64,000 bases of DNA from an uncultured Prevotellaceae bacterium (GCA_946415645.1 CAMKTJ010000011.1:2627-66626); one strand, 5' to 3'; positions 1 through 64,000 are shown, numbered from the stretch's first letter. Program-made: numbers and translations. The notes: generated by a model from the sequence alone, not told the origin.

Positions 1-2452
1 ATTCGGTGGCATTCAAACCTTTCAGACCGATGTCTATACACTGTCTTCCGAGAACAAAGAGGAAGCTGGAGGTGGCAGTTTCAGCGGAGCTGTTTCCAAT
101 AGCACCACTATCTACCGACGCAATAATCTGTCTAAGGCTTTCGCAGGCATGAAGTACCTGAGGCAGTGCAAGCTTCCCAAGACAATGGAGGGTATAGGCA
201 GTAACATCTTAAGCGGTTGTCCACTGGATAAGGTTACCCTGCCGACGGCACCCACTTACATTTGGGGCAACGCCTTCTCTGGCACCAAGCTAACTAGCTT
301 TGATTTGCCAGCTACGGTTGAGTTCATTGGTGATAGAGCCTTTGACGGCGTACCGATAAAATTTATTGACGTCAGTCACGTAACCTCTCTTGGTGAATAT
401 TGCTTTAATAACTCTGGACTCATGAGTGTTCAACTGAACAATCAGATAACAGAAATTCCCGAAGGCTTGTTTAATGGCTGTAAGAAACTGGCCAGTATAA
501 CGATTCCCACTAACGTGAAGACGATCGGTGCCAATGCCTTCGGTGGAAGTATGCTGACCTCAGTCACCATCCCTGAATCAGTCACGGAAATCGGTGCATC
601 GGCATTCAACTGGTGCGAGAAACTGAGCACAGTAACTATGGGTAACGGTGTCAGGAAGATAGGTAAGGAAGCTTTCTTAGGTTGTAACAAATTGACCACT
701 GTCAGAATTTCCAGCAACATAGAGGAGATAGGGGAAAATGCTTTCGGCAGCATCGATTTCTACGATGACGGCAGTGACGGTTTTTATTGCGAAGTACCTT
801 GGATGCAAAACCAACCTGTAGAGAATGGCGTGATTTATATAGGTATGGTGGCATATAGGTACGTCACGGGCAGCACCATCAATATCATGGAAGGTACTGT
901 ATCGCTGGCCGACTGGTTTGGCCGAAATTCCAATAACATCACCCGCATTACATTGCCCTCAACGCTTCGCATTCTTGGCACCTCATCACTTTCTAATGCT
1001 TCTATCAGCAGTATAGAATTACCTGAAAGTCTTGAGAAGATTGGCTCATCTGCATTTGCTCGTTGTAATAAGTTGCGCCGCATTACGATTCCACGAAATG
1101 TATCTTTCATCGGTGATTACGCATTTGGGGAATGTGGTATCATTAGAGTGATTTATAACGCAGAAGATGCATCGACCTACAATCCTTGGAACAGTGATGG
1201 TACTGGCAATACATATTCCAGACCTTTCCCCGAGAGCGTGACGCGCGTCATCATCGGCGAGGGAGTGAAGGTCATTCCTCGTTGTCTGTTTGAGGGATGC
1301 AAGAACCTTGTCCGTGTAACAATGGCCAGCACGGTGGAATATATAGGAAATGGCGCTTTCAACACTGGGGGAAGCCCTCTGCAGTACATCGACCTGCCGT
1401 CTTCGCTTAAGTACGTCGGTGGTAGTAACTTCTATGGCTGCAACACCGTCACAGCCTATATGCCGGAACCGTTCCCATTGACAGAACGGCCTTCGGATGA
1501 AGAAGTGCTGAACCTCGAATTTGTGAAGCGTTGCATCGAAGAAGGAGATCGTTATGATGGAGTCGAAACCGTTTCTACGCCTTTTGGCGGTTATATCTAC
1601 TATCATTATCACATTGACGAACAGGGTAATCTGACGTGGGGCGAGGTGAGCGCTCCTTCCTATCAGGACATGGGAAAGTCTAACACCATTCTGCGCGTGC
1701 CCAACGGCTCATTGGCTGCTTATAAGTCCGACCCTTACTGGCCCTCCTTCTTCAAAGAAATCGTCACGTTCGACGGAGCTTCCGATGCAGAGACTATTGT
1801 CGAAAGCACTTCTGTCAAAGTGGCTGAAAATATAACAGACGATACCGATCTCAGCAGCGCCCTTGTTGACGGCATCTATCTCACGCTCGATGCAGAGGAC
1901 AGTGGCGACGGCTATGATGCTACGGAGGGCTGCATCGTCATCAACTCGCAGACCACCGAAGAAGGCGTAACTGCTGCCAGTGCCGATAATGCCGACGACC
2001 TGACTGTGAAGAACCAGTTGAATGGACTCATGTTCGAGATACCCCCTGGCAAGGGTAGGATTACCATAGACTGCCAGACATTGGGATCACGCGCCCTATA
2101 TATTAAGATAGGTGACAAGGAACCGCAGGCGGTAAGCCTTTCTACACGTAATACGGTAACATTCAACTTCGATGTCCTCAAGGAAACCCGTGTGCTCATT
2201 TACGCTGCAAATAATACACAGGCCAATCTTAGCAAGGGTATCCGCCGGGCAGCATACGCTAATGATGACAGCGTGAAACTCTATGGAATAAGCATCAATA
2301 TCGACATGTTGGATGAGGACGGAATCAATACCGTCACCCCAGCCACCTCTGAAGGCGAGGTTACAATATATGACCTCTCCGGTCGTAAGATAACAAACAG
2401 ACTGAAGAAGGGGTTGTATATCGTCAACGGAAAGAAAACTATTAGGCTTTAG
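1..2452 (+). CDS. BspA-type leucine-rich-repeat surface protein with T9SS-type C-terminal sorting tail; 5' end lies outside the window
   Basis: The frame of ORF 149..2452 stays open back to nt 2, and the upstream residues (NNLSKAFAG) continue the repeat. There are many copies of the ~23-aa unit IG..AF..C..L.S(V/I).IP..V..IG. The C-terminus is IYDLSGRKITNRLKKGLYIVNGKKTIRL. Confidence 0.85.
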   Translation, partial: FGGIQTFQTDVYTLSSENKEEAGGGSFSGAVSNSTTIYRRNNLSKAFAGMKYLRQCKLPKTMEGIGSNILSGCPLDKVTLPTAPTYIWGNAFSGTKLTSFDLPATVEFIGDRAFDGVPIKFIDVSHVTSLGEYCFNNSGLMSVQLNNQITEIPEGLFNGCKKLASITIPTNVKTIGANAFGGSMLTSVTIPESVTEIGASAFNWCEKLSTVTMGNGVRKIGKEAFLGCNKLTTVRISSNIEEIGENAFGSIDFYDDGSDGFYCEVPWMQNQPVENGVIYIGMVAYRYVTGSTINIMEGTVSLADWFGRNSNNITRITLPSTLRILGTSSLSNASISSIELPESLEKIGSSAFARCNKLRRITIPRNVSFIGDYAFGECGIIRVIYNAEDASTYNPWNSDGTGNTYSRPFPESVTRVIIGEGVKVIPRCLFEGCKNLVRVTMASTVEYIGNGAFNTGGSPLQYIDLPSSLKYVGGSNFYGCNTVTAYMPEPFPLTERPSDEEVLNLEFVKRCIEEGDRYDGVETVSTPFGGYIYYHYHIDEQGNLTWGEVSAPSYQDMGKSNTILRVPNGSLAAYKSDPYWPSFFKEIVTFDGASDAETIVESTSVKVAENITDDTDLSSALVDGIYLTLDAEDSGDGYDATEGCIVINSQTTEEGVTAASADNADDLTVKNQLNGLMFEIPPGKGRITIDCQTLGSRALYIKIGDKEPQAVSLSTRNTVTFNFDVLKETRVLIYAANNTQANLSKGIRRAAYANDDSVKLYGISINIDMLDEDGINTVTPATSEGEVTIYDLSGRKITNRLKKGLYIVNGKKTIRL

Positions 2453-2478
2453 ACTTTAGTCTTTAGCAATAGGAATAG

Positions 2479-2508
2479 ATAAGGGCTCACAGAAATGTGG
2501 GCCCTTAT
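2479..2508. terminator. bidirectional rho-independent terminator
   Basis: ATAAGGGCTCAC-AGAAAT-GTGGGCCCTTAT followed by TTTTCTTTTT. It lies between convergent genes. Confidence 0.75.
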
Positions 2509-2531
2509 TTTTCTTTTTACTGATTGTTGTT

Positions 2532-2936
2532 CTACCTTCCTGCTGCCAACAACTCATAGGGGATGTCATCGCAGAGCATGGAGCAAGCATTCTGCTCAGG
2601 CTGTGTTTCTGCATCAGATTCTGCCAGCATGGGCTTCTGATACTTAGTGACGATGCGCGTCTGATAAACGGTATCGCGAACGGTTTGTACCTGCATAATG
2701 GTGTCATGCTGCACCTGAACTGCCTGAGCCTCTAACGGAGTTGTTGGCTGGGGCATGTTGGCATGAAGGGCATAGCCGGCAAAGAAACTTATAAGGCTGG
2801 CAGCAATGCCTATGGCTGCTACCAATCCTCTGCTACGACGACGGGGCGCATGCCACTTCTCTACACTCATGCGGCTGTCCACCTGCTGACGCTGACGGCG
2901 AGCCGACTCTATTATCTGTCCGTTACTTATCTGCAT
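2532..2936 (-). CDS. putative anti-sigma factor (small single-pass membrane protein)
   Basis: It overlaps the 3' end of the ECF sigma gene by 14 nt. It has an Arg-rich N-terminus and one central TM segment (GLVAAIGIAASLISFFAGYAL). There is no zinc-finger anti-sigma motif, so the call rests on position only. Confidence 0.5.
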   Translation of the reverse strand: MQISNGQIIESARRQRQQVDSRMSVEKWHAPRRRSRGLVAAIGIAASLISFFAGYALHANMPQPTTPLEAQAVQVQHDTIMQVQTVRDTVYQTRIVTKYQKPMLAESDAETQPEQNACSMLCDDIPYELLAAGR

Positions 2937-3498
2937 ATTCTTTCAGTTTTTTACGTATTATATTCATTGTTTTATGCAAACGGGATTTAACAGTACCTGC
3001 AGGAACACCTACAATCTCTGCCACCTGTGGAATGGTCAGCTCCTCCTGGTAATGCAGCGAGAAGATCTGATGCAAAGGGGCAGGCAACTCTGAGAGTACT
3101 TGTTGTAGAGCCTCATCCAATACAGCAGCATCCAGTTCCACTTCTATCTGTTGCTCCGATACGGGTTCAGCATCCAGGTTTGCCAATAGTTGTGCCTCAT
3201 AGGCGTTGGTCCTGTAGTGGTTCTTGCAGATGTTATAGGCAATGGTAAATATCCACGTGCTGACGTTGCTGCCCTCCTGATAACGAGTGCGAGCCTCGTA
3301 GGCTCTCAGGAATACATCATGCGCAGAATCAGCTGCCAATTCCTCGTCGCCACCCAACTGCATAAAGAAGAAGCCCGTCAATCTACGAGCATAGCGGCGA
3401 TACAGCTCCTCGAAAGCTGTATCGCTGCCTGCTGCTGCACGAGCCATCAACTGCTCATCACTCTGATGACGCAGGGGTCTTAAAGGGAAGATACTCAT
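2923..3498 (-). CDS. RNA polymerase ECF-type sigma-70 factor
   Basis: Region 2 (FEELYRRY.., DVFLRAY, STWIFTIAYNICKNHYR) and region 4 HTH (LPAPLHQIFSLHYQEELTIPQVAEIVGVPAGTVKSRLHKT) are both present. Confidence 0.9.
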   Translation of the reverse strand: MSIFPLRPLRHQSDEQLMARAAAGSDTAFEELYRRYARRLTGFFFMQLGGDEELAADSAHDVFLRAYEARTRYQEGSNVSTWIFTIAYNICKNHYRTNAYEAQLLANLDAEPVSEQQIEVELDAAVLDEALQQVLSELPAPLHQIFSLHYQEELTIPQVAEIVGVPAGTVKSRLHKTMNIIRKKLKEYADK

Positions 3499-4829
3499 TC
3501 TATAGGTTCCGTCTTAATAAGTACCCGTTTGGTTTTCTCAAAGAGTTCCTGTCTCTTTTGCCTTTCCGTCTCCGGATCTTCATTCGGGTCGCCTCTGTAA
3601 TAGCTACCTTCCGCGAACTCATAATGAGGACCGCCGTCCTCACTGAACGATATGTTATAGGACTTACCGCTGGCGAATCCCCAGCCACGTCCTCTCAGTG
3701 GTTTCATGATACCCGTTAAGACACGGTTAAGCTTCGCATATTGTTCAGCGTTATGCTTCTTGTAATATGGCATCAGGTCGTAGAGCAGAACCATATAATT
3801 GAAAGCTAATGAGGATGCAGATTTTGCGGGGTCATAACTTTTCACTTCAGGATGGAACTGCAAGACAAGGTAATCCATCAGGTAACGTTGCTCCACATTG
3901 CGACGTTTGACAGCCATGTTGTCGTAAGGCTTAGCCGAATAGTGCATAGTTAGCCCTTCATTGTAGAGGCAGGCTTTCAGGTCATCGGGCATCTTGCTTA
4001 CAAATCTTGCGCAGGCAGACAGGTAAATAGGGCGTTTGCTCTGCTCGAAGGTATAGCGCAAGACAGCGGTCTGCTTCTCTTCTTGTTGCAGGGAATTGAA
4101 GGATTTGATTATCTCATCACTGAAAGGAATGCCGATGCTCTCGAACATTCTTTTCACATATGTGCCCACGGTACAGAGAATCTTGTCCTTATGTAAGCCT
4201 AAAACATGCTGAAGAATGAGTTTGCCAATGATGTTGTCTCTGGTTTCGCCCAGATAGACACCACCCTTCTCCATGCCCTGCAGTTCGTTGTAGTCATATT
4301 GCAGGGCAGAGGCCGGATATTGTCCGCTTTCATAATATAGAGTAAGTACTTTGATGAGCGGCAGAGAATCCTTTCTAAGGAATAGATAGTTTACCCATAA
4401 GTCGTAATCTTCAGCAGGAACATCTTTGGGAAGTACGCTAACGGCAGAATCTACATATGCACTTGAGACTCTTTCTTGTTCATAAACGTAACTATAATAA
4501 TAGGTATAGGTACCGGGAATCGCCTTTGCCATACGCGGCACCACGTTCAACTGCTTGCGTAGCTGTTCTCTTTGCTTTCCTATTCTGAAGATAAACGATC
4601 GTTGTCCCACCATCGCGTGTTCCACATCAATAAGATTTCGCCAAGCTTTCTCGTCTTTAGGATGTTCTGTAACAAAATTATCCCAATACTTATAGACACT
4701 ATCCAGCTGCAGTGAATCCATACGATGAAGTGGCTGTTCGTCTTCAAGGGTATTCTTTCCCGTTCCCTGTGCGTTGGCTCCTGTCATGAACAAGGCAAAT
4801 GCTAATAGTGTAATAACTGTTCTTTTCAT
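3495..4829 (-). CDS. secreted hypothetical protein, first gene of the ECF sigma operon
   Basis: 444-aa ORF with signal peptide MKRTVITLLAFALFMTGANAQ. Its stop overlaps the sigma ATG (ATGA at 3495-3498). No domain recognised. Confidence 0.75.
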   Translation of the reverse strand: MKRTVITLLAFALFMTGANAQGTGKNTLEDEQPLHRMDSLQLDSVYKYWDNFVTEHPKDEKAWRNLIDVEHAMVGQRSFIFRIGKQREQLRKQLNVVPRMAKAIPGTYTYYYSYVYEQERVSSAYVDSAVSVLPKDVPAEDYDLWVNYLFLRKDSLPLIKVLTLYYESGQYPASALQYDYNELQGMEKGGVYLGETRDNIIGKLILQHVLGLHKDKILCTVGTYVKRMFESIGIPFSDEIIKSFNSLQQEEKQTAVLRYTFEQSKRPIYLSACARFVSKMPDDLKACLYNEGLTMHYSAKPYDNMAVKRRNVEQRYLMDYLVLQFHPEVKSYDPAKSASSLAFNYMVLLYDLMPYYKKHNAEQYAKLNRVLTGIMKPLRGRGWGFASGKSYNISFSEDGGPHYEFAEGSYYRGDPNEDPETERQKRQELFEKTKRVLIKTEPIE

Positions 4830-4890
4830 ACTTTTGAATGTGTTTTGTTTGCGTTTGTCATGACTGCATACACACGAAATGCGGAATCGT

Positions 4891-5052
4891 TCACGAAAAG
4901 GGAAAGATAATTATTCTATTGCTGCCTTCATCTATGGCCCCCCCTGAATGGTAGCCCTTCAGAGTGGCATTTAAAATCGGTTTCTTCTCCCTGGCTATGC
5001 AACAAGTAAAAGTCAGCACTGCCAGCAGCACGGTGATGATAGCGTGTTTCAT
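4891..5052 (-). pseudogene. 53-aa ORF resembling an orphan signal-peptide fragment of the local secreted-protein family (possible gene remnant)
   Basis: My own translation gives MKHAIITVLLAVLTFTCCIAREKK..FPFS*. The N-terminus resembles MKHTIITALLAVFCMTAVAQ of gene 8772..10667. It is below the ORF-track length cut-off. Confidence 0.25.
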
Positions 5053-5066
5053 TGTCTTGTTTTATC

Positions 5067-5744
5067 CTATTTATGGAATACAACTCCTAGGATATAGTAA
5101 TGTGGACTGTATTTGAAATAGTCACTTTCTTTCTCCTTCTCCTCCGTCATTTCAACATCTCCGCAGCAGCGATATATTTCACCATCTGACCAGAAAGAAC
5201 AGTACAGGACAAGTGGAGTAAATTTGCCAACAGAAAACGCAGAAGGCTGGTATGGAACTGCACGATATGAATAAGTAGGTTCAGCCAGGCCAGAAATAGG
5301 TTTTTGTATCAACTTTCCTTTCAGGCTATTGAGACGAGAAGTCCGTATGGTAATGTATTCAATAGAGTCTGACTGAACAGGAGAGAAGCCTATAGAAAGG
5401 GTTTTGGAGAATCTGTAGATTCCATGCTCCAGGTCGTCAGCATCCTTCGTGGCATAGATTTTTTTCTGATCTTCCTCTGGAAAACAGGATATCATTGAAC
5501 GAGTATTAAGTTCTGCAATACTTTCTTCATTAATCTGTCCCTTCTTGTCGTATTCACGGACGAAAAAGGTAAGACCTGAGACAGAATCTCGCAACGAGGA
5601 AATATCGAAGGAAAACACTTCATAGCCATACATTGCCATGTGTTCCATAAAGTCCTCGGACGAGGCTGTTACTCTCTTGATTTCCTGCGTCTGACCAGCC
5701 ATTGCGACGAGGGCTAGTAGCGATGCGATGATTGTCCGCTTCAT
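5067..5744 (-). CDS. secreted hypothetical protein (shared signal-peptide family)
   Basis: 225-aa ORF with signal peptide MKRTIIASLLALVAMAGQTQE, nearly identical to that of 7219..8775. No domain recognised. Confidence 0.75.
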   Translation of the reverse strand: MKRTIIASLLALVAMAGQTQEIKRVTASSEDFMEHMAMYGYEVFSFDISSLRDSVSGLTFFVREYDKKGQINEESIAELNTRSMISCFPEEDQKKIYATKDADDLEHGIYRFSKTLSIGFSPVQSDSIEYITIRTSRLNSLKGKLIQKPISGLAEPTYSYRAVPYQPSAFSVGKFTPLVLYCSFWSDGEIYRCCGDVEMTEEKEKESDYFKYSPHYYILGVVFHK

Positions 5745-5875
5745 TAATGTGTGTGTTGTTTTTAGTTTAAAATCAGAAAAAAAATAATACCTTTCTAATA
5801 TTATATACGCAAAACTACGAAAAATATTACATAACCTGATGACCCTTTAAGTAGTTTTAGTACGTTTTAACAAAA

Positions 5876-5911
5876 AAGATGTGCCCGATTTAGAATCTCA
5901 AGGCACATCTT
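5876..5911. terminator. terminator hairpin downstream of the ATPase gene
   Basis: AAGATGTGCC..GGCACATCTT 10-bp stem, flanked by an A-run and a T-run. Confidence 0.7.
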
Positions 5912-5955
5912 TTATTATACAGAAATCTTCAAACCGCAAGGATAAACCATGTTAG

Positions 5956-7080
5956 TTACCTATTCATCCACAATTTGAAAACAGGATCTTCCAGAAAGAT
6001 ACCATCTTCGGTGACATCAATCAGTTCACGCTCAAGAAGAGCTGTCTTAATACGAGAAATATTCGATTTGGTTCCAAGGTTATATTCTTCCAGAACAGCC
6101 TTGCTGCCGAAATCAGTATGAACTCCTCTACATAAAGCACGGATAAAATTCAGCTGGTATGATGTCAAGCCTTGTATTTGCTGTTCAAAAAGACCGGAGC
6201 ATTGTGACATAAGTGCCTGCACACCATTTTCAAAGTCCTGCTCCGTTGTTTCCTTTTCCGTCTCAGCCAATACATTCCATGCCAACTGTTGAACATAAGA
6301 AGAATGATTATCTACTTTCTCGCAGATACGCTGAGCCAATTCTTCTGAAATTATCTTTCCTTGTTTCTTGAATCGAGTACATATAAATTTTACCCAATCA
6401 TCCGTCGGAATCTTATCCAAATACATCATCTCGCCAAATTGGTAAAAGGGCATCTTTCGATTCTGAAACAACTTTGTCATTAAATGTTTCTTACTTCCAA
6501 AGAGACAATAGGATACATTTTGTTGGTGCTGCCAGATACCACGAAGGCGCTTTTGTACAGTCAGCGAATCACCGAATTCGCCAATCTGTTGAAACTCATC
6601 TATACATATAATAAGATGAACGCCTTGCTCTTGAGCTATCAGTTCAGGCAATTGGAGAATTTCCTCGGGCTGATAGTTTTGTGGGGTTATGCCAAGCGAA
6701 AGAGATATTTCTGACATAGGCTCTGGCGAGAAAGAAATCTTTGGTGACAACCTTACCAAGAAACGCTTGATATTATCCAGCACTTGTTCTGTCTTGGTAG
6801 CTGTTTCTTTCAATAGCACGGACGCAAAACGATTATAAAAATCATATTCGCTTCGGCAGTCATATATATCCATGTAAACAACCTTGATGGTGGGGTCTGT
6901 GATCTCTGACTTCACCTTCTTTACAATGGAACTCTTTCCCATACGCCGAGGCGAGACAAGTATCACATTGATGCCATTCTCAAAATCCATTTTCAGACGT
7001 TTTGTTTCCTTCACCCTATCAGTAAAGTTCTCGCCTTCTACAGACATTCCATATACAAAAGCCCTATTCATAACCTGCAT
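5956..7080 (-). CDS. orphan AAA+ ATPase (archaeal-ATPase/DUF234-like architecture)
   Basis: Walker A VSPRRMGKSSIV and Walker B LIICIDEFQQI are present. The start is moved to the ATG at 7080 (MQVMNRAFVYG) because a TATATTTG box (rc at 7100-7107) and a terminator hairpin (7121-7157) lie inside the longer ORF-track version. Confidence 0.8.
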   Translation of the reverse strand: MQVMNRAFVYGMSVEGENFTDRVKETKRLKMDFENGINVILVSPRRMGKSSIVKKVKSEITDPTIKVVYMDIYDCRSEYDFYNRFASVLLKETATKTEQVLDNIKRFLVRLSPKISFSPEPMSEISLSLGITPQNYQPEEILQLPELIAQEQGVHLIICIDEFQQIGEFGDSLTVQKRLRGIWQHQQNVSYCLFGSKKHLMTKLFQNRKMPFYQFGEMMYLDKIPTDDWVKFICTRFKKQGKIISEELAQRICEKVDNHSSYVQQLAWNVLAETEKETTEQDFENGVQALMSQCSGLFEQQIQGLTSYQLNFIRALCRGVHTDFGSKAVLEEYNLGTKSNISRIKTALLERELIDVTEDGIFLEDPVFKLWMNR

Positions 7081-7099
7081 TTTAATATATTTCCGCTTG

Positions 7100-7107
7100 C
7101 AAATATA
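7100..7107 (-). promoter_or_regulatory. candidate Bacteroidetes -7 box (TAnnTTTG)
   Basis: TATATTTG on the minus strand, ~19 nt upstream of ATG 7080. Confidence 0.45.
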
Positions 7108-7120
7108 TACAACAAAAGAG

Positions 7121-7157
7121 CGGTACACAAACTTGTGGACCACAAAGTTGTGTACCG
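7121..7157 (-). terminator. terminator hairpin after the thioredoxin-fold gene pair
   Basis: CGGTACACAA..TTGTGTACCG stem. On the minus strand it is followed by CTCTTTTGTTG. Confidence 0.6.
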
Positions 7158-7218
7158 TTATGATTATTTAACAGAAAAGATTATCACACCTACCAAAAGC
7201 AGTAAACGTATCCGCTTA

Positions 7219-8775
7219 CTATTTCTCTATAAACCCAACCTCTTCTTTCATCTCCTCAAGCCTTTGGATGAAACTATCATAGCCAAGCTCAAACTGACGC
7301 AACAACAAGCCTTCACGAACGATACGGCCATCAGGGGTAAGGGTGACGTTGTAGGGAAGGCCAGCAAAGCCAAAGAGGTCCTGAAGCTGACGGAGGCGGG
7401 TATCATCGATAACAATGTTAGCCTCATCCTTCAGGTGCTCATTTACAAAATCCAAGTAAGCCCTATTCTTCGGGTTGCGCTCGTTAGCAAGGAAAACAAA
7501 CTTAACATCCTCTCGCTCATGAAGTCGCTGACGGAAATTCCTAGTGTCCTTTATCTCCATTTTACATGAACCACAATACATTGCCCAGAAATCCAGTATG
7601 ATATAACGATTGGGATACTGCTTCAGAATGTCCTTTATGAAATCGGCAGCAGCACCCTCAGGCAACGGAAGCGTAGGCTCATAAGCCAACATCTCCTCAT
7701 AGAACTGCTGCGCCATCATACTCACAGCTGGATGTTTCAGGAAAGGCTTCACGGCAGAGAAATCTTCTTCTATCGTTCCTTCACACATCCATTGCTCCAT
7801 AGCATCATTCACGACATGCAATTGCATCAACTGTATGGGCAGCATATCCTCCTTGGATTCAAACAACCGCTGTCCCACATTATGATTTAGCAACAGCTGC
7901 TCCACTACATTCTGTCGATTCCCCTCCCACGATGTGCCTCTTTTAGCATACAGAGGATACCTCATAGGTGCCGAATACTCAACGTTTCTCAGATAGCGAT
8001 GAAAGAATCTGGTGGCCAGCATCAGCGAATCAGCATTAGGCAGGCGTTTCAGCAGGGGATAGAGTTCCAGTTGACTGATACGTTCCATTACGGCATTGTC
8101 TGCTTTGTAAGGAGCCCGAGGATCTTCCTGTTCCAGCTTTGTTTTTATCTGATCGAAATAGATTAAGTAGGCAGTTCCCCAGTTAGAAGCCAAATCACAT
8201 AGGGCCAGTCGTCGCTCAAAGGGTGTGAAATGGAGACTGTCCGCCTGTCTGTTTGCCTCATGCACCTGAACCGTATAGAGCGAGTCGGCAAAGCGGTTAT
8301 AGGCGTCAATGTCTCCCTCAAAGTTTCTGCAGGAATCATACAAGAGAATCACGTCATACCTCACCTTCAGCAGTCGGGCTACCTCGTCAGCGTGTCCTCC
8401 GCTATATTCACACTCAGGTATCACACCATCATTGAAACGAATGGTAATATCAAGTGTGTCTCCAGGACAAAGATAGAACGGAATCTGCTGATAACCTTCG
8501 GTCTCGATGCTTGTATAAAACCAACTGAACAAGGGGTAATGCAACAGCAGATGCTTCTCAAATGTTCCGTCCTGCCTTATCTCTGCCGTTACATTTGAGT
8601 TTTCGCCCGTAAAGACATCTGGCACTAAAGCAGAGATGCTCTGGAAGTCCTTGTCCGTAGAATAATCCACTATGCGACCTCGTACAACGGCCGAATCCGT
8701 ACGGAAGAAAGGCTCCTGCGCCTGCCCTGCCAAAGCAACGAGGGTTAGCAGCGATGCAATGATTGTGCGCTTCAT
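7219..8775 (-). CDS. secreted thioredoxin-fold (TlpA/AhpC-TSA-like) protein with large N-terminal domain
   Basis: It has a signal peptide and a C-terminal YIILDFWAMYCGSCKMEI motif (CxxC = CGSC). Its ATG overlaps the stop of the upstream gene (ATGA at 8772-8775). Confidence 0.85.
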   Translation of the reverse strand: MKRTIIASLLTLVALAGQAQEPFFRTDSAVVRGRIVDYSTDKDFQSISALVPDVFTGENSNVTAEIRQDGTFEKHLLLHYPLFSWFYTSIETEGYQQIPFYLCPGDTLDITIRFNDGVIPECEYSGGHADEVARLLKVRYDVILLYDSCRNFEGDIDAYNRFADSLYTVQVHEANRQADSLHFTPFERRLALCDLASNWGTAYLIYFDQIKTKLEQEDPRAPYKADNAVMERISQLELYPLLKRLPNADSLMLATRFFHRYLRNVEYSAPMRYPLYAKRGTSWEGNRQNVVEQLLLNHNVGQRLFESKEDMLPIQLMQLHVVNDAMEQWMCEGTIEEDFSAVKPFLKHPAVSMMAQQFYEEMLAYEPTLPLPEGAAADFIKDILKQYPNRYIILDFWAMYCGSCKMEIKDTRNFRQRLHEREDVKFVFLANERNPKNRAYLDFVNEHLKDEANIVIDDTRLRQLQDLFGFAGLPYNVTLTPDGRIVREGLLLRQFELGYDSFIQRLEEMKEEVGFIEK

Positions 8776-10667
8776 TTGGATTCCTGTGCTTTCTCTATTT
8801 CTTTCTTGAACTGATTAACATCAGGGTAGCCAATTTTCTTGAAGGTCATTTTGCCCTGAGGATCGTAGATGGCATAGGTAGGAATACCGTTGGACTCGTA
8901 CTTGTCAAGGATGTAGTTATACTGCTCTTTTGTCAGATAGTAGTGGTCACCGTCTATCTCCTTGATCATCTCCTGCCAAGTAGCCAGGGGGGAAGAGGGC
9001 GATGTGATATAGACAAACTGTATGTTCTCACCCTTCATCTCCTCCTTCATAGGCTTCATAGCCTTATGACCGGCACGACAAGGCCCGCACCACGTTGCCC
9101 AGATATCAATGACCACCGTCTTACCCTTGTATTTATCAAGGATGGTCTGCAAGATGTTCTCAGGAGCCACATCGTCATATTTCTTATAGAAGACACTCTC
9201 TTGGTTGGCCAGTTCCTGAGCAATGCGCTTCTGCTCGGCCTGATATTCGCGGATAACGTTCTTGCAATCCTCTGGGGCATCTCCACTGAGGAATCCTTCA
9301 AAAGGGTCTTTATGTTTAGCATAAACTACTTGGACGTTGCCTCTAACACCCAAAAGACTTGGTATCTCTCGAAGGGCATCATTGTAGTAATTATTCTTCT
9401 TAGCATTATGGTCATATCTGCTCACCATCGTATCCCAGAATGCCTTACTGCAAGGGGATGCAGGCTCATTCAGATACTTCCAGGTGTATGCCTTTTCTTC
9501 TTCTGTCAGAGGAAGCATATCTTTACACTTCTGGTAATTCTCTTGGTAATTCTTGTAACTTTCATAGACTGTTCCATCTTCATCTACACAATATTTGCAG
9601 AATTCCCCAGCAAAGTGACGTGTCCATTTTATATAGTTCTCCTCTACCCCCATACACAGCAGGTCTTTGGCAGCTGTGGTGTATTTGGAAGATTTGATTT
9701 GGGAAATGCACTGGTTAAAGATGTCCGTCAGGCACTTCATGCGTTCTGCTGGCGTATTGCATTCCTTCACTTTCAGATATGTCTCATAGTCATCTGTAAA
9801 GGAACGGGATTTAAAGCAGGCATCTGCCAAGTCCCTATTGGTTTTGGCGAAGCAGCCCTTGAAAGCCACAAAGGGACGATTGTCACCAGTAACCTTCATC
9901 AGAATAGAGGTCTCCTGTCCTGGAGCAACAACAATATTAGAGAAAGCCATTCCTTGTATGCTAACAGTCACTTCTCGAGTCAGCCACAGGGGTATTTCAA
10001 CCTTAACAGTACCATCATCGGCAAACGGGAACTCCTTCTCGAAATATTCCTTTGAGCCTAAAGGTGTAAAACCGCCCACATGGAGCTCCATTTTCATGGC
10101 AGGCCTATACCCCAGCATCTTAACCTTAATGGTAGCAACCCCTTTATTAATCTTGGCATCCGGCAAGGTTTCGTCCTTGGCGTATTTCACATCCTTCCAA
10201 TCATCAGGCATCACCAGCTTCTGCTTTGTCTTGCCGTCGCAGATGTTCCAGAACTTGAAATCGCGTTCGCCATATCCTTCCATGAAATCCATCTGCTTGG
10301 TATCCATTGGTACAGGGTTGAAGTGTAGGGCCAAGTTGAGCTTCCCGCTTTCAGGCACCTCATAGAAAGTATCCAACGGGAAATCCGTTTCTTCCTCAGA
10401 AGTCTTTGCTCCATTGGTAATGGCGTACTTACTACCGTCAGGTGTCTGCACAAAAGAATTCTTGCTAAAGCTAAACTTACCACCCGGATAATAGTCGGCA
10501 TGTACATGCAGTACTGTCTCCGTTGACTTCAGTTCAACCTTGGTGATTTTGAATTCACCTGTACTTTCTCCCATAAAAGCTGACGGATTGTTCCATACAA
10601 CTGTTTTCTGTGCCACAGCCGTCATACAGAAGACTGCCAGCAACGCGGTAATGATTGTGTGCTTCAT
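8772..10667 (-). CDS. secreted thioredoxin-fold (TlpA-like) protein with large N-terminal domain
   Basis: Signal peptide MKHTIITALLAVFCMTAVAQ. The C-terminal domain contains VVIDIWATWCGPCRAGHKAM (canonical WCGPC). Confidence 0.85.
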   Translation of the reverse strand: MKHTIITALLAVFCMTAVAQKTVVWNNPSAFMGESTGEFKITKVELKSTETVLHVHADYYPGGKFSFSKNSFVQTPDGSKYAITNGAKTSEEETDFPLDTFYEVPESGKLNLALHFNPVPMDTKQMDFMEGYGERDFKFWNICDGKTKQKLVMPDDWKDVKYAKDETLPDAKINKGVATIKVKMLGYRPAMKMELHVGGFTPLGSKEYFEKEFPFADDGTVKVEIPLWLTREVTVSIQGMAFSNIVVAPGQETSILMKVTGDNRPFVAFKGCFAKTNRDLADACFKSRSFTDDYETYLKVKECNTPAERMKCLTDIFNQCISQIKSSKYTTAAKDLLCMGVEENYIKWTRHFAGEFCKYCVDEDGTVYESYKNYQENYQKCKDMLPLTEEEKAYTWKYLNEPASPCSKAFWDTMVSRYDHNAKKNNYYNDALREIPSLLGVRGNVQVVYAKHKDPFEGFLSGDAPEDCKNVIREYQAEQKRIAQELANQESVFYKKYDDVAPENILQTILDKYKGKTVVIDIWATWCGPCRAGHKAMKPMKEEMKGENIQFVYITSPSSPLATWQEMIKEIDGDHYYLTKEQYNYILDKYESNGIPTYAIYDPQGKMTFKKIGYPDVNQFKKEIEKAQESK

Positions 10668-10750
10668 TGTTTTATTTATTGTCTTTTATTTACGCGAGCC
10701 TCTGTTTCTAAAACGTCACAAACTAATGCCTTTTGACCTTCACGGCAAAC

Positions 10751-11350
10751 TTAGTCCTTTGGATAAAGACCCTTGAACACTTTTGTCAGGGACTCAACCT
10801 CGGGAAGCAGACTTTTCAGTTCGTCCTCGTTCTGGTTCTTGACGGCAGTCATGGCTTTTTCCAACACATCCGTCAGCCTTTTACAGTTGCTTCCTCTATC
10901 TGGCGACCATATTGTGGCAACACGAATACTATTCCCAAAGAAGTATGTGGTTCCGTCGAATCCCAGTCGTTCATCATTGAACATACATGTTTTGACGGCA
11001 TGTTCAATTAAGTCGGAAAACTTCACAGCTGTGGCCTTGTCTGTCTTAACTTCTATAGAGTCAATCTTCAATTTTGCCTCACCAGGTCCAGCCTCTTTAT
11101 TCACGACACACTTCTTCACCTGCAGTCGTTCGGTTTGACCATAACCATAATATACGTATAATGCTGAGGGGAAATCCTCCATAGGTGTAGGAAACTTAAG
11201 CATCTGTTGTCTTGCCGTTTTAGAAAGCCAAGTCCCAAATTCCCTTTTTCCCCACGACTCCTGATGAAGTTGTGTCATGGGCTCCAATCTACTCTGAGCC
11301 TGTGCGCCAATGGCAACCACCATCAGCAATGCAAAGATTGTTCGTTTCAT
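10751..11350 (-). CDS. secreted hypothetical protein (shared leader and signal-peptide family)
   Basis: The start is taken at MKRTIFALLMVVAIGAQAQ (ATG 11350) rather than ORF-track 11383. The upstream 120 nt are homologous to the region upstream of 5067..5744. Confidence 0.7.
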   Translation of the reverse strand: MKRTIFALLMVVAIGAQAQSRLEPMTQLHQESWGKREFGTWLSKTARQQMLKFPTPMEDFPSALYVYYGYGQTERLQVKKCVVNKEAGPGEAKLKIDSIEVKTDKATAVKFSDLIEHAVKTCMFNDERLGFDGTTYFFGNSIRVATIWSPDRGSNCKRLTDVLEKAMTAVKNQNEDELKSLLPEVESLTKVFKGLYPKD

Positions 11351-11550
11351 AATAGTGTGTGTTTTTAGTTTAAAACCAAACAAAGTTAATACTTCTTATT
11401 TATATAAACGCACGAAACAGGAAAATCTTGCAGTCGGAACGAACTATTTAAGTAGTTTTAACATCAAGCCCCTGAGGAAAACAGATCACCCCTAGAGACA
11501 AAACATTGGAATGCTAAGGGATAAAAGCATTTAAACCTATGTCTAAAACT

Positions 11551-11634
11551 ATTTTCAGGGCTTGAAAATATATTTTCAAAGCTTGATAATTTATTTTCAA
11601 GGCTTGATAATAAATTATCAAAGCTTGAGAATAG
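11551..11634. repeat. four tandem 21-bp dyad-containing repeats (consensus ATTTTCAARGCTTGATAAT)
   Basis: Units start at 11551, 11572, 11593 and 11614. They are bracketed by an inverted repeat, 11514-11535 versus 11636-11668. Confidence 0.85.
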
Positions 11635-11699
11635 TTTTAAATGCCGTAATAAAGAGTTTTATCCTTAGGGGGAAAAATGTTTTCTATGGGGCATTAAAC

Positions 11700-11729
11700 A
11701 AAAAACTCCCACGTTTATCAACGCGGGAG
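11700..11729 (-). terminator. rho-independent terminator of the fasciclin operon
   Basis: The minus strand reads CTCCCGCG-TTGATAAA-CGTGGGAG followed by TTTTTT. Confidence 0.75.
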
Positions 11730-11745
11730 CTATAGGATATGACTG

Positions 11746-13875
11746 TTACCAGAGATCCTCCGGCATATCGGGATTATCATAGACCTCCTTGGGACAGAGT
11801 TCAATGTAATCCATATAGAGCTCTTTCTTGTCGGAATCCAGAACACTCTTGAATCGGATATAATAAGTAAGGTTTGGATCCATTGTACCACGCCAGATGA
11901 TACGACGGGAACACCTGATGCTGGCACGTTCCCATTTATTGGAATTGCTGGCAACCGACTGGCTGGCCTTCATAAAGCCGTTGTTTCGCATCTTCTTATC
12001 TATCTCGGCATTATAATCCTGATCATCGGTATCCGCAATGACAGCCGACTGCCCCCAGAGGTCCTGAATGCTCTTGGTAAGGTCAACGGGAATACCGGCA
12101 ACAGGAAGATTGTCAGGATCAGAACCCACATACATCTGTACCACGCCTCGGGCAGCTGTTGCCAGTACCTTATAACGTAGCTCATAGGTTCCACGCTTGG
12201 GGACGCGCGGAAGGGTAAACATCACATCGTAACGACCCAGCCACTTATCCTCGTCGCCATCGTAGTTCTCCCAACTTACATTATAACCGTTGAAGTGAAT
12301 GAAATGCGTATCATCACTCATGATGCTCATGTTGTTGAAGTAACGGTAATACTTGTCGGTAGGAATATAAACATGATTGAACTTGTCATCGGACGAATCG
12401 GCACGACGGATGCCGTTGGTCATACTCTCGGGGAAGAGGGCAAAGCAGTCAATGCGTAGGCGCTCCCTGCCCAGATTGTCGCGTGTGGCATTATTGAAAG
12501 CCAAAGGTGCATCTATGGGATAGATAATAGCATTTACCATATCGTTGATGACGGCATCCTCACTCTCCTTCTGAATCAGGCAACCTACCTTGTCGCGGTC
12601 GCAGGAATTCTCATGCCCGTCGCCTGTACGTTCCCTGTTGATATTGGGGAAGCGGTTCAAATAAACGCCATGGCTCTCCTTACTCTCGAAGATCTTTATC
12701 AACCTCTGCTTTCCCATTGTGGAATACCATTCCATGACAGGGATGGAAAGAACCTTTGAGGAACGTGAATAACCCGTCTCATTCCAATGGTACACCAATT
12801 TATTGGCCTCTATACGCATAGGCAGGATATGATAGTTAACCCATTGGTTCAGTACATTATCAGCGTTGGAGTAGTCGGCATCATGGGTATAGACATCATC
12901 CGACAGGTACATCCTATTGTCCATAATCCACTGCTGAATCAGTTCCGGTACATTAGGAGCATGAGGGTCTATACCCTGAGAGCGCCAGTAGGAATCAGGC
13001 TCGGCAAAGATGGTGAAGCCATACTTCCTGTGCTCAGGAGAAAGCGCATTAGAGGAACTGTTGCCAGAGGCATCAGTAAAGCCGTGGCTCATATAAGCCT
13101 TTAGGTCGGGAATCTTACCCGACAGGTAAAGAGTCTCGTAAACCTCGTCACGAATAACGGAAAGCGTATCGAACAATCCGCATGCACTCAGGCACTTTGC
13201 CATTACCAGGAAGCCCTCCTGGTCATCCTCGATAAGCTTTCGCAGGTACCGGGCAGCCGATACATCATCAGGTGCTATTACCTTATGCGTCTGATGAATG
13301 ACTCCGTTTATAACCGGAATGTCTAAGTTGCGGGGGTCAATGGGACAGTCGCCACAGACGAAGATAGTATCATTGTCGTTAACGGTAGAAACGGTAACCT
13401 TATGGTCCAGCATATTGGGAAGGGTCAACTCTCCGTTGTTAACCTCGGGGAATCTGAATGAATAGAAAACCTGCTCCTGCGTATCTCCTCCATCTATAAT
13501 ACTATTGTGGACAATGACCTTACGAATGGAGTCAAGCTTCACACTATCAGCAAAAGCATCCCAGGAAGGAGAGGGAATCACCTCATCATCAACAAGTTTC
13601 TGGAGGTAAGCGTCTATAGCCTCATTAGTAGGTGCAAAGACTGTATAGTTGCCTCTGGCTGAAAGCAACTGGTACAGGGTTGTACTGCTTCTGCGACTTA
13701 CAGGCACCTTTTTCAGCAGCGAAACGTATTGGCTATAGTCGGCATGCGACTCAAGATAACTGACAACAGTATGTTCCGTAAAGACATACCTTGACGAGAT
13801 ATCAACACTCTCTGTACAAGACGAGAGAAGAAGCAGAAAGACGGATACTATGAGTATGGATGTGGATATTTTCAT
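11746..13875 (-). CDS. fasciclin (FAS1) domain lipoprotein with large C-terminal domain of unknown function
   Basis: Lipobox LLLLSSC. FAS1 signatures YTVFAPTNEAIDAYL and VINGVIHQTHKVIAP are present. Confidence 0.85.
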   Translation of the reverse strand: MKISTSILIVSVFLLLLSSCTESVDISSRYVFTEHTVVSYLESHADYSQYVSLLKKVPVSRRSSTTLYQLLSARGNYTVFAPTNEAIDAYLQKLVDDEVIPSPSWDAFADSVKLDSIRKVIVHNSIIDGGDTQEQVFYSFRFPEVNNGELTLPNMLDHKVTVSTVNDNDTIFVCGDCPIDPRNLDIPVINGVIHQTHKVIAPDDVSAARYLRKLIEDDQEGFLVMAKCLSACGLFDTLSVIRDEVYETLYLSGKIPDLKAYMSHGFTDASGNSSSNALSPEHRKYGFTIFAEPDSYWRSQGIDPHAPNVPELIQQWIMDNRMYLSDDVYTHDADYSNADNVLNQWVNYHILPMRIEANKLVYHWNETGYSRSSKVLSIPVMEWYSTMGKQRLIKIFESKESHGVYLNRFPNINRERTGDGHENSCDRDKVGCLIQKESEDAVINDMVNAIIYPIDAPLAFNNATRDNLGRERLRIDCFALFPESMTNGIRRADSSDDKFNHVYIPTDKYYRYFNNMSIMSDDTHFIHFNGYNVSWENYDGDEDKWLGRYDVMFTLPRVPKRGTYELRYKVLATAARGVVQMYVGSDPDNLPVAGIPVDLTKSIQDLWGQSAVIADTDDQDYNAEIDKKMRNNGFMKASQSVASNSNKWERASIRCSRRIIWRGTMDPNLTYYIRFKSVLDSDKKELYMDYIELCPKEVYDNPDMPEDLW

Positions 13876-13880
13876 TGAAC

Positions 13881-13940
13881 GGTTAGAGGTTAGAAGTTTG
13901 CGGTTAGCGGTTAGCGGTTAGCGAAATTATGAACTATGAA
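13881..13940. repeat. (GGTTAGN)6 heptamer array plus 25-nt block GGTTAGCGAAATTATGAACTATGAA
   Basis: The 25-nt block at 13916-13940 is identical to 15536-15560. It fills the intercistronic spacer. Confidence 0.9.
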
Positions 13941-15499
13941 TTACTCTTATGCTCCCACTCCTCTGTATGCTTGCCACTACCGGCAGGAGACGCAGGAGGA
14001 ACAATGCCAGAGTGAGACTTAATAGACCCCGGGTCCTTCAAAGCCTGCTCCAGGAACATCTGAGGTGTCACCTTGACGGGTTCCTTCATGAATTCAGGAC
14101 GGCTCCAGCTATACAAAGACATCTGGAAGTACGCAGGATCTTTCTGTGGTATCAGGAAAGCTTTGTGCACGCGACCATTCCTGTCGAAGTAAGCCAGATA
14201 GTCACGTGTATAGTTGCCGTCATCCCTACGACTCTCAAAGAGTATCCAACGGTCATTGCTAGAGAAAGAGGGATAACTCTCTGCCCTACGGCTGTTGATG
14301 GGCTTGGTATCAATGAGCTGACTCGTCTGCTGGTCGAGTATCTCTATCTGTGCCGATGGGTGCCAGATATGGAAGAGTCCGTTGGGCCCCTCTGCAAAGA
14401 CAACATAACGGTTGTCGCTGGTTACACGTTGCTCTACAGCGCTACGCTCCTTGCTGATGGCATCGTAGATAAGTTCAGGCTCGCCCAACTTGCGCGTTTT
14501 CATATCAAAGGGGGCACGATACAGATTATAACGTAACTGCTTGTAATGGTTCAGCGTCTCGTTCATACCATTGTTCATATCCTCGAACTCATGACGGGCA
14601 GAACAGAAATAGAGCCATTTGCCGTCAGGGCTCCAGGAAGGGAACAACTCCAACTCTATGCTATCAGCCAAAACGGTCTCCATGGTATTCTTCTCTACAT
14701 CATAGAAGACAATATCGCTGGCAGACTCCATCACCTCTACCTTGGTAATATCACGCGTGTGGAATGACTGCATAGTATGGTCAGTACTGAAGGCTATAAT
14801 AGGCAGCGTGGGATGCCATGAGGGGTAGACAGCAGCAGATATCATCTCGGGGGTCTTCAGGAGGATGTTCTTGAGCTTGCCATTATATACTATCATGGTT
14901 GCATCATGGCAGATACGGATGTGGAACATCATATTGTCTGTACGGTAGTTCTGATAGCTGTGGCAGTTGATGCAATGTCCCAGCTTCTCGGTACTGATCT
15001 GACGGGTATTGAAGATATCGCTCTCTGAGAAATCCTCCAGGCAACGCTGTCTGATGGCCAGATGCTCGAAACCCACGTAGGTAGGAGCCAAGGCACGGTA
15101 AGAAATATAGGGGTCAATACTATCAGGACTGACCTCTATGCTGAAAGGCTGGTAACGGCTCCATTTGTCTTGCTGCTTACAATAGACATCTACTGTCATC
15201 TTCTTGCCCTTGGCAGCAACCAGCAGTTTATGCCACTCGTCCTCTGGGATGAGAACCTTGTTACCCTTGCCGTAGTTGTATTCCGTTTCGCCCGCCTTGA
15301 TGTGAGCCACCACCTCATCGGCCTGCTCCACCATAAAGTTCAGGGGTGCAATATTAATAGGTACTGTTACATCGGTATAGTCGGGATAGATAGCAGGTTT
15401 CTCACTCTCCTGCTTATAATCCTGTGGCAAAGACGGATGACGGTTACAACCGCATAGCAGCAGTAATAGGAACAAGAGTGTTAGTATATATTGTTTCAT
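13934..15499 (-). CDS. TolB-like PD40 beta-propeller lipoprotein carrying a single CxxCH motif
   Basis: Lipobox LLLLCGC. PD40-type repeats FPSWSPDGKWLYF and YPSFSSNDRWILFESRRDDG. CINCH at residues 176-180 (nt 14960-14974). Confidence 0.8.
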   Translation of the reverse strand: MKQYILTLLFLLLLLCGCNRHPSLPQDYKQESEKPAIYPDYTDVTVPINIAPLNFMVEQADEVVAHIKAGETEYNYGKGNKVLIPEDEWHKLLVAAKGKKMTVDVYCKQQDKWSRYQPFSIEVSPDSIDPYISYRALAPTYVGFEHLAIRQRCLEDFSESDIFNTRQISTEKLGHCINCHSYQNYRTDNMMFHIRICHDATMIVYNGKLKNILLKTPEMISAAVYPSWHPTLPIIAFSTDHTMQSFHTRDITKVEVMESASDIVFYDVEKNTMETVLADSIELELFPSWSPDGKWLYFCSARHEFEDMNNGMNETLNHYKQLRYNLYRAPFDMKTRKLGEPELIYDAISKERSAVEQRVTSDNRYVVFAEGPNGLFHIWHPSAQIEILDQQTSQLIDTKPINSRRAESYPSFSSNDRWILFESRRDDGNYTRDYLAYFDRNGRVHKAFLIPQKDPAYFQMSLYSWSRPEFMKEPVKVTPQMFLEQALKDPGSIKSHSGIVPPASPAGSGKHTEEWEHKSNS

Positions 15500-15501
15500 T
15501 G

Positions 15502-15560
15502 TTTAGGGGGTAGAGGTTAGGGGTTAGAGGTTAGAGGTTAGCGAAATTATGAACTATGAA
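15502..15560. repeat. (GGTTAGN)n heptamer array plus the same 25-nt block
   Basis: TTTAGGGGGTAGAGGTTAGGGGTTAGAGGTTAGAGGTTAGC followed by GAAATTATGAACTATGAA. Confidence 0.9.
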
Positions 15561-15566
15561 CTCCCC

Positions 15567-17522
15567 CTAGTACATCGGTATATCTTTGATCACACAGTAG
15601 TCCCACCAATAGGTGTCACCAAAGCGGGCTTGCAAGGCAGCTCCTATCTGATCCACCGACATACCATTTTGGGCATTAGCCTTCAGATTGGCGATGAAAC
15701 TCTGGTAACACTGTCTGATATCAGGGTCTATGTTATAGATAGAGATGTCCTCAGGACCAGTCTTCAGCTCATCATGGAAGAGCAGCATAGCCTCCTGCAC
15801 ATAACGGGGGAAAGGCTGGTCGGGGAAGAATGTATGATACTGAGCAACCTGCGCCCAGAAACAATTAACGTCTTTGTCCTGCAGACAATATGCCAGGGCA
15901 ACCTCCTGCACAAACTTGTCGTTGGTAGGTGTATGAGCCAGCTTATTGATCAGAGTGGACTCAACAAAATAATCATCGGTACCCACCATAGACGTACCGC
16001 CATTGTAGAGACGCTTTATCAAGCCAAAGCGAGGAGAAGAAGCTATGAGCGTAGTATCCTCCAGATAGGGACGCAGTTCACTGGCCCACTTCTTCTGGAA
16101 GGTAGAGTGCTCCAGCAGACGCAAATATTTCCTGACGGCATCATATTCGCCATTGATAAGCGCACAGCGGGCAAGCACACGCAAAGTATAGTATGAGAAG
16201 CCGAAGTGCATGCAGCGCTCAATGGAACGACGGATGGCAAAGCAGGTCTCGCCATAGTTGTAATAAACGAAGTCTCCTGTAGCATCGGACAGACGAATCA
16301 CAACGGAGTCGCTCATCACGGATGGCTTGGCAGGACGATTATTGTACTCGTAGCGGTGGGACAGCAGTTCGCCCTTGTTCATCAGGGCAATATCACGGAA
16401 CATTACCATCTGACGTGTAGGATTGCCTTTGGCCATACGAGCCTCGTTGAGTACATCATCCCAACGCTGATCCTCTACGGCACGGCACATACGGAACTCT
16501 GCCTGATAGTTAGGATCGGTGCAGTTCCTCTTGTCAATAAACTTATAGCTTCCTACGGCTGTTACGCCAGCCAACAGCAGGCAAAACACCACGCTCTTGG
16601 TGCTTGAACTACCCTCTTTTCTTTTGGGAAGGAAGGGAAATACCAACGGAGTAAGGCATACCAACAGGAAGGGGAACTCCAGGCCATAGTCGCGTACCGA
16701 GCTAATCTCGAATACCTTTAAACCAAAGGTCCAACGCTGGTCAGGACGCATTATGGTGGTTCCGCTATTCTCAAAGAGAGGAACCAAGCCGCATACCAAA
16801 GCTGCCAACAGCAAACCTGTCCACCCCTTGCGCCAGTCCTTACAGAACATACGCACCCCTATCAGGGCAGAAGCAACAAGGGCGTAGATACCTAAAGGAT
16901 AGTAGAACAAAGCTGCCACAAAGATGATTTGCACCAGAGGTCCGTATTTGAATCTGCCTGTATAGTCAATAGACAGAATCAGGGCAAAGAGCAAACCCAG
17001 GGTATGGTAGAAACTGTAATCAATATCCCTGAGGAAATAAACCCAGTATCCTAACTGAATCTCTGTGCAGAGCAGAGCCAGCAAGGGCAGGAAAAGAACA
17101 AAGGTCCATTCCAACCGTACATGGTACGACCGCCATGCTACGCAGAAACACAGCATCCATAACAGGATAAGCATGGCAGCACCATAGGCAGGATAGTAGA
17201 AGTACTGTGTCAGGTAAGAGCCTGCCCACGACAGGAAACCACCCGGCATTCGCATACAGTCATGGAAATACACCATGGTATCATTCCAGTACCCACGGTC
17301 CTGCATAAAATACAAGGTGTCTGCATTCTTGCCTACTAGGAACACCCAGGCAAACACCACAAACATAATGCTATACAGTATGGGTAACACCCACAGGGGA
17401 AAGTGTGTCTTTCGTCCATTTTTTGCTGCCTCCTGCACCTTGGGAGCAGGAGCAGTCACATGCTTTTGTTTAACTTTTTTGCTCATACTCGACCACAAAG
17501 ATAAAGAAATAAAATGAAACAA
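15567..17522 (-). CDS. polytopic membrane protein (about 10 TM segments) with ~300-aa C-terminal soluble domain; family not recognised with certainty
   Basis: 651-aa ORF with hydrophobic segments through residues ~40-330. An alternative start is MSKKVKQKH at 17486, and a TATCTTTG box (rc 17496-17503) lies between the two candidate ATGs. Confidence 0.8.
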   Translation of the reverse strand: MFHFISLSLWSSMSKKVKQKHVTAPAPKVQEAAKNGRKTHFPLWVLPILYSIMFVVFAWVFLVGKNADTLYFMQDRGYWNDTMVYFHDCMRMPGGFLSWAGSYLTQYFYYPAYGAAMLILLWMLCFCVAWRSYHVRLEWTFVLFLPLLALLCTEIQLGYWVYFLRDIDYSFYHTLGLLFALILSIDYTGRFKYGPLVQIIFVAALFYYPLGIYALVASALIGVRMFCKDWRKGWTGLLLAALVCGLVPLFENSGTTIMRPDQRWTFGLKVFEISSVRDYGLEFPFLLVCLTPLVFPFLPKRKEGSSSTKSVVFCLLLAGVTAVGSYKFIDKRNCTDPNYQAEFRMCRAVEDQRWDDVLNEARMAKGNPTRQMVMFRDIALMNKGELLSHRYEYNNRPAKPSVMSDSVVIRLSDATGDFVYYNYGETCFAIRRSIERCMHFGFSYYTLRVLARCALINGEYDAVRKYLRLLEHSTFQKKWASELRPYLEDTTLIASSPRFGLIKRLYNGGTSMVGTDDYFVESTLINKLAHTPTNDKFVQEVALAYCLQDKDVNCFWAQVAQYHTFFPDQPFPRYVQEAMLLFHDELKTGPEDISIYNIDPDIRQCYQSFIANLKANAQNGMSVDQIGAALQARFGDTYWWDYCVIKDIPMY

Positions 17523-17654
17523 GGAGAAACTTATCTGTTATTTATTTGGACTTATCAGGTAATAGAGGTACAAGGATAACGTCATACAATGATTGTCTGT
17601 GTTAATATTCTTTAATTTATTGACGCATATTACCACACTAATACGAATATTTGA

Positions 17655-17662
17655 TACTTTTG
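17655..17662 (+). promoter_or_regulatory. candidate -7 box (TAnnTTTG)
   Basis: TACTTTTG, 29 nt upstream of ATG 17692. Confidence 0.5.
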
Positions 17663-17691
17663 TTGCACAAAACCTTCAAATTAAAACGAAA

Positions 17692-20600
17692 ATGAAACTA
17701 AAACTTTTATCGATTGCCTTATTTTTGCTATCAGCCATTTCCATAACGAAGGCCCAGGACAAGAATATCAGCATCGAAAAAAACAACGCATGGATTCAGA
17801 TTCCTGCAAGCGAGAAAAGTCAAGTACTGCTGGCAGTCCAGGCTTTACAGAAAGACTTCAACAAAGTACTGAATTTCACTCCGTCTATTGTACGGACAAA
17901 CACCACGAAGGAAGGAGTGCGTATTATTGTTGTAAACGAGGAGAACCCCGACGGCAAAGCACTTATTGAACATCCTCGCGAACTGGATGACTTTGAAAGT
18001 CACCGTGTTTATGCCGACACACTTACCAACAGCATCGTCCTGCACGGCAAAGACATGCGCGGTACCATCTATGCCATATACAGTTTCAGCGAACGGATCT
18101 TAGGTGTCCCGCCCCTCTGGTATTGGTGCAGTTGGCAACCAGTAGTTAAGGAAAATATCCTAATACCAGGCAACTATGACTATTTCTGTCCCTCGCCACA
18201 AGTACGTTACAGGGCTTGGTTCCCCAATGATCAGGATTTGTTTGTACCATGGCGTGCCAAGTCAACGCAGAACAACGAGCTCTGGCTTGAGACCATGCTA
18301 CGTCTGAAGCTCAATACTGTGGAGAAGGAAGCAACAGTAACAAACTCCGGCACCCTCAACTCCGAGGCCATGCTATACAAGAAATACGGTTTGGTGCTCA
18401 CCTCACATCATATGGTAGCACTGAACAATAGTTTCTCTAACTGGGACAGCTATTGGAAGAATGTACGTAACATGACTCCCCCTACCCTTTCCGTTAACGA
18501 CCTGAAATCTCTGAAGGAATTCTGGCAATTCTCTATCGATGCCGTTATGAATAGCGGAGTAGAGAATCTCTGGCAGGTAGCTTTCCGAGGTAAAAGCGAC
18601 CAGCCATTCTGGGAAATCTTCTCGGATGCTCCCACCTCAGAAAAGGAACGGGGACGCATTATCAGCGAAATGGTAAAAATCCAATACGATATGATTTGCC
18701 AGTCCACTGGCGACCCCAACCCATTTGTCCGCATGACATTCTATGATGAGATCTCATCACTCTTGGCTAAAGGATACATAACACCGCCTGTAGCTACCAA
18801 TATGTTGTGGACCTTCGTGGCAGGACGTCGCGACCATTATCCTTTCGACGACATTGTACAATGGCAGAATACGGATAATGTACAGCTGGGCTACTACATG
18901 AACCTGCAGTTCTATTCAACAGGTGCCCATTTAGCTCCGGCAGAGGGACCATGGAAGATGGAGGATAACTACCGCTATGTACAAAGCAAGGGTAAGCAGA
19001 CCTTCAGCGTGGTAAATGCAGGAAACGTCCGCGAGTTCCTAATGGAAATGGCTGCCAACGCAGCTATGATGTGGAATGCGGACACCTACAACACGAATGA
19101 CTACCTGCTCTCTTACTGCAAGCAATACTTCGGTGAAGAACACGCACAGGAAATAGCAGACCTGTATCACGACTTCTATTATTCCTATTGGTGCCAGAAG
19201 AAAAGCGACTTCCCAGGGGGATTCGACCGTCAGTATATCTTCCAGGATCTACGCCATGAACGTGCTATCAAGCAAATCAACGACAAGTGGGGCAGCTTCA
19301 CTGCCAATCCTCTTTCTGATATAGGCTATGAGTCTATACCAGGACGTTCCTTCCGCATTGAGGGGTCAAACCAAGTGGATAGCATCATTGCAGGTACTGG
19401 CCGCGAAATGGTTTCCTTTGCTAACGTTGCAGAACGTTGTGATGCCATGATTAGCCAAATTCCTGCAGCACAACGCACTTTCTTCTATGATAACCTGGCG
19501 GCATATGCACACTACATGTCGCACGTCAGTGCTTGTCTTCACTATTTTGCATTGGCTTACAAGAACAAGGAAAACCGGTATGATAATCTTACCCTATCCC
19601 TAGCGGAGATGAAAGCTGCCAAGAAGGCACTGACCGATTCACAGCACGATGTCTTCTCTACGTGGTATGCCAGCGATGACAAATTCGCCATGGACGCCAA
19701 GATAAGCATGATACAGAAGAGATTGGAGGAAACGCCCCCTTTTACCATTGAGGCAGGAAAAGCCTATACCATTGTCAACCATAACGACGAGAACCTTTTT
19801 GTTCAGGACAATGGCACAGACATTCTGGCAATGGGAGCCAAGAATGACAATGCATGCTGGGAGTTCATATCCACAGGAAAGCCCAACTGCTTCTATATCA
19901 GGAATCTGGCTACAGAAAGATATGTCCAGGCTTGTCCTGCCTCTTCCGAGGTTAACATCACCATGGGTACAACACCTGTAGAGTATGCTATCATAGACTG
20001 CTCGGATCAGGAAGGCAGTCATTGCTTCGGCTTTACATCCACCAACCTGTCCGTTACCGATTTTACCACAGGATGTATTGGATGGAACTGGAAGAACGAC
20101 AATACCGTCCAGACTTATGCAGCTGTTGCCGGCACCAATCACCGCTCTTTCTGGAAATTAGCAGAAACTACCTACACAAAGCCAGACTCACAGGATGCTA
20201 AGGAGATGACAGAACTTATCTCCAACAGCGATTTTGAGGAGACAACAGGCATGATAGTAGACGGTACTAACTTCCGAGGTATTCCCACAGGCTGGCATGG
20301 ATGGGGAATCAAAGGTGGGACAAACTACACACAGGAACCGGGTGTGAACAACACCACCTTGCTTCCCAAGACTTCATACGGTTCAAACGGAGGCTGTAGC
20401 GGCACACTTCATGGCGAGAAAAGCTGCTGGGTGAACTGTTCCCCCATGCCCGATGACTTCAAGCTATACCAGACAATAAATCTCCCTGCCGGGACTTATA
20501 GGATTAGCTGTCTGCTCTCCCCAATGGGTACAGGCGATGACAACCTTACCAACCTGCGTCTCTTTGCCGGTGATAATGCCTGTTACTTTGCATCTGCCGA

Positions 20601-22293
20601 TAAGTATGGAAGCAATCTCGGAACTGAGACCAACCGTACTTTCATGGGCTATACTGCAACTCTGGACGGTAACGACCCTGTCATGAAGGAAATGATACTG
20701 GAGTTTTCACTTGACAAAGACACCAATGTAGAAATTGGCATTCGTACCAGCAACATGCTGAAGTCTGGCAGTCGGGCCACCAGCAACCAGGGACGTTTCC
20801 GTGTTGACTACTTCCGTCTGTACTCTATAGCCGAGCTACATGTACATGACTATACACATAACGGTATCTGCTCCTGCGATGGAGCGGAACGTTATGAAAC
20901 ACCCGAGAAATCAGGTTCATATTATCTATTGGACAATGCAGGCAAGGTGGAATGGTTCTCACAAATGGTGGCTGCCAACGGAGGTTCTACATCTTATTAC
21001 GCCAAATTGACTGCCGACATAGATTTTGAGCGCGAAGTTAATCTGCACCTGCCCATCGGCAAAACCAAAGGTAACAAATTCAAAGGTGTCTTTGAAGGAC
21101 AAGGACATCGCATCAAGAATATGGTCATCTATCGTCCACAGGACGAGGCACAAGGTTTCTTCGGATATTTACAAGGTAATTCCTCTTGTACCGTCAAGAA
21201 CCTTATCATTGACAAGAGTTGTTCCGTCATTGCACTTACCAAGGCTGCCGGACTGGCAGGTTCCTGCCAAAACACGGGTGCCACCATCACCATCGAGAAT
21301 TGTGTAAACGAAGCAACCGTGAACGTTACAGGGCAAGATGCAGCAGGCATCATAGGAGGACAGAACGATACGAACCCACGGTTTATAATCCGTAATTGTA
21401 TCAATACAGGCAATATCACATCCTCTCATTCTGATCCGTACGCCGGGGGTCTGTGCTGCTATCTGGGGAACAGCGAGAATACCATTGAGAATTTCATTAA
21501 TCTAGGCACTATAACTGGACATAAAGGAGGAAATATCGGGCGTATGTCGGGCAGTGTCAAAGGTATTGTAGATCTGTCTGATACAGAACAAAAGACTCAA
21601 GGTATTACTGAGGAACTCACCAGTGCAGACATCGCGAGCGGTGTACTGACCTATTATATAAATAATGTAGCAGGGAAAGAAGTGTTCTTCCAGACTCTAG
21701 GCGAAGACACATACCCAGTCCCCTTCAATACAAGTAAGTCTGTAAAGCAGATAAGCATTCCAGCCTGTGGCTATGCCACCTATGTTGCAGAGGGCAATGT
21801 GCTGTTCCCTCCCGCTCTTGGAGCACATGCCGTTGTTTCCACGGACAACAACTATGCAAAACTCTCAGATCCTATTGCTGAAGCAGCTGCTGGCGACCCT
21901 ATCCTACTGAAGGCAGTAGCAGGCAACTACTGCTATAACCCGGCTGCATCTGCCACCAGCCCAGACGTCAACCTGCTCCAGGCAGCTACAAAGGATATTG
22001 TATGCGACGGGACACAATACTGCCTTGCAGACCAAGAACAGGGCATAGGTTTTTATAAGGTAGCCACAGGCAGCAACATTCCAGCAGGAAAGGCATACCT
22101 GACTATTACAGGCAATGATACAAGAGCATTCTACGGTTTTGAACCCAATAACGAGACGGGAATAAATGAAGAATTAAGAATGAAGAGTGAAGAATTAAAT
22201 GCAGACTCTGCATACAATCTGGCAGGAGTGCGAGCCACAAAAAAAACAAAAGGCACATACATTGTAAAAGGTAAGAAATTTATAAGAAAATAA
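17692..22293 (+). CDS. giant secreted multidomain glycosidase: GH115-like N-terminal catalytic region, lectin/CBM-like modules, GLUG-motif region, T9SS-type C-terminal tail
   Basis: The start is moved to MKLKLLSIALFLLSAISITKAQ (signal peptide). RGTIYAIYSFSERILGVPPLWYW resembles the GH115 signature. FEGQGHRIKNMVI..GFFGYL..VKNLII..AGLAGS matches the GLUG pattern. The end is YNLAGVRATKKTKGTYIVKGKKFIRK. Confidence 0.8.
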   Translation: MKLKLLSIALFLLSAISITKAQDKNISIEKNNAWIQIPASEKSQVLLAVQALQKDFNKVLNFTPSIVRTNTTKEGVRIIVVNEENPDGKALIEHPRELDDFESHRVYADTLTNSIVLHGKDMRGTIYAIYSFSERILGVPPLWYWCSWQPVVKENILIPGNYDYFCPSPQVRYRAWFPNDQDLFVPWRAKSTQNNELWLETMLRLKLNTVEKEATVTNSGTLNSEAMLYKKYGLVLTSHHMVALNNSFSNWDSYWKNVRNMTPPTLSVNDLKSLKEFWQFSIDAVMNSGVENLWQVAFRGKSDQPFWEIFSDAPTSEKERGRIISEMVKIQYDMICQSTGDPNPFVRMTFYDEISSLLAKGYITPPVATNMLWTFVAGRRDHYPFDDIVQWQNTDNVQLGYYMNLQFYSTGAHLAPAEGPWKMEDNYRYVQSKGKQTFSVVNAGNVREFLMEMAANAAMMWNADTYNTNDYLLSYCKQYFGEEHAQEIADLYHDFYYSYWCQKKSDFPGGFDRQYIFQDLRHERAIKQINDKWGSFTANPLSDIGYESIPGRSFRIEGSNQVDSIIAGTGREMVSFANVAERCDAMISQIPAAQRTFFYDNLAAYAHYMSHVSACLHYFALAYKNKENRYDNLTLSLAEMKAAKKALTDSQHDVFSTWYASDDKFAMDAKISMIQKRLEETPPFTIEAGKAYTIVNHNDENLFVQDNGTDILAMGAKNDNACWEFISTGKPNCFYIRNLATERYVQACPASSEVNITMGTTPVEYAIIDCSDQEGSHCFGFTSTNLSVTDFTTGCIGWNWKNDNTVQTYAAVAGTNHRSFWKLAETTYTKPDSQDAKEMTELISNSDFEETTGMIVDGTNFRGIPTGWHGWGIKGGTNYTQEPGVNNTTLLPKTSYGSNGGCSGTLHGEKSCWVNCSPMPDDFKLYQTINLPAGTYRISCLLSPMGTGDDNLTNLRLFAGDNACYFASADKYGSNLGTETNRTFMGYTATLDGNDPVMKEMILEFSLDKDTNVEIGIRTSNMLKSGSRATSNQGRFRVDYFRLYSIAELHVHDYTHNGICSCDGAERYETPEKSGSYYLLDNAGKVEWFSQMVAANGGSTSYYAKLTADIDFEREVNLHLPIGKTKGNKFKGVFEGQGHRIKNMVIYRPQDEAQGFFGYLQGNSSCTVKNLIIDKSCSVIALTKAAGLAGSCQNTGATITIENCVNEATVNVTGQDAAGIIGGQNDTNPRFIIRNCINTGNITSSHSDPYAGGLCCYLGNSENTIENFINLGTITGHKGGNIGRMSGSVKGIVDLSDTEQKTQGITEELTSADIASGVLTYYINNVAGKEVFFQTLGEDTYPVPFNTSKSVKQISIPACGYATYVAEGNVLFPPALGAHAVVSTDNNYAKLSDPIAEAAAGDPILLKAVAGNYCYNPAASATSPDVNLLQAATKDIVCDGTQYCLADQEQGIGFYKVATGSNIPAGKAYLTITGNDTRAFYGFEPNNETGINEELRMKSEELNADSAYNLAGVRATKKTKGTYIVKGKKFIRK
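22166..22200. repeat. intragenic heptamer array ATGAAGA-ATTAAGA-ATGAAGA-GTGAAGA-ATTAAAT
   Basis: Same unit family as 37042-37071 and 38681-38717. It is read as NEELRMKSEELN inside the GH115-like gene. Confidence 0.75.
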
Positions 22294-22299
22294 TTTGTC

Positions 22300-25110
22300 A
22301 TGAAATACAATACTTTATTTTTACTGAGTATTCTCCTGTGGATTCCCTTCCATGCCGAGGCACAGAAAAAGGATTCCATCACATTTGCCGTTATGGGCAA
22401 TTCTATATCCACATACTACGGATACATCCCAGACGGATATAAGGTTTTCTATACAGAAGACAGGGAAAAGAAATACGGCATACAAGTGGGCGACACATGG
22501 TGGATGCAACTTAGCCGTCTCTCGGGGCTCACATTTCTTGCCAATGCTTCATGGAGCGGCTCACGTGTATCATGCGACCTTCTCGACAGCGATGCTCCTT
22601 TTGTAAGCAATGCCAGAGTAGCAGCTGTAGGAAGGGCCGGCACACCAGATATCATCTTCATTATGGGAGGAACAAATGACTGGAATCAGGCCAAACTTCC
22701 ATTAGGAGAGTTCAGTACTGAAAACTTCACCGATTCACTGACATTCCGAGGGGCATATGCCATGCTATTGCACAAACTCAGCACACGATACCCTTCCACC
22801 AAGTTGGTCTGTCTCTCAATAACACCACGTTCCGCAGGAGTTAACCAACTAAACAACATAGGTTACTCACAAGCTGATGCCAACGAGAGTATCAAAAAGA
22901 TTGCCAAGCAATTCGGAGGCTATTACATCGACTGTACCACCATCCCCTTCAGTTCCAATTGGAGCAGCTACACTTTAGACAAGCTTCACCCCACTGCAGC
23001 TGGAGCCTCACTGATGGCCAATGCCATATACAAGGAACTGCTGGCACAAAACATCATAACATCAGACCTGAGACAGAATAGCGAGACAGCAGAGGCAGAA
23101 TGTCTCCTTGATCTTTCTTTTGATGCGAATGGTATTGTCAACAAAGGGTCGTACAATGCAAAAGTCGGTTCTCACGGACAAGCAACAACACTTTATGACA
23201 AAGCCAACGATACCTATTATGGATGCACCAAGGTAACAGCAACAGATTATTTCTATGCCTTATACGATGAGGGCAGTCCGCTTTCCGAGGCTTTCAACTC
23301 ATCCGTTACTTGGGAAACACTGGTACGCCTTGAAGGTTTAGCCGACGAAAATGGCAAGATTTCCAAAACCTGTTTCTTAGGAAACGAGCAAGATGGAGGT
23401 TGGTCGTTCTACAATTCACAACTTGCCAGCGCATTCACCTACCGACATCAGAGCGGAGTAGCCAGTACAGTAAAAAACCTTGGAGGAGACTCTATTGCCA
23501 TATCAGGTAAATTCTATCATCTGGTTGTTACCATGGACAGGACAAGTCATATCATCCGCTACTTCGTTAACGGTAAACTAGTTTGCACAGGCACGAGGGC
23601 AGGAACAGACATGGTGCCGCCTCAGTGCGGAACCGTAAAAGGAAAGCGAAACATGTGGATATGTCTGGGAGGAAACCCAACGGCTGGCAGCAGTTCTACA
23701 ACTAGTCAGAATTCTTCCGCATGCAGTTTCATCTTTGCCAGAATATACAATGGGGCACTGACACAGAAAGCCGCACAGAATCTTTATACTGAACATGTTC
23801 GTATGTTTACCGAACCGGCAGCGCCACAGGGTGGCGACCTGATCTTGGACTGCCAGTTCACTCCGGACGGAGCAGTCAACAATGCGGCCTCCTATCGTCA
23901 TATTCCCGTTGAGATGACCGGTAACGTACCTCTGCAATACAATACGACCATTCAGTCTTACGAAGCTCAGTTCAATGGCAACACATCGCAGTTCTTTAAG
24001 TTCTTTGTAGGTGACCAGCCAAGTATCATGAGTCAGCTTTCAGACGCATACAGCGTGGAAATATACTGTCAGAACAGTACCGAGAAACCTAAGGCAAGTA
24101 CACGTCCGATGTGTTTTGTCAACGGTTACGGATTCGGTCTGCACATGAACTCGCAGGGAAACATCTGCTACACCACTACCACACAAGGTAACAAGACAGA
24201 CGGCAGCTATGCCAAAACACAATGGTCATGGATAGGCGTGGGTAGCCTGACAACGGACTATACGCACTATGTTATTGTCTATGATAGGCTACATTTCGTA
24301 TCCCGCTTTTATATCAACGGAGAAGAAAAGGCCGTACGTTACCTTACCTTCAAGGAATGTCCTATCTACGAGTGGGCACCTTCCACCTGGCTGGCCATTG
24401 GAGGCGATGCCCTAGGCGCTTACAACAATGCTACAAAAGTAGGCAACTACCCCTACATGGGGAATGTAGCTATGGTCAGAGTATGGGGTAAGGCACTTAC
24501 GGAAGAGGATGTCAAACAAATGTATAATGTTACACAAAACAAACAGGTTGCATTCACCACAGGAGGAAACGGCTATGCAACATGTTGCGTACCCTTTGTA
24601 ACTTCCGTCCCCAATGGATTCACCGCATATGTAGTATCAGAAATCACCAATACTTCTATAGTCCTGAAGGAAGTGGCAAGCTCTGGAGATATACTTCCAC
24701 AGGGAATACCTGTGATTATGAAAGGGGAGGCCCGAAGCAATTTCACCCTATCGGCAATTGACCAGAGCACCGAATGCACTAACACAGATTTGACTTCCCT
24801 ACCTAATTACCTTATTGGTTCATACTGTCAGAAAACCATTACAACAGGAACAGGTTTCTATCTTAAAACTACCGGGAACAGTATGTACCGTGCAGCAACA
24901 GACTACACATTGCCTGCCTGCTCATGTTATCTCCCCTCTACATCGAAACGTACATTGTTCAGTATTGAAGTGCAGGAAAAAAAAGATAACGTTTCCAGCC
25001 TTCAGCAAGATCCGAACAGTATTCCATCCTATGACCTTCAGGGCCGACGCATCGATGATACATATAAAGGAATATCCATTAAGGAAGGTAAAAAGATTAT
25101 TTTCAATTAA
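22300..25110 (+). CDS. secreted SGNH/GDSL-type esterase fused to two LamG/concanavalin-like domains, with T9SS-type C-terminal tail
   Basis: It has a signal peptide and an SGNH block I, FAVMGNSIS. Two LamG_3-like segments are present (FYHLVVTMDRTSHIIRYFVNGKLV..ARIYNGALT and YTHYVIVYDRLHFVSRFYINGEEK..VRVWGKALTEEDV). The end is SYDLQGRRIDDTYKGISIKEGKKIIFN. Confidence 0.8.
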   Translation: MKYNTLFLLSILLWIPFHAEAQKKDSITFAVMGNSISTYYGYIPDGYKVFYTEDREKKYGIQVGDTWWMQLSRLSGLTFLANASWSGSRVSCDLLDSDAPFVSNARVAAVGRAGTPDIIFIMGGTNDWNQAKLPLGEFSTENFTDSLTFRGAYAMLLHKLSTRYPSTKLVCLSITPRSAGVNQLNNIGYSQADANESIKKIAKQFGGYYIDCTTIPFSSNWSSYTLDKLHPTAAGASLMANAIYKELLAQNIITSDLRQNSETAEAECLLDLSFDANGIVNKGSYNAKVGSHGQATTLYDKANDTYYGCTKVTATDYFYALYDEGSPLSEAFNSSVTWETLVRLEGLADENGKISKTCFLGNEQDGGWSFYNSQLASAFTYRHQSGVASTVKNLGGDSIAISGKFYHLVVTMDRTSHIIRYFVNGKLVCTGTRAGTDMVPPQCGTVKGKRNMWICLGGNPTAGSSSTTSQNSSACSFIFARIYNGALTQKAAQNLYTEHVRMFTEPAAPQGGDLILDCQFTPDGAVNNAASYRHIPVEMTGNVPLQYNTTIQSYEAQFNGNTSQFFKFFVGDQPSIMSQLSDAYSVEIYCQNSTEKPKASTRPMCFVNGYGFGLHMNSQGNICYTTTTQGNKTDGSYAKTQWSWIGVGSLTTDYTHYVIVYDRLHFVSRFYINGEEKAVRYLTFKECPIYEWAPSTWLAIGGDALGAYNNATKVGNYPYMGNVAMVRVWGKALTEEDVKQMYNVTQNKQVAFTTGGNGYATCCVPFVTSVPNGFTAYVVSEITNTSIVLKEVASSGDILPQGIPVIMKGEARSNFTLSAIDQSTECTNTDLTSLPNYLIGSYCQKTITTGTGFYLKTTGNSMYRAATDYTLPACSCYLPSTSKRTLFSIEVQEKKDNVSSLQQDPNSIPSYDLQGRRIDDTYKGISIKEGKKIIFN

Positions 25111-25144
25111 ATTTGTCCCTATAATTGGGAAAAACATTAAAACG

Positions 25145-25180
25145 GAAAAGCAAAAGAAAAGCTATTTTCTTTTGCTTTTC
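25145..25180 (+). terminator. perfect 16-bp hairpin after the SGNH-LamG gene
   Basis: GAAAAGCAAAAGAAAA-GCTA-TTTTCTTTTGCTTTTC. Confidence 0.75.
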
Positions 25181-25193
25181 TCTCACTTAATCG

Positions 25194-25201
25194 TATCTTT
25201 G
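25194..25201 (+). promoter_or_regulatory. candidate -7 box (TAnnTTTG)
   Basis: TATCTTTG, 33 nt upstream of the sialidase ATG. Confidence 0.5.
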
Positions 25202-25234
25202 CACTCAAGATCTTAACTAATAACAGGATATATC

Positions 25235-26908
25235 ATGAAAAATAAAACTATTCTGACCTTTTTGATTCTTGCAATGGCGACCCTCGATACCTATGCCGAT
25301 GAAGTTACACCCATCTCTGCCACTAAGGTGGAACAGGGCAAGGTAACAACAGGTATAGGCAACACGGACGTACCCATCCTGCGCAGTACACTTACCATAA
25401 GTAATCCTACAAGATCCGTAGAATTACAAGGGGTGACGGGTATGGTTAAAGCTACCAGCCTGAAGGACGTGAAAGCTATACGCGCCTACTTCGCCTCCAA
25501 CTCTCAGGAACTTTTTGTGGATAGCAAGAAGGAAATGACTTGGCGAGAGAGTAACGCCATTCCCTATGCAGAAGGTAAAATTGAAAAAGACGGCACATTT
25601 ATCATAACCGGAAGCCGTAGCCTTACGGCAGGTACATACTATCTGTGGATTGCCCTGGACATCAGCAAGAAAGCACAGGAAGGTAACACGGTGGATGCCT
25701 CTATTACCTCTTATATTATAGACGGGGAGTCGCAACCCGAACCTGACGGCAATCCTGCCAATGCCGCTACCATCTTCCTGACGGAAAGCAGTGTGCTGAT
25801 GCCTATGGACAAGGGAAGCCTCTATTACCGCATACCTGCCATCTGCACCAGTGCCGACGGAAAGCGCCTGGTTGTCCTCACAGACGACCGCAAGGACCAC
25901 AACATAGACCTTCCTACTCACTGCTATGTAGTGGCGCAGTATTCCGAGGATAACGGCCGCACATGGAGCGACCCCGTTACCGTAGCAGGCACAGCAGAGA
26001 GAGGCGGCGACTACGGACACGGTGATGCCTCGCTGATTACGAACCGTATGAACGGCGACATCATAGGCATTATGACCAGTTCGCACTACGGAACAGGGTT
26101 CTTCTCCTCTACACCGGATAAGCCGCAGACGTGGAAGACCATTGTCAGCCACGACGGCGGTCTCACCTGGGAGAAGCCTATCGACCACACCAAGGAACTG
26201 TATGCTGCAGGCAGCCCCCACCCTAATTGGCTGGGAGGCTTCACCGGCTCTGGAGCAGGATTGCAGAAGCGTGACGGCACACTGGTATCGCCCTTCGTGA
26301 ACCGCGAATCACCCGACGGTTCAAGAAACAATTTCACACAGAACTACTACAACTTCATGTCCAAGGACGGAGGAAAGACTTGGTTCGTAAGCGGAAAGAG
26401 CGGAACAACGGCTGCAGACGAACCGAAGGTGTTGGAACGGAACAACGGCGACCTTGCCATCAGCGTGCGCGCCAACGGCTATAATTACTATAATGTAACG
26501 TCCGATGACGGGGAGACATGGAAGAACGCACCGCAGACACGCTTTACAACCGGTATCAGCGGCAATGCCTGCGACGGCGAGTATATGTACTGGTGCTCTA
26601 CGCTCGACGGCAATCCCTGGGACATTGTCCTCCAGACACTGCCCAACAGCAACAGCCGCCAGAATGTTTCCATCGCTCTTTCCACCGACGAAGGCGAGAC
26701 CTTCGGAACGCCCAAGACTATTTGTCCCAGAGGCTCTGCCTACAGCGCCGCCACCATCCTGCCTGACGGCACGTTAGGCGTTTACTACGAGGAGGAAGGT
26801 GTTTACGGCTGCTACACCATGCGCTTTGTACGCTTCAGTCTGAACTGGGCAAGTAACGGTAAGTACAGCTTTACTAAGAAGAAACCTTTCCGTCCCATTT
26901 CATACTAA
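25235..26908 (+). CDS. nanH: exo-alpha-sialidase (GH33) with N-terminal carbohydrate-binding-like domain
   Basis: RIP motif (LYYRIPAI) plus Asp-box/BNR repeats SEDNGRTW, SHDGGLTW, SKDGGKTW, SDDGETW and STDEGETF. A signal peptide is present. Confidence 0.9.
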   Translation: MKNKTILTFLILAMATLDTYADEVTPISATKVEQGKVTTGIGNTDVPILRSTLTISNPTRSVELQGVTGMVKATSLKDVKAIRAYFASNSQELFVDSKKEMTWRESNAIPYAEGKIEKDGTFIITGSRSLTAGTYYLWIALDISKKAQEGNTVDASITSYIIDGESQPEPDGNPANAATIFLTESSVLMPMDKGSLYYRIPAICTSADGKRLVVLTDDRKDHNIDLPTHCYVVAQYSEDNGRTWSDPVTVAGTAERGGDYGHGDASLITNRMNGDIIGIMTSSHYGTGFFSSTPDKPQTWKTIVSHDGGLTWEKPIDHTKELYAAGSPHPNWLGGFTGSGAGLQKRDGTLVSPFVNRESPDGSRNNFTQNYYNFMSKDGGKTWFVSGKSGTTAADEPKVLERNNGDLAISVRANGYNYYNVTSDDGETWKNAPQTRFTTGISGNACDGEYMYWCSTLDGNPWDIVLQTLPNSNSRQNVSIALSTDEGETFGTPKTICPRGSAYSAATILPDGTLGVYYEEEGVYGCYTMRFVRFSLNWASNGKYSFTKKKPFRPISY

Positions 26909-26918
26909 CCCTCTCCTT

Positions 26919-27004
26919 CTCCCCGAGGGGAGTGTAAGCACACAAAAATAGGACCCAGAAATCTGAGTCCTATTTTTATTTATAATTCCTCCCCCTCGGG
27001 GGAG
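26919..27004. repeat. two CTCCCC..GGGGAG mini-hairpins flanking a central terminator hairpin
   Basis: CTCCCCGAGGGGAG (26919-26932) and CTCCCCCTCGGGGGAG (26989-27004). The outer arms CCCTCTCCTTCTCC and GGAGACGGAGAGGGG are also complementary. Confidence 0.8.
26945..26976. terminator. bidirectional terminator between sialidase and secDF
   Basis: AAAATAGGAC..GTCCTATTTT stem flanked by A and T runs. Confidence 0.8.
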
Positions 27005-27019
27005 ACGGAGAGGGGTCAC

Positions 27020-30000
27020 TTATTTCTCCTCATTCTCCTTAATCGTCTTACCCATTGTCAGGTAAGCAGTAGGAGCGGCAATGAAGATAGATGACAATGT
27101 ACCGAAGATAACACCCAGGATCATTGCGAAGGCGAAGCTGCGGATGCTAGCACCACCCAGGCAGAAGATTACAGCCAGTACGATGAATGTGCTGACAGAG
27201 GTGTTGATAGTACGGTTCAATGTGCTGTTCAAAGAGCTATTGAAGAGTTCCTGACGTTCACGCTTGGGATAAAGACCAATGTACTCACGGATACGGTCAA
27301 ATACTACCACCTTGTCGTTGATAGAGTAACCGATAGCAGTAAGCACGGCACCAATGAAGGTCTGGTCAATCTCCAGTGAGAAGGGCAGGATACCCCACCA
27401 GATAGCATACATACCCAGAATCAGAACAATGTCTATGATCAGAGCGGTGATAGCACCAACTGAGAAAGCAAGGTTACGGAAACGGATAAAGATGTATGCG
27501 AAGATGGCTATGAAGGCCAGAATAACACTCCAGATAGCACCGTTAGTAATATCCTCAGCTACAGAAGGACCTACCTTCTGGCTACTGATGATAGAACCAC
27601 CTGCACGCTCATCACGGTTGATGAAGTTCTCTACAGTAAGGTCACTAGTCAAGAGGTCGCCAGCCTTGAGGGCATCAAACAACTTCTGTTCAATCTCGCT
27701 GTCTACCTCTGTACCATCCTCTTGGATGCGGTAGTTGGTAGAGATACGTACAGTCTTGCCGCCAGTACCCAGGGCAATAACACTGGTGTTACTCTCGGGG
27801 AATGCCTCTGCCAGAAGAGGACGAACAGTCTCGGGCTGTACTTCCTTCTCGAACAGAACCACATAGTTACGACCACCGGTGAAGTCAATACTCTTGCTGA
27901 AGCCACGACCGAACATGAAGCCCAAGCTGATAACAGCCAGTACGCCAAAGACAGCAAAGCTCTTCTTGTAAGCGCTCATGAACTTGAAGGCGGGATTCTG
28001 GAAAGAGATCTTGTCACCAATAGCGGTGCGGAAGGTCAGACCCAACCACTTGTCCTTAGCCATAACCTGTGAATAAACAACACGGGTCAGGAATACGGCA
28101 GTAAAGAAGCTGACGCAGATACCGATGAACAGTGTGGTAGCGAAACCGCGGATAGGTCCTGTACCGAAGTAGTAAAGGATAACAGCGGTAATGATAGAAG
28201 TCAGGTTAGAGTCGAAGATAGCGCTGAAGGCATTGCTGTAACCAGCAGACAGAGCCTCGCGAACCTTCTTACCAGCCTTCATCTCCTCCTTGGTACGCTC
28301 ATAGATAAGCACGTTGGCATCCACAGCCATACCCAGTGTCAGTACCATACCGGCAATACCGCTCATGGTAAGGGCAGCCTGGAAGCTGGTCAGGATACCT
28401 ACGGTGAAGAAGAGGTTCAGGATCAGGGCGCAGTTAGCAACCATACCGGGGATAGTACCGTACATCACAATCATGTAAACCATCAGGATTACGAAGGCGA
28501 TGATACAGCTCAGGATACCCTGCTGGATAGACTCAGCACCCAGTGAAGGACCAACAATCTCCTCGCTCACAATCTTAGCGGGAGCGGGCATCTTACCAGA
28601 CTTCAGTACGTTGGCAAGGTCACGTGTATCCTCTGTTGTGAAACGACCGGTAATCTGTGAGTTACCACCGGTAATCTCGCTCTGTACAGTAGGAGCACTG
28701 TAAACATTATCATCCAGAACGATGGCAACGCAACGCTTCAGGTTAGCCTTTGTGAGGGCAGCCCAACGACGAGCACCGTCAACATTCATCTTCATACTAA
28801 CGCAAGGCTGACCGTTCTGATCGAACTCGTCCTTGGCATCAGTGATAACATCACCCTCCAGAGGAGCACGACCGTTACGCTCTGTTACCTTGATGGCATA
28901 CAGCTCGTAGATGTTAGAACTTTCGCCTTCACCAGCACCCTTAACGCCCCACTTGAGACGAAGGTCAGAAGGAAGAACCTCCTTAGCCTCGGGAGAAGCC
29001 AACAATTCATCAATAGTAGCCATATCACGCTTGTGGGCATAACCAACTACGCAACCATAAGCACCCTGAGCAAGCTGCATACGGCTCAAAAGAGGATTCT
29101 GCTTACGTGCCTTCTCGATGTCGGCAGCAGAAACAGCAGTCTCTTTCTTCTCCTCAGCGTTACCACCTACTACGGCAGCCAGATCCTTCTGGGCAGCAGC
29201 AGAATCAACAGCTGTGGTATCAGTTGTAGCCTCTGCAACAACAGCAGCAGAATCAGCAGGAGCCTCATCCTTGATGTTGCTCATTACAGCAGCAAGTTTT
29301 CTATCCAAAGTAACCAGGAAAGGAACAATCTCCTGAGAGTTGTAAGTCTCCCAGAACTCCAGATTAGCACTACCCTGCAATAGTTTACGAACACGCTCGG
29401 GTTCCTTTACACCAGGCATTTCAACCATGATGCGGCCTTCCTGACCCTCCAGGGCCTGGATGTTAGGCTGAACAACGCCGAAACGGTCAATACGCGTACG
29501 GAGTACATTGTATGAGTTGTCGATAGCGCTCTTCACTTCCTCGCGGAGCACCTTCTCAACCTGTTTGTCTGTACTCTTGGTTGTTACCTTATCACGCAAC
29601 TGCTGAGTTGCAAAAAGCTCAGCCAGAGCCTTGTTGGGCTCCAAAGCCTTGTAGTCTTTAATAAATAAGGTAATAAAGTCACTCTGGCTGTTTGCAGCCT
29701 CGCTGGTCGCCTGCTCGACGGCCTTGCGGAAGTTCTCATCAGTCTCTTCCTTGTGGTCTGCCAAAGCCTTTACTACATCGGGTACACTAACCTCCAGGAT
29801 AACGTTCATACCACCCTTCAGGTCCAGACCCAATCCGATTCCCATCTCACGGCACTCCTTCAATGTCCAAACATTGCAGTACACCTTGTTGTTGAGCAGA
29901 GAATCCAAGTAACGGTCGGCAGCTTCCTGACCCTCAGTCTGAGCAATCTCCTCAGCCTTATTCTCGAAGTGGTTGGTAACCACTGAGAAGCTCAGGTAGA

Positions 30001-30058
30001 AGAGGCAAACCAGAGTCAGCAGGACTGCGAAAACCTTTACAAATCCTTTGTTTTGCAT
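27020..30058 (-). CDS. secDF: protein translocase subunit SecDF (fused)
   Basis: 1012 aa with N-terminal TM, large periplasmic domain and two 6-TM blocks. The motifs LGLDLKGGM and GPSLG are typical of SecD. Confidence 0.95.
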   Translation of the reverse strand: MQNKGFVKVFAVLLTLVCLFYLSFSVVTNHFENKAEEIAQTEGQEAADRYLDSLLNNKVYCNVWTLKECREMGIGLGLDLKGGMNVILEVSVPDVVKALADHKEETDENFRKAVEQATSEAANSQSDFITLFIKDYKALEPNKALAELFATQQLRDKVTTKSTDKQVEKVLREEVKSAIDNSYNVLRTRIDRFGVVQPNIQALEGQEGRIMVEMPGVKEPERVRKLLQGSANLEFWETYNSQEIVPFLVTLDRKLAAVMSNIKDEAPADSAAVVAEATTDTTAVDSAAAQKDLAAVVGGNAEEKKETAVSAADIEKARKQNPLLSRMQLAQGAYGCVVGYAHKRDMATIDELLASPEAKEVLPSDLRLKWGVKGAGEGESSNIYELYAIKVTERNGRAPLEGDVITDAKDEFDQNGQPCVSMKMNVDGARRWAALTKANLKRCVAIVLDDNVYSAPTVQSEITGGNSQITGRFTTEDTRDLANVLKSGKMPAPAKIVSEEIVGPSLGAESIQQGILSCIIAFVILMVYMIVMYGTIPGMVANCALILNLFFTVGILTSFQAALTMSGIAGMVLTLGMAVDANVLIYERTKEEMKAGKKVREALSAGYSNAFSAIFDSNLTSIITAVILYYFGTGPIRGFATTLFIGICVSFFTAVFLTRVVYSQVMAKDKWLGLTFRTAIGDKISFQNPAFKFMSAYKKSFAVFGVLAVISLGFMFGRGFSKSIDFTGGRNYVVLFEKEVQPETVRPLLAEAFPESNTSVIALGTGGKTVRISTNYRIQEDGTEVDSEIEQKLFDALKAGDLLTSDLTVENFINRDERAGGSIISSQKVGPSVAEDITNGAIWSVILAFIAIFAYIFIRFRNLAFSVGAITALIIDIVLILGMYAIWWGILPFSLEIDQTFIGAVLTAIGYSINDKVVVFDRIREYIGLYPKRERQELFNSSLNSTLNRTINTSVSTFIVLAVIFCLGGASIRSFAFAMILGVIFGTLSSIFIAAPTAYLTMGKTIKENEEK

Positions 30059-30117
30059 TTTGTTAAATAATTATTGTTTTGTTGTTTATAAGTTTCGTTC
30101 AGTCAAAAAATAGTTCG

Positions 30118-30125
30118 CAAAGATA
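30118..30125 (-). promoter_or_regulatory. candidate -7 box (TAnnTTTG)
   Basis: TATCTTTG on the minus strand, 59 nt upstream of the secDF ATG. Confidence 0.45.
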
Positions 30126-30181
30126 CACATTTTTCCTTTACTAAATATAATTTGCACCAAAATTTATACATTAAAGGCATT

Positions 30182-31258
30182 TTATTTGTCTTTTTTCTGT
30201 AGATAGGCAACTACGGGGAAGTGGTCAGAAGCCCTTACGCCATCGTCTACATAGCATTTTATGCATTGCCAGTCTGAAGACGCAAATATATGATCTATAC
30301 GCACATAGATTCCACTTTGGCTATAAGTAAAGCCTACGCCCCTGCCAATTTTGCGGTATGCACAATCCAATCTGCTGGATATTCTTTGATAAGTATAGGA
30401 GATGGGGGTGTCATTGAAATCTCCGCACATAATTATGCTCTTTCCTTCATTCTTGTCTATCAGAGCACATAACGTATCTGTCTGTGCGCCACGGTAGAAA
30501 GCAGCATCGCGGAGTTTGCGAAGCAGCACCTTGCTTCCCTTCTCCATGCGTTGCTGTTCAGGTTCCAAGATCATATTCTTATACTCCGTCTTATCGGAAT
30601 CAGAAAGCGCATTACTTTCAAGATGATTGCTTACCAGCAACAGACTGTCGCCCTGACAGCGAACCCAGCACGCCATGCTGCTGTTCTTACGGGTTGGATA
30701 GTCAATATGCAAGGTATCACCCAGGACGGGGAAACGGGTAAGGATACATTTCCCAGTTCCAACCACACGATGATAACCCATAGAGTCTGCAAAATGTTGG
30801 AACTCAGGCATATTCACTAGGGGGCCATACGTCTCCTGAAGACATACAACATCCGGGGATTTCTCCTTCAGGAAACACAGCACCTCCTGCCGGCCTTCTT
30901 CATCCGTAACGCCCCCCAGGTTATAGGTAACAACACAGATGGCACTGTCAGAAAGGTATTTCTTTGTATTGATGGGACAATAATCCATAGCATAGCCAGC
31001 CACAACCATCAATCCCACTAAAGGAACCCAGACCAGATAGAAACGGAATATCAGCCAGAAAAAGAAAAAGGCAATATCCACCGCCACGAATATAGGGAAG
31101 AAAAGCCCTAATAATGAAAGAGTGGGATGTGAACTGGGTGAGAGAAAGGTGGAAATAACAGCCAGCCACATGAGCAGGACAGTACAAATGTTAGCTCCCA
31201 GGAATATTCCTATGAACACACGCACAAAGGGGCTTGTCTTTTTCTTTTTGTTCTGCAT
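30182..31258 (-). CDS. membrane-anchored endonuclease/exonuclease/phosphatase (EEP) family protein
   Basis: It has N-terminal TM helices, DVVCLQET, and the C-terminal SDHFPV motif. Confidence 0.85.
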   Translation of the reverse strand: MQNKKKKTSPFVRVFIGIFLGANICTVLLMWLAVISTFLSPSSHPTLSLLGLFFPIFVAVDIAFFFFWLIFRFYLVWVPLVGLMVVAGYAMDYCPINTKKYLSDSAICVVTYNLGGVTDEEGRQEVLCFLKEKSPDVVCLQETYGPLVNMPEFQHFADSMGYHRVVGTGKCILTRFPVLGDTLHIDYPTRKNSSMACWVRCQGDSLLLVSNHLESNALSDSDKTEYKNMILEPEQQRMEKGSKVLLRKLRDAAFYRGAQTDTLCALIDKNEGKSIIMCGDFNDTPISYTYQRISSRLDCAYRKIGRGVGFTYSQSGIYVRIDHIFASSDWQCIKCYVDDGVRASDHFPVVAYLQKKDK

Positions 31259-32214
31259 TAGTTTTTGCTTTTGTCGAAGAGCCGGCGTTTCTCTTCTTCT
31301 GTAAGATTTGTATATCCGCTCTTCTTTACCTTATCAAGTATGCGATTCAGTTCTGCCTCCTCTTCCTGCTGACGCTGTTTATAGGCGAAATCCTGCTCGT
31401 ATTTACCACCATAGGTAACCTTGATGTCGGGATTCTTACGGGTAAACATCTTCGAGAACCAACGACGGAAATTAAAACCGCCAGAGCCCTTGTCGTAATA
31501 ATCTCTGTCGTAGTAATTACGGTGACCTCGGTTGCGATTTCCGCCGCCATTACGCCAATAGAGAATCAACAGAAGACCTACCAGCATACCACCCAAATGA
31601 GCAAAATGTGCTATACCATCGCCCGGACGACCCAGAGCCGACATCAGTTCTATCACGGCATATCCTACCACAAAGTACTTGGCACGGATAGGAACAGGAA
31701 GCGGGAAGATGAACATCCGCTCATTGGGATACGTCATGCCAAAGGAGAGCAGGATACCATACACGGCACCAGAAGCTCCCACCGTAGTCCAACGGTTCAA
31801 GTACTCTGCCATCGGAATCTGCATCCCGCCAATGCTGGCCATCTCGTAATTGCCAAGGCCCTCAATCCAGTAATTGCCAAACTGCACCAGCTCTTGCATC
31901 AGTCCGGCTCCCAGACCACACGTCAGGTAATAGAACAGAAAGCGCTTGGAACCCATGGTATTCTCCATAATGCGACCGAACATCCAGACGGCAAACATAT
32001 TGAAGAACAGATGTGAGAAGCTTCCATGCATGAACATGTATGAAAAGAGCTGGTAGAAATAGAAATGACTGGCCATAAAGAAGTGAAGGCCCAGTACATC
32101 GTCAAGGTCTATACCATAAGCAGGAAGAGCTGCTACCCATCGGGCTGCAAAGAACAACACGTTAATGATAAGCAGATTCTTGGTTACAGGAGGCATATTA
32201 TTCATAACAGTCAA
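31258..32214 (-). CDS. rhomboid family intramembrane serine protease
   Basis: GASGAVYG catalytic Ser motif and AHLGGMLVG His motif in a multi-TM protein. Confidence 0.9.
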   Translation of the reverse strand: MTVMNNMPPVTKNLLIINVLFFAARWVAALPAYGIDLDDVLGLHFFMASHFYFYQLFSYMFMHGSFSHLFFNMFAVWMFGRIMENTMGSKRFLFYYLTCGLGAGLMQELVQFGNYWIEGLGNYEMASIGGMQIPMAEYLNRWTTVGASGAVYGILLSFGMTYPNERMFIFPLPVPIRAKYFVVGYAVIELMSALGRPGDGIAHFAHLGGMLVGLLLILYWRNGGGNRNRGHRNYYDRDYYDKGSGGFNFRRWFSKMFTRKNPDIKVTYGGKYEQDFAYKQRQQEEEAELNRILDKVKKSGYTNLTEEEKRRLFDKSKN

Positions 32215-32344
32215 AATTCCTAATTACGGCGCAAAAATACAAAAATAAAACAGAAAAGGCCCAATTACACGCATTCTAAAAGGTTTTTTTCGCATTTTCT
32301 TTCATTTTTTTACAAAAAAACTTGGGCTGTATGTCAAGAATACC

Positions 32345-32352
32345 TATTTTTG
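32345..32352 (+). promoter_or_regulatory. candidate -7 box (TAnnTTTG)
   Basis: TATTTTTG, 54 nt upstream of the hup ATG. Confidence 0.5.
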
Positions 32353-32406
32353 TGATACAATTTTTTGATTTAAACTAAATTTATAAACATCTAAAAACAC
32401 AAAGTT

Positions 32407-32670
32407 ATGAACAAGACTGATTTGATTGCAAAAATTGCAGAAGGCGCAGGTTTGAGTAAAGTTGACGCAAAGAAGGCTTTGGAAGCTACATTGGAGGCTA
32501 TTACCGGTGCTGTAAAGACTGGTGACAAGGTTGCTCTGATTGGTTTTGGTACTTTCTCTGTTGCTGAGCGTGCTGCACGCAAGGGTATCAATGTTCTTAC
32601 AAAGAAGACCATTAACATCCCCGCAAAGAAGGTTGTTAAGTTCAAGGCTGGTGCTGACCTGAAGTTCTAA
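32407..32670 (+). CDS. hup: HU family DNA-binding protein
   Basis: 87 aa, MNKTDLIAKIAE..GFGTFSVAERAARKGINVLTKKTINIPAKKVVKFKAG. Confidence 0.95.
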   Translation: MNKTDLIAKIAEGAGLSKVDAKKALEATLEAITGAVKTGDKVALIGFGTFSVAERAARKGINVLTKKTINIPAKKVVKFKAGADLKF

Positions 32671-32699
32671 GAACCATTCTTTTTTTGCAAAAGAAATCT

Positions 32700-32730
32700 A
32701 GCGCACTGTTTCCTTTGGGAACAGCGCGCT
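32700..32730. terminator. bidirectional terminator between hup and the YifB-like gene
   Basis: AGCGCACTGTTTCC-TTT-GGGAACAGCGCGCT followed by TTTTCTTTTT. Confidence 0.8.
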
Positions 32731-32740
32731 TTTCTTTTTC

Positions 32741-34279
32741 CTATTCTCCCCAAGAACTCCTGTCAAGATTACGGTAGCCTATGGCTTCCTGCAGATGATG
32801 TGTCTGAATTTGCTCTGAACCTTCAAGGTCGGCAATAGTACGAGCCACACGCAGAATACGGTCATATGCTCGTGCTGAAAGTTGAAGACGGTTCATAGCT
32901 TCCCTCAGCATATCCATATCATTGGACGCCGGCTCGGCATAACGATGCATCAGCCTGCTTGTCATCTGGGCATTGCAATGTATACCAGGCTCATCCTTAT
33001 AACGCTCTTCCTGAATTTTGCGGGCACGAACCACACGTTCACGAATGGTGGCACTACTCTCGCCTGGAGCCGTACGACTGAGTTCATCAAAGGAAAGGGG
33101 CGTTATCTCACATTGTATATCTATACGGTCAAGCAAGGGACCGGAGATTTTATTCAGATAACGGACAATTTGTCCGGGTGTACAGCAGCATTGTTTGGTC
33201 GGGTGATTGTAATAGCCACACGGACAAGGGTTCATGCTGGCTATGAACATAAAGGAGCACGGGTAAGAAATGCTGTACTTGGCACGGGAAATGTTAATAA
33301 CCCTGTCCTCGAGAGGCTGACGAAGAACCTCCAATGTACTACGCTGGAACTCGGGAAGCTCATCACAGAAGAGCACACCGTTATGGGCCAGGCTTATCTC
33401 GCCTGGCTGAGGATTTGAACCGCCACCCACCAAAGCAACCTGCGAAACTGTATGGTGGGGCGCACGGAAAGGCCTGTGCGCTATCAGCGAGCAGTTACCG
33501 GGCAACTTGCCGGCTACGGAATGAATCTGTGTTGTCTCCAGACTCTCTTGCAATGACAAAGGCGGCAAGATACTAGGCAGACGTTTGGCCATCATACTCT
33601 TTCCGCTTCCAGGAGGGCCTATCATAATAAGGTTATGTCCACCTGCTGCGGCAATCTCCATGGCACGCTTTACATGCTCTTGCCCCTTAACGTCTGCAAA
33701 GTCCAGTTCAAAATCATTCTGCTGAGCATAGAACTCGGCACGTGTGTTAACAACGGTAGGTTCTAGGGGATGCATACCATTCAGATGTCCTACCACTTGA
33801 TTGATATGACGCACACCATAAACCTTAAGTTTATTTACAACGGCTGCCTCACGTATATTATCTTCTGGCACAAAGAGACCCTCATACCCCATCTCTCTGG
33901 CTTTGATGGCTATAGGAAGTGCTCCTTTTATAGGCATAAGGGAGCCATCCAGGCTCAACTCGCCAACCATCATATAGCGCTTCAGCAAGTTTACGTCTAC
34001 CTCACCTTCTGTGGCAAGTATTCCAATGGCCAAAGGAAGATCCAAGCCAGAACCTTCTTTCCTGACATCGGCAGGCGCCAGATTTACCGTAATCTGTCTG
34101 GTAGGAAATCTGTAACCGCTATTTTCTATGGCTGCCATGATGCGTTCATGACTCTCCTTAACAGCATTATCGGGCAAGCCGACCATAACAAACCGGCATC
34201 CTCTGGTGGCATTCACCTCTATGGTTACGGCTACTGCCTGCAGGCCCTGTACTGTTGCACCATATACTTTTACAAGCAT
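32741..34279 (-). CDS. YifB/ComM family Mg-chelatase-like AAA+ ATPase
   Basis: Lon-protease-like N-domain, Walker A GPPGSGKSMMAKRL, and overall 512-aa YifB architecture. Confidence 0.9.
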   Translation of the reverse strand: MLVKVYGATVQGLQAVAVTIEVNATRGCRFVMVGLPDNAVKESHERIMAAIENSGYRFPTRQITVNLAPADVRKEGSGLDLPLAIGILATEGEVDVNLLKRYMMVGELSLDGSLMPIKGALPIAIKAREMGYEGLFVPEDNIREAAVVNKLKVYGVRHINQVVGHLNGMHPLEPTVVNTRAEFYAQQNDFELDFADVKGQEHVKRAMEIAAAGGHNLIMIGPPGSGKSMMAKRLPSILPPLSLQESLETTQIHSVAGKLPGNCSLIAHRPFRAPHHTVSQVALVGGGSNPQPGEISLAHNGVLFCDELPEFQRSTLEVLRQPLEDRVINISRAKYSISYPCSFMFIASMNPCPCGYYNHPTKQCCCTPGQIVRYLNKISGPLLDRIDIQCEITPLSFDELSRTAPGESSATIRERVVRARKIQEERYKDEPGIHCNAQMTSRLMHRYAEPASNDMDMLREAMNRLQLSARAYDRILRVARTIADLEGSEQIQTHHLQEAIGYRNLDRSSWGE

Positions 34280-35304
34280 AGTTTCCTGATATGAGGTTCT
34301 ATATCACGTTGCCAATCTGTACCTGAGGCAACAATCCTCAGATTGGCATCTACAAGAACAAAATAAGGTAAGTCGTAAATGCCCAGTTTCTGGACAAGCG
34401 GACTATTGAAACATTGGAAATCACAATAGCTGTAATAGTCTATGCTATCGTTCTTTTCAATTCTTGCAAGTTCTGTGGATTCTGCATCAAGGGAATAACT
34501 GATGACATTCACCCTGATGCCTTTCTCTTTCATTTCCCTACGGAACCTGCGTGTTCGGTAAAGGGCACTCTGCGAGCCACTCTTCCAACTGGCCCAGAAG
34601 GATATCAGCAGATAATTGCCACGGAAATCTTCTGAGGATATTTCCTTGCCTCCCTCATCAGTAAAGACGGAGGGACGGGTCATTAATTTGAAATCGGGCA
34701 ACGGCTGCCCTTCAGATAGCACACCATGTGAGCGAACCAGACGGGACAGTTTACTCAACTCCACGTCATCAGGACAGGCACGACACAGACTATCAAAGAT
34801 TTCTGTTATCTGAGCCTGTGGGATACTATCGTTTAGGAGAAAATATGTTGAAAACAGATAACGACTAAGAGCCAGCGTAGGATGTTCCAATGCGTATTGT
34901 TGGGCAACATCACGTACCTCCTTGTCAGAAAGGCCCTTTATGCGTTTCCTGAATTCAGTATAAGTCTCATTATCCTCTGTACCCTTCACTTCCACCGCAC
35001 TCAGATTCTGGGCATCGCCTACAATCTTAATGTCATCGCCAGGACGGGCAAAGATGGTAAGTTCTGAATAATTGGGATACATCAGATGGAAGATAACATC
35101 CCCGTCTATGGATGCCATATACTCGAATTCACCATTCTCGATATGCAGCGTATCCAAGCGGTCTGTTCCTCCACTGGGACTATAAATAAAGAACTCACCC
35201 TGCTCAAGGTGAGCAAAACTACCCTGAATCATAACCTGACCGGGGTGGTTGCTGCAACTGAGCAGGGTGAGCAGGAATGCTATATAGAATAGCTTGAATC
35301 TCAT
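34270..35304 (-). CDS. TlpA-like thioredoxin-fold lipoprotein lacking the CxxC active site
   Basis: Lipobox LLSCS. The fold aligns by eye with the paralog at 60301..61344, but FWASWCGPC is replaced by FWASWKSGS (nt 34573-34587). Confidence 0.8.
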   Translation of the reverse strand: MRFKLFYIAFLLTLLSCSNHPGQVMIQGSFAHLEQGEFFIYSPSGGTDRLDTLHIENGEFEYMASIDGDVIFHLMYPNYSELTIFARPGDDIKIVGDAQNLSAVEVKGTEDNETYTEFRKRIKGLSDKEVRDVAQQYALEHPTLALSRYLFSTYFLLNDSIPQAQITEIFDSLCRACPDDVELSKLSRLVRSHGVLSEGQPLPDFKLMTRPSVFTDEGGKEISSEDFRGNYLLISFWASWKSGSQSALYRTRRFRREMKEKGIRVNVISYSLDAESTELARIEKNDSIDYYSYCDFQCFNSPLVQKLGIYDLPYFVLVDANLRIVASGTDWQRDIEPHIRKLCL

Positions 35305-36993
35305 TTACTTGATGATGCCCTTAATGATGCTTGCATACTTGGCAAACTCAAGGTCGTTAGCAGCACGGGCAGCCAAAGTAGCGTCCTGCTGGATAGCGCT
35401 CTTGAGGGCAGAAGCCAAAGTAGTAGTATCGTTTGTGCGTGCAGCCAGAACAGCCTGCAGATAGCTAGTAATAGCATCAGCATTCTTGATGGCAGCAAGT
35501 GTCTTCTTAGCGCTAGTGTAATCCTTAGCCAAAATCTGAGCCAGAGCAGCACTATTAGAATAGGTTCCTGCCAAATCAGAAGCAGCCTGAGTGTAGTTAC
35601 CCTTGGCAATGTTCAGGTTACCCATAACCTCCTTGAAGGTATCAGAGCCACTACCCTTTGCAAGGTAAGTCTCAGCAGCGTTTACATCGCCATTCTTCAG
35701 GGCCAGCAGAGCCAAGTTGGTGTTTACCTCAGGGGCATTCTTGCTTACGCTTGCAGCCTGCTTCAAGTAGTTGTTGGCAACCTCTGTGTTACCAGCAGCA
35801 ATAGCCTGCTGAGCCATATTATTCAGAGCGCGATAGTCGCTGGGATACTGCTTGGCAATAGTCTCATTCCACTGCTTGCGGGTAGCCTCATCCTTAGTCA
35901 ACTTGTTGGCACCATAAACCATTTCCTCAACACTAAGCTTGCTGGGATCCTGCTGGTACTGCTCCAGAATCTGCTCATCGCTACGACCGATAACCTCGTA
36001 GTTAACAATCAGACGGGCACGACGCAACTCGGGCAGGATGCTCTCCTTGATGTCGGTATAAACCTCGCTCATGTTGCTGATCTGCTGCTCGCGTTCTTCG
36101 GGCTCCTGGTACATAGAGAGAACGCGGAGGATAATCTCCTTGTCCTGCAGGTTGCTCTTAGAAACCAACTCCTGGAAACCATCCCAGTCCTCAGCTGTGT
36201 ACTTAGTATCAACATCAGCCTTCATGCGAATCTTCTTCAGCTCGCCCTTCAGGTAATCGCTGCTGACGTTCTGACGCTTCTCAGCCAACTTCTCGTTGAA
36301 GTTATACTTACCATCGGGGCTGGCATAAGCGCTTACCTCGATGTTCTGCAGGGCACGAGTCTCAGTATTGTCATTAATCTCCTTCAGAATCTTACCCAGA
36401 TCCTTAACGCTGATATTGTTCAGTTCGCTGGCACGCAGGTTAGCTTGGTTGATCAAGAACTTGATGTTAGCCTCCTGCTTCTGGGCGATGATACGCTGGT
36501 AGCCGTCAGGAGCTGTTGCACCTGTGATATTGCAACGGTTCAGCAACTGGCTGGTTGCCAATACGCCATAACCGATCTTAACCTCGGGGATAGAAACAGT
36601 CTTCTTACCCAACTTGGCATCAAAACGAGCATACAACTCGCTTGACAACATAGGCTCAATATAGGCAAAGTTGGTCTTCATTGCATAAGTACCACCAGCT
36701 TTGTATCTGATAGTTGTAGCATTGCCTTCAACCTTCTCTCCCTGGAAAGTAGCGCTCTGGCCTTCAGCCTCGCCACCCTGATACTTCAGGACAGGAGTAA
36801 CGGTAACCTGAGCCTTCTTCTTCATATACTTAACGGGGAAAGTACCATTGATTGTAGCGGGAACCTGTCCACCAACAGCCTCAAGGGGAGTAGGAGTAAC
36901 AGTAAAGTTATCTGAGCTAAGCTTTCCAAGCTTGCTACAAGATGAGAGCGCCAAAACGGCTGCTGACATCATAAAAACGTGAGATTTTTGCAT
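35305..36993 (-). CDS. lipoprotein with OmpA-like segment and C-terminal TPR-like repeats
   Basis: Lipobox LALSSC. AYASPDGKYNFNEKLAEKRQNVSSDYL resembles the OmpA C-terminal-domain core. The C-terminal third is Ala/Asn-rich and TPR-like. Confidence 0.7.
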   Translation of the reverse strand: MQKSHVFMMSAAVLALSSCSKLGKLSSDNFTVTPTPLEAVGGQVPATINGTFPVKYMKKKAQVTVTPVLKYQGGEAEGQSATFQGEKVEGNATTIRYKAGGTYAMKTNFAYIEPMLSSELYARFDAKLGKKTVSIPEVKIGYGVLATSQLLNRCNITGATAPDGYQRIIAQKQEANIKFLINQANLRASELNNISVKDLGKILKEINDNTETRALQNIEVSAYASPDGKYNFNEKLAEKRQNVSSDYLKGELKKIRMKADVDTKYTAEDWDGFQELVSKSNLQDKEIILRVLSMYQEPEEREQQISNMSEVYTDIKESILPELRRARLIVNYEVIGRSDEQILEQYQQDPSKLSVEEMVYGANKLTKDEATRKQWNETIAKQYPSDYRALNNMAQQAIAAGNTEVANNYLKQAASVSKNAPEVNTNLALLALKNGDVNAAETYLAKGSGSDTFKEVMGNLNIAKGNYTQAASDLAGTYSNSAALAQILAKDYTSAKKTLAAIKNADAITSYLQAVLAARTNDTTTLASALKSAIQQDATLAARAANDLEFAKYASIIKGIIK

Positions 36994-37023
36994 AATTATT
37001 TAACCTAATTGATATTTTGCGTG

Positions 37024-37031
37024 CAAAGGTA
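37024..37031 (-). promoter_or_regulatory. candidate -7 box (TAnnTTTG)
   Basis: TACCTTTG on the minus strand, 30 nt upstream of ATG 36993. Confidence 0.5.
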
Positions 37032-37041
37032 CAAAAATAAA

Positions 37042-37071
37042 GTGAAGAATGAAGAATGAAGAGTGAAGAAT
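37042..37071. repeat. (GTGAAGA/ATGAAGA)4 heptamer array
   Basis: GTGAAGAATGAAGAATGAAGAGTGAAGAAT. It is inverted relative to 37221-37246. Confidence 0.9.
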
Positions 37072-37129
37072 CTTTATACAATTTACGTATTTTAATGAAG
37101 GACAACGAATGAAGACCGTAATTGATTAT

Positions 37130-37204
37130 GAATTAGGGATTAAGGATTAGGGACTAACAGCCCCCAACCCTCTCAGGGAGGGAGAATTGGTTAGAGGTTA
37201 GTGG
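37130..37204. repeat. (GGATTAG)4 array, C/G mini-hairpin and (GGTTAGN)2 array in one spacer
   Basis: GAATTAGGGATTAAGGATTAGGGACTAAC (37130-37158), CCCTCTCAGGGAGGG (37168-37182), GGTTAGAGGTTAGTGG (37189-37204). Confidence 0.85.
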
Positions 37205-37220
37205 ACATAGCGGCAGCAAA

Positions 37221-37246
37221 TTCTTCATTCTTCACTCTTCACTCTC
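37221..37246. repeat. (TCTTCAY)n array, the reverse complement of the GTGAAGA family, forming the xerD 3' end
   Basis: TTCTTCATTCTTCACTCTTCACTCTC. On the minus strand it encodes ..RVKSEE*. Confidence 0.9.
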
Positions 37247-38166
37247 AAATTACGAGGATGATGCTCCAGAATCTCCTCACGCAGATGGCTTCTATCTATG
37301 TGCATATAGATCTCCGTCGTGGAGATATCCTCATGTCCCAGCATAGCCTGGATGGCTCGCAGGTTTGCCCCACCCTCCAATAGGTGAGTAGCAAAGCTAT
37401 GACGGAAAGTATGCGGACTGATATTCTTCTGTATGCCAGCCCGTTGAGCATAATCCTTGATGTAGACAAAAAGGGTGATTCTGCTCAACTTGGTACCCCT
37501 TTTGGTACTGATAAACACATAGTCCTCATGCCCAGGTTTTGCCTTTACACTTGTCCGTACCACAAACCACTGGCGCAACTTCTCTATAGCCTGTTCGCCA
37601 ATAGGAACCAGGCGTTCCTTACGGCCTTTTCCATGAACACGGATATAGCCTTCTTCCAGGAACAACTCACTCATCTTCAAGCCACATAACTCACTTATAC
37701 GCAAGCCACAACTGTACAGCATCTCTATGATGGCAACATCCCTAACGCCTTGTGGTTTGCTCTTGTCTATAGCCTGCTCTATGGCATCTATCTCCTGAAT
37801 GCTCAATACCTCCGGAAGGTGTTTTCCTATCTGCGGATTCTCCAACAATTCTGTGGGATCCGTCTCTATCTCCTTCTCCAGAACCAGGAAACGATAGAAA
37901 GAACGCACGCCACTTAGGATACGGGCCACACTACGGGGCTGGACACCTAACTCCCGCAAAGAACCGGAGAAATAATCCAACTGCTCCAATGTTACATGGC
38001 GGAAGTCGATACCCACATCAGCATAGTAGTTCAGCAGCTTTTGCAAGTCCCTGACATAGGCATCCAACGTGTTGCCTGTATAGGACCTCTCAAGCCTGAG
38101 ATATTGCATATAACGCCTCAGAATCTGAGGAGAAATAGCACCTGTATTTGTGAACTGATAACCCAA
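37225..38166 (-). CDS. xerD: site-specific tyrosine recombinase XerD
   Basis: HTFRHSFATHLLEGGANLRAIQAMLGHEDISTTEIYMH catalytic region, with divergent aroQ as neighbour. Confidence 0.9.
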   Translation of the reverse strand: MGYQFTNTGAISPQILRRYMQYLRLERSYTGNTLDAYVRDLQKLLNYYADVGIDFRHVTLEQLDYFSGSLRELGVQPRSVARILSGVRSFYRFLVLEKEIETDPTELLENPQIGKHLPEVLSIQEIDAIEQAIDKSKPQGVRDVAIIEMLYSCGLRISELCGLKMSELFLEEGYIRVHGKGRKERLVPIGEQAIEKLRQWFVVRTSVKAKPGHEDYVFISTKRGTKLSRITLFVYIKDYAQRAGIQKNISPHTFRHSFATHLLEGGANLRAIQAMLGHEDISTTEIYMHIDRSHLREEILEHHPRNLRVKSEE

Positions 38167-38224
38167 AATCCCTTCGTTTGAATTAAATTTGCCTAATAAT
38201 GCGCGCTTGTTTAGCTATTTTCCT

Positions 38225-38232
38225 TATCTTTG
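38225..38232 (+). promoter_or_regulatory. candidate -7 box (TAnnTTTG)
   Basis: TATCTTTG, 24 nt upstream of the aroQ ATG. A second box for xerD (rc CAAAAGTA) lies at 38239-38246. Confidence 0.5.
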
Positions 38233-38256
38233 TAGCGGCAAAAGTACAGAAAAATT

Positions 38257-38697
38257 ATGAGAATACAAATTATCAACGGCCCTAACTTGAATTTGTTGGG
38301 CGTTCGCGAGCCTGAGATTTACGGGAAGAAGGCTTGGGCAGATTATTTGAAAGACTTGCGTACACGTTTCCCACAGGTGCGCATCGACTATTACCAGAGC
38401 AATCTGGAAGGTGAAATCATCAACAAGATCCAGGAGGTTGGATTCGACCGTGATGGAATAGTACTGAATGCCGGTGCCTACACGCATACCAGCGTTGCCA
38501 TTCTGGATGCTCTGAAGAGTGTAAGCACTCCTGCTGTTGAAGTTCACATCAGCAACGTTCACCAGCGCGAGGAGTTCCGTCGTAAGAGCCTCATCAGCCC
38601 TGGATGTCTGGGTGTTATCTGCGGTTTCGGTCTGGACAGCTACCGTCTGGCCATTGAAGCGTTGATAGATAAGGCCTCTTGTGAAAGTGAAGAGTGA
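38257..38697 (+). CDS. aroQ: type II 3-dehydroquinate dehydratase
   Basis: IINGPNLNLLGVREPEIYG..HISNVHQREEFR. Confidence 0.95.
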   Translation: MRIQIINGPNLNLLGVREPEIYGKKAWADYLKDLRTRFPQVRIDYYQSNLEGEIINKIQEVGFDRDGIVLNAGAYTHTSVAILDALKSVSTPAVEVHISNVHQREEFRRKSLISPGCLGVICGFGLDSYRLAIEALIDKASCESEE

Positions 38698-38770
38698 AAA
38701 GTGAAGAGTGAAGAATCAATGATTACAAATCAAATCTGAATTCTTAACTCCTAATTCATAATTCCTAATT
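38681..38770. repeat. (GTGAARA)5 array forming the aroQ 3' end, followed by a CTAATTC-type array
   Basis: GTGAAAGTGAAGAGTGAAAAGTGAAGAGTGAAGAATC (38681-38717) encodes ..CESEE*. TGAATTCTTAACTCCTAATTCATAATTCCTAATT lies at 38737-38770. Confidence 0.9.
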
Positions 38771-39401
38771 GAACTTAGACGACTACATACTGCATCATAT
38801 TGATGCTGAGGGAGAATACCTGCATGAGCTGTGGCGAGATACACAGCTCAGGCTGTCTTATGGCCAAATGGCAAGCGGACATTTGCAAGGCCGTTTGCTG
38901 AAAATGCTGGTGCAGATGATTCGTCCCCGTATGGTATTGGAGTTAGGCACCTTCAGCGGATACAGCGCCCTCAGCATGGCTGAAGGACTGGAGGAAGGTG
39001 CCGAACTGCATACCTTTGAAATCTTTGATGAGCAGGAGGACTTTATCCGCAAATGGTTTGATGGCAGTAAGTATGCCAACAAGCTGTACCTGCATATTGG
39101 CGATGCCCTGCAACTGGTGCCACTGATGGATATCATCTGGGACCTTGCCTTTATTGATGCCGACAAGCGCCAGTACGTAGAATACTACCAGATGATCCTG
39201 CCCCGTATGCGCAAGGGCGGCTATATCATTGCCGACAACACCCTGTGGTACGGCCACGTACTGGAAGAACACCCTCGCGAGAGTGACCTGCAAACCCAAG
39301 GCGTTCAAGCCTTCAACGACCTCATAGCCAAAGACGACAGGGTAGAAAAGGTTATCCTTCCCCTTCGCGATGGACTAACCTTAATAAGGGTTAAGGAATA
39401 A
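38769..39401 (+). CDS. class I SAM-dependent O-methyltransferase (caffeoyl-CoA OMT-like)
   Basis: LELGTFSGYSALSMAEGL SAM-binding motif and FIDADK. The ORF-track start codon is TTG (38769-38771). Confidence 0.85.
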   Translation: MNLDDYILHHIDAEGEYLHELWRDTQLRLSYGQMASGHLQGRLLKMLVQMIRPRMVLELGTFSGYSALSMAEGLEEGAELHTFEIFDEQEDFIRKWFDGSKYANKLYLHIGDALQLVPLMDIIWDLAFIDADKRQYVEYYQMILPRMRKGGYIIADNTLWYGHVLEEHPRESDLQTQGVQAFNDLIAKDDRVEKVILPLRDGLTLIRVKE

Positions 39402-39432
39402 CTTTCCAGAAAACAACTTATTTAGGCAGGAA

Positions 39433-39465
39433 AATCAACTTAGATTTTTTTTATTTAAGTTGATT
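39433..39465 (+). terminator. AT-rich hairpin after the O-methyltransferase gene
   Basis: AATCAACTTA..TAAGTTGATT stem with a T-rich loop. Confidence 0.45.
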
Positions 39466-39562
39466 CTTACCCACAATCAAGTTAAAAAACATTCCGTTTC
39501 TTACACTCTCCTTTAGCGATACGGCGTGTTACTGTCAGAGAAACGGCTTTTTCTCGCAGACA

Positions 39563-40897
39563 CTAATTGCCTGCAAACTCCCTAATGATGCGTAAAGTGG
39601 ATGAATCTGCTGCAAAGACAGAGTTGAGGCCTTGCTCCTCGAAGGCAGGATCACAGGTATAATCGTCCCATGGCTGCCATTTGTAATGAAGCTGTGAGGC
39701 CAATCCGCCCCAGCCCCAGAAACTGCAACCAACAAACTTTCCGCCAACAACATCCATCTCGCGATACATATCTACCAACCAGAAAACAGCCTGGTAATAA
39801 CGGTCCCTGCCTATTGTTGGAGTTCCAGGCGTAACAGAATAGTTATCGCGTGGATAGCCAAACTCCTCAAGCACCATAGGTTTGTTCAAGTCATATACTT
39901 TCTGGTAGCACAGGTCTATGTATTCTGCCGTTTTCTTGATGGCTGTATCTATGCTATCAATCATAGAAGTGGAACCGTTGATATCCTTAGCTTCCGCAAT
40001 AGGACCTGATACAGGACCTATCCAATGCCAATTATAAGGCCAGATGTGAATGCAGATGAAATCAATCTCTGGGTACGAATGGATCTGACGGAAGAGGTCG
40101 GCATCCAATTCACATCCCCAAATTCCTTCACTACCCGTAGTTACCAGATGATTGGCATCAAGGCTCTTGATGAGTGATGCCTGATCCTTCACCCACTGGG
40201 CAAAACATGCCTTGGTGATAGAGTCGCCGGCAAAGGCACGAGGCTCGTTGGCCAACTCCCAAGCTAGAATGGCAGGTGATTCAGAATAAGGCTTGCCTGT
40301 AATCGTATTGGTTCTGCTTACAATATGCTTTACGTGGTTAGCAGCAAATGTCTTTGCATTATCGTTCTTGACAAACTGGCTATGGTATTTCACGAAGGCG
40401 TCCCAATCCTCTGGGTCAGCAGCCTGTCCGCATCCTGCCCACTCTAGATAAGCGCCATAACCACCACTCCATTCCCAAGCATTATTCAGATAGAGCGTTG
40501 CTGTCATCTCTCGCTTCTCCAATTCGGAGAGCAAGAAATCCAGGCCCAGCAGAATGGTATCATTGTATTCGCCGGGGTGAGATTGCAGTATAGGAGAAAT
40601 ATGTCTTCCCAAGCAATCACGACCGTCAGCACCCACTAAAACACGAATGGTGGTAATGCCCGTCTCCTTCATCAAGTCCAGTTCCTTTAGGAGTCGTTCT
40701 CTGTTGCCGCCCCTACCTTCACTGCCCAGAATAGCGCCATACCAGAAGTTGGCACCTATATAACGGTACTCCTTATCTCCACGGAAGAACTTTCCTTCCT
40801 TAACGGTTACGAACTCTGATTCGGTATTTGCAGATTGATTGCAAGCACATAAACTGCAAAGACACAACAATAATGCGAAAATGGCTGATTTATTCAT
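39563..40897 (-). CDS. glycoside hydrolase family 5 protein (mannanase/cellulase-like)
   Basis: Signal peptide/lipobox LCSLCAC. WELANEP acid/base motif and LEEFGYP nucleophile region. Confidence 0.8.
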   Translation of the reverse strand: MNKSAIFALLLCLCSLCACNQSANTESEFVTVKEGKFFRGDKEYRYIGANFWYGAILGSEGRGGNRERLLKELDLMKETGITTIRVLVGADGRDCLGRHISPILQSHPGEYNDTILLGLDFLLSELEKREMTATLYLNNAWEWSGGYGAYLEWAGCGQAADPEDWDAFVKYHSQFVKNDNAKTFAANHVKHIVSRTNTITGKPYSESPAILAWELANEPRAFAGDSITKACFAQWVKDQASLIKSLDANHLVTTGSEGIWGCELDADLFRQIHSYPEIDFICIHIWPYNWHWIGPVSGPIAEAKDINGSTSMIDSIDTAIKKTAEYIDLCYQKVYDLNKPMVLEEFGYPRDNYSVTPGTPTIGRDRYYQAVFWLVDMYREMDVVGGKFVGCSFWGWGGLASQLHYKWQPWDDYTCDPAFEEQGLNSVFAADSSTLRIIREFAGN

Positions 40898-40920
40898 TGG
40901 GAATCGTATAAATAAAAACG

Positions 40921-40940
40921 CCCTCCCATTTGGGGGAGGG
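40921..40940. repeat. CCCTCCC-N6-GGGAGGG mini-hairpin
   Basis: CCCTCCCATTTGGGGGAGGG lies in the GH5-AraC spacer. Confidence 0.75.
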
Positions 40941-40956
40941 ACGGGGTGAGGGGCTA

Positions 40957-41832
40957 TTAGATAATAATCTTGCTCTTGTGATAGTTATCACGGAAGGCTG
41001 TGGGGGAGCAACCCTTCTTCTTCTTGAAGATGCGGTTGAAGTTACTGATATTGTTGAATCCGCATGCATAACAGATCTCAGCAACACTGGTGGGAGAATC
41101 TACCAACAGACGGGCTGCATGTCCCAGACGGATATCTATCATATAGTCGGAAACCGTCTTGCCTGTACGGGTACGGAAGAAACGGCTGAAGGCTGCAGGA
41201 GTCATTCCTGCAATATCAGCAAGGGTCTTCAGACGGATTTCCTGCTTGTAGTTCTTGTCGATATACTCTTCTACCTGACGTACACGCTTGCTCTCAGGAG
41301 CATTCTTGACGTTGGCAAAAGACTTACTTGCCAGCAGGTGATAGTTCTCCTGCAGAGAGAGTTCATAAAGAATCTCTAACAGTCCCAACATTCTGTAGAA
41401 TCCGGGCTGAGCCTGCGTGATGCGGGTAATCTTTCCGTATAGCTCCATGATGGCCGGAAGATCAAAGGCAATACCACGCTTTGCATTCTCGAACATCGCA
41501 CGAAGGCTGCTGAGCTGATTCTTCTGTAAGAACTGATCACCCAACAGGTCTGTGGGGAACTGGATGGTAATCTCGTGTATGGACTGACTCTGGCAGTCGT
41601 ACTGGTCCCATGTATGTTCCAGTCCGCTTCCTACCAGCACCAGGTCATACTTACCCAGCACTTCTATGCTATCTCCAACAATACGGCGGGCGCCGTCGCA
41701 ATTCTCCACAAAGTTCAGTTCCATCTCGTCATGCTTGTGCAGGGGGTAAGAAAAACATTCCTTATCCCTGTCCATCATATAGAAACAGTCCTTCTCTGAT
41801 AGAGGGGTTATCTCCGTAATCACGTTGTCCAT
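40957..41832 (-). CDS. AraC family transcriptional regulator (cupin sensor plus AraC HTH)
   Basis: The C-terminal region LADIAGMTPAAFSRFFRTRTGKTVSDYMIDIRLGHAARLL..VAEICYACGFNNISNFNRIFKKKKGCSP is a typical AraC dual HTH. Confidence 0.9.
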   Translation of the reverse strand: MDNVITEITPLSEKDCFYMMDRDKECFSYPLHKHDEMELNFVENCDGARRIVGDSIEVLGKYDLVLVGSGLEHTWDQYDCQSQSIHEITIQFPTDLLGDQFLQKNQLSSLRAMFENAKRGIAFDLPAIMELYGKITRITQAQPGFYRMLGLLEILYELSLQENYHLLASKSFANVKNAPESKRVRQVEEYIDKNYKQEIRLKTLADIAGMTPAAFSRFFRTRTGKTVSDYMIDIRLGHAARLLVDSPTSVAEICYACGFNNISNFNRIFKKKKGCSPTAFRDNYHKSKIII

Positions 41833-41950
41833 AATATTAAAATTGTGTAATTTTGGCTGCTAAGGTACGCAAAATATGCGAATTGCACAAATTTTACATC
41901 AAAAAGTAGCTAAAAGATGCAACATACGTATACATCTTAAATATTTTACG

Positions 41951-41958
41951 TACTTTTG
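41951..41958 (+). promoter_or_regulatory. candidate -7 box (TAnnTTTG)
   Basis: TACTTTTG, 40 nt upstream of ATG 41999. This supports the shorter GH2 start. Confidence 0.5.
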
Positions 41959-41998
41959 TACGCATTTAACCAATATTCAAACACTTATAGGACTAGCA

Positions 41999-44900
41999 AT
42001 GAAAAAAAGTACTATCCCCTACCTGATGATGCTGACAATTGTCATGCTAACCCTTACAGGAAGTGCCTATGCACAGAGTTTATGGCAGAAACAGACTGCC
42101 CCGATAATGACGCCCTGGGGCGAGCAACTGACAGCCGACAATGTCTGGCCTGAATATCCACGTCCCTCTATGAAGAGACAGGATTGGATGAACCTGAACG
42201 GCGTATGGCAGTACTTCAAACGCTCGACGATAAAATACGACTACGAGAAGACAACATCTTCTTTCTCGAAAGCCATCCTGGTGCCTTTCCCCGTTGAATC
42301 GGCACTCTCTGGTATTATGGACAAGAACTACTCCGCCAACAGAAAGGCTACGCACATGTACAGGAGAGCCTTCACCTTGCCTGAATCCTTCAAGGATAAA
42401 AATGTACTACTCCACTTCGGGGCTGTTGACTGGCGCTGCTACGTCTATGTGAACGGCCAGCTGGCAGGCACCCACGATGGCGGTTCCGTACCATTCTGCT
42501 TTGATATAACATCCCTGCTCAAGGACGGGGCAGAGCAGGAATTGCAAGTAGCTGTATGGGATCCCACAGACGGCGGTCAGCCCAACGGAAAACAAAGTGT
42601 ATCGCCCAATGGTATCTGGTACACTCCCAACAGCGGCATCTGGCAAACTGTATGGCTGGAACCCGTAAATCCAACCCATATTGTCAATTACGAGCCTATT
42701 CCCGACATAGACAACTCATCTGTCTCCATCAAAGTAAACACCTCTGCCCCATGCCAGGTAACCCTGACAGTTAAGGACGGGGACAATACAGTAGCTGAGC
42801 AAACAGGAAGTTCGGATGAGCCAATCACACTCTCCATTCCATCAGCCAAGCTATGGAGCCCGGATGAGCCCAATCTGTACAATCTTGACATTGCCATAAA
42901 AGAACAAGGGAAAGAAACAGACAAGGTAAGCGGATACTTTGGCATGAGAAAATTCTCACGCGCCATGGTTGACGGCCATCCTGCCGTATTGCTCAACAAC
43001 AAGCCCCTTTACATGTACGGTCCCCTTGACCAAGGCTGGTGGCCCGACGGATTGCTGACACCACCCTCTTACGAGGCTATGATCTATGACCTGCAGGTGA
43101 TGAAGGACTTTGGAATGAATATGGTGCGTAAGCACATCAAACTGGAGAACGACCTGTGGTTCGACTGGTGCGACAAGAACGGACTGGTTGTCTGGCAGGA
43201 TATGCCATCTGGTTGCGGAAGCGGTGCCGTAGGAAACCTGGACTACAACATGAAGAACTTCTATCGCGAGAACGAAGCCCTGATAGAAGCTACACGCCAC
43301 CATCCCTGTATAGGTGCCTGGGTAGTGTGGAACGAGGGCTGGGGACAACATGCAGAATTGGGCATGGCTCATACCAGAAGAGGCGTGAACAGTGTTATGG
43401 CAGCCAATCACGACCCAGGCAGATTCGTTCATGCCGTAACAGGATGGGTAGATGTGGAAATGGGCGACTTCCTGGATGTTCACTCCTACCCCGCCCCAGG
43501 TGCAGCCACCAATGCCGTTAACGAGCGTATTGCCTCATGCGGTGAGTTTGGCGGCATCAATCTGTTTATCAAAGATCACATGTGGGCCGGTTCGGACGTA
43601 AACTATACCACCGTTGAAGATGCCGACACATACTGCAACCTGTACGACCACTATACAGACTGCCTGCAAAGGCTGCAGCAGGAGAAAGGCCTTTGGATGT
43701 CTGTCTATACGCAGATTACGGATGTGGAGCAGGAGTGTAACGGTCTGATGACCTACGACAGAAAGATTCTGAAGGTCTCCCCTGAACAGCAGGCTATCAT
43801 GAAGGCCAACATTCTGCGCACCATCAACAGTCGCCTCAAGGGAACAAAGACCATTGTGGCCGCAGGTGATGAGAATTCCAGCATCCAGTGGAAATATACA
43901 ACAACAGAACCTGCCAGCGACTGGTACACCACAGACTTTGCTGCCTCTGGTTGGAAAACAGGAACGGCAGGCTTTGGCGGAGGCGGCAGGACAGCATGGT
44001 CAACAAGTGATATCTGGATCCGACGCAACTTCAAGATTACCAACCTGGAAGCCAACCAGCTTCCGGAACTCCGCCTATGGCTCTTCCACGATGAAGATGC
44101 CGAGATATACATCAATGGCGTACTTGCCGCCAAACCAACCGGCTATAACACCAGATACGAAACATGGCCCATGCTACCAGCAGCCCTCAATGCCCTTAAG
44201 ACAGACGGCTCTGACAATGTAATAGCCATCCATTGCAAGCAGACAACAGGCGGTCAGTTCATAGACTGCGGACTGAAACTGTGCCAGTACAAAGACAATT
44301 CTGAGCTGCAGGTTAAACCGATGCCGGAAAAGACTCCTGCACCAGAATTCAACAGCGCCAGCGGGAAGGCTTATCTGCTGACCTATACCCTGCCTACCAG
44401 CAAGAAGCTACACTATGCCTATAGCCTGGACGGAGCAAAATGGACTACCATAAACGGGAACAGAAGCATCCTGCAAGGCGAATTTGCCGATACGGAAATA
44501 TCATCACCCTTCATCCGCAGGATTGAGGTTGACGGCAAATCCACCTTCCACTTACTGGCAGACCCCATCGACAGCAGTCAGCCTGGATTCTATCACCTAC
44601 AGAGCGAGGACCTTGTAAACTGGACCAACGGAGCTAACGGAAACATCCTGATTAAACCCTCTACCACAGATATCAGCAAGGGAGAATCACCTGAATGGAT
44701 TTACGAGGAGGGGACATCTACCTTCTATATATATTGGAGTGCCAAGAACAGCGACAAGAATAGCATCTATCTGTCAACAACAAAGGACTGGAACAGATTT
44801 TCCTCGCCACGAGTGTACTTTGACCCTGGTTATTCCGTCTATGACATGCATATAGAAAAGACAGGAGGCAACTACACTGGATTCTTCTATAACAACGACA

Positions 44901-45823
44901 GGAACATCTGCAGCACGCAGACAAATGCCATAAAGACCAGTACGGTTAAGTTCTCTGATCCACAGCGTATCTTCAGTTCGCAGATACCCAAGTCGCGCGG
45001 TCCGCAGACCTTCCCTGCCTTTGACAACACAGGATGGTTCCTCCTGTACAATCCCACCAGCGACGGCGGGCAGACCATGAGTCACTCAGGAAACGTTGCT
45101 GAGAATAAATGGTATCCTTGCGACGAGAATGATATATCCCTGCCAGAGGAGGCAGAGGAGGGTTCTGTGCTGGTCATCACCACCGATGAACTCAACACTA
45201 TCCTGAACACGTTCTTCTACGAGGAATGCGAGATTCTTCCAACAGCAGAGAAAGAAGCCCGTACATGGAAATACATAACAGCATCAAGTACGGCAACCAG
45301 CGCCACCTGGACCAAGAAGAACTACGGAGAGCCCTCTTGGAAGAAGGGCTTGGCCGGTTTCGGCGCCGGGGATCCTCCAGGAAGCAACGTAAATACAACA
45401 TGGAACACCTCTGTCATCAGGCTACGCTACCATCTGGACCTCACGGGCTTCACACAAGAGCAGATACAGGCCCTTACAGGCAGAATCCATCACGATGAGG
45501 ACGTGACGGTTTACTTTAACAGTGTTGTAGCATTCAAGGAAACCGGTTATCTTACCGCCTACAAGAATATCACCCTGAATCAGGAAGCACTGGATGCCCT
45601 GACGCCAGACGACACCAACGTCATTTCCATAGAATGCGTCAACAAGGGCGGTGGGCAGTACATAGACTTCGGTCTTACAGGCATACGCCCCCTTCCTACA
45701 GGAATCAAGAAGCCCATAGCAACAGAGACATGCCTCAATGGCATATACAACCTATCGGCTCAACGACTCAATGCACCAAGAAGCGGAATAAACATCATTA
45801 ACGGAAAAAAAATACTATATTAA
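41999..45823 (+). CDS. large secreted GH2-family glycosidase with extra C-terminal modules (two galactose-binding-like repeats flanking a propeller-like segment) and T9SS-type tail
   Basis: The start is moved to MKKSTIPYLMMLTIVMLTLTGSAYAQ. It has a GH2-like N-terminus (WPEYPRPSMKRQDWMNLNGVWQY) and the motif VVWNEGWG. A duplicated ~110-aa module is present (IQWKYTT..AGFGGGG..LFHDEDAEIYINGV and TWKYITA..AGFGAGD..IHHDEDVTVYFNSV). The end is IYNLSAQRLNAPRSGINIINGKKILY. Confidence 0.8.
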   Translation: MKKSTIPYLMMLTIVMLTLTGSAYAQSLWQKQTAPIMTPWGEQLTADNVWPEYPRPSMKRQDWMNLNGVWQYFKRSTIKYDYEKTTSSFSKAILVPFPVESALSGIMDKNYSANRKATHMYRRAFTLPESFKDKNVLLHFGAVDWRCYVYVNGQLAGTHDGGSVPFCFDITSLLKDGAEQELQVAVWDPTDGGQPNGKQSVSPNGIWYTPNSGIWQTVWLEPVNPTHIVNYEPIPDIDNSSVSIKVNTSAPCQVTLTVKDGDNTVAEQTGSSDEPITLSIPSAKLWSPDEPNLYNLDIAIKEQGKETDKVSGYFGMRKFSRAMVDGHPAVLLNNKPLYMYGPLDQGWWPDGLLTPPSYEAMIYDLQVMKDFGMNMVRKHIKLENDLWFDWCDKNGLVVWQDMPSGCGSGAVGNLDYNMKNFYRENEALIEATRHHPCIGAWVVWNEGWGQHAELGMAHTRRGVNSVMAANHDPGRFVHAVTGWVDVEMGDFLDVHSYPAPGAATNAVNERIASCGEFGGINLFIKDHMWAGSDVNYTTVEDADTYCNLYDHYTDCLQRLQQEKGLWMSVYTQITDVEQECNGLMTYDRKILKVSPEQQAIMKANILRTINSRLKGTKTIVAAGDENSSIQWKYTTTEPASDWYTTDFAASGWKTGTAGFGGGGRTAWSTSDIWIRRNFKITNLEANQLPELRLWLFHDEDAEIYINGVLAAKPTGYNTRYETWPMLPAALNALKTDGSDNVIAIHCKQTTGGQFIDCGLKLCQYKDNSELQVKPMPEKTPAPEFNSASGKAYLLTYTLPTSKKLHYAYSLDGAKWTTINGNRSILQGEFADTEISSPFIRRIEVDGKSTFHLLADPIDSSQPGFYHLQSEDLVNWTNGANGNILIKPSTTDISKGESPEWIYEEGTSTFYIYWSAKNSDKNSIYLSTTKDWNRFSSPRVYFDPGYSVYDMHIEKTGGNYTGFFYNNDRNICSTQTNAIKTSTVKFSDPQRIFSSQIPKSRGPQTFPAFDNTGWFLLYNPTSDGGQTMSHSGNVAENKWYPCDENDISLPEEAEEGSVLVITTDELNTILNTFFYEECEILPTAEKEARTWKYITASSTATSATWTKKNYGEPSWKKGLAGFGAGDPPGSNVNTTWNTSVIRLRYHLDLTGFTQEQIQALTGRIHHDEDVTVYFNSVVAFKETGYLTAYKNITLNQEALDALTPDDTNVISIECVNKGGGQYIDFGLTGIRPLPTGIKKPIATETCLNGIYNLSAQRLNAPRSGINIINGKKILY

Positions 45824-45827
45824 CATT

Positions 45828-46343
45828 ATGGATTTGATACCAAGTTTTGCAGTTGACCATACCAATCTGCATCCAGGAATTTACATCTCCAGAAGAGATC
45901 AAGTTGGAGGTGAAGCAGTTACAACATACGACATCAGAATGACGTCACCCAATCAGGAGCCTGCCTTAGCGCCAGCCGCCATCCATACCATAGAGCATCT
46001 GGTGGCAACCTATCTGCGCAACGAGCCTGAGTGGAAGGATTATATCATCTATTGGGGACCTATGGGATGCCTTACGGGAAACTACCTGATTATGAAGGGA
46101 GAACATGACCCGGAAGTAATCAGACAACTGATGATAAAGGCGTTCCAGTTTGTGGTTGACTTCGAGGGAGAAGTACCAGGCACTACACCAGCCACCTGCG
46201 GCAACTGCCTGATGCACGACCTGCCTATGGCTAAATACGAAGCCAAACGATACGTGGAACGACTGAAGAACGAATTCTGCTGTACCTATCCTGGCGTAGA
46301 AAGACCGAAGGTACAAGGGAAGATGGATTTCTTTGATGCCTAA
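45828..46343 (+). CDS. luxS: S-ribosylhomocysteine lyase (AI-2 synthase)
   Basis: HTIEHL metal-binding motif and the ATCGNCLMHDL Cys region. 171 aa. Confidence 0.9.
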   Translation: MDLIPSFAVDHTNLHPGIYISRRDQVGGEAVTTYDIRMTSPNQEPALAPAAIHTIEHLVATYLRNEPEWKDYIIYWGPMGCLTGNYLIMKGEHDPEVIRQLMIKAFQFVVDFEGEVPGTTPATCGNCLMHDLPMAKYEAKRYVERLKNEFCCTYPGVERPKVQGKMDFFDA

Positions 46344-46350
46344 CCCTATA

Positions 46351-46387
46351 ATATCCCTCTTTGATGCTGAATATCAAAGGGGGATAT
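46351..46387. terminator. bidirectional terminator between luxS and the PHP phosphatase gene
   Basis: ATATCCCTCTTTGAT-GCTGAAT-ATCAAAGGGGGATAT (14/15 paired). The right arm overlaps the last codons of the minus-strand gene. Confidence 0.7.
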
Positions 46388-47090
46388 TTAGATAAGTAAG
46401 GAACTTTTCTGGCTTGTCGTTCATAATCAGTTCCTCAGGAAACTCTGTTTCTGCAAGAAGCGGATAGATGAAGTCATACCCTGCAATATCAAAAGCAAAA
46501 TGAGCATCGCTGCCCAGTATCACAGGAACCTGATATTGTTTACAGAGGCGAAGAATTTCCTTGTTGTTGGCCACAGCCGTTTCTTTGTGACGGACAGGAT
46601 TCAAACTACTGTTATTAATCTCCAACAGGGTCTTGGATTCTTTGGCAGCAAGAACAAGAGGCTCGAAGAACAAATCTGCCGTTCCATCGCCTGGATGACT
46701 GATGATATGCGTCCAGGGATTGCGGATAGCAGCCTCCACGCCAGCCGTATTCTCCTCTTTGGTTCCGCCCTCCCAACAAAGGGAATGAACACCGGCAATG
46801 CGGATATCCAGTTTCTTGTAGTAGTATTCGTCCAGATCCAATGTCCCCTTGGTATCCAGAATATTCAACTCTGCTCCCAACAGAAGGCGAACACCATACA
46901 GCTGACGGGGAACTACATGCAGATTCCTGAAATAGATGGGGTCGCAAGTCCCAGGGATACCTGGTGCATGCTCAGTAATGCCAAGAATCTGCAAGCCACG
47001 ATTCGCTGCCTCGCGCGCCATTTCCATAATAGTATTATAGGCATGGCCGCTGGCTATGGTGTGGGTATGTACATCCAGTAGTGTATTCAT
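46374..47090 (-). CDS. PHP-domain phosphatase (YcdX-like)
   Basis: DVHTHTIASGHAY, ITEHAP and GSDAH motifs. Confidence 0.85.
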   Translation of the reverse strand: MNTLLDVHTHTIASGHAYNTIMEMAREAANRGLQILGITEHAPGIPGTCDPIYFRNLHVVPRQLYGVRLLLGAELNILDTKGTLDLDEYYYKKLDIRIAGVHSLCWEGGTKEENTAGVEAAIRNPWTHIISHPGDGTADLFFEPLVLAAKESKTLLEINNSSLNPVRHKETAVANNKEILRLCKQYQVPVILGSDAHFAFDIAGYDFIYPLLAETEFPEELIMNDKPEKFLTYLNIPL

Positions 47091-47100
47091 TTTATTCTAT

Positions 47101-47160
47101 TCAAAATTCAAAAAGCAAAAATCAAAATTCAAAATTTTCTCTAATCCCTAATCCTAAATT
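47101..47160. repeat. (TCAAAAT)5 plus (CTAATCC)n heptamer arrays
   Basis: TCAAAATTCAAAAAGCAAAAATCAAAATTCAAAATTTTCTCTAATCCCTAATCCTAAATT. The minus strand encodes the last 14 codons and the stop of the RluA-like gene. Confidence 0.9.
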
Positions 47161-48756
47161 ATCAGGCAAAGTGTATTCCTTACCACCAATAACCAGTCTA
47201 TAGGCCTGAAGGCACAAATGCTCTGAAGAGGTTCCGTACAGACGGTCGCCCACAATGGGGTTATTCAGGCCTTCTGGATGTGCACAATGCACACGCAGCT
47301 GATGAGTCCTGCCTGTATGGGGTTGCAGTTCCACCAAAGCATGTCCTTCAATATTCTCTATTATCTTATAAGTCGTTACAGCCGTCTTTCCATGCTGATA
47401 ATCCACCATCTGACGGGGACGGTCCATTACATCAGGCCGTAAGGGCAGACGTATCTCGCCTTGCTGTCCTACAGGCATCTCTCTTTCCAAGAGGGCACGA
47501 TAAGTCTTCTGGATTCTATGATAGCGGAAGTCGTCTTGCAACTTATGGTACACCTCATCAGTAAGAGCTATGACCATCAGTCCGCATGTATCCATATCCA
47601 AGCGATGAACCATCATAGGTCCTGTGGCTTGTGGAAACATCTCTTTGACGATGCTCTGTACACTGGGCAGACCGTCTTTCCCTGGTACAGAGAGCATGCC
47701 ATGAGGTTTCGCTACAATGGCCATCTTTTCATTCTGAAAGATAACTTCCAGTTTATGGTTTCCCAGAGACAACAGCGGATTCTCCTCCACCTTCAACCCT
47801 TGCAGCATGTGCCCCAATATAGGTTTGCATCTGCTATTGCAAGAGGGATAGAAATGGCCTTCCTGTCGGAGTTCATCACGAGGTGAGTCTCCCACCCAGA
47901 ACTCTGCCATACAGAGTGGTTGCAGACCTTCCTTGTAGGCTGCCTGCAGCAAACGGGGAGCACAACATTCACCAGCACCGCTGGGAGGCGTAGCAGCAAA
48001 GAGTTCTGTCAGATTCTTGCTTTGGCCCTTTGCATTCAGGAAAGAGAACTGTTGGAATAACCATTGCTGGAGGGCTATACTACGATTATGACGCTCCTGT
48101 TGCAGTTGTGTTATCTGTTGTTGTAATTCGTGAGAGGGAGCCTCATCCGCCTCTATTCTTTGCTTCCATTCCTGCTGCAAACGTTTTAGCTCTGCCTTCT
48201 GGAATTGGCTCTGCCTGATCATCTCAGGTTCCCTTGTTACCAGCTCCTCTGCAGAAAGCTCTGCACGTAAACGGTGGCGTTCCTCCTTCTGTTGCTGCAT
48301 CTCTGCACGATAGGCATCCAGTTCTCTTTGCATCTGCTCACGCAGAGGGCTCTCCTTTATCTGAGCCTGCAAGGATGCTATTTGGGCATTGATAGATGAT
48401 ATCACCTCCTGCTCCTGCTGGAAATAACAACCAGGTTCCATTAAGTCGAAAACAGGAGGAACAAAGTATGAGTGACAGGTCTTACCGTCCAACGTACCTG
48501 AGAAAGCAGCCAAGAAAAGGACCCTCTCTCCAACCTCCCTTCGAGGAGGGAGGCTATCGTTTCTTCTGACTACCAAGACCCCAAACATCTTACCTGCCTT
48601 TAGTTCCTTGGCCCATTGCTTTTGGGTTTTCAGAAAGGCCTGCACTTCCTTTGCCGCCATCACACATAATGGATGAGGCTGATAGCAGAAGGGATAAGTG
48701 AATTCTTGTGGTAAGGATAATTCTGCCGATTCAGGAGGAAGGGCATGCAACATCAT
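47122..48756 (-). CDS. RluA-family pseudouridine synthase with ~335-aa N-terminal extension
   Basis: HRLDMDTCGLMV catalytic motif in the C-terminal half. The N-terminal half has a coiled-coil insert and Cys motifs. The ATG overlaps the upstream stop (ATGA at 48753-48756). Confidence 0.85.
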   Translation of the reverse strand: MMLHALPPESAELSLPQEFTYPFCYQPHPLCVMAAKEVQAFLKTQKQWAKELKAGKMFGVLVVRRNDSLPPRREVGERVLFLAAFSGTLDGKTCHSYFVPPVFDLMEPGCYFQQEQEVISSINAQIASLQAQIKESPLREQMQRELDAYRAEMQQQKEERHRLRAELSAEELVTREPEMIRQSQFQKAELKRLQQEWKQRIEADEAPSHELQQQITQLQQERHNRSIALQQWLFQQFSFLNAKGQSKNLTELFAATPPSGAGECCAPRLLQAAYKEGLQPLCMAEFWVGDSPRDELRQEGHFYPSCNSRCKPILGHMLQGLKVEENPLLSLGNHKLEVIFQNEKMAIVAKPHGMLSVPGKDGLPSVQSIVKEMFPQATGPMMVHRLDMDTCGLMVIALTDEVYHKLQDDFRYHRIQKTYRALLEREMPVGQQGEIRLPLRPDVMDRPRQMVDYQHGKTAVTTYKIIENIEGHALVELQPHTGRTHQLRVHCAHPEGLNNPIVGDRLYGTSSEHLCLQAYRLVIGGKEYTLPDNLGLGIRENFEF

Positions 48757-49310
48757 AGCAGTAACAGCGATTCCGGACCCATATTAAAGAGCAGGTCCAC
48801 AATACTTAAATCCTGCAAGAACCCATGCTTACGGGCAAAAACCTGATAATAAGGTTTCTCTACCTGAGGAAACTCTGGCAGTTCACCAGCATAAGCCGTG
48901 GTACGCGAGATGGGAGTTTCAATATCTATAAGGGAACAGATGAGACGAAGCAAATCCTCATTGAAATCAGCCAAGAACTCCCACTTCTTCTCATAGAAGG
49001 GTGCAAAATCGTCGGCATAATATTCAAAGAAAGGCGACTGCCGGTAACTGCTCAGCAAAGCATTCCAATGCAGATGTCGCCAATTGCCATGATCGCTGAT
49101 ACGGATGTCACGCATCAGCGCATGAGGGGCAGGCTTCTCTACAGGAATACTTAGGGGAAGGACTCCCTGTGGGCTGTCTATCATGCAACGGTTACGCAGC
49201 GTCTGCTTGCGATAATGGTCGTTCACCTCCAACAGCCCCCCTTCCTTAGCACGGAAGAGAGCCGAATAATGAGAGACGGGAGCAAGATAACAGCAGGGAA
49301 GGACAATCAT
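48753..49310 (-). CDS. WbqC-like family protein
   Basis: 185 aa. The N-terminus (CCYLAPVSHYSAL) and its position next to lepB are as I remember for the family. Recognition is from memory only. Confidence 0.65.
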   Translation of the reverse strand: MIVLPCCYLAPVSHYSALFRAKEGGLLEVNDHYRKQTLRNRCMIDSPQGVLPLSIPVEKPAPHALMRDIRISDHGNWRHLHWNALLSSYRQSPFFEYYADDFAPFYEKKWEFLADFNEDLLRLICSLIDIETPISRTTAYAGELPEFPQVEKPYYQVFARKHGFLQDLSIVDLLFNMGPESLLLL

Positions 49311-49358
49311 TCAAAATTCAAATATCAAAATTAGCTAACCACTAACCGCTAACCGCTA
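49311..49358. repeat. (TCAAAWT)3 plus (GCTAACC)3 heptamer arrays filling the lepB-wbqC spacer
   Basis: TCAAAATTCAAATATCAAAATTAGCTAACCACTAACCGCTAACCGCTA. Confidence 0.9.
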
Positions 49359-50813
49359 TTTGATATTATCCACTAGTCGGAACAAGCGGCTCCAACGGAC
49401 ATGATGGCCACTCAACCAAGAACGGTCGGCATCTGTACTCCACCAGATGATCAATGGTTTACCTACGATGTGGTCCTCAGGCACAAAGCCCCAGAAACGA
49501 CTGTCAGCTGAGCAATGGCGGTTGTCGCCCATCATCCAGTAATAGTCCATCTTGAAGGTATATTCCGTTGTTTCCTTGCCGTTGATAAGAATCTTACCCT
49601 CTGGAGTAACGTCCAGTGTATTGCCTTCATACACACGGATGGGACGCTCGTAGATAGGCAGATTCTCCAGTGTAAGATTAATCTTCTCGCCCTTCTTGGG
49701 AATCCAAATGGGACCATAGTTATCGCAAGTCCAACCAGTATATGCATTTTGAGGATAAAGCAAGGCTATCTCTTTTTCCTCCACAGGAGTTACGCCGTTA
49801 ACGTAAGCTGTCTGTTTCTCAAGCGCAGCCTTGGTTGCTTTGGTCAAAGGCAGCTGACCAGTCGCATACATATCTTTTACATCCTCCATGCGCAATCCCA
49901 ACTCGTGGCAGATATCTTCTGGCAGATAGCTGGTCTTAAGTTCAACGTTATACAGATACTGCACATTCTCGGCATCAGGATTTACCTTACCATCCAGATA
50001 CACCACCTTGTCCTTAATCTGCAAGGTCTGACCAGGAAGACCTACACAACGCTTTACATAGTTCTCGCGACGGTCAACAGGGCGGGTAGCAATCTCGCCG
50101 AAAGCATTAGAATTCTGTTTTATGAATTCCCTACCCATGTTATACACCATCTGGAAATACTGACGTTGTTGCAAAATAGTAAGGCTGTCCATGATGGGAA
50201 CAGGAATCTCAACCCGCTCCTGCCAACACTTATAGCCATAGATATAACAATAGTCGTAATACTGCGTCTGAAGTGCAGGATTTGTCAGGATGGTATCACC
50301 TGCAGGATAGTTGAATACCACAATATCGTTCAACTTTATGGGCTTGAGGGTTACACGTTTGTATTCCCACTGGGGCCATTCTATGTAGCTCTTACCCAGG
50401 TTAAAAGGCAAAGTGTGCTGACAAAGGGGCATATGCAAGGGAGTCTGAGGCACACGGGGACCATAGCTGAGTTTGGAAACCAACAGATAGTCGCCTACCA
50501 GAAGACTCTTCTCCAATGAACTGGAGGGGATAACGTAGTTCTGGAAGAAATATACGTTTACGAAGTATACAGCCACCAGGGCAAATACGATGGCATCCAC
50601 CCATCCCATTACGGTACGGACAAGGGGATTCTCGGCATCCTTCCACCACGTCCAGGGGATGAAACGGGTGACATAGGCATCAAAGATAAAGGGAAGTACA
50701 ATCAGTCCCCACCAGGCATCCACCCAATAGAGGAAAGCTATGTATAATGCACTGTATATGATGGCGCGAGCCCAATCGGCCCGTGTAGCCTTTTTTCTAT
50801 TCTTCTTAGTCAT
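49356..50813 (-). CDS. lepB: signal peptidase I
   Basis: [18 protein letters not shown] (catalytic Ser region) and [25 protein letters not shown]. Confidence 0.92.
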
Positions 50814-50816
50814 CTG

Positions 50817-51533
50817 TTAGAACTGGAATAAGTCAGACATTGTTAACAATCCCTCGTGAGTGGCCGTATACTCGGCAGCCAGAACGGCACCCATGGCAAA
50901 GCCTCTGCGGTTGTGGGCATCGTGGGTGATGGTTATCATATCCTCTGGAGAATCGTAGGTGATGGTATGAATACCGGGCACTTCCTTCTGGCGGATATCG
51001 TCAATGCGCAGCACCTCAGGCTTTGTCTCGTGCAGGCCCCAACGCTCCTTGCGGTCGAGGTTCTCTACAATCTGCTCTGCAAGGGTGATGGCTGTGCCAG
51101 AGGGAGCATCCAGTTTGTGTACGTGATGGGTCTCTACCATGTTCACGTCATACTGGTCGAACTGGTTCATTATCTTAGCCAGATACTTGTTGACAGCACC
51201 GAAGATAGCTACACCTACGCTGAAGTTGCTGGCCCAGAAGAGGGTCTTGCCTTCTGTAGTACAAGCCTTGCGCACCTCAGCCTCATGGTCCTTCATCCAA
51301 CCTGTTGACCCGCTTACCACCTTCACGCCTGCCTTCCAAGCCTTCAGGTAATTATCGTATGCCGTCCAAGGAGTAGTGAATTCTATGGCCACATCGGCAT
51401 TGGCAAAAGCCTCTGATTCAAACTCCTGCTGATTGTCGATGTCTATAATGCTTACTATCTCATGTCCTCTTGAGAGGGCTATCTCCTCTATCATCCGGCC
51501 CATCTTGCCGTATCCTATCAATGCAATTTTCAT
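50817..51533 (-). CDS. dapB: 4-hydroxy-tetrahydrodipicolinate reductase
   Basis: MKIALIGYGKMG NAD-binding motif and ETHHVHKLDAPSGTA. Confidence 0.95.
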   Translation of the reverse strand: MKIALIGYGKMGRMIEEIALSRGHEIVSIIDIDNQQEFESEAFANADVAIEFTTPWTAYDNYLKAWKAGVKVVSGSTGWMKDHEAEVRKACTTEGKTLFWASNFSVGVAIFGAVNKYLAKIMNQFDQYDVNMVETHHVHKLDAPSGTAITLAEQIVENLDRKERWGLHETKPEVLRIDDIRQKEVPGIHTITYDSPEDMITITHDAHNRRGFAMGAVLAAEYTATHEGLLTMSDLFQF

Positions 51534-51555
51534 ACCATATTATATATTTCACGTG

Positions 51556-51563
51556 CAAAAGTA
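51556..51563 (-). promoter_or_regulatory. candidate -7 box (TAnnTTTG)
   Basis: TACTTTTG on the minus strand, 22 nt upstream of the dapB ATG. Confidence 0.5.
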
Positions 51564-51585
51564 ATGCTTTTAGGCCAAAATTCAC

Positions 51586-51593
51586 TACTTTTG
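51586..51593 (+). promoter_or_regulatory. candidate -7 box (TAnnTTTG)
   Basis: TACTTTTG, 33 nt upstream of ATG 51627. Confidence 0.5.
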
Positions 51594-51626
51594 TATATAA
51601 AATTAAGTTAATGAGGATTGTAACGT

Positions 51627-52841
51627 ATGGAAAAGTTGCTCCATTACGTGTGGAAACATAAGATTCTCCCCCTGAAAGCATTGCTAACGACAGACGGCCG
51701 GGAGGTGGAAATCATAGACCCTGGTATCCATAATACCGATCAAGGGCCTGATTTTTTTAATGCCAAGATCAAGATTGGCGGAACGCTGTGGGCAGGAAAT
51801 GTAGAGCTGCATCTGAAGTCATCCGACTGGTTCAAGCATGGGCACGACATAGATTCCGCCTACAACAATACCATCCTGCATGTGGCTCAGGACATCGACT
51901 GCAAGGTTACTACCGAGGAAGGCAACCATCCTCCACAGTTGCAACTGGATATCCCTGCTCATCTGTACCTAAGCTATCAGGAACTTTGCCAGACGGACGA
52001 TTATCCGCGTTGCCACCGCATCATCCCTTCTATCCCCACCATGAAGGCTCACATGTGGATGGATGCCTTGTTGGCTGAACGCATGAAGGAAAGAGCTCAG
52101 AAGGTGCAGGACAGGGCCGACCGTCTGAATGGCGACTGGGAGCAGGCAACCTTCGTCACACTCTGTCGTAACTTCGGTTTCGGCTTAAATGGCGATACCT
52201 TCGAGCGATGGGCTATGATGATTCCTCTGAAGAGTGTGGGCAAGCACAGGGATAATCTGTTCCAGGTGGAGGCCATCTTCTTAGGAATGGCAGGTTTGAT
52301 AGAGGATGCAGGACAGATAAAGGGCGCTGAAATGGCAGAAAAGTGGAAGCGCGAGTTTGCCTTCCTCTCCCACAAGTTCCAACTGCCCGAGCCCATGAAG
52401 GCTAGCGAGTGGCGATTCCTACGTACCCGACCCAAGAACTTCCCCCACATCCGCATCCTGCAGATAGCCGAGCTTTACCATAGCGGCAAGGCGCAGATGT
52501 CGGCTCTGATAGAGGCCAAAGACATCAAGGAGATGCACAGGCTCCTGGCCGTTGGCGGCACATCGGCCAACAGTCGCAAGTTGCTTATCGTCAACACCAT
52601 AGTACCTCTGCTTTATGCCTATGGCATTCACAGAAGCGAGGAGAAACTCATCCAGAAAGCTACGGCTTTGCTGGAGGAACTGCCAGCCGAGGACAACTAC
52701 ATCCTGCGTCAATGGAGGGCTTGCGGATTGAGCGTAGAGACAGCTGCCGACAGTCAGGCTTTGATACAACTGAAACGTGAATACTGCGACCGCAAGGACT
52801 GCCTTCGCTGTCGCTTTGCATATGAATTCTTAAAGCAATGA
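51627..52841 (+). CDS. DUF2851-like protein
   Basis: LLHYVWKHK..GPDFFNAKIKI..GNVELHLKSSDWFKHGH matches my memory of the DUF2851 N-terminus. C-terminal CxxC (CLRCRF). Confidence 0.75.
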   Translation: MEKLLHYVWKHKILPLKALLTTDGREVEIIDPGIHNTDQGPDFFNAKIKIGGTLWAGNVELHLKSSDWFKHGHDIDSAYNNTILHVAQDIDCKVTTEEGNHPPQLQLDIPAHLYLSYQELCQTDDYPRCHRIIPSIPTMKAHMWMDALLAERMKERAQKVQDRADRLNGDWEQATFVTLCRNFGFGLNGDTFERWAMMIPLKSVGKHRDNLFQVEAIFLGMAGLIEDAGQIKGAEMAEKWKREFAFLSHKFQLPEPMKASEWRFLRTRPKNFPHIRILQIAELYHSGKAQMSALIEAKDIKEMHRLLAVGGTSANSRKLLIVNTIVPLLYAYGIHRSEEKLIQKATALLEELPAEDNYILRQWRACGLSVETAADSQALIQLKREYCDRKDCLRCRFAYEFLKQ

Positions 52842-53242
52842 AATACGTATATGAACTGAAGATGAAGGTACGCGACTATGAGTGCGACCTTCAGGGCATT
52901 GTCAACAATGCCAACTACCAACATTACACAGAACACACCCGTCATGAGTTTCTCTTGCAGGCAGGCATCAGCTTTGCCGATATGCACAACCGTGGCATAG
53001 ATGCCGTAGTGGCACGACTGAAGATGGCCTTCAAGGTTCCCCTGAAGAGTGGCGACGAGTTTGTATGCCGCATGCGCATCAAGAAGGAGGGCGTGCGCTT
53101 TGTCTTCTATCAGGATATCTTCCGCCTGCCAGACGAGACGATGGTGCTGCGCAGTCAGATAGATACCGTCTGCGTGGTGAACGGACAGCTGGGCGAGTGT
53201 CCAGAGTTGGAAACCTTGTTGGAACCCTATCTGGAGAAATGA
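52838..53242 (+). CDS. 4HBT/YbgC-type acyl-CoA thioesterase
   Basis: VRDYECDLQGIVNNANYQHYTEHTRHEFL hot-dog-fold motif. ATGA overlap with the upstream gene. Confidence 0.85.
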   Translation: MKYVYELKMKVRDYECDLQGIVNNANYQHYTEHTRHEFLLQAGISFADMHNRGIDAVVARLKMAFKVPLKSGDEFVCRMRIKKEGVRFVFYQDIFRLPDETMVLRSQIDTVCVVNGQLGECPELETLLEPYLEK

Positions 53243-54369
53243 TGACAGAGCAGGAGATCCTTTACGCCATAGCCTTTTCCTTCGTTCCCCGTCTGAATCT
53301 GGTAAACCGCAAGATACTGCTGGAGACGATGGGCTCGTTTACGGAGATATTCGAGCAACGTCAGAACCTGAAGGAATTCATCCCCCATGCCAACAAGGAG
53401 ACGCTGGAGGCGTTGGCCCTGATGGATACACACCTGAAGAGAGCCGAGGAGGAACTGGCCTTTGCAAAGGCAGGACATATCCAGTGTGTCGGTTACAATG
53501 ACGAGACCTACCCTGCCCGCCTGCGTGAATGCCCTGATGCACCTACATTGCTGTATTACAGAGGCTCTGCGCCCCTGAATGGTCAGCATATCGTCAGCAT
53601 GGTGGGAACACGTCAGATTACAGCTTACGGCAAGGACCTCTGCCAGCAGTTTGTGAAAGAACTGAAGCAGCTCTGTCCTGATACGCTGATAGTCAGCGGG
53701 TTGGCTTATGGAGTGGATATCCATTGCCATAGGGCGGCTTTGGAGCAGGGAATGGATACCATTGGCGTCTTGGCTCACGGGCTCGACCAGATTTATCCCC
53801 GATTCCATCGTGATACTGCCGTCCAGATGGTGCAGCATGGAGGATTGCTTACGGAGTTCCCATCGCGTAGTACGGCAGAGAAGCTGCATTTCGTCCAGCG
53901 CAACCGCATCGTAGCCGGAATGGCAGACGCCACCATTGTGGTAGAGAGTGCCAAGAAAGGCGGTTCACTCATTACAGCAGAGATTTCAGAAGACTACGGG
54001 CGCGATGTATTTGCCTTCCCCGGACGTATTGGCGATACCTATTCCGAGGGCTGTAACCTACTGATAAAAGACAATCGGGCAGGCCTCATCACCAGTGCCG
54101 AGGACTTTGTAAAGGCTATGGGATGGGAGACGGAATGCAACCTGAGGAAGCAGGTGAACGAGGGCCTGCAACAAGAACTCTTCCCCGACCTGACGGACGA
54201 GGAACAGCGCATCGTCAAGGCACTCAGCGGTACTGAAAGCAAGCAGATGAACATCCTCTCCGTAGAGACGGCATTGCCCATCAGCAAACTCACCAGCCTG
54301 CTTTTCGGGTTGGAGATGAAGGGTGTGGTACGCCTGCTTAGCGGAGGCTGTTACCGATTGGCAAAATAA
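53239..54369 (+). CDS. dprA: DNA-processing protein DprA
   Basis: The start is moved to MMTEQEILYAI (ATGA overlap with the thioesterase stop). GLAYGVDIHCHRAAL and KGGSLITA motifs are present. Confidence 0.9.
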   Translation: MMTEQEILYAIAFSFVPRLNLVNRKILLETMGSFTEIFEQRQNLKEFIPHANKETLEALALMDTHLKRAEEELAFAKAGHIQCVGYNDETYPARLRECPDAPTLLYYRGSAPLNGQHIVSMVGTRQITAYGKDLCQQFVKELKQLCPDTLIVSGLAYGVDIHCHRAALEQGMDTIGVLAHGLDQIYPRFHRDTAVQMVQHGGLLTEFPSRSTAEKLHFVQRNRIVAGMADATIVVESAKKGGSLITAEISEDYGRDVFAFPGRIGDTYSEGCNLLIKDNRAGLITSAEDFVKAMGWETECNLRKQVNEGLQQELFPDLTDEEQRIVKALSGTESKQMNILSVETALPISKLTSLLFGLEMKGVVRLLSGGCYRLAK

Positions 54370-55835
54370 GCCGAGATATTATTCAGACAGAGTGGCCCTC
54401 TGGCATCCGTAACGGAGATTCTGAGAGCTGTGGCTTCTATCGTTGGGAAGCGCAGAATACGTTTATAGCCAATGGTGGTTGTGGGTTCGCCTGCATCCAC
54501 CATTTGCCATTTATTGCCTACGAGGGCTTCTACCTGGAAGGCTTTCACGCGCTGACCCAGTGGGATGTATTCCTGCAAGAGCAGGCGGTTCACCTTGGTG
54601 GGTTGTTTGAAGGTAAAGGTCACTATGCCAGTATGCTCGCCATCAGGTGTGGCCCAATAGGTATCCCAATTGCCGTCGTTCAGGTTCTTAGCCGCGAATT
54701 TCTTGCCTCTGGTGCTGCTGGCCGAAGCCTTAGCCTTACGCAACAGATCGGTCTTCAGGTCCTGCATAATCATCTGATGGAAGGCAACGGCATTGGCGCT
54801 GTCTATGGCATTCACCCTACCCTCGCGATCCACAGGGAAGTTCAGCAACAGCGTGGCATTGTGCCCTACCGATTTATAATACAGGTCCACCAACTGCTCT
54901 GGGGTCTTTACCTTAGAGTCCTCCTCTGGGTGATAGAACCAACCGGGACGGATAGAGACATCGCACTCAGCAGCAATCCAAGTGTCGCCATCAGGATGCC
55001 CCGTAGTCAGCTCTTTGCTTTTGTTATAGCCCGGATAGACTTCTTTCTGGCGCAGGAACGACCAGTTGGTAGCACCTGCCTCGCCCCTTTCATTTCCCAC
55101 CCAACGGCAACCAGGACCGCCATCGCTGAAGATGATAGCCTTTGGCTGATACTCCAGGATGATAGAGTGAATCTTGGGGAAGTTGTAATAATTCCTACGG
55201 TCAATCTTGCGCTTCTCCTTGGCTCCTCCGTAGTAGCCGTCGCCACCATTGGCACCATCCAGCCACACCTCAAAGAGGGGACCGTACTCCGTAACCAACT
55301 GCGTCAGCTGCTGGTGGTAGTAATCCACGTATGCCTGCCTACCGTATTCAGCATGATTTCTGTCCCATGGCGACAGATATACGCCCATCTTCAGGCCGTA
55401 TTTGTCGCAAGCCTTACGCAGTTCTGCCAGCACATCCACCTTGCCGTCCTTGTTCTTAGGACCGTCATAGGAGGAATGGGTGATGTTGTAATCCGTCAGC
55501 GGAGAGGGCCACATAGCAAAGCCGTCGTGATGCTTAGCCACAATAATCACGCCCTTCATGCCAGCCTGCTTGAAGGTGCGCACCCACTGCTCCACATCCA
55601 TGCGGCTGGGGTTGAAAACCTTGGGGTCGGCATCGCCATAGCCCCACTCGCTATCGTTGAAGGTGTTCAGCCCATAGTGCACAAAGGCATACGTCTCCAT
55701 CTTCTGCCACTCCACCTGCTGAGGCAGAGGCAGAGGGGGGATAGGAGTTTGGGCAAATATAGATAAGGAGAGGAAGAGAAAGCCCCCTCCGACTCCCCCT
55801 TTGGGGGAGAGAATTATCTTGATGATATTATACAT
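54351..55835 (-). CDS. alpha-L-fucosidase (GH29) with C-terminal F5/8-type-C (discoidin) domain
   Basis: VAKHHDGFAMWPS and the C-terminal ASSTRGKKFAAKNLNDGNWDTYWAT. The 3' end overlaps dprA convergently by 19 nt. Confidence 0.9.
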   Translation of the reverse strand: MYNIIKIILSPKGGVGGGFLFLSLSIFAQTPIPPLPLPQQVEWQKMETYAFVHYGLNTFNDSEWGYGDADPKVFNPSRMDVEQWVRTFKQAGMKGVIIVAKHHDGFAMWPSPLTDYNITHSSYDGPKNKDGKVDVLAELRKACDKYGLKMGVYLSPWDRNHAEYGRQAYVDYYHQQLTQLVTEYGPLFEVWLDGANGGDGYYGGAKEKRKIDRRNYYNFPKIHSIILEYQPKAIIFSDGGPGCRWVGNERGEAGATNWSFLRQKEVYPGYNKSKELTTGHPDGDTWIAAECDVSIRPGWFYHPEEDSKVKTPEQLVDLYYKSVGHNATLLLNFPVDREGRVNAIDSANAVAFHQMIMQDLKTDLLRKAKASASSTRGKKFAAKNLNDGNWDTYWATPDGEHTGIVTFTFKQPTKVNRLLLQEYIPLGQRVKAFQVEALVGNKWQMVDAGEPTTTIGYKRILRFPTIEATALRISVTDARGPLCLNNISAYFANR

Positions 55836-55852
55836 AGCGATTATTGGTTAAC

Positions 55853-55908
55853 GAATTGAATTTTGAATTTTGAATTTTGAATCCCTCCCCCTAAAGGGGG
55901 TCGGGGGG
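55853..55908. repeat. (GAATTTT)3-4 array followed by a C5-TAAA-G5 mini-hairpin
   Basis: GAATTGAATTTTGAATTTTGAATTTTGAAT then CCCTCCCCCTAAAGGGGGTCGGGGGGTC. Confidence 0.9.
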
Positions 55909-57027
55909 TCAGACCTTCAAGAACACTTTCTTCTTATACATAAAATACATGAAGAGCCAGAGCACCAGCATGTAGCCAAGGGTTTCTGCCACATCATAGT
56001 ACTGCTCAGGCAGGAGGCTGTAAACACCCTCGAAGAGACGACGGTTCAGCTTGGAGAAGTCGATGAAACGGGGCGCCATGTAGATGAGGATGGAGTTCAT
56101 ACCAATCACCTTGAAGTACAGATCCCACTTCTTCCACCCACGTACATCTATTATATAATAGAACAGGGCGAACATGATGAGCGAGTAACCAGCCACAGCC
56201 AGCACGAAGGAACTGCTCCAGAGCGCCTTGTTGATGGGATAGAAGGTGTTCCATCCTGCACCCAGCAGGGCACTTACCACGCCAGCCACAAAGAGCGTGA
56301 GAGCCGTCCGTGAGGTGGCCTTGGAGCGCTGGATGAACATGCCCGTCAGCATACCTAACATAGCCGTGCAGATGGCAGGGAGGGTAGAGAGCAGGCCCTC
56401 GGGGTCGTAATCTTCCTTATAACAATGGGCACCCAAGAGGGTACGATCGATGTAGCAGGCAATGTTGCCCTCGCGTGTCAGAGGGTCGATAGAGGGGTCA
56501 ACGCCAGGCGCATGCACGAAGGCGGAAACCAACCAGTAGCCTATCAGAATGACGGGAACAATCGCTACCTTAGGCCACAATTTCTTACCCGTAGCCGTAA
56601 AGATGAAGGCGGCAAACATCCAAGCCAAACCGATGCGACCCAATACGCTAGGCCAACGGAGTGTCTCAAACTCGAACTTCAGGAAGCCGCTGCAGATAAG
56701 ACCCAGAAAGACCAGTGTAAGGCCACGGCGCAGAATCTTCAGGTAGATGCTGGTCATACTCTTGCCTTTCTCCTGCTGCTTCTGCAACGAGAAGGGGAAG
56801 CTGATACCTGCTATGAAGAGGAACAAGGGGAAAATAGTGTCGTGATGCACCAATCCGTCCCAGGGAACATGCTCCATCTGCGCCCCAACAGCCTGCCATG
56901 CTGCCGAATCGGGGAACAAAGCGGCAATGGCGGCAATCAGCGTAGCGCCACCGGTAATGAAAAACATGTCGAATCCTCTGAGGGCATCCAACGACTCCAA
57001 TCTCTTGTTTTCTGCTTTCGTTTCCAT
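55909..57027 (-). CDS. membrane acyltransferase (DUF5009 / HGSNAT-like)
   Basis: RLESLDALRGFDMFFI N-terminal motif and about 10 TM segments. Confidence 0.75.
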   Translation of the reverse strand: METKAENKRLESLDALRGFDMFFITGGATLIAAIAALFPDSAAWQAVGAQMEHVPWDGLVHHDTIFPLFLFIAGISFPFSLQKQQEKGKSMTSIYLKILRRGLTLVFLGLICSGFLKFEFETLRWPSVLGRIGLAWMFAAFIFTATGKKLWPKVAIVPVILIGYWLVSAFVHAPGVDPSIDPLTREGNIACYIDRTLLGAHCYKEDYDPEGLLSTLPAICTAMLGMLTGMFIQRSKATSRTALTLFVAGVVSALLGAGWNTFYPINKALWSSSFVLAVAGYSLIMFALFYYIIDVRGWKKWDLYFKVIGMNSILIYMAPRFIDFSKLNRRLFEGVYSLLPEQYYDVAETLGYMLVLWLFMYFMYKKKVFLKV

Positions 57028-57049
57028 TGTATTAACGATTTAATGGCTA

Positions 57050-57057
57050 CAAATGTA
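57050..57057 (-). promoter_or_regulatory. candidate -7 box (TAnnTTTG)
   Basis: TACATTTG on the minus strand, 22 nt upstream of ATG 57027. Confidence 0.5.
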
Positions 57058-57337
57058 CAAAATTTCTCTTTTTCCAACGCCAGAAAAGCACAAAATTTCA
57101 CCTTCCGCACCTTCATTCTTTTACTTCTTCTTTTCATTACAAAAAGAAAAATCATTACACAAAAAACACCCCCAATCAGGTAGCGAAAACGCCCCTACGA
57201 GGCAGAATTTGTTCCCTAACTAGGGAATTATTGCGCCCTAGTGTAGTAACAATTGTCACTATTAGTAGTAGCAAAATGGCGTGTTTTACGGGCGCAATGA
57301 GAGGTTGGAAAAATCGAGACATCGCAAGAGAAAGAAT

Positions 57338-57539
57338 GTGATTTTGTGACTGTGACTTTGTGACATTTAGTATGTACCATACACCACAAAAGCACAGGCA
57401 CAGAGAGGCACACAGCTGAGGAATAACAAAGTAATTATTTAATATATATTAATATATTTATCTCCCCTATCCCCCTTTGCTCCTCACCTTGCACATACGG
57501 TAGTACCTTAATGTCACAAAGTCACAGTCACAAAGTCAC
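57338..57539. repeat. 29-bp inverted repeat pair (28/29 match) built of GTGAC heptamers, separated by 144 bp
   Basis: Left arm GTGATTTTGTGACTGTGACTTTGTGACAT (57338-57366). Right arm ATGTCACAAAGTCACAGTCACAAAGTCAC (57511-57539). Confidence 0.9.
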
Positions 57540-57614
57540 GTATTACGTAGGCCTTGTGAATATAACTTTATGAAATTTAGGTGCTTCGTTAATACAACGA
57601 GCCAGAATTATTGC

Positions 57615-57622
57615 TATCTTTG
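57615..57622 (+). promoter_or_regulatory. candidate -7 box (TAnnTTTG)
   Basis: TATCTTTG, 22 nt upstream of ATG 57645. Confidence 0.5.
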
Positions 57623-57644
57623 CATCATCAAAAACCATTAAACT

Positions 57645-58610
57645 ATGCAATATCTGATTCGTCTGAGCCGCTGGCTTGCCAGCAATGCCTCTCTGTTTAT
57701 CATCGCCATTGCCGTGCTGACATTCTTTGTACCTGATCTCTTTGTGTGGGTAAGAGGTACCACACAGACCGTGATTCTGGGTATTATCATGCTGACAATG
57801 GGTCTGACGCTTACCACGGACGACTTCCGCATCCTTGCCCGTCGCCCCCTGGATATACTGATTGGTGCCTGTGCGCAGTTCTTCATCATGCCCTGCGTGG
57901 CTTACGTGCTGGTGAAGGTTTTCAACTTAGAGCCTGCTTTGGCATTGGGCATCCTGCTGGTTGGATGCTGTCCGGGTGGTGTAAGCAGCAACATCATGTC
58001 GTACCTCTGTCATGGCGATGTAGCCTTCTCTGTGGGCATGACCTGCGCCTCTACCCTACTGGCCCCTGTAATGACCCCCTTGCTGATGCAACTGACCGCT
58101 GGCGAGATTATTGAGATTGACGCCATTGGGATGTTCCTGAATATCCTGATAGTTACCATCATTCCCGTTGGAATCGGTTGTTTCCTGAACTATACCTATT
58201 CCAAGAGCAAGCACTTCCCCACCATACAGAGCCTGATGCCAGGACTGAGCGTAATCTGCCTGGCATGCATAGTAGGTGGCGTTATCAGTACGGTTCACGA
58301 CAGCCTGATAGCACGTGGCCTCTGGCTGTTCCTATGGACCTTTGCCGTGGTCTTCTGCCACAACACACTGGGATATGTGCTGGGATATACAGCAGGCAAG
58401 ATTTCTGGCTTCAACAAGGCCAAGAAGCGCACCATCAGCATAGAGGTGGGCATGCAGAATGCAGGTCTGGCCACGGTCTTAGCAGGCAACTTCTTTGCCG
58501 CTCAGCCCCTTGCTGTTCTGCCTTGCGCCATCAGTTGTGCCTGGCATAGCATCAGCGGCACCATCCTGGCAGGCCTTTTCCTGAGATTCGACAAGAAACA
58601 TGCAGCATAA
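57645..58610 (+). CDS. bile acid:sodium symporter (BASS) family transporter
   Basis: GILLVGCCPGGVSSNIMSYL signature in a multi-TM 321-aa protein. Confidence 0.85.
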   Translation: MQYLIRLSRWLASNASLFIIAIAVLTFFVPDLFVWVRGTTQTVILGIIMLTMGLTLTTDDFRILARRPLDILIGACAQFFIMPCVAYVLVKVFNLEPALALGILLVGCCPGGVSSNIMSYLCHGDVAFSVGMTCASTLLAPVMTPLLMQLTAGEIIEIDAIGMFLNILIVTIIPVGIGCFLNYTYSKSKHFPTIQSLMPGLSVICLACIVGGVISTVHDSLIARGLWLFLWTFAVVFCHNTLGYVLGYTAGKISGFNKAKKRTISIEVGMQNAGLATVLAGNFFAAQPLAVLPCAISCAWHSISGTILAGLFLRFDKKHAA

Positions 58611-58614
58611 TTTC

Positions 58615-58737
58615 TTAGGGGCAAGGGGCAAGTGATTAGGGGCAAGAGGATAGTTCTACACATGCCCTTAATCTCTTAAACCCTTTAAGCTTTGACTCGG
58701 TTATCTATTCTCTTGCTCCTTGCCCCTTGCCCCTTAA
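58615..58737. repeat. inverted (AGGGGCA)n / (TGCCCCT)n arrays forming a long hairpin after the BASS gene
   Basis: TTAGGGGCAAGGGGCAAG (58615-58632) pairs with CTTGCCCCTTGCCCCTTAA (58719-58737) with one bulge. Confidence 0.85.
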
Positions 58738-58761
58738 TAAATAATGTATGCAGAAAGAAAA

Positions 58762-58856
58762 TTTATTGTTTTTCGATAAATTTTTATTGAAAAATTTTGC
58801 GCGTATTGAAAATCTACATACTTTTGTGCAGAAAATATTTATCGATTAACAATAAA
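58762..58856 (+). promoter_or_regulatory. candidate promoter-operator of the DUF2975/HTH cassette: a 20-bp inverted repeat pair bracketing a -7 box
   Basis: TTTATTGTTTTTCGATAAAT (58762-58781) versus ATTTATCGATTAACAATAAA (58837-58856), 17/20 complementary. TACTTTTG at 58819-58826 lies between the arms, 38 nt upstream of ATG 58865. Confidence 0.45.
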
Positions 58857-58864
58857 ATAAACTA

Positions 58865-59350
58865 ATGGTTATGAAAAAGAGACTGAATTTTTTGTGTACT
58901 ATAATGTTGCTGTTAATAATAGCAGAGATAGTACTGGCATTTAAGGGCACGGTGTTTGATAGTTATGGAAAAATTGCAATCCCATGGGATAATTCGGAAT
59001 TTCGTATTTTTATAATTGTGTTTATAGTATTATGCATAGTACTTCTGTATCCTGCAATACGTTCTATGGTATCATTTATCCGGTTCATTTTAAATGTAAA
59101 CCGTGATAAGGTATTTGTAAAGGAGAATATTCCTCTCCTGCGTTGGTCGGGATGGGGACTCTTATATGCTATTATTATTGAATTCCCTGCCATTCTGATA
59201 AATCAGAAAATGGAGAATAAGCCTGTAAGCCTCACTTCAGCTTTTGAACAAAAATATGATGCTATTTTACTTGCCGTCCTGCTTCTGATAATAGCAGAAG
59301 TATTTGTCATAGGCATCAAACTAAGAGAGGAACAGGAATTGACCATCTAA
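58865..59350 (+). CDS. DUF2975-like multi-pass membrane protein (paralog 1)
   Basis: About 4 TM segments. VFVKENIPLLR and the C-terminal ..REEQELTI tail match my memory of DUF2975. Confidence 0.7.
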   Translation: MVMKKRLNFLCTIMLLLIIAEIVLAFKGTVFDSYGKIAIPWDNSEFRIFIIVFIVLCIVLLYPAIRSMVSFIRFILNVNRDKVFVKENIPLLRWSGWGLLYAIIIEFPAILINQKMENKPVSLTSAFEQKYDAILLAVLLLIIAEVFVIGIKLREEQELTI

Positions 59351-59368
59351 AGGAAAGGAGAAAGTGTT

Positions 59369-60064
59369 ATGAAAAGGAAATTGAAGATTTATTCAGCATT
59401 GCTGTTTATCGTTCTGCTGGTAAAGGTATTTGGAAATACATTAAGCTATAGATACAGCGAATGGTCAACAGACCCCATAAAGGAGCTCAGCATAGGCCCT
59501 TTGCCTGATGATTTTGCAACCACAAAGGAAGTAAAGGGAGGAGTAGCCACATATTTCAAGCCTACTTTGTCGCTTGACGTAAAGGTGAATGCCTGTGAGA
59601 TTGCGCCTGGCAAGTATCTGGTATGCAACGCAGGGGAGAAATCCTGTCGCTTGGACATCCAGAAAGCCAAAGTCAGTATCCCCGTAGAACGTTTAAAGGG
59701 AACATTCCTGTTTTACTATGTAACCGCTAATGGATTGTTTATCATAGTTTTGGGTATATTTCTGCTGGTAATAGCGTTCAAGATTATCCGCTCGGTATAT
59801 CGTGGAGAGGTCTTTGTCAGCAAGGTATCACGTCAGATGGAAACAGCCGGCATAGTGATGGTTGTCATTCAGCTGATTTATAGCACAGCCTCGTATTTTG
59901 CAACGCAACTGCTCCTTAAACATGTTGATATTGCCTACCTCAACATCAGTATGGATGACACCAAAATCAGCTACTTCATCATCTTAGGCCTTATTCTGAT
60001 GATATTCTCACAAATCATCCTGATGGGTAAAGATTTGAAGGAGGAACAGGAATTGACCATCTAA
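59369..60064 (+). CDS. DUF2975-like membrane protein (paralog 2, with ~110-aa extracytoplasmic N-domain)
   Basis: It carries the same C-terminal ..KEEQELTI tail. AAGGAG lies 8 nt before the ATG. Confidence 0.7.
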   Translation: MKRKLKIYSALLFIVLLVKVFGNTLSYRYSEWSTDPIKELSIGPLPDDFATTKEVKGGVATYFKPTLSLDVKVNACEIAPGKYLVCNAGEKSCRLDIQKAKVSIPVERLKGTFLFYYVTANGLFIIVLGIFLLVIAFKIIRSVYRGEVFVSKVSRQMETAGIVMVVIQLIYSTASYFATQLLLKHVDIAYLNISMDDTKISYFIILGLILMIFSQIILMGKDLKEEQELTI

Positions 60065-60082
60065 AGTAAAGGAGAGAAGATT

Positions 60083-60289
60083 ATGAGTATAGTAGTTAAT
60101 GTTGACGTTATGATGGCAAAAAGGAAGATGTCTTCCCAGGAGCTGGCAGAGAAGATTGGCATTACGCAAGCCAACCTCTCCATCCTGAAGACGGGGAAGG
60201 CTAAGGCCGTCCGCTTCTCCACCTTAGAGGCCATCTGCCAAGTGCTGGATTGCCAGCCAGGCGATATATTGGAGTATAAAGAAGATTAA
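60083..60289 (+). CDS. small Cro/C1 (XRE)-type HTH transcriptional regulator, YozG-like
   Basis: 68 aa, MSSQELAEKIGITQANLSILKTGKAKAVRFSTLEAICQVLDCQPGDIL. Confidence 0.85.
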   Translation: MSIVVNVDVMMAKRKMSSQELAEKIGITQANLSILKTGKAKAVRFSTLEAICQVLDCQPGDILEYKED

Positions 60290-60300
60290 AATAAGGTAAA

Positions 60301-61344
60301 ATGAAAAAGATTTGTTTACTGACATTGTCCACCCTGATGGCTATGACGGGCTGGGCACAAGAGAACAACTACACCATCAAGGCCGACGTCTCAGACCTTA
60401 TCAAATATTACGAGGGACAGGAGAAGGAGCTCAGCGACAGCATCTATCTGCTGGACATCACTACCCAAAAGCCCGTCACAGAGAAGATAGCCCTGAAGGA
60501 CCCTACAAAGATAGAGCTTAGCGGCTACGTGGACAGCCCCAAGATTATCCACATGATAGTGTTTCAGACGTTTGAGGGATGGACAAGGAATCTGTTCGTC
60601 CCCTTGTTTCTGGAGCCTGGCAACATTGTTGTAGATGCCAAGGCAGAATCGCCTTATGTGGAGGGAACGCCACTGAACAATGCATTCTTCCCCTGTAACC
60701 GTAAGATTAGAGAGGCTATCAAGAATGGCGAACCCGAACTGGCTCTCCAGTATAGTGTAGATTACGTACTGGAACACAGTAAAGACCTTTCTGCCGTACT
60801 GATGCTGTATAGTATGAAAAACAAGACGGATGAAGATGCAAAGCAATTGCTGAACCTGATAGCACAATGTGGTGAGAGTGTACGTCAGCACCCCCTTATC
60901 GTTTCTCTCTTCAAGAGGCTGAACCATCCCTTGGTGGGGGATATGTTCAAGGACTTTGCCGTGGAGTATGAGGGCAAGACAACCCGCCTGAGCGACTATG
61001 TAGGCAAGGGTAAATATGTGTTGGTGGACTTCTGGGCCTCGTGGTGCGGTCCCTGTCGTGCAGAGATTCCTAACCTTATCAAGGTCTATGAGCAGTACAA
61101 GGAGAAAGGCCTTGTTGTGCTGGGAGTAGCCGTAAATGATAAGCCAGAGGATACCCTGAAGGCCATAGAGAAGGATAAGATTACCTATCCGCAGATTCTA
61201 AACTCACAAGACATAGCAGCCGAGACGTACGATTTCAACTCCATCCCCACCATCATCTTGTTTGACCCTGATGGCAAAATTGTAGCTCGTGAACTCAGAG
61301 GTAATGATATCAACAAGAAGATGGCAGAAATATTCGGAGAATAA
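60301..61344 (+). CDS. TlpA-family thiol:disulfide oxidoreductase (secreted)
   Basis: Signal peptide and YVLVDFWASWCGPCRAEIPNL in the C-terminal thioredoxin domain. Confidence 0.9.
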   Translation: MKKICLLTLSTLMAMTGWAQENNYTIKADVSDLIKYYEGQEKELSDSIYLLDITTQKPVTEKIALKDPTKIELSGYVDSPKIIHMIVFQTFEGWTRNLFVPLFLEPGNIVVDAKAESPYVEGTPLNNAFFPCNRKIREAIKNGEPELALQYSVDYVLEHSKDLSAVLMLYSMKNKTDEDAKQLLNLIAQCGESVRQHPLIVSLFKRLNHPLVGDMFKDFAVEYEGKTTRLSDYVGKGKYVLVDFWASWCGPCRAEIPNLIKVYEQYKEKGLVVLGVAVNDKPEDTLKAIEKDKITYPQILNSQDIAAETYDFNSIPTIILFDPDGKIVARELRGNDINKKMAEIFGE

Positions 61345-61366
61345 TTGAGCCTTTAGCATACGAAAA

Positions 61367-61392
61367 CAGCCCAGGGAGAAATCCTTGGGCTG
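61367..61392. terminator. bidirectional terminator between tlpA-like and dcp
   Basis: CAGCCCAGGG-AGAAAT-CCTTGGGCTG followed by CTTTGTTT. Confidence 0.8.
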
Positions 61393-61421
61393 CTTTGTTT
61401 CTGAAATGACCGTTGTGCTGA

Positions 61422-63557
61422 TTACAAGCCGCGAGCCCTAAGGAGGCTTGAGGCATCGGGCTGCTGCATACCCGTGAAGTCGGTAAACATCTGCATGAGG
61501 TCGCCCGTATTACCACGACTCAGAATCTTATCGCAGAAATCCTGACCCGTTTCGGGCTTCAGGGCACCTCGTTGTGCAAAGACATCAGCCACGTTGACGG
61601 CCAGCACCTCTGTCCACAGATAGCTGTAATATCCTGCAGCATACCCTCCACCCCAAACATGATTGAAATAGCTGGTGAAGTAACGGGGAGGAATCTGAGC
61701 ATCTAACAGACCTACCTGACGGAGTGCTTCCCTCTCGAAGGCAGGAGCCTCCTCGGCTGTCGGAATCTGATTAGGTGAAAGCATGTGCCAAGCCAAATCG
61801 ACACAAGTGGCAGCCAGATTCTCGCCAAGGGCGTATGCCGACTGGAAGTTGATACTCTTGAGCATGCGTTCCTTCAGTTCAGCAGGCATAGGTTCGTTCG
61901 TCTTGTAGTGGCGTGCATAGTGGTCGAAGACCTCTGGGATGGTAGCAAACGACTCGTTGAACTGCGAAGGAAGCTCCACAAAATCACGAGCCACGCTGGT
62001 GCCGCTCAGGCTGTTATACTGGCAATCAGAGAGTATTCCGTGCAAGGCATGTCCGAACTCGTGGAACATGGTGGTAACCTCGTCCCAAGTGAGCAAAGAA
62101 GGCTGGCCCTCTGGAGCCTTGGCGCTGTTGCATACATTGAAGATAATGGGCAGCTGATGGCGCTGACGACTCTGCTTCTGGAAAGCATCCATCCAGGCTC
62201 CACCGCGTTTGGTGGGACGACGGTAGTAGTCGCAATAGAAGAGCGCCTTGGGGTTGCCCTCCTTATCGATTACCTCGAAAACCCTCATATCAGGATTGTA
62301 TGTGGGGATATCGAAACGCTCCTTGAAGGTCAGGCCATAAGCTTTGTTTGCGGCATAGAAGACTCCGTTGGAGAGCACGCTATCGACATTGAAATAAGGC
62401 TTTACCTCATCCTCAGAGATATCCAAAAGTTCCTTCTTCATCTTAGCTGAATAATAGAAGCGGTCATAGGGCTGCAACTGGAAATCGGCACCCTGAGTCT
62501 TACGCGCAAATGCCTCGATGGTCTCTGTCTCTGCCTGTGCCTTTGGTTTATACTGGCTAATCAGGTTTCTGAGGAAGGCATAGACATTGTCTGGGGTCTT
62601 AGCCATTGTATTCTCCAACGAATAGGAAGCGTAGTTGGGATAGCCCATAATCTCGGCTTGCTCGGCACGCAGTTTAGCTATCTCCACAACAATGGAGAAG
62701 GAGTTATGCTTGCCTGTCCCGTCTGCACGGTGGATAGAGGCCTCATAGACCTTCTTACGCAGCTCACGATTATCCAGATTGGTCAGCAGAGCCTGCTGGG
62801 TGGTATTGACGATAACAATAGCATAGGGAGCCTTTCCTCCCCTACTCTCTGCATCCTTCTGGCACTGGGCAATATCAGCATCACTCAAACCTGCAAGGTC
62901 CTCCTTCTTATCTACCCACACCACAGCATCGTTGGTGGCTTCAGGAACTACATCGCCCCACTGGGTCTGAAGCTCGGAGATGCGAAGGTTAATCTCCTTC
63001 ATACGAGCCATCTTATCGTCGGGCAGCAAGGCTCCGCTGCGAACGAAGCGTTTGTAGGTTTCCTCCAGAAGCTTTTTGTCTTCTCCCTGCAAGGATTCGT
63101 AATCACGATCATAAACCTGACGGACGCGCGCAAAGAGTTCCTTGTTGAAAGTTATCTCGTTCCCAAGGTCTGTAAGCATGGGTTGAACCTTCTTCTCTAT
63201 CTCGCCAATCTCAGGCGTCTTATCGGCCTCAACAAGGGCGAAGAACACATTGGTCACACGGTCGAGTGTGCGTCCGCTCTCCTCAAGGGAAAGGATGGTA
63301 TTCCCGAATGTTGCAGAATCAGTATTCTCAACAATCTGGGCAATCTCCTCGCGTGTCTGCTGAATGGCAGCCTCGAAGGCAGGCAGATAGTCGGAAGTCT
63401 GAATCTTACTGAAGTCAGGAGCCCCAAAGGGCAGCGAGCTCTCCTGCAAGAGAGGGTTCTCGCGCTGGGATTCCTTGCAACTGGTCAGTTGCACTAAAGC
63501 TGTTGACAGCATAGCTGCTGAAATTCCAATAGTCATGATTTTCTTGTTCATATTCAC
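61422..63557 (-). CDS. dcp: M3-family peptidyl-dipeptidase (Dcp-like) lipoprotein
   Basis: HEFGHALHG zinc motif, 711 aa, lipobox LTSC. Confidence 0.9.
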   Translation of the reverse strand: MNMNKKIMTIGISAAMLSTALVQLTSCKESQRENPLLQESSLPFGAPDFSKIQTSDYLPAFEAAIQQTREEIAQIVENTDSATFGNTILSLEESGRTLDRVTNVFFALVEADKTPEIGEIEKKVQPMLTDLGNEITFNKELFARVRQVYDRDYESLQGEDKKLLEETYKRFVRSGALLPDDKMARMKEINLRISELQTQWGDVVPEATNDAVVWVDKKEDLAGLSDADIAQCQKDAESRGGKAPYAIVIVNTTQQALLTNLDNRELRKKVYEASIHRADGTGKHNSFSIVVEIAKLRAEQAEIMGYPNYASYSLENTMAKTPDNVYAFLRNLISQYKPKAQAETETIEAFARKTQGADFQLQPYDRFYYSAKMKKELLDISEDEVKPYFNVDSVLSNGVFYAANKAYGLTFKERFDIPTYNPDMRVFEVIDKEGNPKALFYCDYYRRPTKRGGAWMDAFQKQSRQRHQLPIIFNVCNSAKAPEGQPSLLTWDEVTTMFHEFGHALHGILSDCQYNSLSGTSVARDFVELPSQFNESFATIPEVFDHYARHYKTNEPMPAELKERMLKSINFQSAYALGENLAATCVDLAWHMLSPNQIPTAEEAPAFEREALRQVGLLDAQIPPRYFTSYFNHVWGGGYAAGYYSYLWTEVLAVNVADVFAQRGALKPETGQDFCDKILSRGNTGDLMQMFTDFTGMQQPDASSLLRARGL

Positions 63558-63575
63558 GATCTTTAGTTGTAATGG

Positions 63576-64000
63576 TTACTTGTCACCCAGAATCTGGGCG
63601 GCATGTTCTTTGGTATTAACTTGCTTGCCTGCAAATATCTGCTCTATGATACCTTCTTCGTTAATGATGAAGGTTGTGCGGATGGTGCCCATCGTCTTCT
63701 TGCCATACATCACTTTCTCGCCCCAGGCGCCCATAGCCTCCAACAGGGTTTTATCCACATCGGCAATCAGGGGGAAGGGCAAAGCGTGCTTCTCCTTGAA
63801 CTTGACGTGGGATGCTGCAGAGTCCTTACTGACACCCACTACCTCGTAGCCAGCACCCTGAAGCTCGCCATAACGGTCACGAAGGCTACAAGCCTCTGCC
63901 GTGCAGCCGCTGGTATTGTCCTTAGGATAGAAATACAACACAAGTTTCCTGCCCTTATAGTCACTCAGACGGATATCCCGTCCCTGTTCGTCCTTGCCCA
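63576..64000 (-). CDS. bcp: thiol peroxidase Bcp (peroxiredoxin); 5' end outside the window
   Basis: YFYPKDNTSGCT active-site motif. The frame stays open to nt 64000 (..GKDEQGRDIRLSDYKGRKLVLYFYPKD). The ORF-track start at 63941 is an internal GTG. Confidence 0.9.
   Translation of the reverse strand, partial: GKDEQGRDIRLSDYKGRKLVLYFYPKDNTSGCTAEACSLRDRYGELQGAGYEVVGVSKDSAASHVKFKEKHALPFPLIADVDKTLLEAMGAWGEKVMYGKKTMGTIRTTFIINEEGIIEQIFAGKQVNTKEHAAQILGDK

Follow-up and report, generated by a model that had tools for sequence, protein, structure and literature searches.

The window, by which we mean the whole 64-kb stretch of DNA analysed here, is Bacteroidota-like in its gene content, which features SecDF as a fusion along with XerD and a long LepB; its relatives are MAGs of Prevotellaceae. 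Many of its gene junctions carry short tandem arrays of 7-nt units. Between 16 and 18 period-7 arrays were identified with TRF, within a few bases of nearly all the positions listed in a preliminary description of this DNA; two that were absent from that list (2442–2466 and 15548–15562) were added, and those at 37189–37204 (2.3 units) and 47139–47160 (3 units) were found by eye in the sequence. The exception is the GTGAC-type pair (57337–57364 and 57513–57539), to which a 7-nt period had also been ascribed and whose period is 14 (6 + 8), not a clean 7. The arrays are as follows, with the strand given where one was assigned.

2442–2466: TTAGACT, 3.6 copies, overlapping the stop of a gene ending at 2452 (TRF)
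13880–13949: composite cassette, (CGGTTAG) ×6.3, CGAAAT and (TATGAAC) ×2 (TRF array at 13880–13923)
15503–15566: second copy of the composite cassette, (TTAGAGG) ×5.6, CGAAAT and (TATGAAC) ×2.1 (TRF arrays at 15503–15541 and 15548–15562), 79% identical over 84 nt to 13866–13949; the flanking genes are not paralogues
22165–22195, plus strand: AATGAAG, 4.4 copies (TRF), in a GH115 linker 98 nt before the stop; by our reading of the sequence, TTA instead of TGA in unit 2 keeps the frame open
37043–37071: TGAAGAA, 4.1 copies (TRF), left arm of an inverted pair with 37222–37245, directly upstream of a promoter-like box (TAnnTTTG) that belongs to the following gene
37124–37157: GATTAGG, 4.3 copies (TRF), with the same order of variant units as 38739–38762 on the opposite strand
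37189–37204: GGTTAGN, 2.3 copies, a short array (by eye)
37222–37245: TCTTCAC, 3.4 copies (TRF), right arm of the pair with 37043–37071, giving the last codons (RVKSEE*) and stop of xerD
38681–38714: GTGAAGA, 5.0 copies (TRF), giving the last codons and stop of aroQ; 91% identical over 34 nt to 37039–37072
38739–38770: AATTCCT, 4.6 copies (TRF), also scored as period 14
47099–47136: ATTCAAA, 5.4 copies (TRF), filling a 31-nt spacer and containing the stop of the RluA-fusion ORF
47139–47160: CTAATCC, 3 copies (by eye), inside the 3' end of the RluA-fusion ORF
49309–49332: ATTCAAA, 3.4 copies (TRF), reaching into the start codon of a WbqC-like gene
49334–49358: GCTAACC, 3.6 copies (TRF), with the lepB stop codon as its edge; 90% complementary over 29 nt to 13900–13928
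55856–55882: TTGAATT, 3.9 perfect copies (TRF), with a decayed GGTTA(N) unit before it and a G+C-rich hairpin after it
57337–57539: GTGAC-type inverted pair of period 14, with 44-nt arms that are 84% complementary and a 114-nt core
58617–58735: AGGGGCA array (58617–58650) and its reverse complement (58712–58735) (TRF arrays at 58617–58632 and 58712–58735), right after the stop of a BASS-family transporter gene

Period 7 accounts for 14 of the 18 window arrays with at least 2.8 copies and for 41 of 56 arrays in close relatives. The earlier view that the arrays are mostly confined to spacers was borne out, as 12 of 14 lie in intergenic DNA, which makes up 6.9% of the window according to our own ORF-based gene caller (at least one gene, at 52838–53242, was missed by it). 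The single array deep within a gene is that at 22165–22195, in the linker of the 1533-aa GH115 protein. Comparison with shuffled sequence, as proposed in the preliminary description, showed a clear excess, with 12 intergenic period-7 arrays against 0.02 expected per dinucleotide shuffle (200 shuffles of 5.4 kb intergenic pieces, arrays of at least 2.8 copies, maximum of 1). The arrays at 49311–49355 recur base for base in two assemblies, L081 and L082, which were made independently in different projects and represent the same species (each encodes the query protein with 99% identity), and those at 47099–47160 are also present in L081, with one extra unit. Kindred arrays occur in dozens of unrelated rumen MAGs. 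For each 10 kb, the window and related rumen genomes contain 2.2–3.2 arrays, compared with 0.23 in human-gut relatives. The arrays are real and not an artefact of assembly.

The window and its relatives together hold 77 distinct units, a limited repertoire grouped in recurrent families led by TGAAGAA, GGTTAGN and GAATTTT. Most of these units are A+T-rich and lack G-quadruplex potential: 257 of the 275 distinct arrays contain neither GGG nor CCC, and only the AGGGGCA family has a G-tract unit. Array length follows 7n + 3 (24, 31, 38), with a sharp four-unit mode at about 31 nt; 71 of 252 arrays measure 30–32 nt, and four full units are found in 116 of the 275 distinct arrays, counts that are not independent since many of the loci are orthologous. 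The same preference is seen in the arrays without GGG or CCC (110 of 257), so that G-quadruplexes are unnecessary for it.

Neighbouring arrays within 300 nt of each other form 25 inverted and 10 direct pairs, and about 50 of 249 arrays belong to detected inverted pairs, the other 80% or so being solo. Orientation relative to genes is also biased. In 80 of 111 arrays it is the G-rich strand that runs inward from the closest gene boundary, and by our own inspection of the pair list this is so for 24 of the 25 inverted pairs. At stop-proximal arrays the G-rich, stop-rich strand is the sense strand (40:13), and at start-proximal arrays it lies on the non-coding strand, with the stop-poor strand facing transcription (40:18); these counts include orthologous sites and rest on our own gene calls. 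Within the window, arrays of the same family form 8 pairs compared with 0.14 expected, and arrays of one family at unrelated sites share flanks and the order of their variant units.

Comparison of the window with L081 (99.1% identical over 14 kb) revealed two types of change. Replication slippage had been among the proposed origins of the arrays, and a single case agrees with it, as L081 has exactly one extra 7-nt unit in the CTAATCC array, at window position 47145. In addition, a 50-nt cassette, (GGTTAGN)4, CGTAAC and (TATGAAC)2, is present in L081 and missing from the window at the ATGA-overlap junction at 52836; it is the composite also found in the window at 13880–13949 and 15503–15566. 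A GGTTAGN array occupies this junction in a more distant relative (L085) as well, and the presence or absence of the cassette could reflect an allele exchanged by homologous recombination and not a new insertion. Across species, promoter-like and terminator-like spacers are conserved and free of arrays, and the spacers with arrays are hypervariable, differing in unit, in copy number and in whether an array is there at all: two relatives (L002 and L007) lack one downstream of aroQ, and sister species may carry unrelated units in place of each other's at the same junction.

We lean, with modest confidence, towards the reading that the arrays are heptanucleotide SSRs that behave like a small, fast-evolving satellite-DNA library colonising unconstrained gene junctions in a clade of rumen Prevotellaceae. 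In this scheme, single 7-nt units are gained or lost through slipped-strand mispairing, the step directly visible at 47145. Entire modules, each some four units long (about 31 nt, or 4 × 7 + 3), and composites of two arrays would then be copied to junctions and lost from them, often as convergent inverted pairs, a step that is in part observed. Purifying selection would finally determine where arrays persist, probably in spacers that lack conserved promoters or terminators, at the ends of ORFs and in protein linkers, and may fix their orientation such that the G-rich, C-poor, stop-rich strand faces the incoming ORF and the G-poor strand faces the downstream start. Arrays would thereby come to provide stop codons and short C-terminal tails, keep apart genes that otherwise overlap and place long hairpins in transcripts, with no sign that they are needed for any of these. 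Lengths of 7n + 3 are as expected if 3-nt microhomology seeds slippage. However, stepwise slippage predicts a monotonic distribution of lengths, not a sharp four-unit mode, and a search of the window gave no enzyme or mechanism for copying modules.

Two other explanations deserve discussion, each of them improbable in our estimation. The first considers the arrays as MITE- or REPIN-like non-autonomous mobile elements, in which a convergent pair of arrays of about 31 nt encloses a short core, the enzyme is encoded elsewhere and solo arrays are half-elements or decayed copies. The predominance of inverted over direct neighbours, nearly all with the same polarity, fits this proposal, as do arms that are near-perfect across 28–33 bp and a relative (L054) with two copies of an element that has heptamer arrays as terminal repeats and a common core. 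Presence and absence between the window and L081 affects not only the 50-nt cassette but also a stretch of about 460 nt that holds the GTGAC-type pair and is absent from L081, and at one junction the arms in different species consist of other units with matching complementarity. However, about four-fifths of the arrays are solo, the polymorphic cassette is not an inverted pair, and no target-site duplication is visible at 52836 when the empty and filled sites are compared. No clear homology links the cores of the remaining pairs, dozens of unit sequences would need to be recognised, and no transposase, reverse transcriptase or RAYT is encoded in the 64-kb window.

The second explanation, which we also consider unlikely, is that the inverted pairs are functional terminators, insulators or protective 3'-end stem-loops comparable to enterobacterial REP/BIME, with solo arrays as unstructured spacers that set translation. 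The suggestion that the arrays are terminator arms is structurally plausible, since inverted pairs fold into near-perfect hairpins of 28–33 bp with z-scores of −5 to −13; examples are the pairs in L022 (−66 kcal/mol, z = −12.8) and L001 (−38.8 kcal/mol, z = −7.3) and the AGGGGCA pair of the window folded as RNA (58605–58745, −57.5 kcal/mol, z = −6.6). The concerted change of both arms between species also favours a function, and, judging from promoter-like boxes, the sites appear to be transcribed, lying after stops, in intercistronic spacers and in apparent 5' leaders. Most of the Xanthomonas heptamer repeats are likewise transcribed, although Rehm et al. saw no regulatory role for them (PMC4692102). 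The pairs do not look like intrinsic terminators, which have a G+C-rich hairpin and a T-run behind it: they are long A+T-rich stems without a T-run, a terminator scan of 36–50 kb picked none of the arrays, and the window arrays downstream of aroQ fold no better than shuffles (z = −1.6). Moreover, related genomes dispense with arrays after aroQ, and the window itself does so at 52836.

It is very unlikely that the arrays owe their selection to a role as all-frame translational stops, closing off read-through or frameshifted translation at the edges of genes. The arithmetic behind this idea is sound, because 7 is 1 mod 3 and three units of a stop-containing heptamer close every frame, and the stops of the xerD, aroQ and RluA-fusion ORFs do fall within arrays, with that of lepB at an array edge, as first described. 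In the whole data set 25 ORFs terminate within an array, the stop-rich strand is the sense strand at most stop-proximal sites, and our reading of the aligned sequences indicates that translation of the +7 allele at 47145 is still ended within two codons, the predicted RluA tail changing from ...GLGIRENFEF* to ...GLGIRD*. Units with stops are no commoner than in controls: 61 of the 77 distinct units include one on either or both strands, compared with 72% of composition-matched 7-mers (p = 0.11), and A+T-richness accounts for most of the stop content. The orientation bias near stops is partly a matter of ascertainment, because arrays without a sense stop are read through and counted as genic, and start-proximal arrays mostly present the stop-poor strand to transcription. 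With or without an array, XerD invariably ends directly behind a conserved EHHPRNI[KR], so relatives that lack the array terminate at the identical place. In addition, inspection of the Xanthomonas unit GGGAATC showed no stop triplet, and its arrays have the same polarity; for this reason, selection involving stops or upstream AUGs may not be the real cause of orientation in the satellite scheme either.

Recognition of a short core at 7-nt intervals by an oligomeric protein that binds DNA or RNA appears remote. Such proteins do exist, as the ring protein HutP binds UAG-N4 repeats and some regulators bind heptameric direct repeats, and a constant period with variable filler and a preference for four units would suit one of them. 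The earlier suggestion of protein-binding arrays is consistent with the weak common consensus of the units, nT[A/C]A[A/T/C][C/T]n on one G-poor strand, whose information content is 4.95 bits compared with 4.24 ± 0.23 in controls. It agrees poorly with 77 distinct units that have no invariant core, with arrays in both orientations relative to transcription and with sister species that swap in unrelated units at the same junction, and no candidate protein was found. The probability that the arrays are assembly or sequencing artefacts is negligible. Logan contig L161 stops exactly at the start of the array region after aroQ and assemblers do break at heptamer repeats, but identical arrays come from separate projects and orthologous junctions have them in many MAGs of several studies.

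The preliminary description could not match the arrays to any described class of element, but they are intergenic heptanucleotide SSRs, which have been known since the cyanobacterial STRR (PMC4679880, PMC4692102). In the parts of the prokaryote-wide survey of Mrazek et al. (2007) that these two papers relay, such repeats fall among the LSSRs, with units of 5–11 nt; heptanucleotide repeats are the most abundant LSSR class in many prokaryotes, with a scattered phylogenetic distribution, are kept out of coding DNA since 7 cannot be divided by 3, and have been attributed to polymerase slippage. The arrays of the window share the longer-than-chance tandem units, the dominance of period 7 and, in a single case, the copy-number step of one unit. 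As relayed there, however, the LSSR is a statistical category, and modules, inverted pairs and polarity are not addressed.

Among other short intergenic elements, REP/BIME and REPIN of proteobacteria, BOX and Correia are mosaic cassettes, often hairpin-forming inverted pairs located in transcripts, that are present or absent at junctions between strains and are not made of 7-nt tandem units; REPINs are tied to the RAYT transposase. The arrays described here resemble them in their mosaic junction cassettes, hairpin-forming inverted pairs and presence/absence variation, and differ in their 7-nt tandem units and in that no conserved end motif was seen. The STRR units CCCCAGT, TTGGTCA and CAACAGT are unlike those found here, the host is not a heterocyst-forming cyanobacterium, and the window has no HIP1 sites. 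Nevertheless, the STRR and the "range of repeating heptamers" of Microcystis likewise comprise several heptamer families across the non-coding DNA of one lineage (PMC4679880), with mixed arrays adjoining within one spacer (PMC4679880; Calothrix heptamers cited in PMC4692102). Also similar are the direct repeats of TAACTGA found in marine Beggiatoaceae, in some Cyanobacteria and in five Bacteroidetes (MacGregor 2015, PMC4679880), which form intergenic sets of 2–6 copies, frequently just a few nucleotides before a start codon, with 7-nt-step indels between close strains, repeat-free neighbours at the same junction, and mixed heptamer assemblages in Elizabethkingia, Gramella and Aequorivita. The window, however, has no match to TAACTGATAACTGA with at most one mismatch, no dominant unit and no consistent forward placement just upstream of the start.

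The closest likeness is with the G-rich heptamers GGGAATC of Xanthomonas and GGGGAYT of Nostoc described by Rehm et al. 2015 (PMC4692102). These repeats have a four-unit mode, 70–75 convergent pairs and an 89–93% intergenic location near the 3' end of the upstream ORF; the G-rich strand is the coding strand downstream of ORFs and the non-coding strand upstream of them, length and sequence vary strongly between close species, and no function was found for them (PMC4692102). Tandem 7-nt units, intergenic bias, the preference for four units, convergent pairs, the polarity of the G-rich strand and strong variation between close species are thus shared with the arrays of the window. The differences are that about 77 units occur here instead of one, that most of them are A+T-rich and unable to form G-quadruplexes, that divergent spacers are not depleted of arrays, and that the host is of a Bacteroidota lineage. 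Rehm et al. explain the four units by G4 (PMC4692102), an explanation that does not apply here because most of the units cannot form G-quadruplexes. Heptamer satellite repeats, known from cyanobacteria and Xanthomonas, are here described in a new lineage, rumen Prevotellaceae. It is conceivable, albeit doubtful, that the Bacteroidota, Xanthomonas and cyanobacterial arrays represent one class defined by structure, made or moved by a common candidate DNA transaction and not by generic slippage or selection for G-quadruplexes. The proposed pattern of such a class would be 7-nt units, a length of four units plus 3 nt, convergent pairs, and a purine- or G-rich strand that reads inward from the flanking genes. 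If this were true, such a single class would come to light through the arrays of rumen Prevotellaceae, which are multi-family and G4-free.

The period-7 (heptamer) arrays are a real and statistically overwhelming feature of the window. At practically every position given in the preliminary description, Tandem Repeats Finder reports a period-7 array, and it adds arrays at 2442-2466 and 15548-15562, and the short arrays at 37189-37204 and 47139-47160 are legible straight from the sequence. The GTGAC-type pair (57337-57364 and 57513-57539), which had been listed among them, is a genuine 44-nt inverted repeat with a period of 14, not 7. Among the 18 window arrays with at least 2.8 copies, 14 have period 7, and intergenic pieces totalling 5.4 kb hold 12 arrays vs 0.02 per dinucleotide-preserving shuffle (maximum one). 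By our own ORF-based gene calls, which make the window 93% coding, 12 of these 14 period-7 arrays are located in the remaining 7% or across ORF ends. The ORFs of xerD, aroQ and the RluA fusion do terminate inside arrays, and the lepB stop codon is the edge of one.

Searching metagenomes with the WbqC-like protein yielded two contigs from independent assemblies, apparently of the same species. L081 matches window 38764-52835 at 99.1% identity; for L082, the encoded protein shows 99% identity and the DNA 93-97% identity to that of the window. The arrays at 49311-49355 are base-for-base identical in both contigs, and 47099-47160 is reproduced in L081 with one extra unit. The arrays are genuine sequence rather than an artefact, and they characterise a lineage. 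Exact-protein look-ups for further same-species contigs gave no match apart from one, the Logan contig SRR14597532_505587 (L161), which breaks at an array: it begins precisely with the gene next to the arrays downstream of aroQ. Short-read assemblers appear to break at these arrays.

A Bacteroidota host is indicated by the fused SecDF, the signal peptidase I of 485 aa and XerD, and the matches to XerD are rumen Prevotellaceae/Bacteroidaceae MAGs (goat, sheep, cattle, yak, buffalo). XerD identity is 94-95% at seven loci, 77-80% at about twenty, and 57-75% in Paraprevotella, Phocaeicola and Prevotella, and the coding DNA of the closest species is 77-88% identical to the window. A cyanobacterial origin is ruled out by the Bacteroidota gene content and relatives together with the lack of any HIP1 site in the window. 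The remaining window genes are ordinary housekeeping and glycan-degradation genes, and no Rfam family or tRNA was found in the window. The density of arrays among the relatives was as follows, period 7 being no longer dominant in those from the human gut.

Density of period-7 arrays per 10 kb in the window and its relatives
Window, 64 kb: 2.2
Closest species, 130 kb: 3.2
Species at 77-80% XerD identity, 385 kb: 2.2
More distant relatives, 794 kb: 0.5
Mostly human-gut relatives, 861 kb: 0.23

With rotations and both strands pooled, about 200 arrays comprise 77 distinct units, a limited repertoire common to different species and unrelated sites. Among these units are TGAAGAA (21 arrays), TTAAGAA (11), GTGAAAA (8), GAATTTT (7) and AGGGGCA (7), and GGTTAGN occurs in several variants (e.g., 5 and 4 arrays). 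Within the window there are 8 identical-family pairs, whereas random 7-mers matched in composition would give 0.14. Units are approximately 70% A+T and strand-asymmetric, one strand being G-poor. A conserved core common to all units was rejected, as their cyclic alignment gave only a weak consensus (4.95 bits vs 4.24 +/- 0.23 in controls); membership of the TAACTGA family was likewise rejected, that unit being absent from the window. Array lengths show a sharp peak at 30-32 nt (71 of 252 arrays) with minor peaks at 24 and 38, the 15-16 nt class being at chance level, and they fit 7n+3 with n = 4 favoured. Four full units are present in 110 of the 257 distinct arrays that lack any GGG or CCC. 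Successive doubling (7 to 14 to 28) was rejected as the origin of this four-unit mode, since ABAB columns are rare (9) vs single-unit variants.

Same-family neighbours within 300 nt form 25 inverted and 10 direct pairs. The arms of a pair are typically about 31 nt, and folding indicates that stems of 28-33 bp are possible, which bears on a structural RNA role of the inverted pairs: predicted folds reach -66 kcal/mol (z = -12.8) for the pair in locus L022, -38.8 kcal/mol (z = -7.3) for that in L001 and -57.5 kcal/mol (z = -6.6) for window 58605-58745. By inspection of the pair list, the C-poor arm lies 5' and the G-poor arm 3' in 24 of the 25 inverted pairs. In 40 of 58 start-proximal arrays and 40 of 53 stop-proximal ones, the G-rich strand, read 5' to 3', points away from the nearest gene boundary and into the spacer; the orientation bias near stops is inflated because arrays without a sense-strand stop are read through and counted as genic by the caller. 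Two arrays that the preliminary description had regarded as exceptions to its orientation rule (37042-37071 and 55853-55882) are start-proximal and conform to this inward polarity. Confinement to one spacer class was rejected, as co-directional, divergent and convergent spacers all hold arrays, at 1.1-2.8 per kb. Arrays called inside genes mostly lie just downstream of over-extended start calls; others occur in large secreted glycoside hydrolases, about 96 nt from the stop, where a variable linker tolerates them ahead of a conserved C-terminal motif, ...YNL[SA][AG][QV]R...G[IT][NY]I[IV][NK]GKK[IF]..., which may be a sorting signal. This motif is encoded at the following positions.

Window 22200-22293: glycoside hydrolase C-terminal motif
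Window 45740-45823: the same motif
L002 18950-19043: the same motif, in a relative

Several elements are associated with inverted arrays. Locus L054 carries two non-orthologous copies (6247-6455 and 11830-11976) of a MITE-like element with heptamer-array terminal inverted repeats of the GTGAAAA/TTTTCAC type and a common core beginning TTCCTACCGGAAGAG. Upstream of the BASS-family transporter gene, window 57100-57560 comprises approximately 460 nt of divergent spacer without counterpart in L081, and includes an A+T-rich TATATA core as well as the GTGAC inverted pair. L048, L066 and L002 hold elements whose ends are similar (ATGACAG, TATACAG and GTTGACA arrays) and whose cores are also A+T-rich, the alignment between the cores being unconvincing. 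As regards a dedicated mobile-element mechanism, alignments of the cores of different inverted-pair elements revealed no clear homology, and no transposase, reverse transcriptase or HutP-like gene was found among the approximately 40 of 45 called window genes scanned.

Spacers containing sequence that resembles a promoter (TAnnTTTG) or a terminator are free of arrays and conserved between species, as at the following window positions.

30059-30181: conserved array-free spacer
32206-32406: conserved array-free spacer
38110-38256: conserved array-free spacer
41833-41875: conserved array-free spacer
46344-46373: conserved array-free spacer

Array-bearing spacers are hypervariable: a given junction may differ between sister species in its units, in copy number or in carrying inverted pairs whose sequences are unrelated, or may hold no array. 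The XerD reading frame invariably stops one to five codons past a conserved EHHPRNI[KR], and the abutting array, where present, provides its tail and stop. Five indels separate the window from L081 over 14 kb of alignment (99.1% identity); three affect a single base of a homopolymer, another amounts to exactly one CTAATCC unit (window 47145), and the fifth is a 50-nt cassette, (GGTTAGN)4 + CGTAAC + (TATGAAC)2, present in L081. At the corresponding window junction (52836), the stop of one gene and the start of the next overlap as ATGA, the two being a DUF2851 gene and a thioesterase gene. The same composite occurs in the window at 13880-13949 and 15503-15566 (79% identity over 84 nt), and segmental duplication was rejected as the origin of these twin cassettes because the flanking proteins are unrelated. 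Other same-family arrays also have matching variant-unit order and non-repeat flanks (37039-37072 with 38681-38714, direct; 49334-49358 with 13900-13928 and 37124-37157 with 38739-38762, inverted). Two processes are therefore visible, namely slippage and the gain, loss or copying of whole modules. A GGTTAGN array is also found at the 52836 junction in a more distant relative (L085), so the window allele is possibly not an "empty site"; it may represent a loss, or have been imported by recombination. In the comparison with L081, identity falls from 99.1% to 96.0% and then to 85.6%, each step coinciding exactly with an array-bearing junction (52836 and 55737-55903); from these two anecdotal cases, recombination tracts may end at arrays.

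Other repeats occupy the same spacers or lie nearby. A second class, in which arrays again have a period in common and differ in sequence, consists of 21-23-nt tandem units in 3-6 copies, many palindromic, e.g., TATTTTCAAAGCTTGATAATA and TTGAATATACATGTATGTTCAA, with 131 Tandem Repeats Finder rows of at least 2.5 copies (overlapping rows included) in the window and all 161 fetched loci. Relatives at middle distance carry such arrays at the xerD-downstream junction where the window has heptamer arrays. We take them to be reminiscent of the "BrickBuilt" minisatellite of Porphyromonas gingivalis. Short hairpin cassettes rich in G+C, built as CCCTCCCC-loop-GGGGAGGG, often adjoin heptamer arrays, and the copy at 40921-40940 looks like an intrinsic terminator. 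At the dapB/lepB junction (equivalent to window 50814) a cassette is present in L082 and L083 and absent from the window, L081 and L085, which indicates that these are gained or lost at gene junctions, as arrays are. An element of approximately 70 nt, CTGCGATTAAG[C/T]GAGAG...GATGCTCGCATCA...GGCTCGA, is inserted within heptamer arrays of two species, one array being of TGAAGAA type and the other of TTCAATG type, and no copy was found in the window. It resembles the small dispersed repeats that Elhai reportedly described in 2008 inside cyanobacterial heptamer arrays. Separately, an 87-nt direct repeat (71% identity; window 59286-59372 and 60000-60086) takes in the ends of two neighbouring genes together with the spacer and start codon that come next, and may reflect tandem paralogues.

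Window 11550-11633: 21-23-nt array
L015 7047-7112: 21-23-nt array
L017 10959-11085: 21-23-nt array
L024 10946-11027: 21-23-nt array
Window 26909-26935: G+C-rich hairpin cassette
Window 26989-27019: G+C-rich hairpin cassette
Window 37160-37186: G+C-rich hairpin cassette
Window 40921-40956: G+C-rich hairpin cassette
Window 55884-55908: G+C-rich hairpin cassette
L004 10939-11009: approximately 70-nt element
L005 11082-11152: approximately 70-nt element

The best-supported account, to which we give slightly more than half of our confidence, is that the arrays are a fast-evolving satellite. They would grow through 7-nt slippage, undergo copying or loss in modules of roughly 31 nt and persist only where selection permits; stop codons, C-terminal tails, the spacing of genes and the structure of transcripts would be affected as side effects. 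The rest of the weight falls on a dedicated mobile-element mechanism, a structural RNA role of the inverted pairs, an all-frame stop and a binding-protein array. The all-frame translational stop had been proposed in the preliminary description; its arithmetic is correct, and in the aligned sequences the +7 allele at 47145 changes the tail of the RluA fusion from ...GLGIRENFEF to ...GLGIRD before the stop, with quick termination in either frame. Stop-bearing sequences make up 90% of the units vs 53% of background intergenic 7-mers, an enrichment that vanishes for distinct units (61 of 77 vs 72% in composition-matched 7-mers, p = 0.11). Relatives without arrays terminate at the same place, and the same polarity is reported for the Xanthomonas unit GGGAATC, which has, on inspection, no stop triplet on either strand. 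The case for stops as the purpose is weak. The 7-nt period, the four-unit mode and the inward polarity were not explained by any test applied. On the practical side, arrays provide stop codons and variable C-terminal tails, break assemblies, serve as markers of hypervariable junctions in rumen MAGs and may show where recombination tracts end.

Ever since the first cyanobacterial descriptions, the heptamer repeats of some bacterial genomes have been a curiosity that lacks an explanation. The preliminary description matched the arrays to no described element class; such a class has in fact been described (PMC4679880, PMC4692102), and the arrays belong to this known kind of repeat, itself unsolved in origin and function, rather than to a new kind of system. 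A literature search found no paper on heptamer repeats in Prevotella. TAACTGA direct repeats were reported in Beggiatoaceae, 15 cyanobacteria and five Bacteroidetes, with mixed heptamer assemblages, 7-nt indels between strains and neighbours without repeats (MacGregor 2015, PMC4679880). As quoted there, Mrazek 2007 found heptanucleotide repeats to be the commonest long SSR in many prokaryotes, with polymerase slippage as a possible source (PMC4679880). The GGGAATC repeats of Xanthomonas and GGGGAYT repeats of Nostoc are 89-93% intergenic and near the upstream ORF, many of them in convergent inverted pairs, their G-rich strand being the coding strand downstream of ORFs and the non-coding strand upstream; they vary strongly between sister species, no function was found, and their four-unit preference was attributed to G-quadruplex formation (Rehm 2015, PMC4692102). 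Every one of these listed features recurs in the arrays of the window lineage, which differ in having many A+T-rich unit families without quadruplex potential. As the same four-unit preference, inverted pairs and polarity occur with quadruplex-incapable A+T-rich units, a more general cause must be sought. What is new in comparison with these systems is the host lineage, the many A+T-rich unit families, and a four-unit preference and polarity shown to be independent of G-quadruplex potential.
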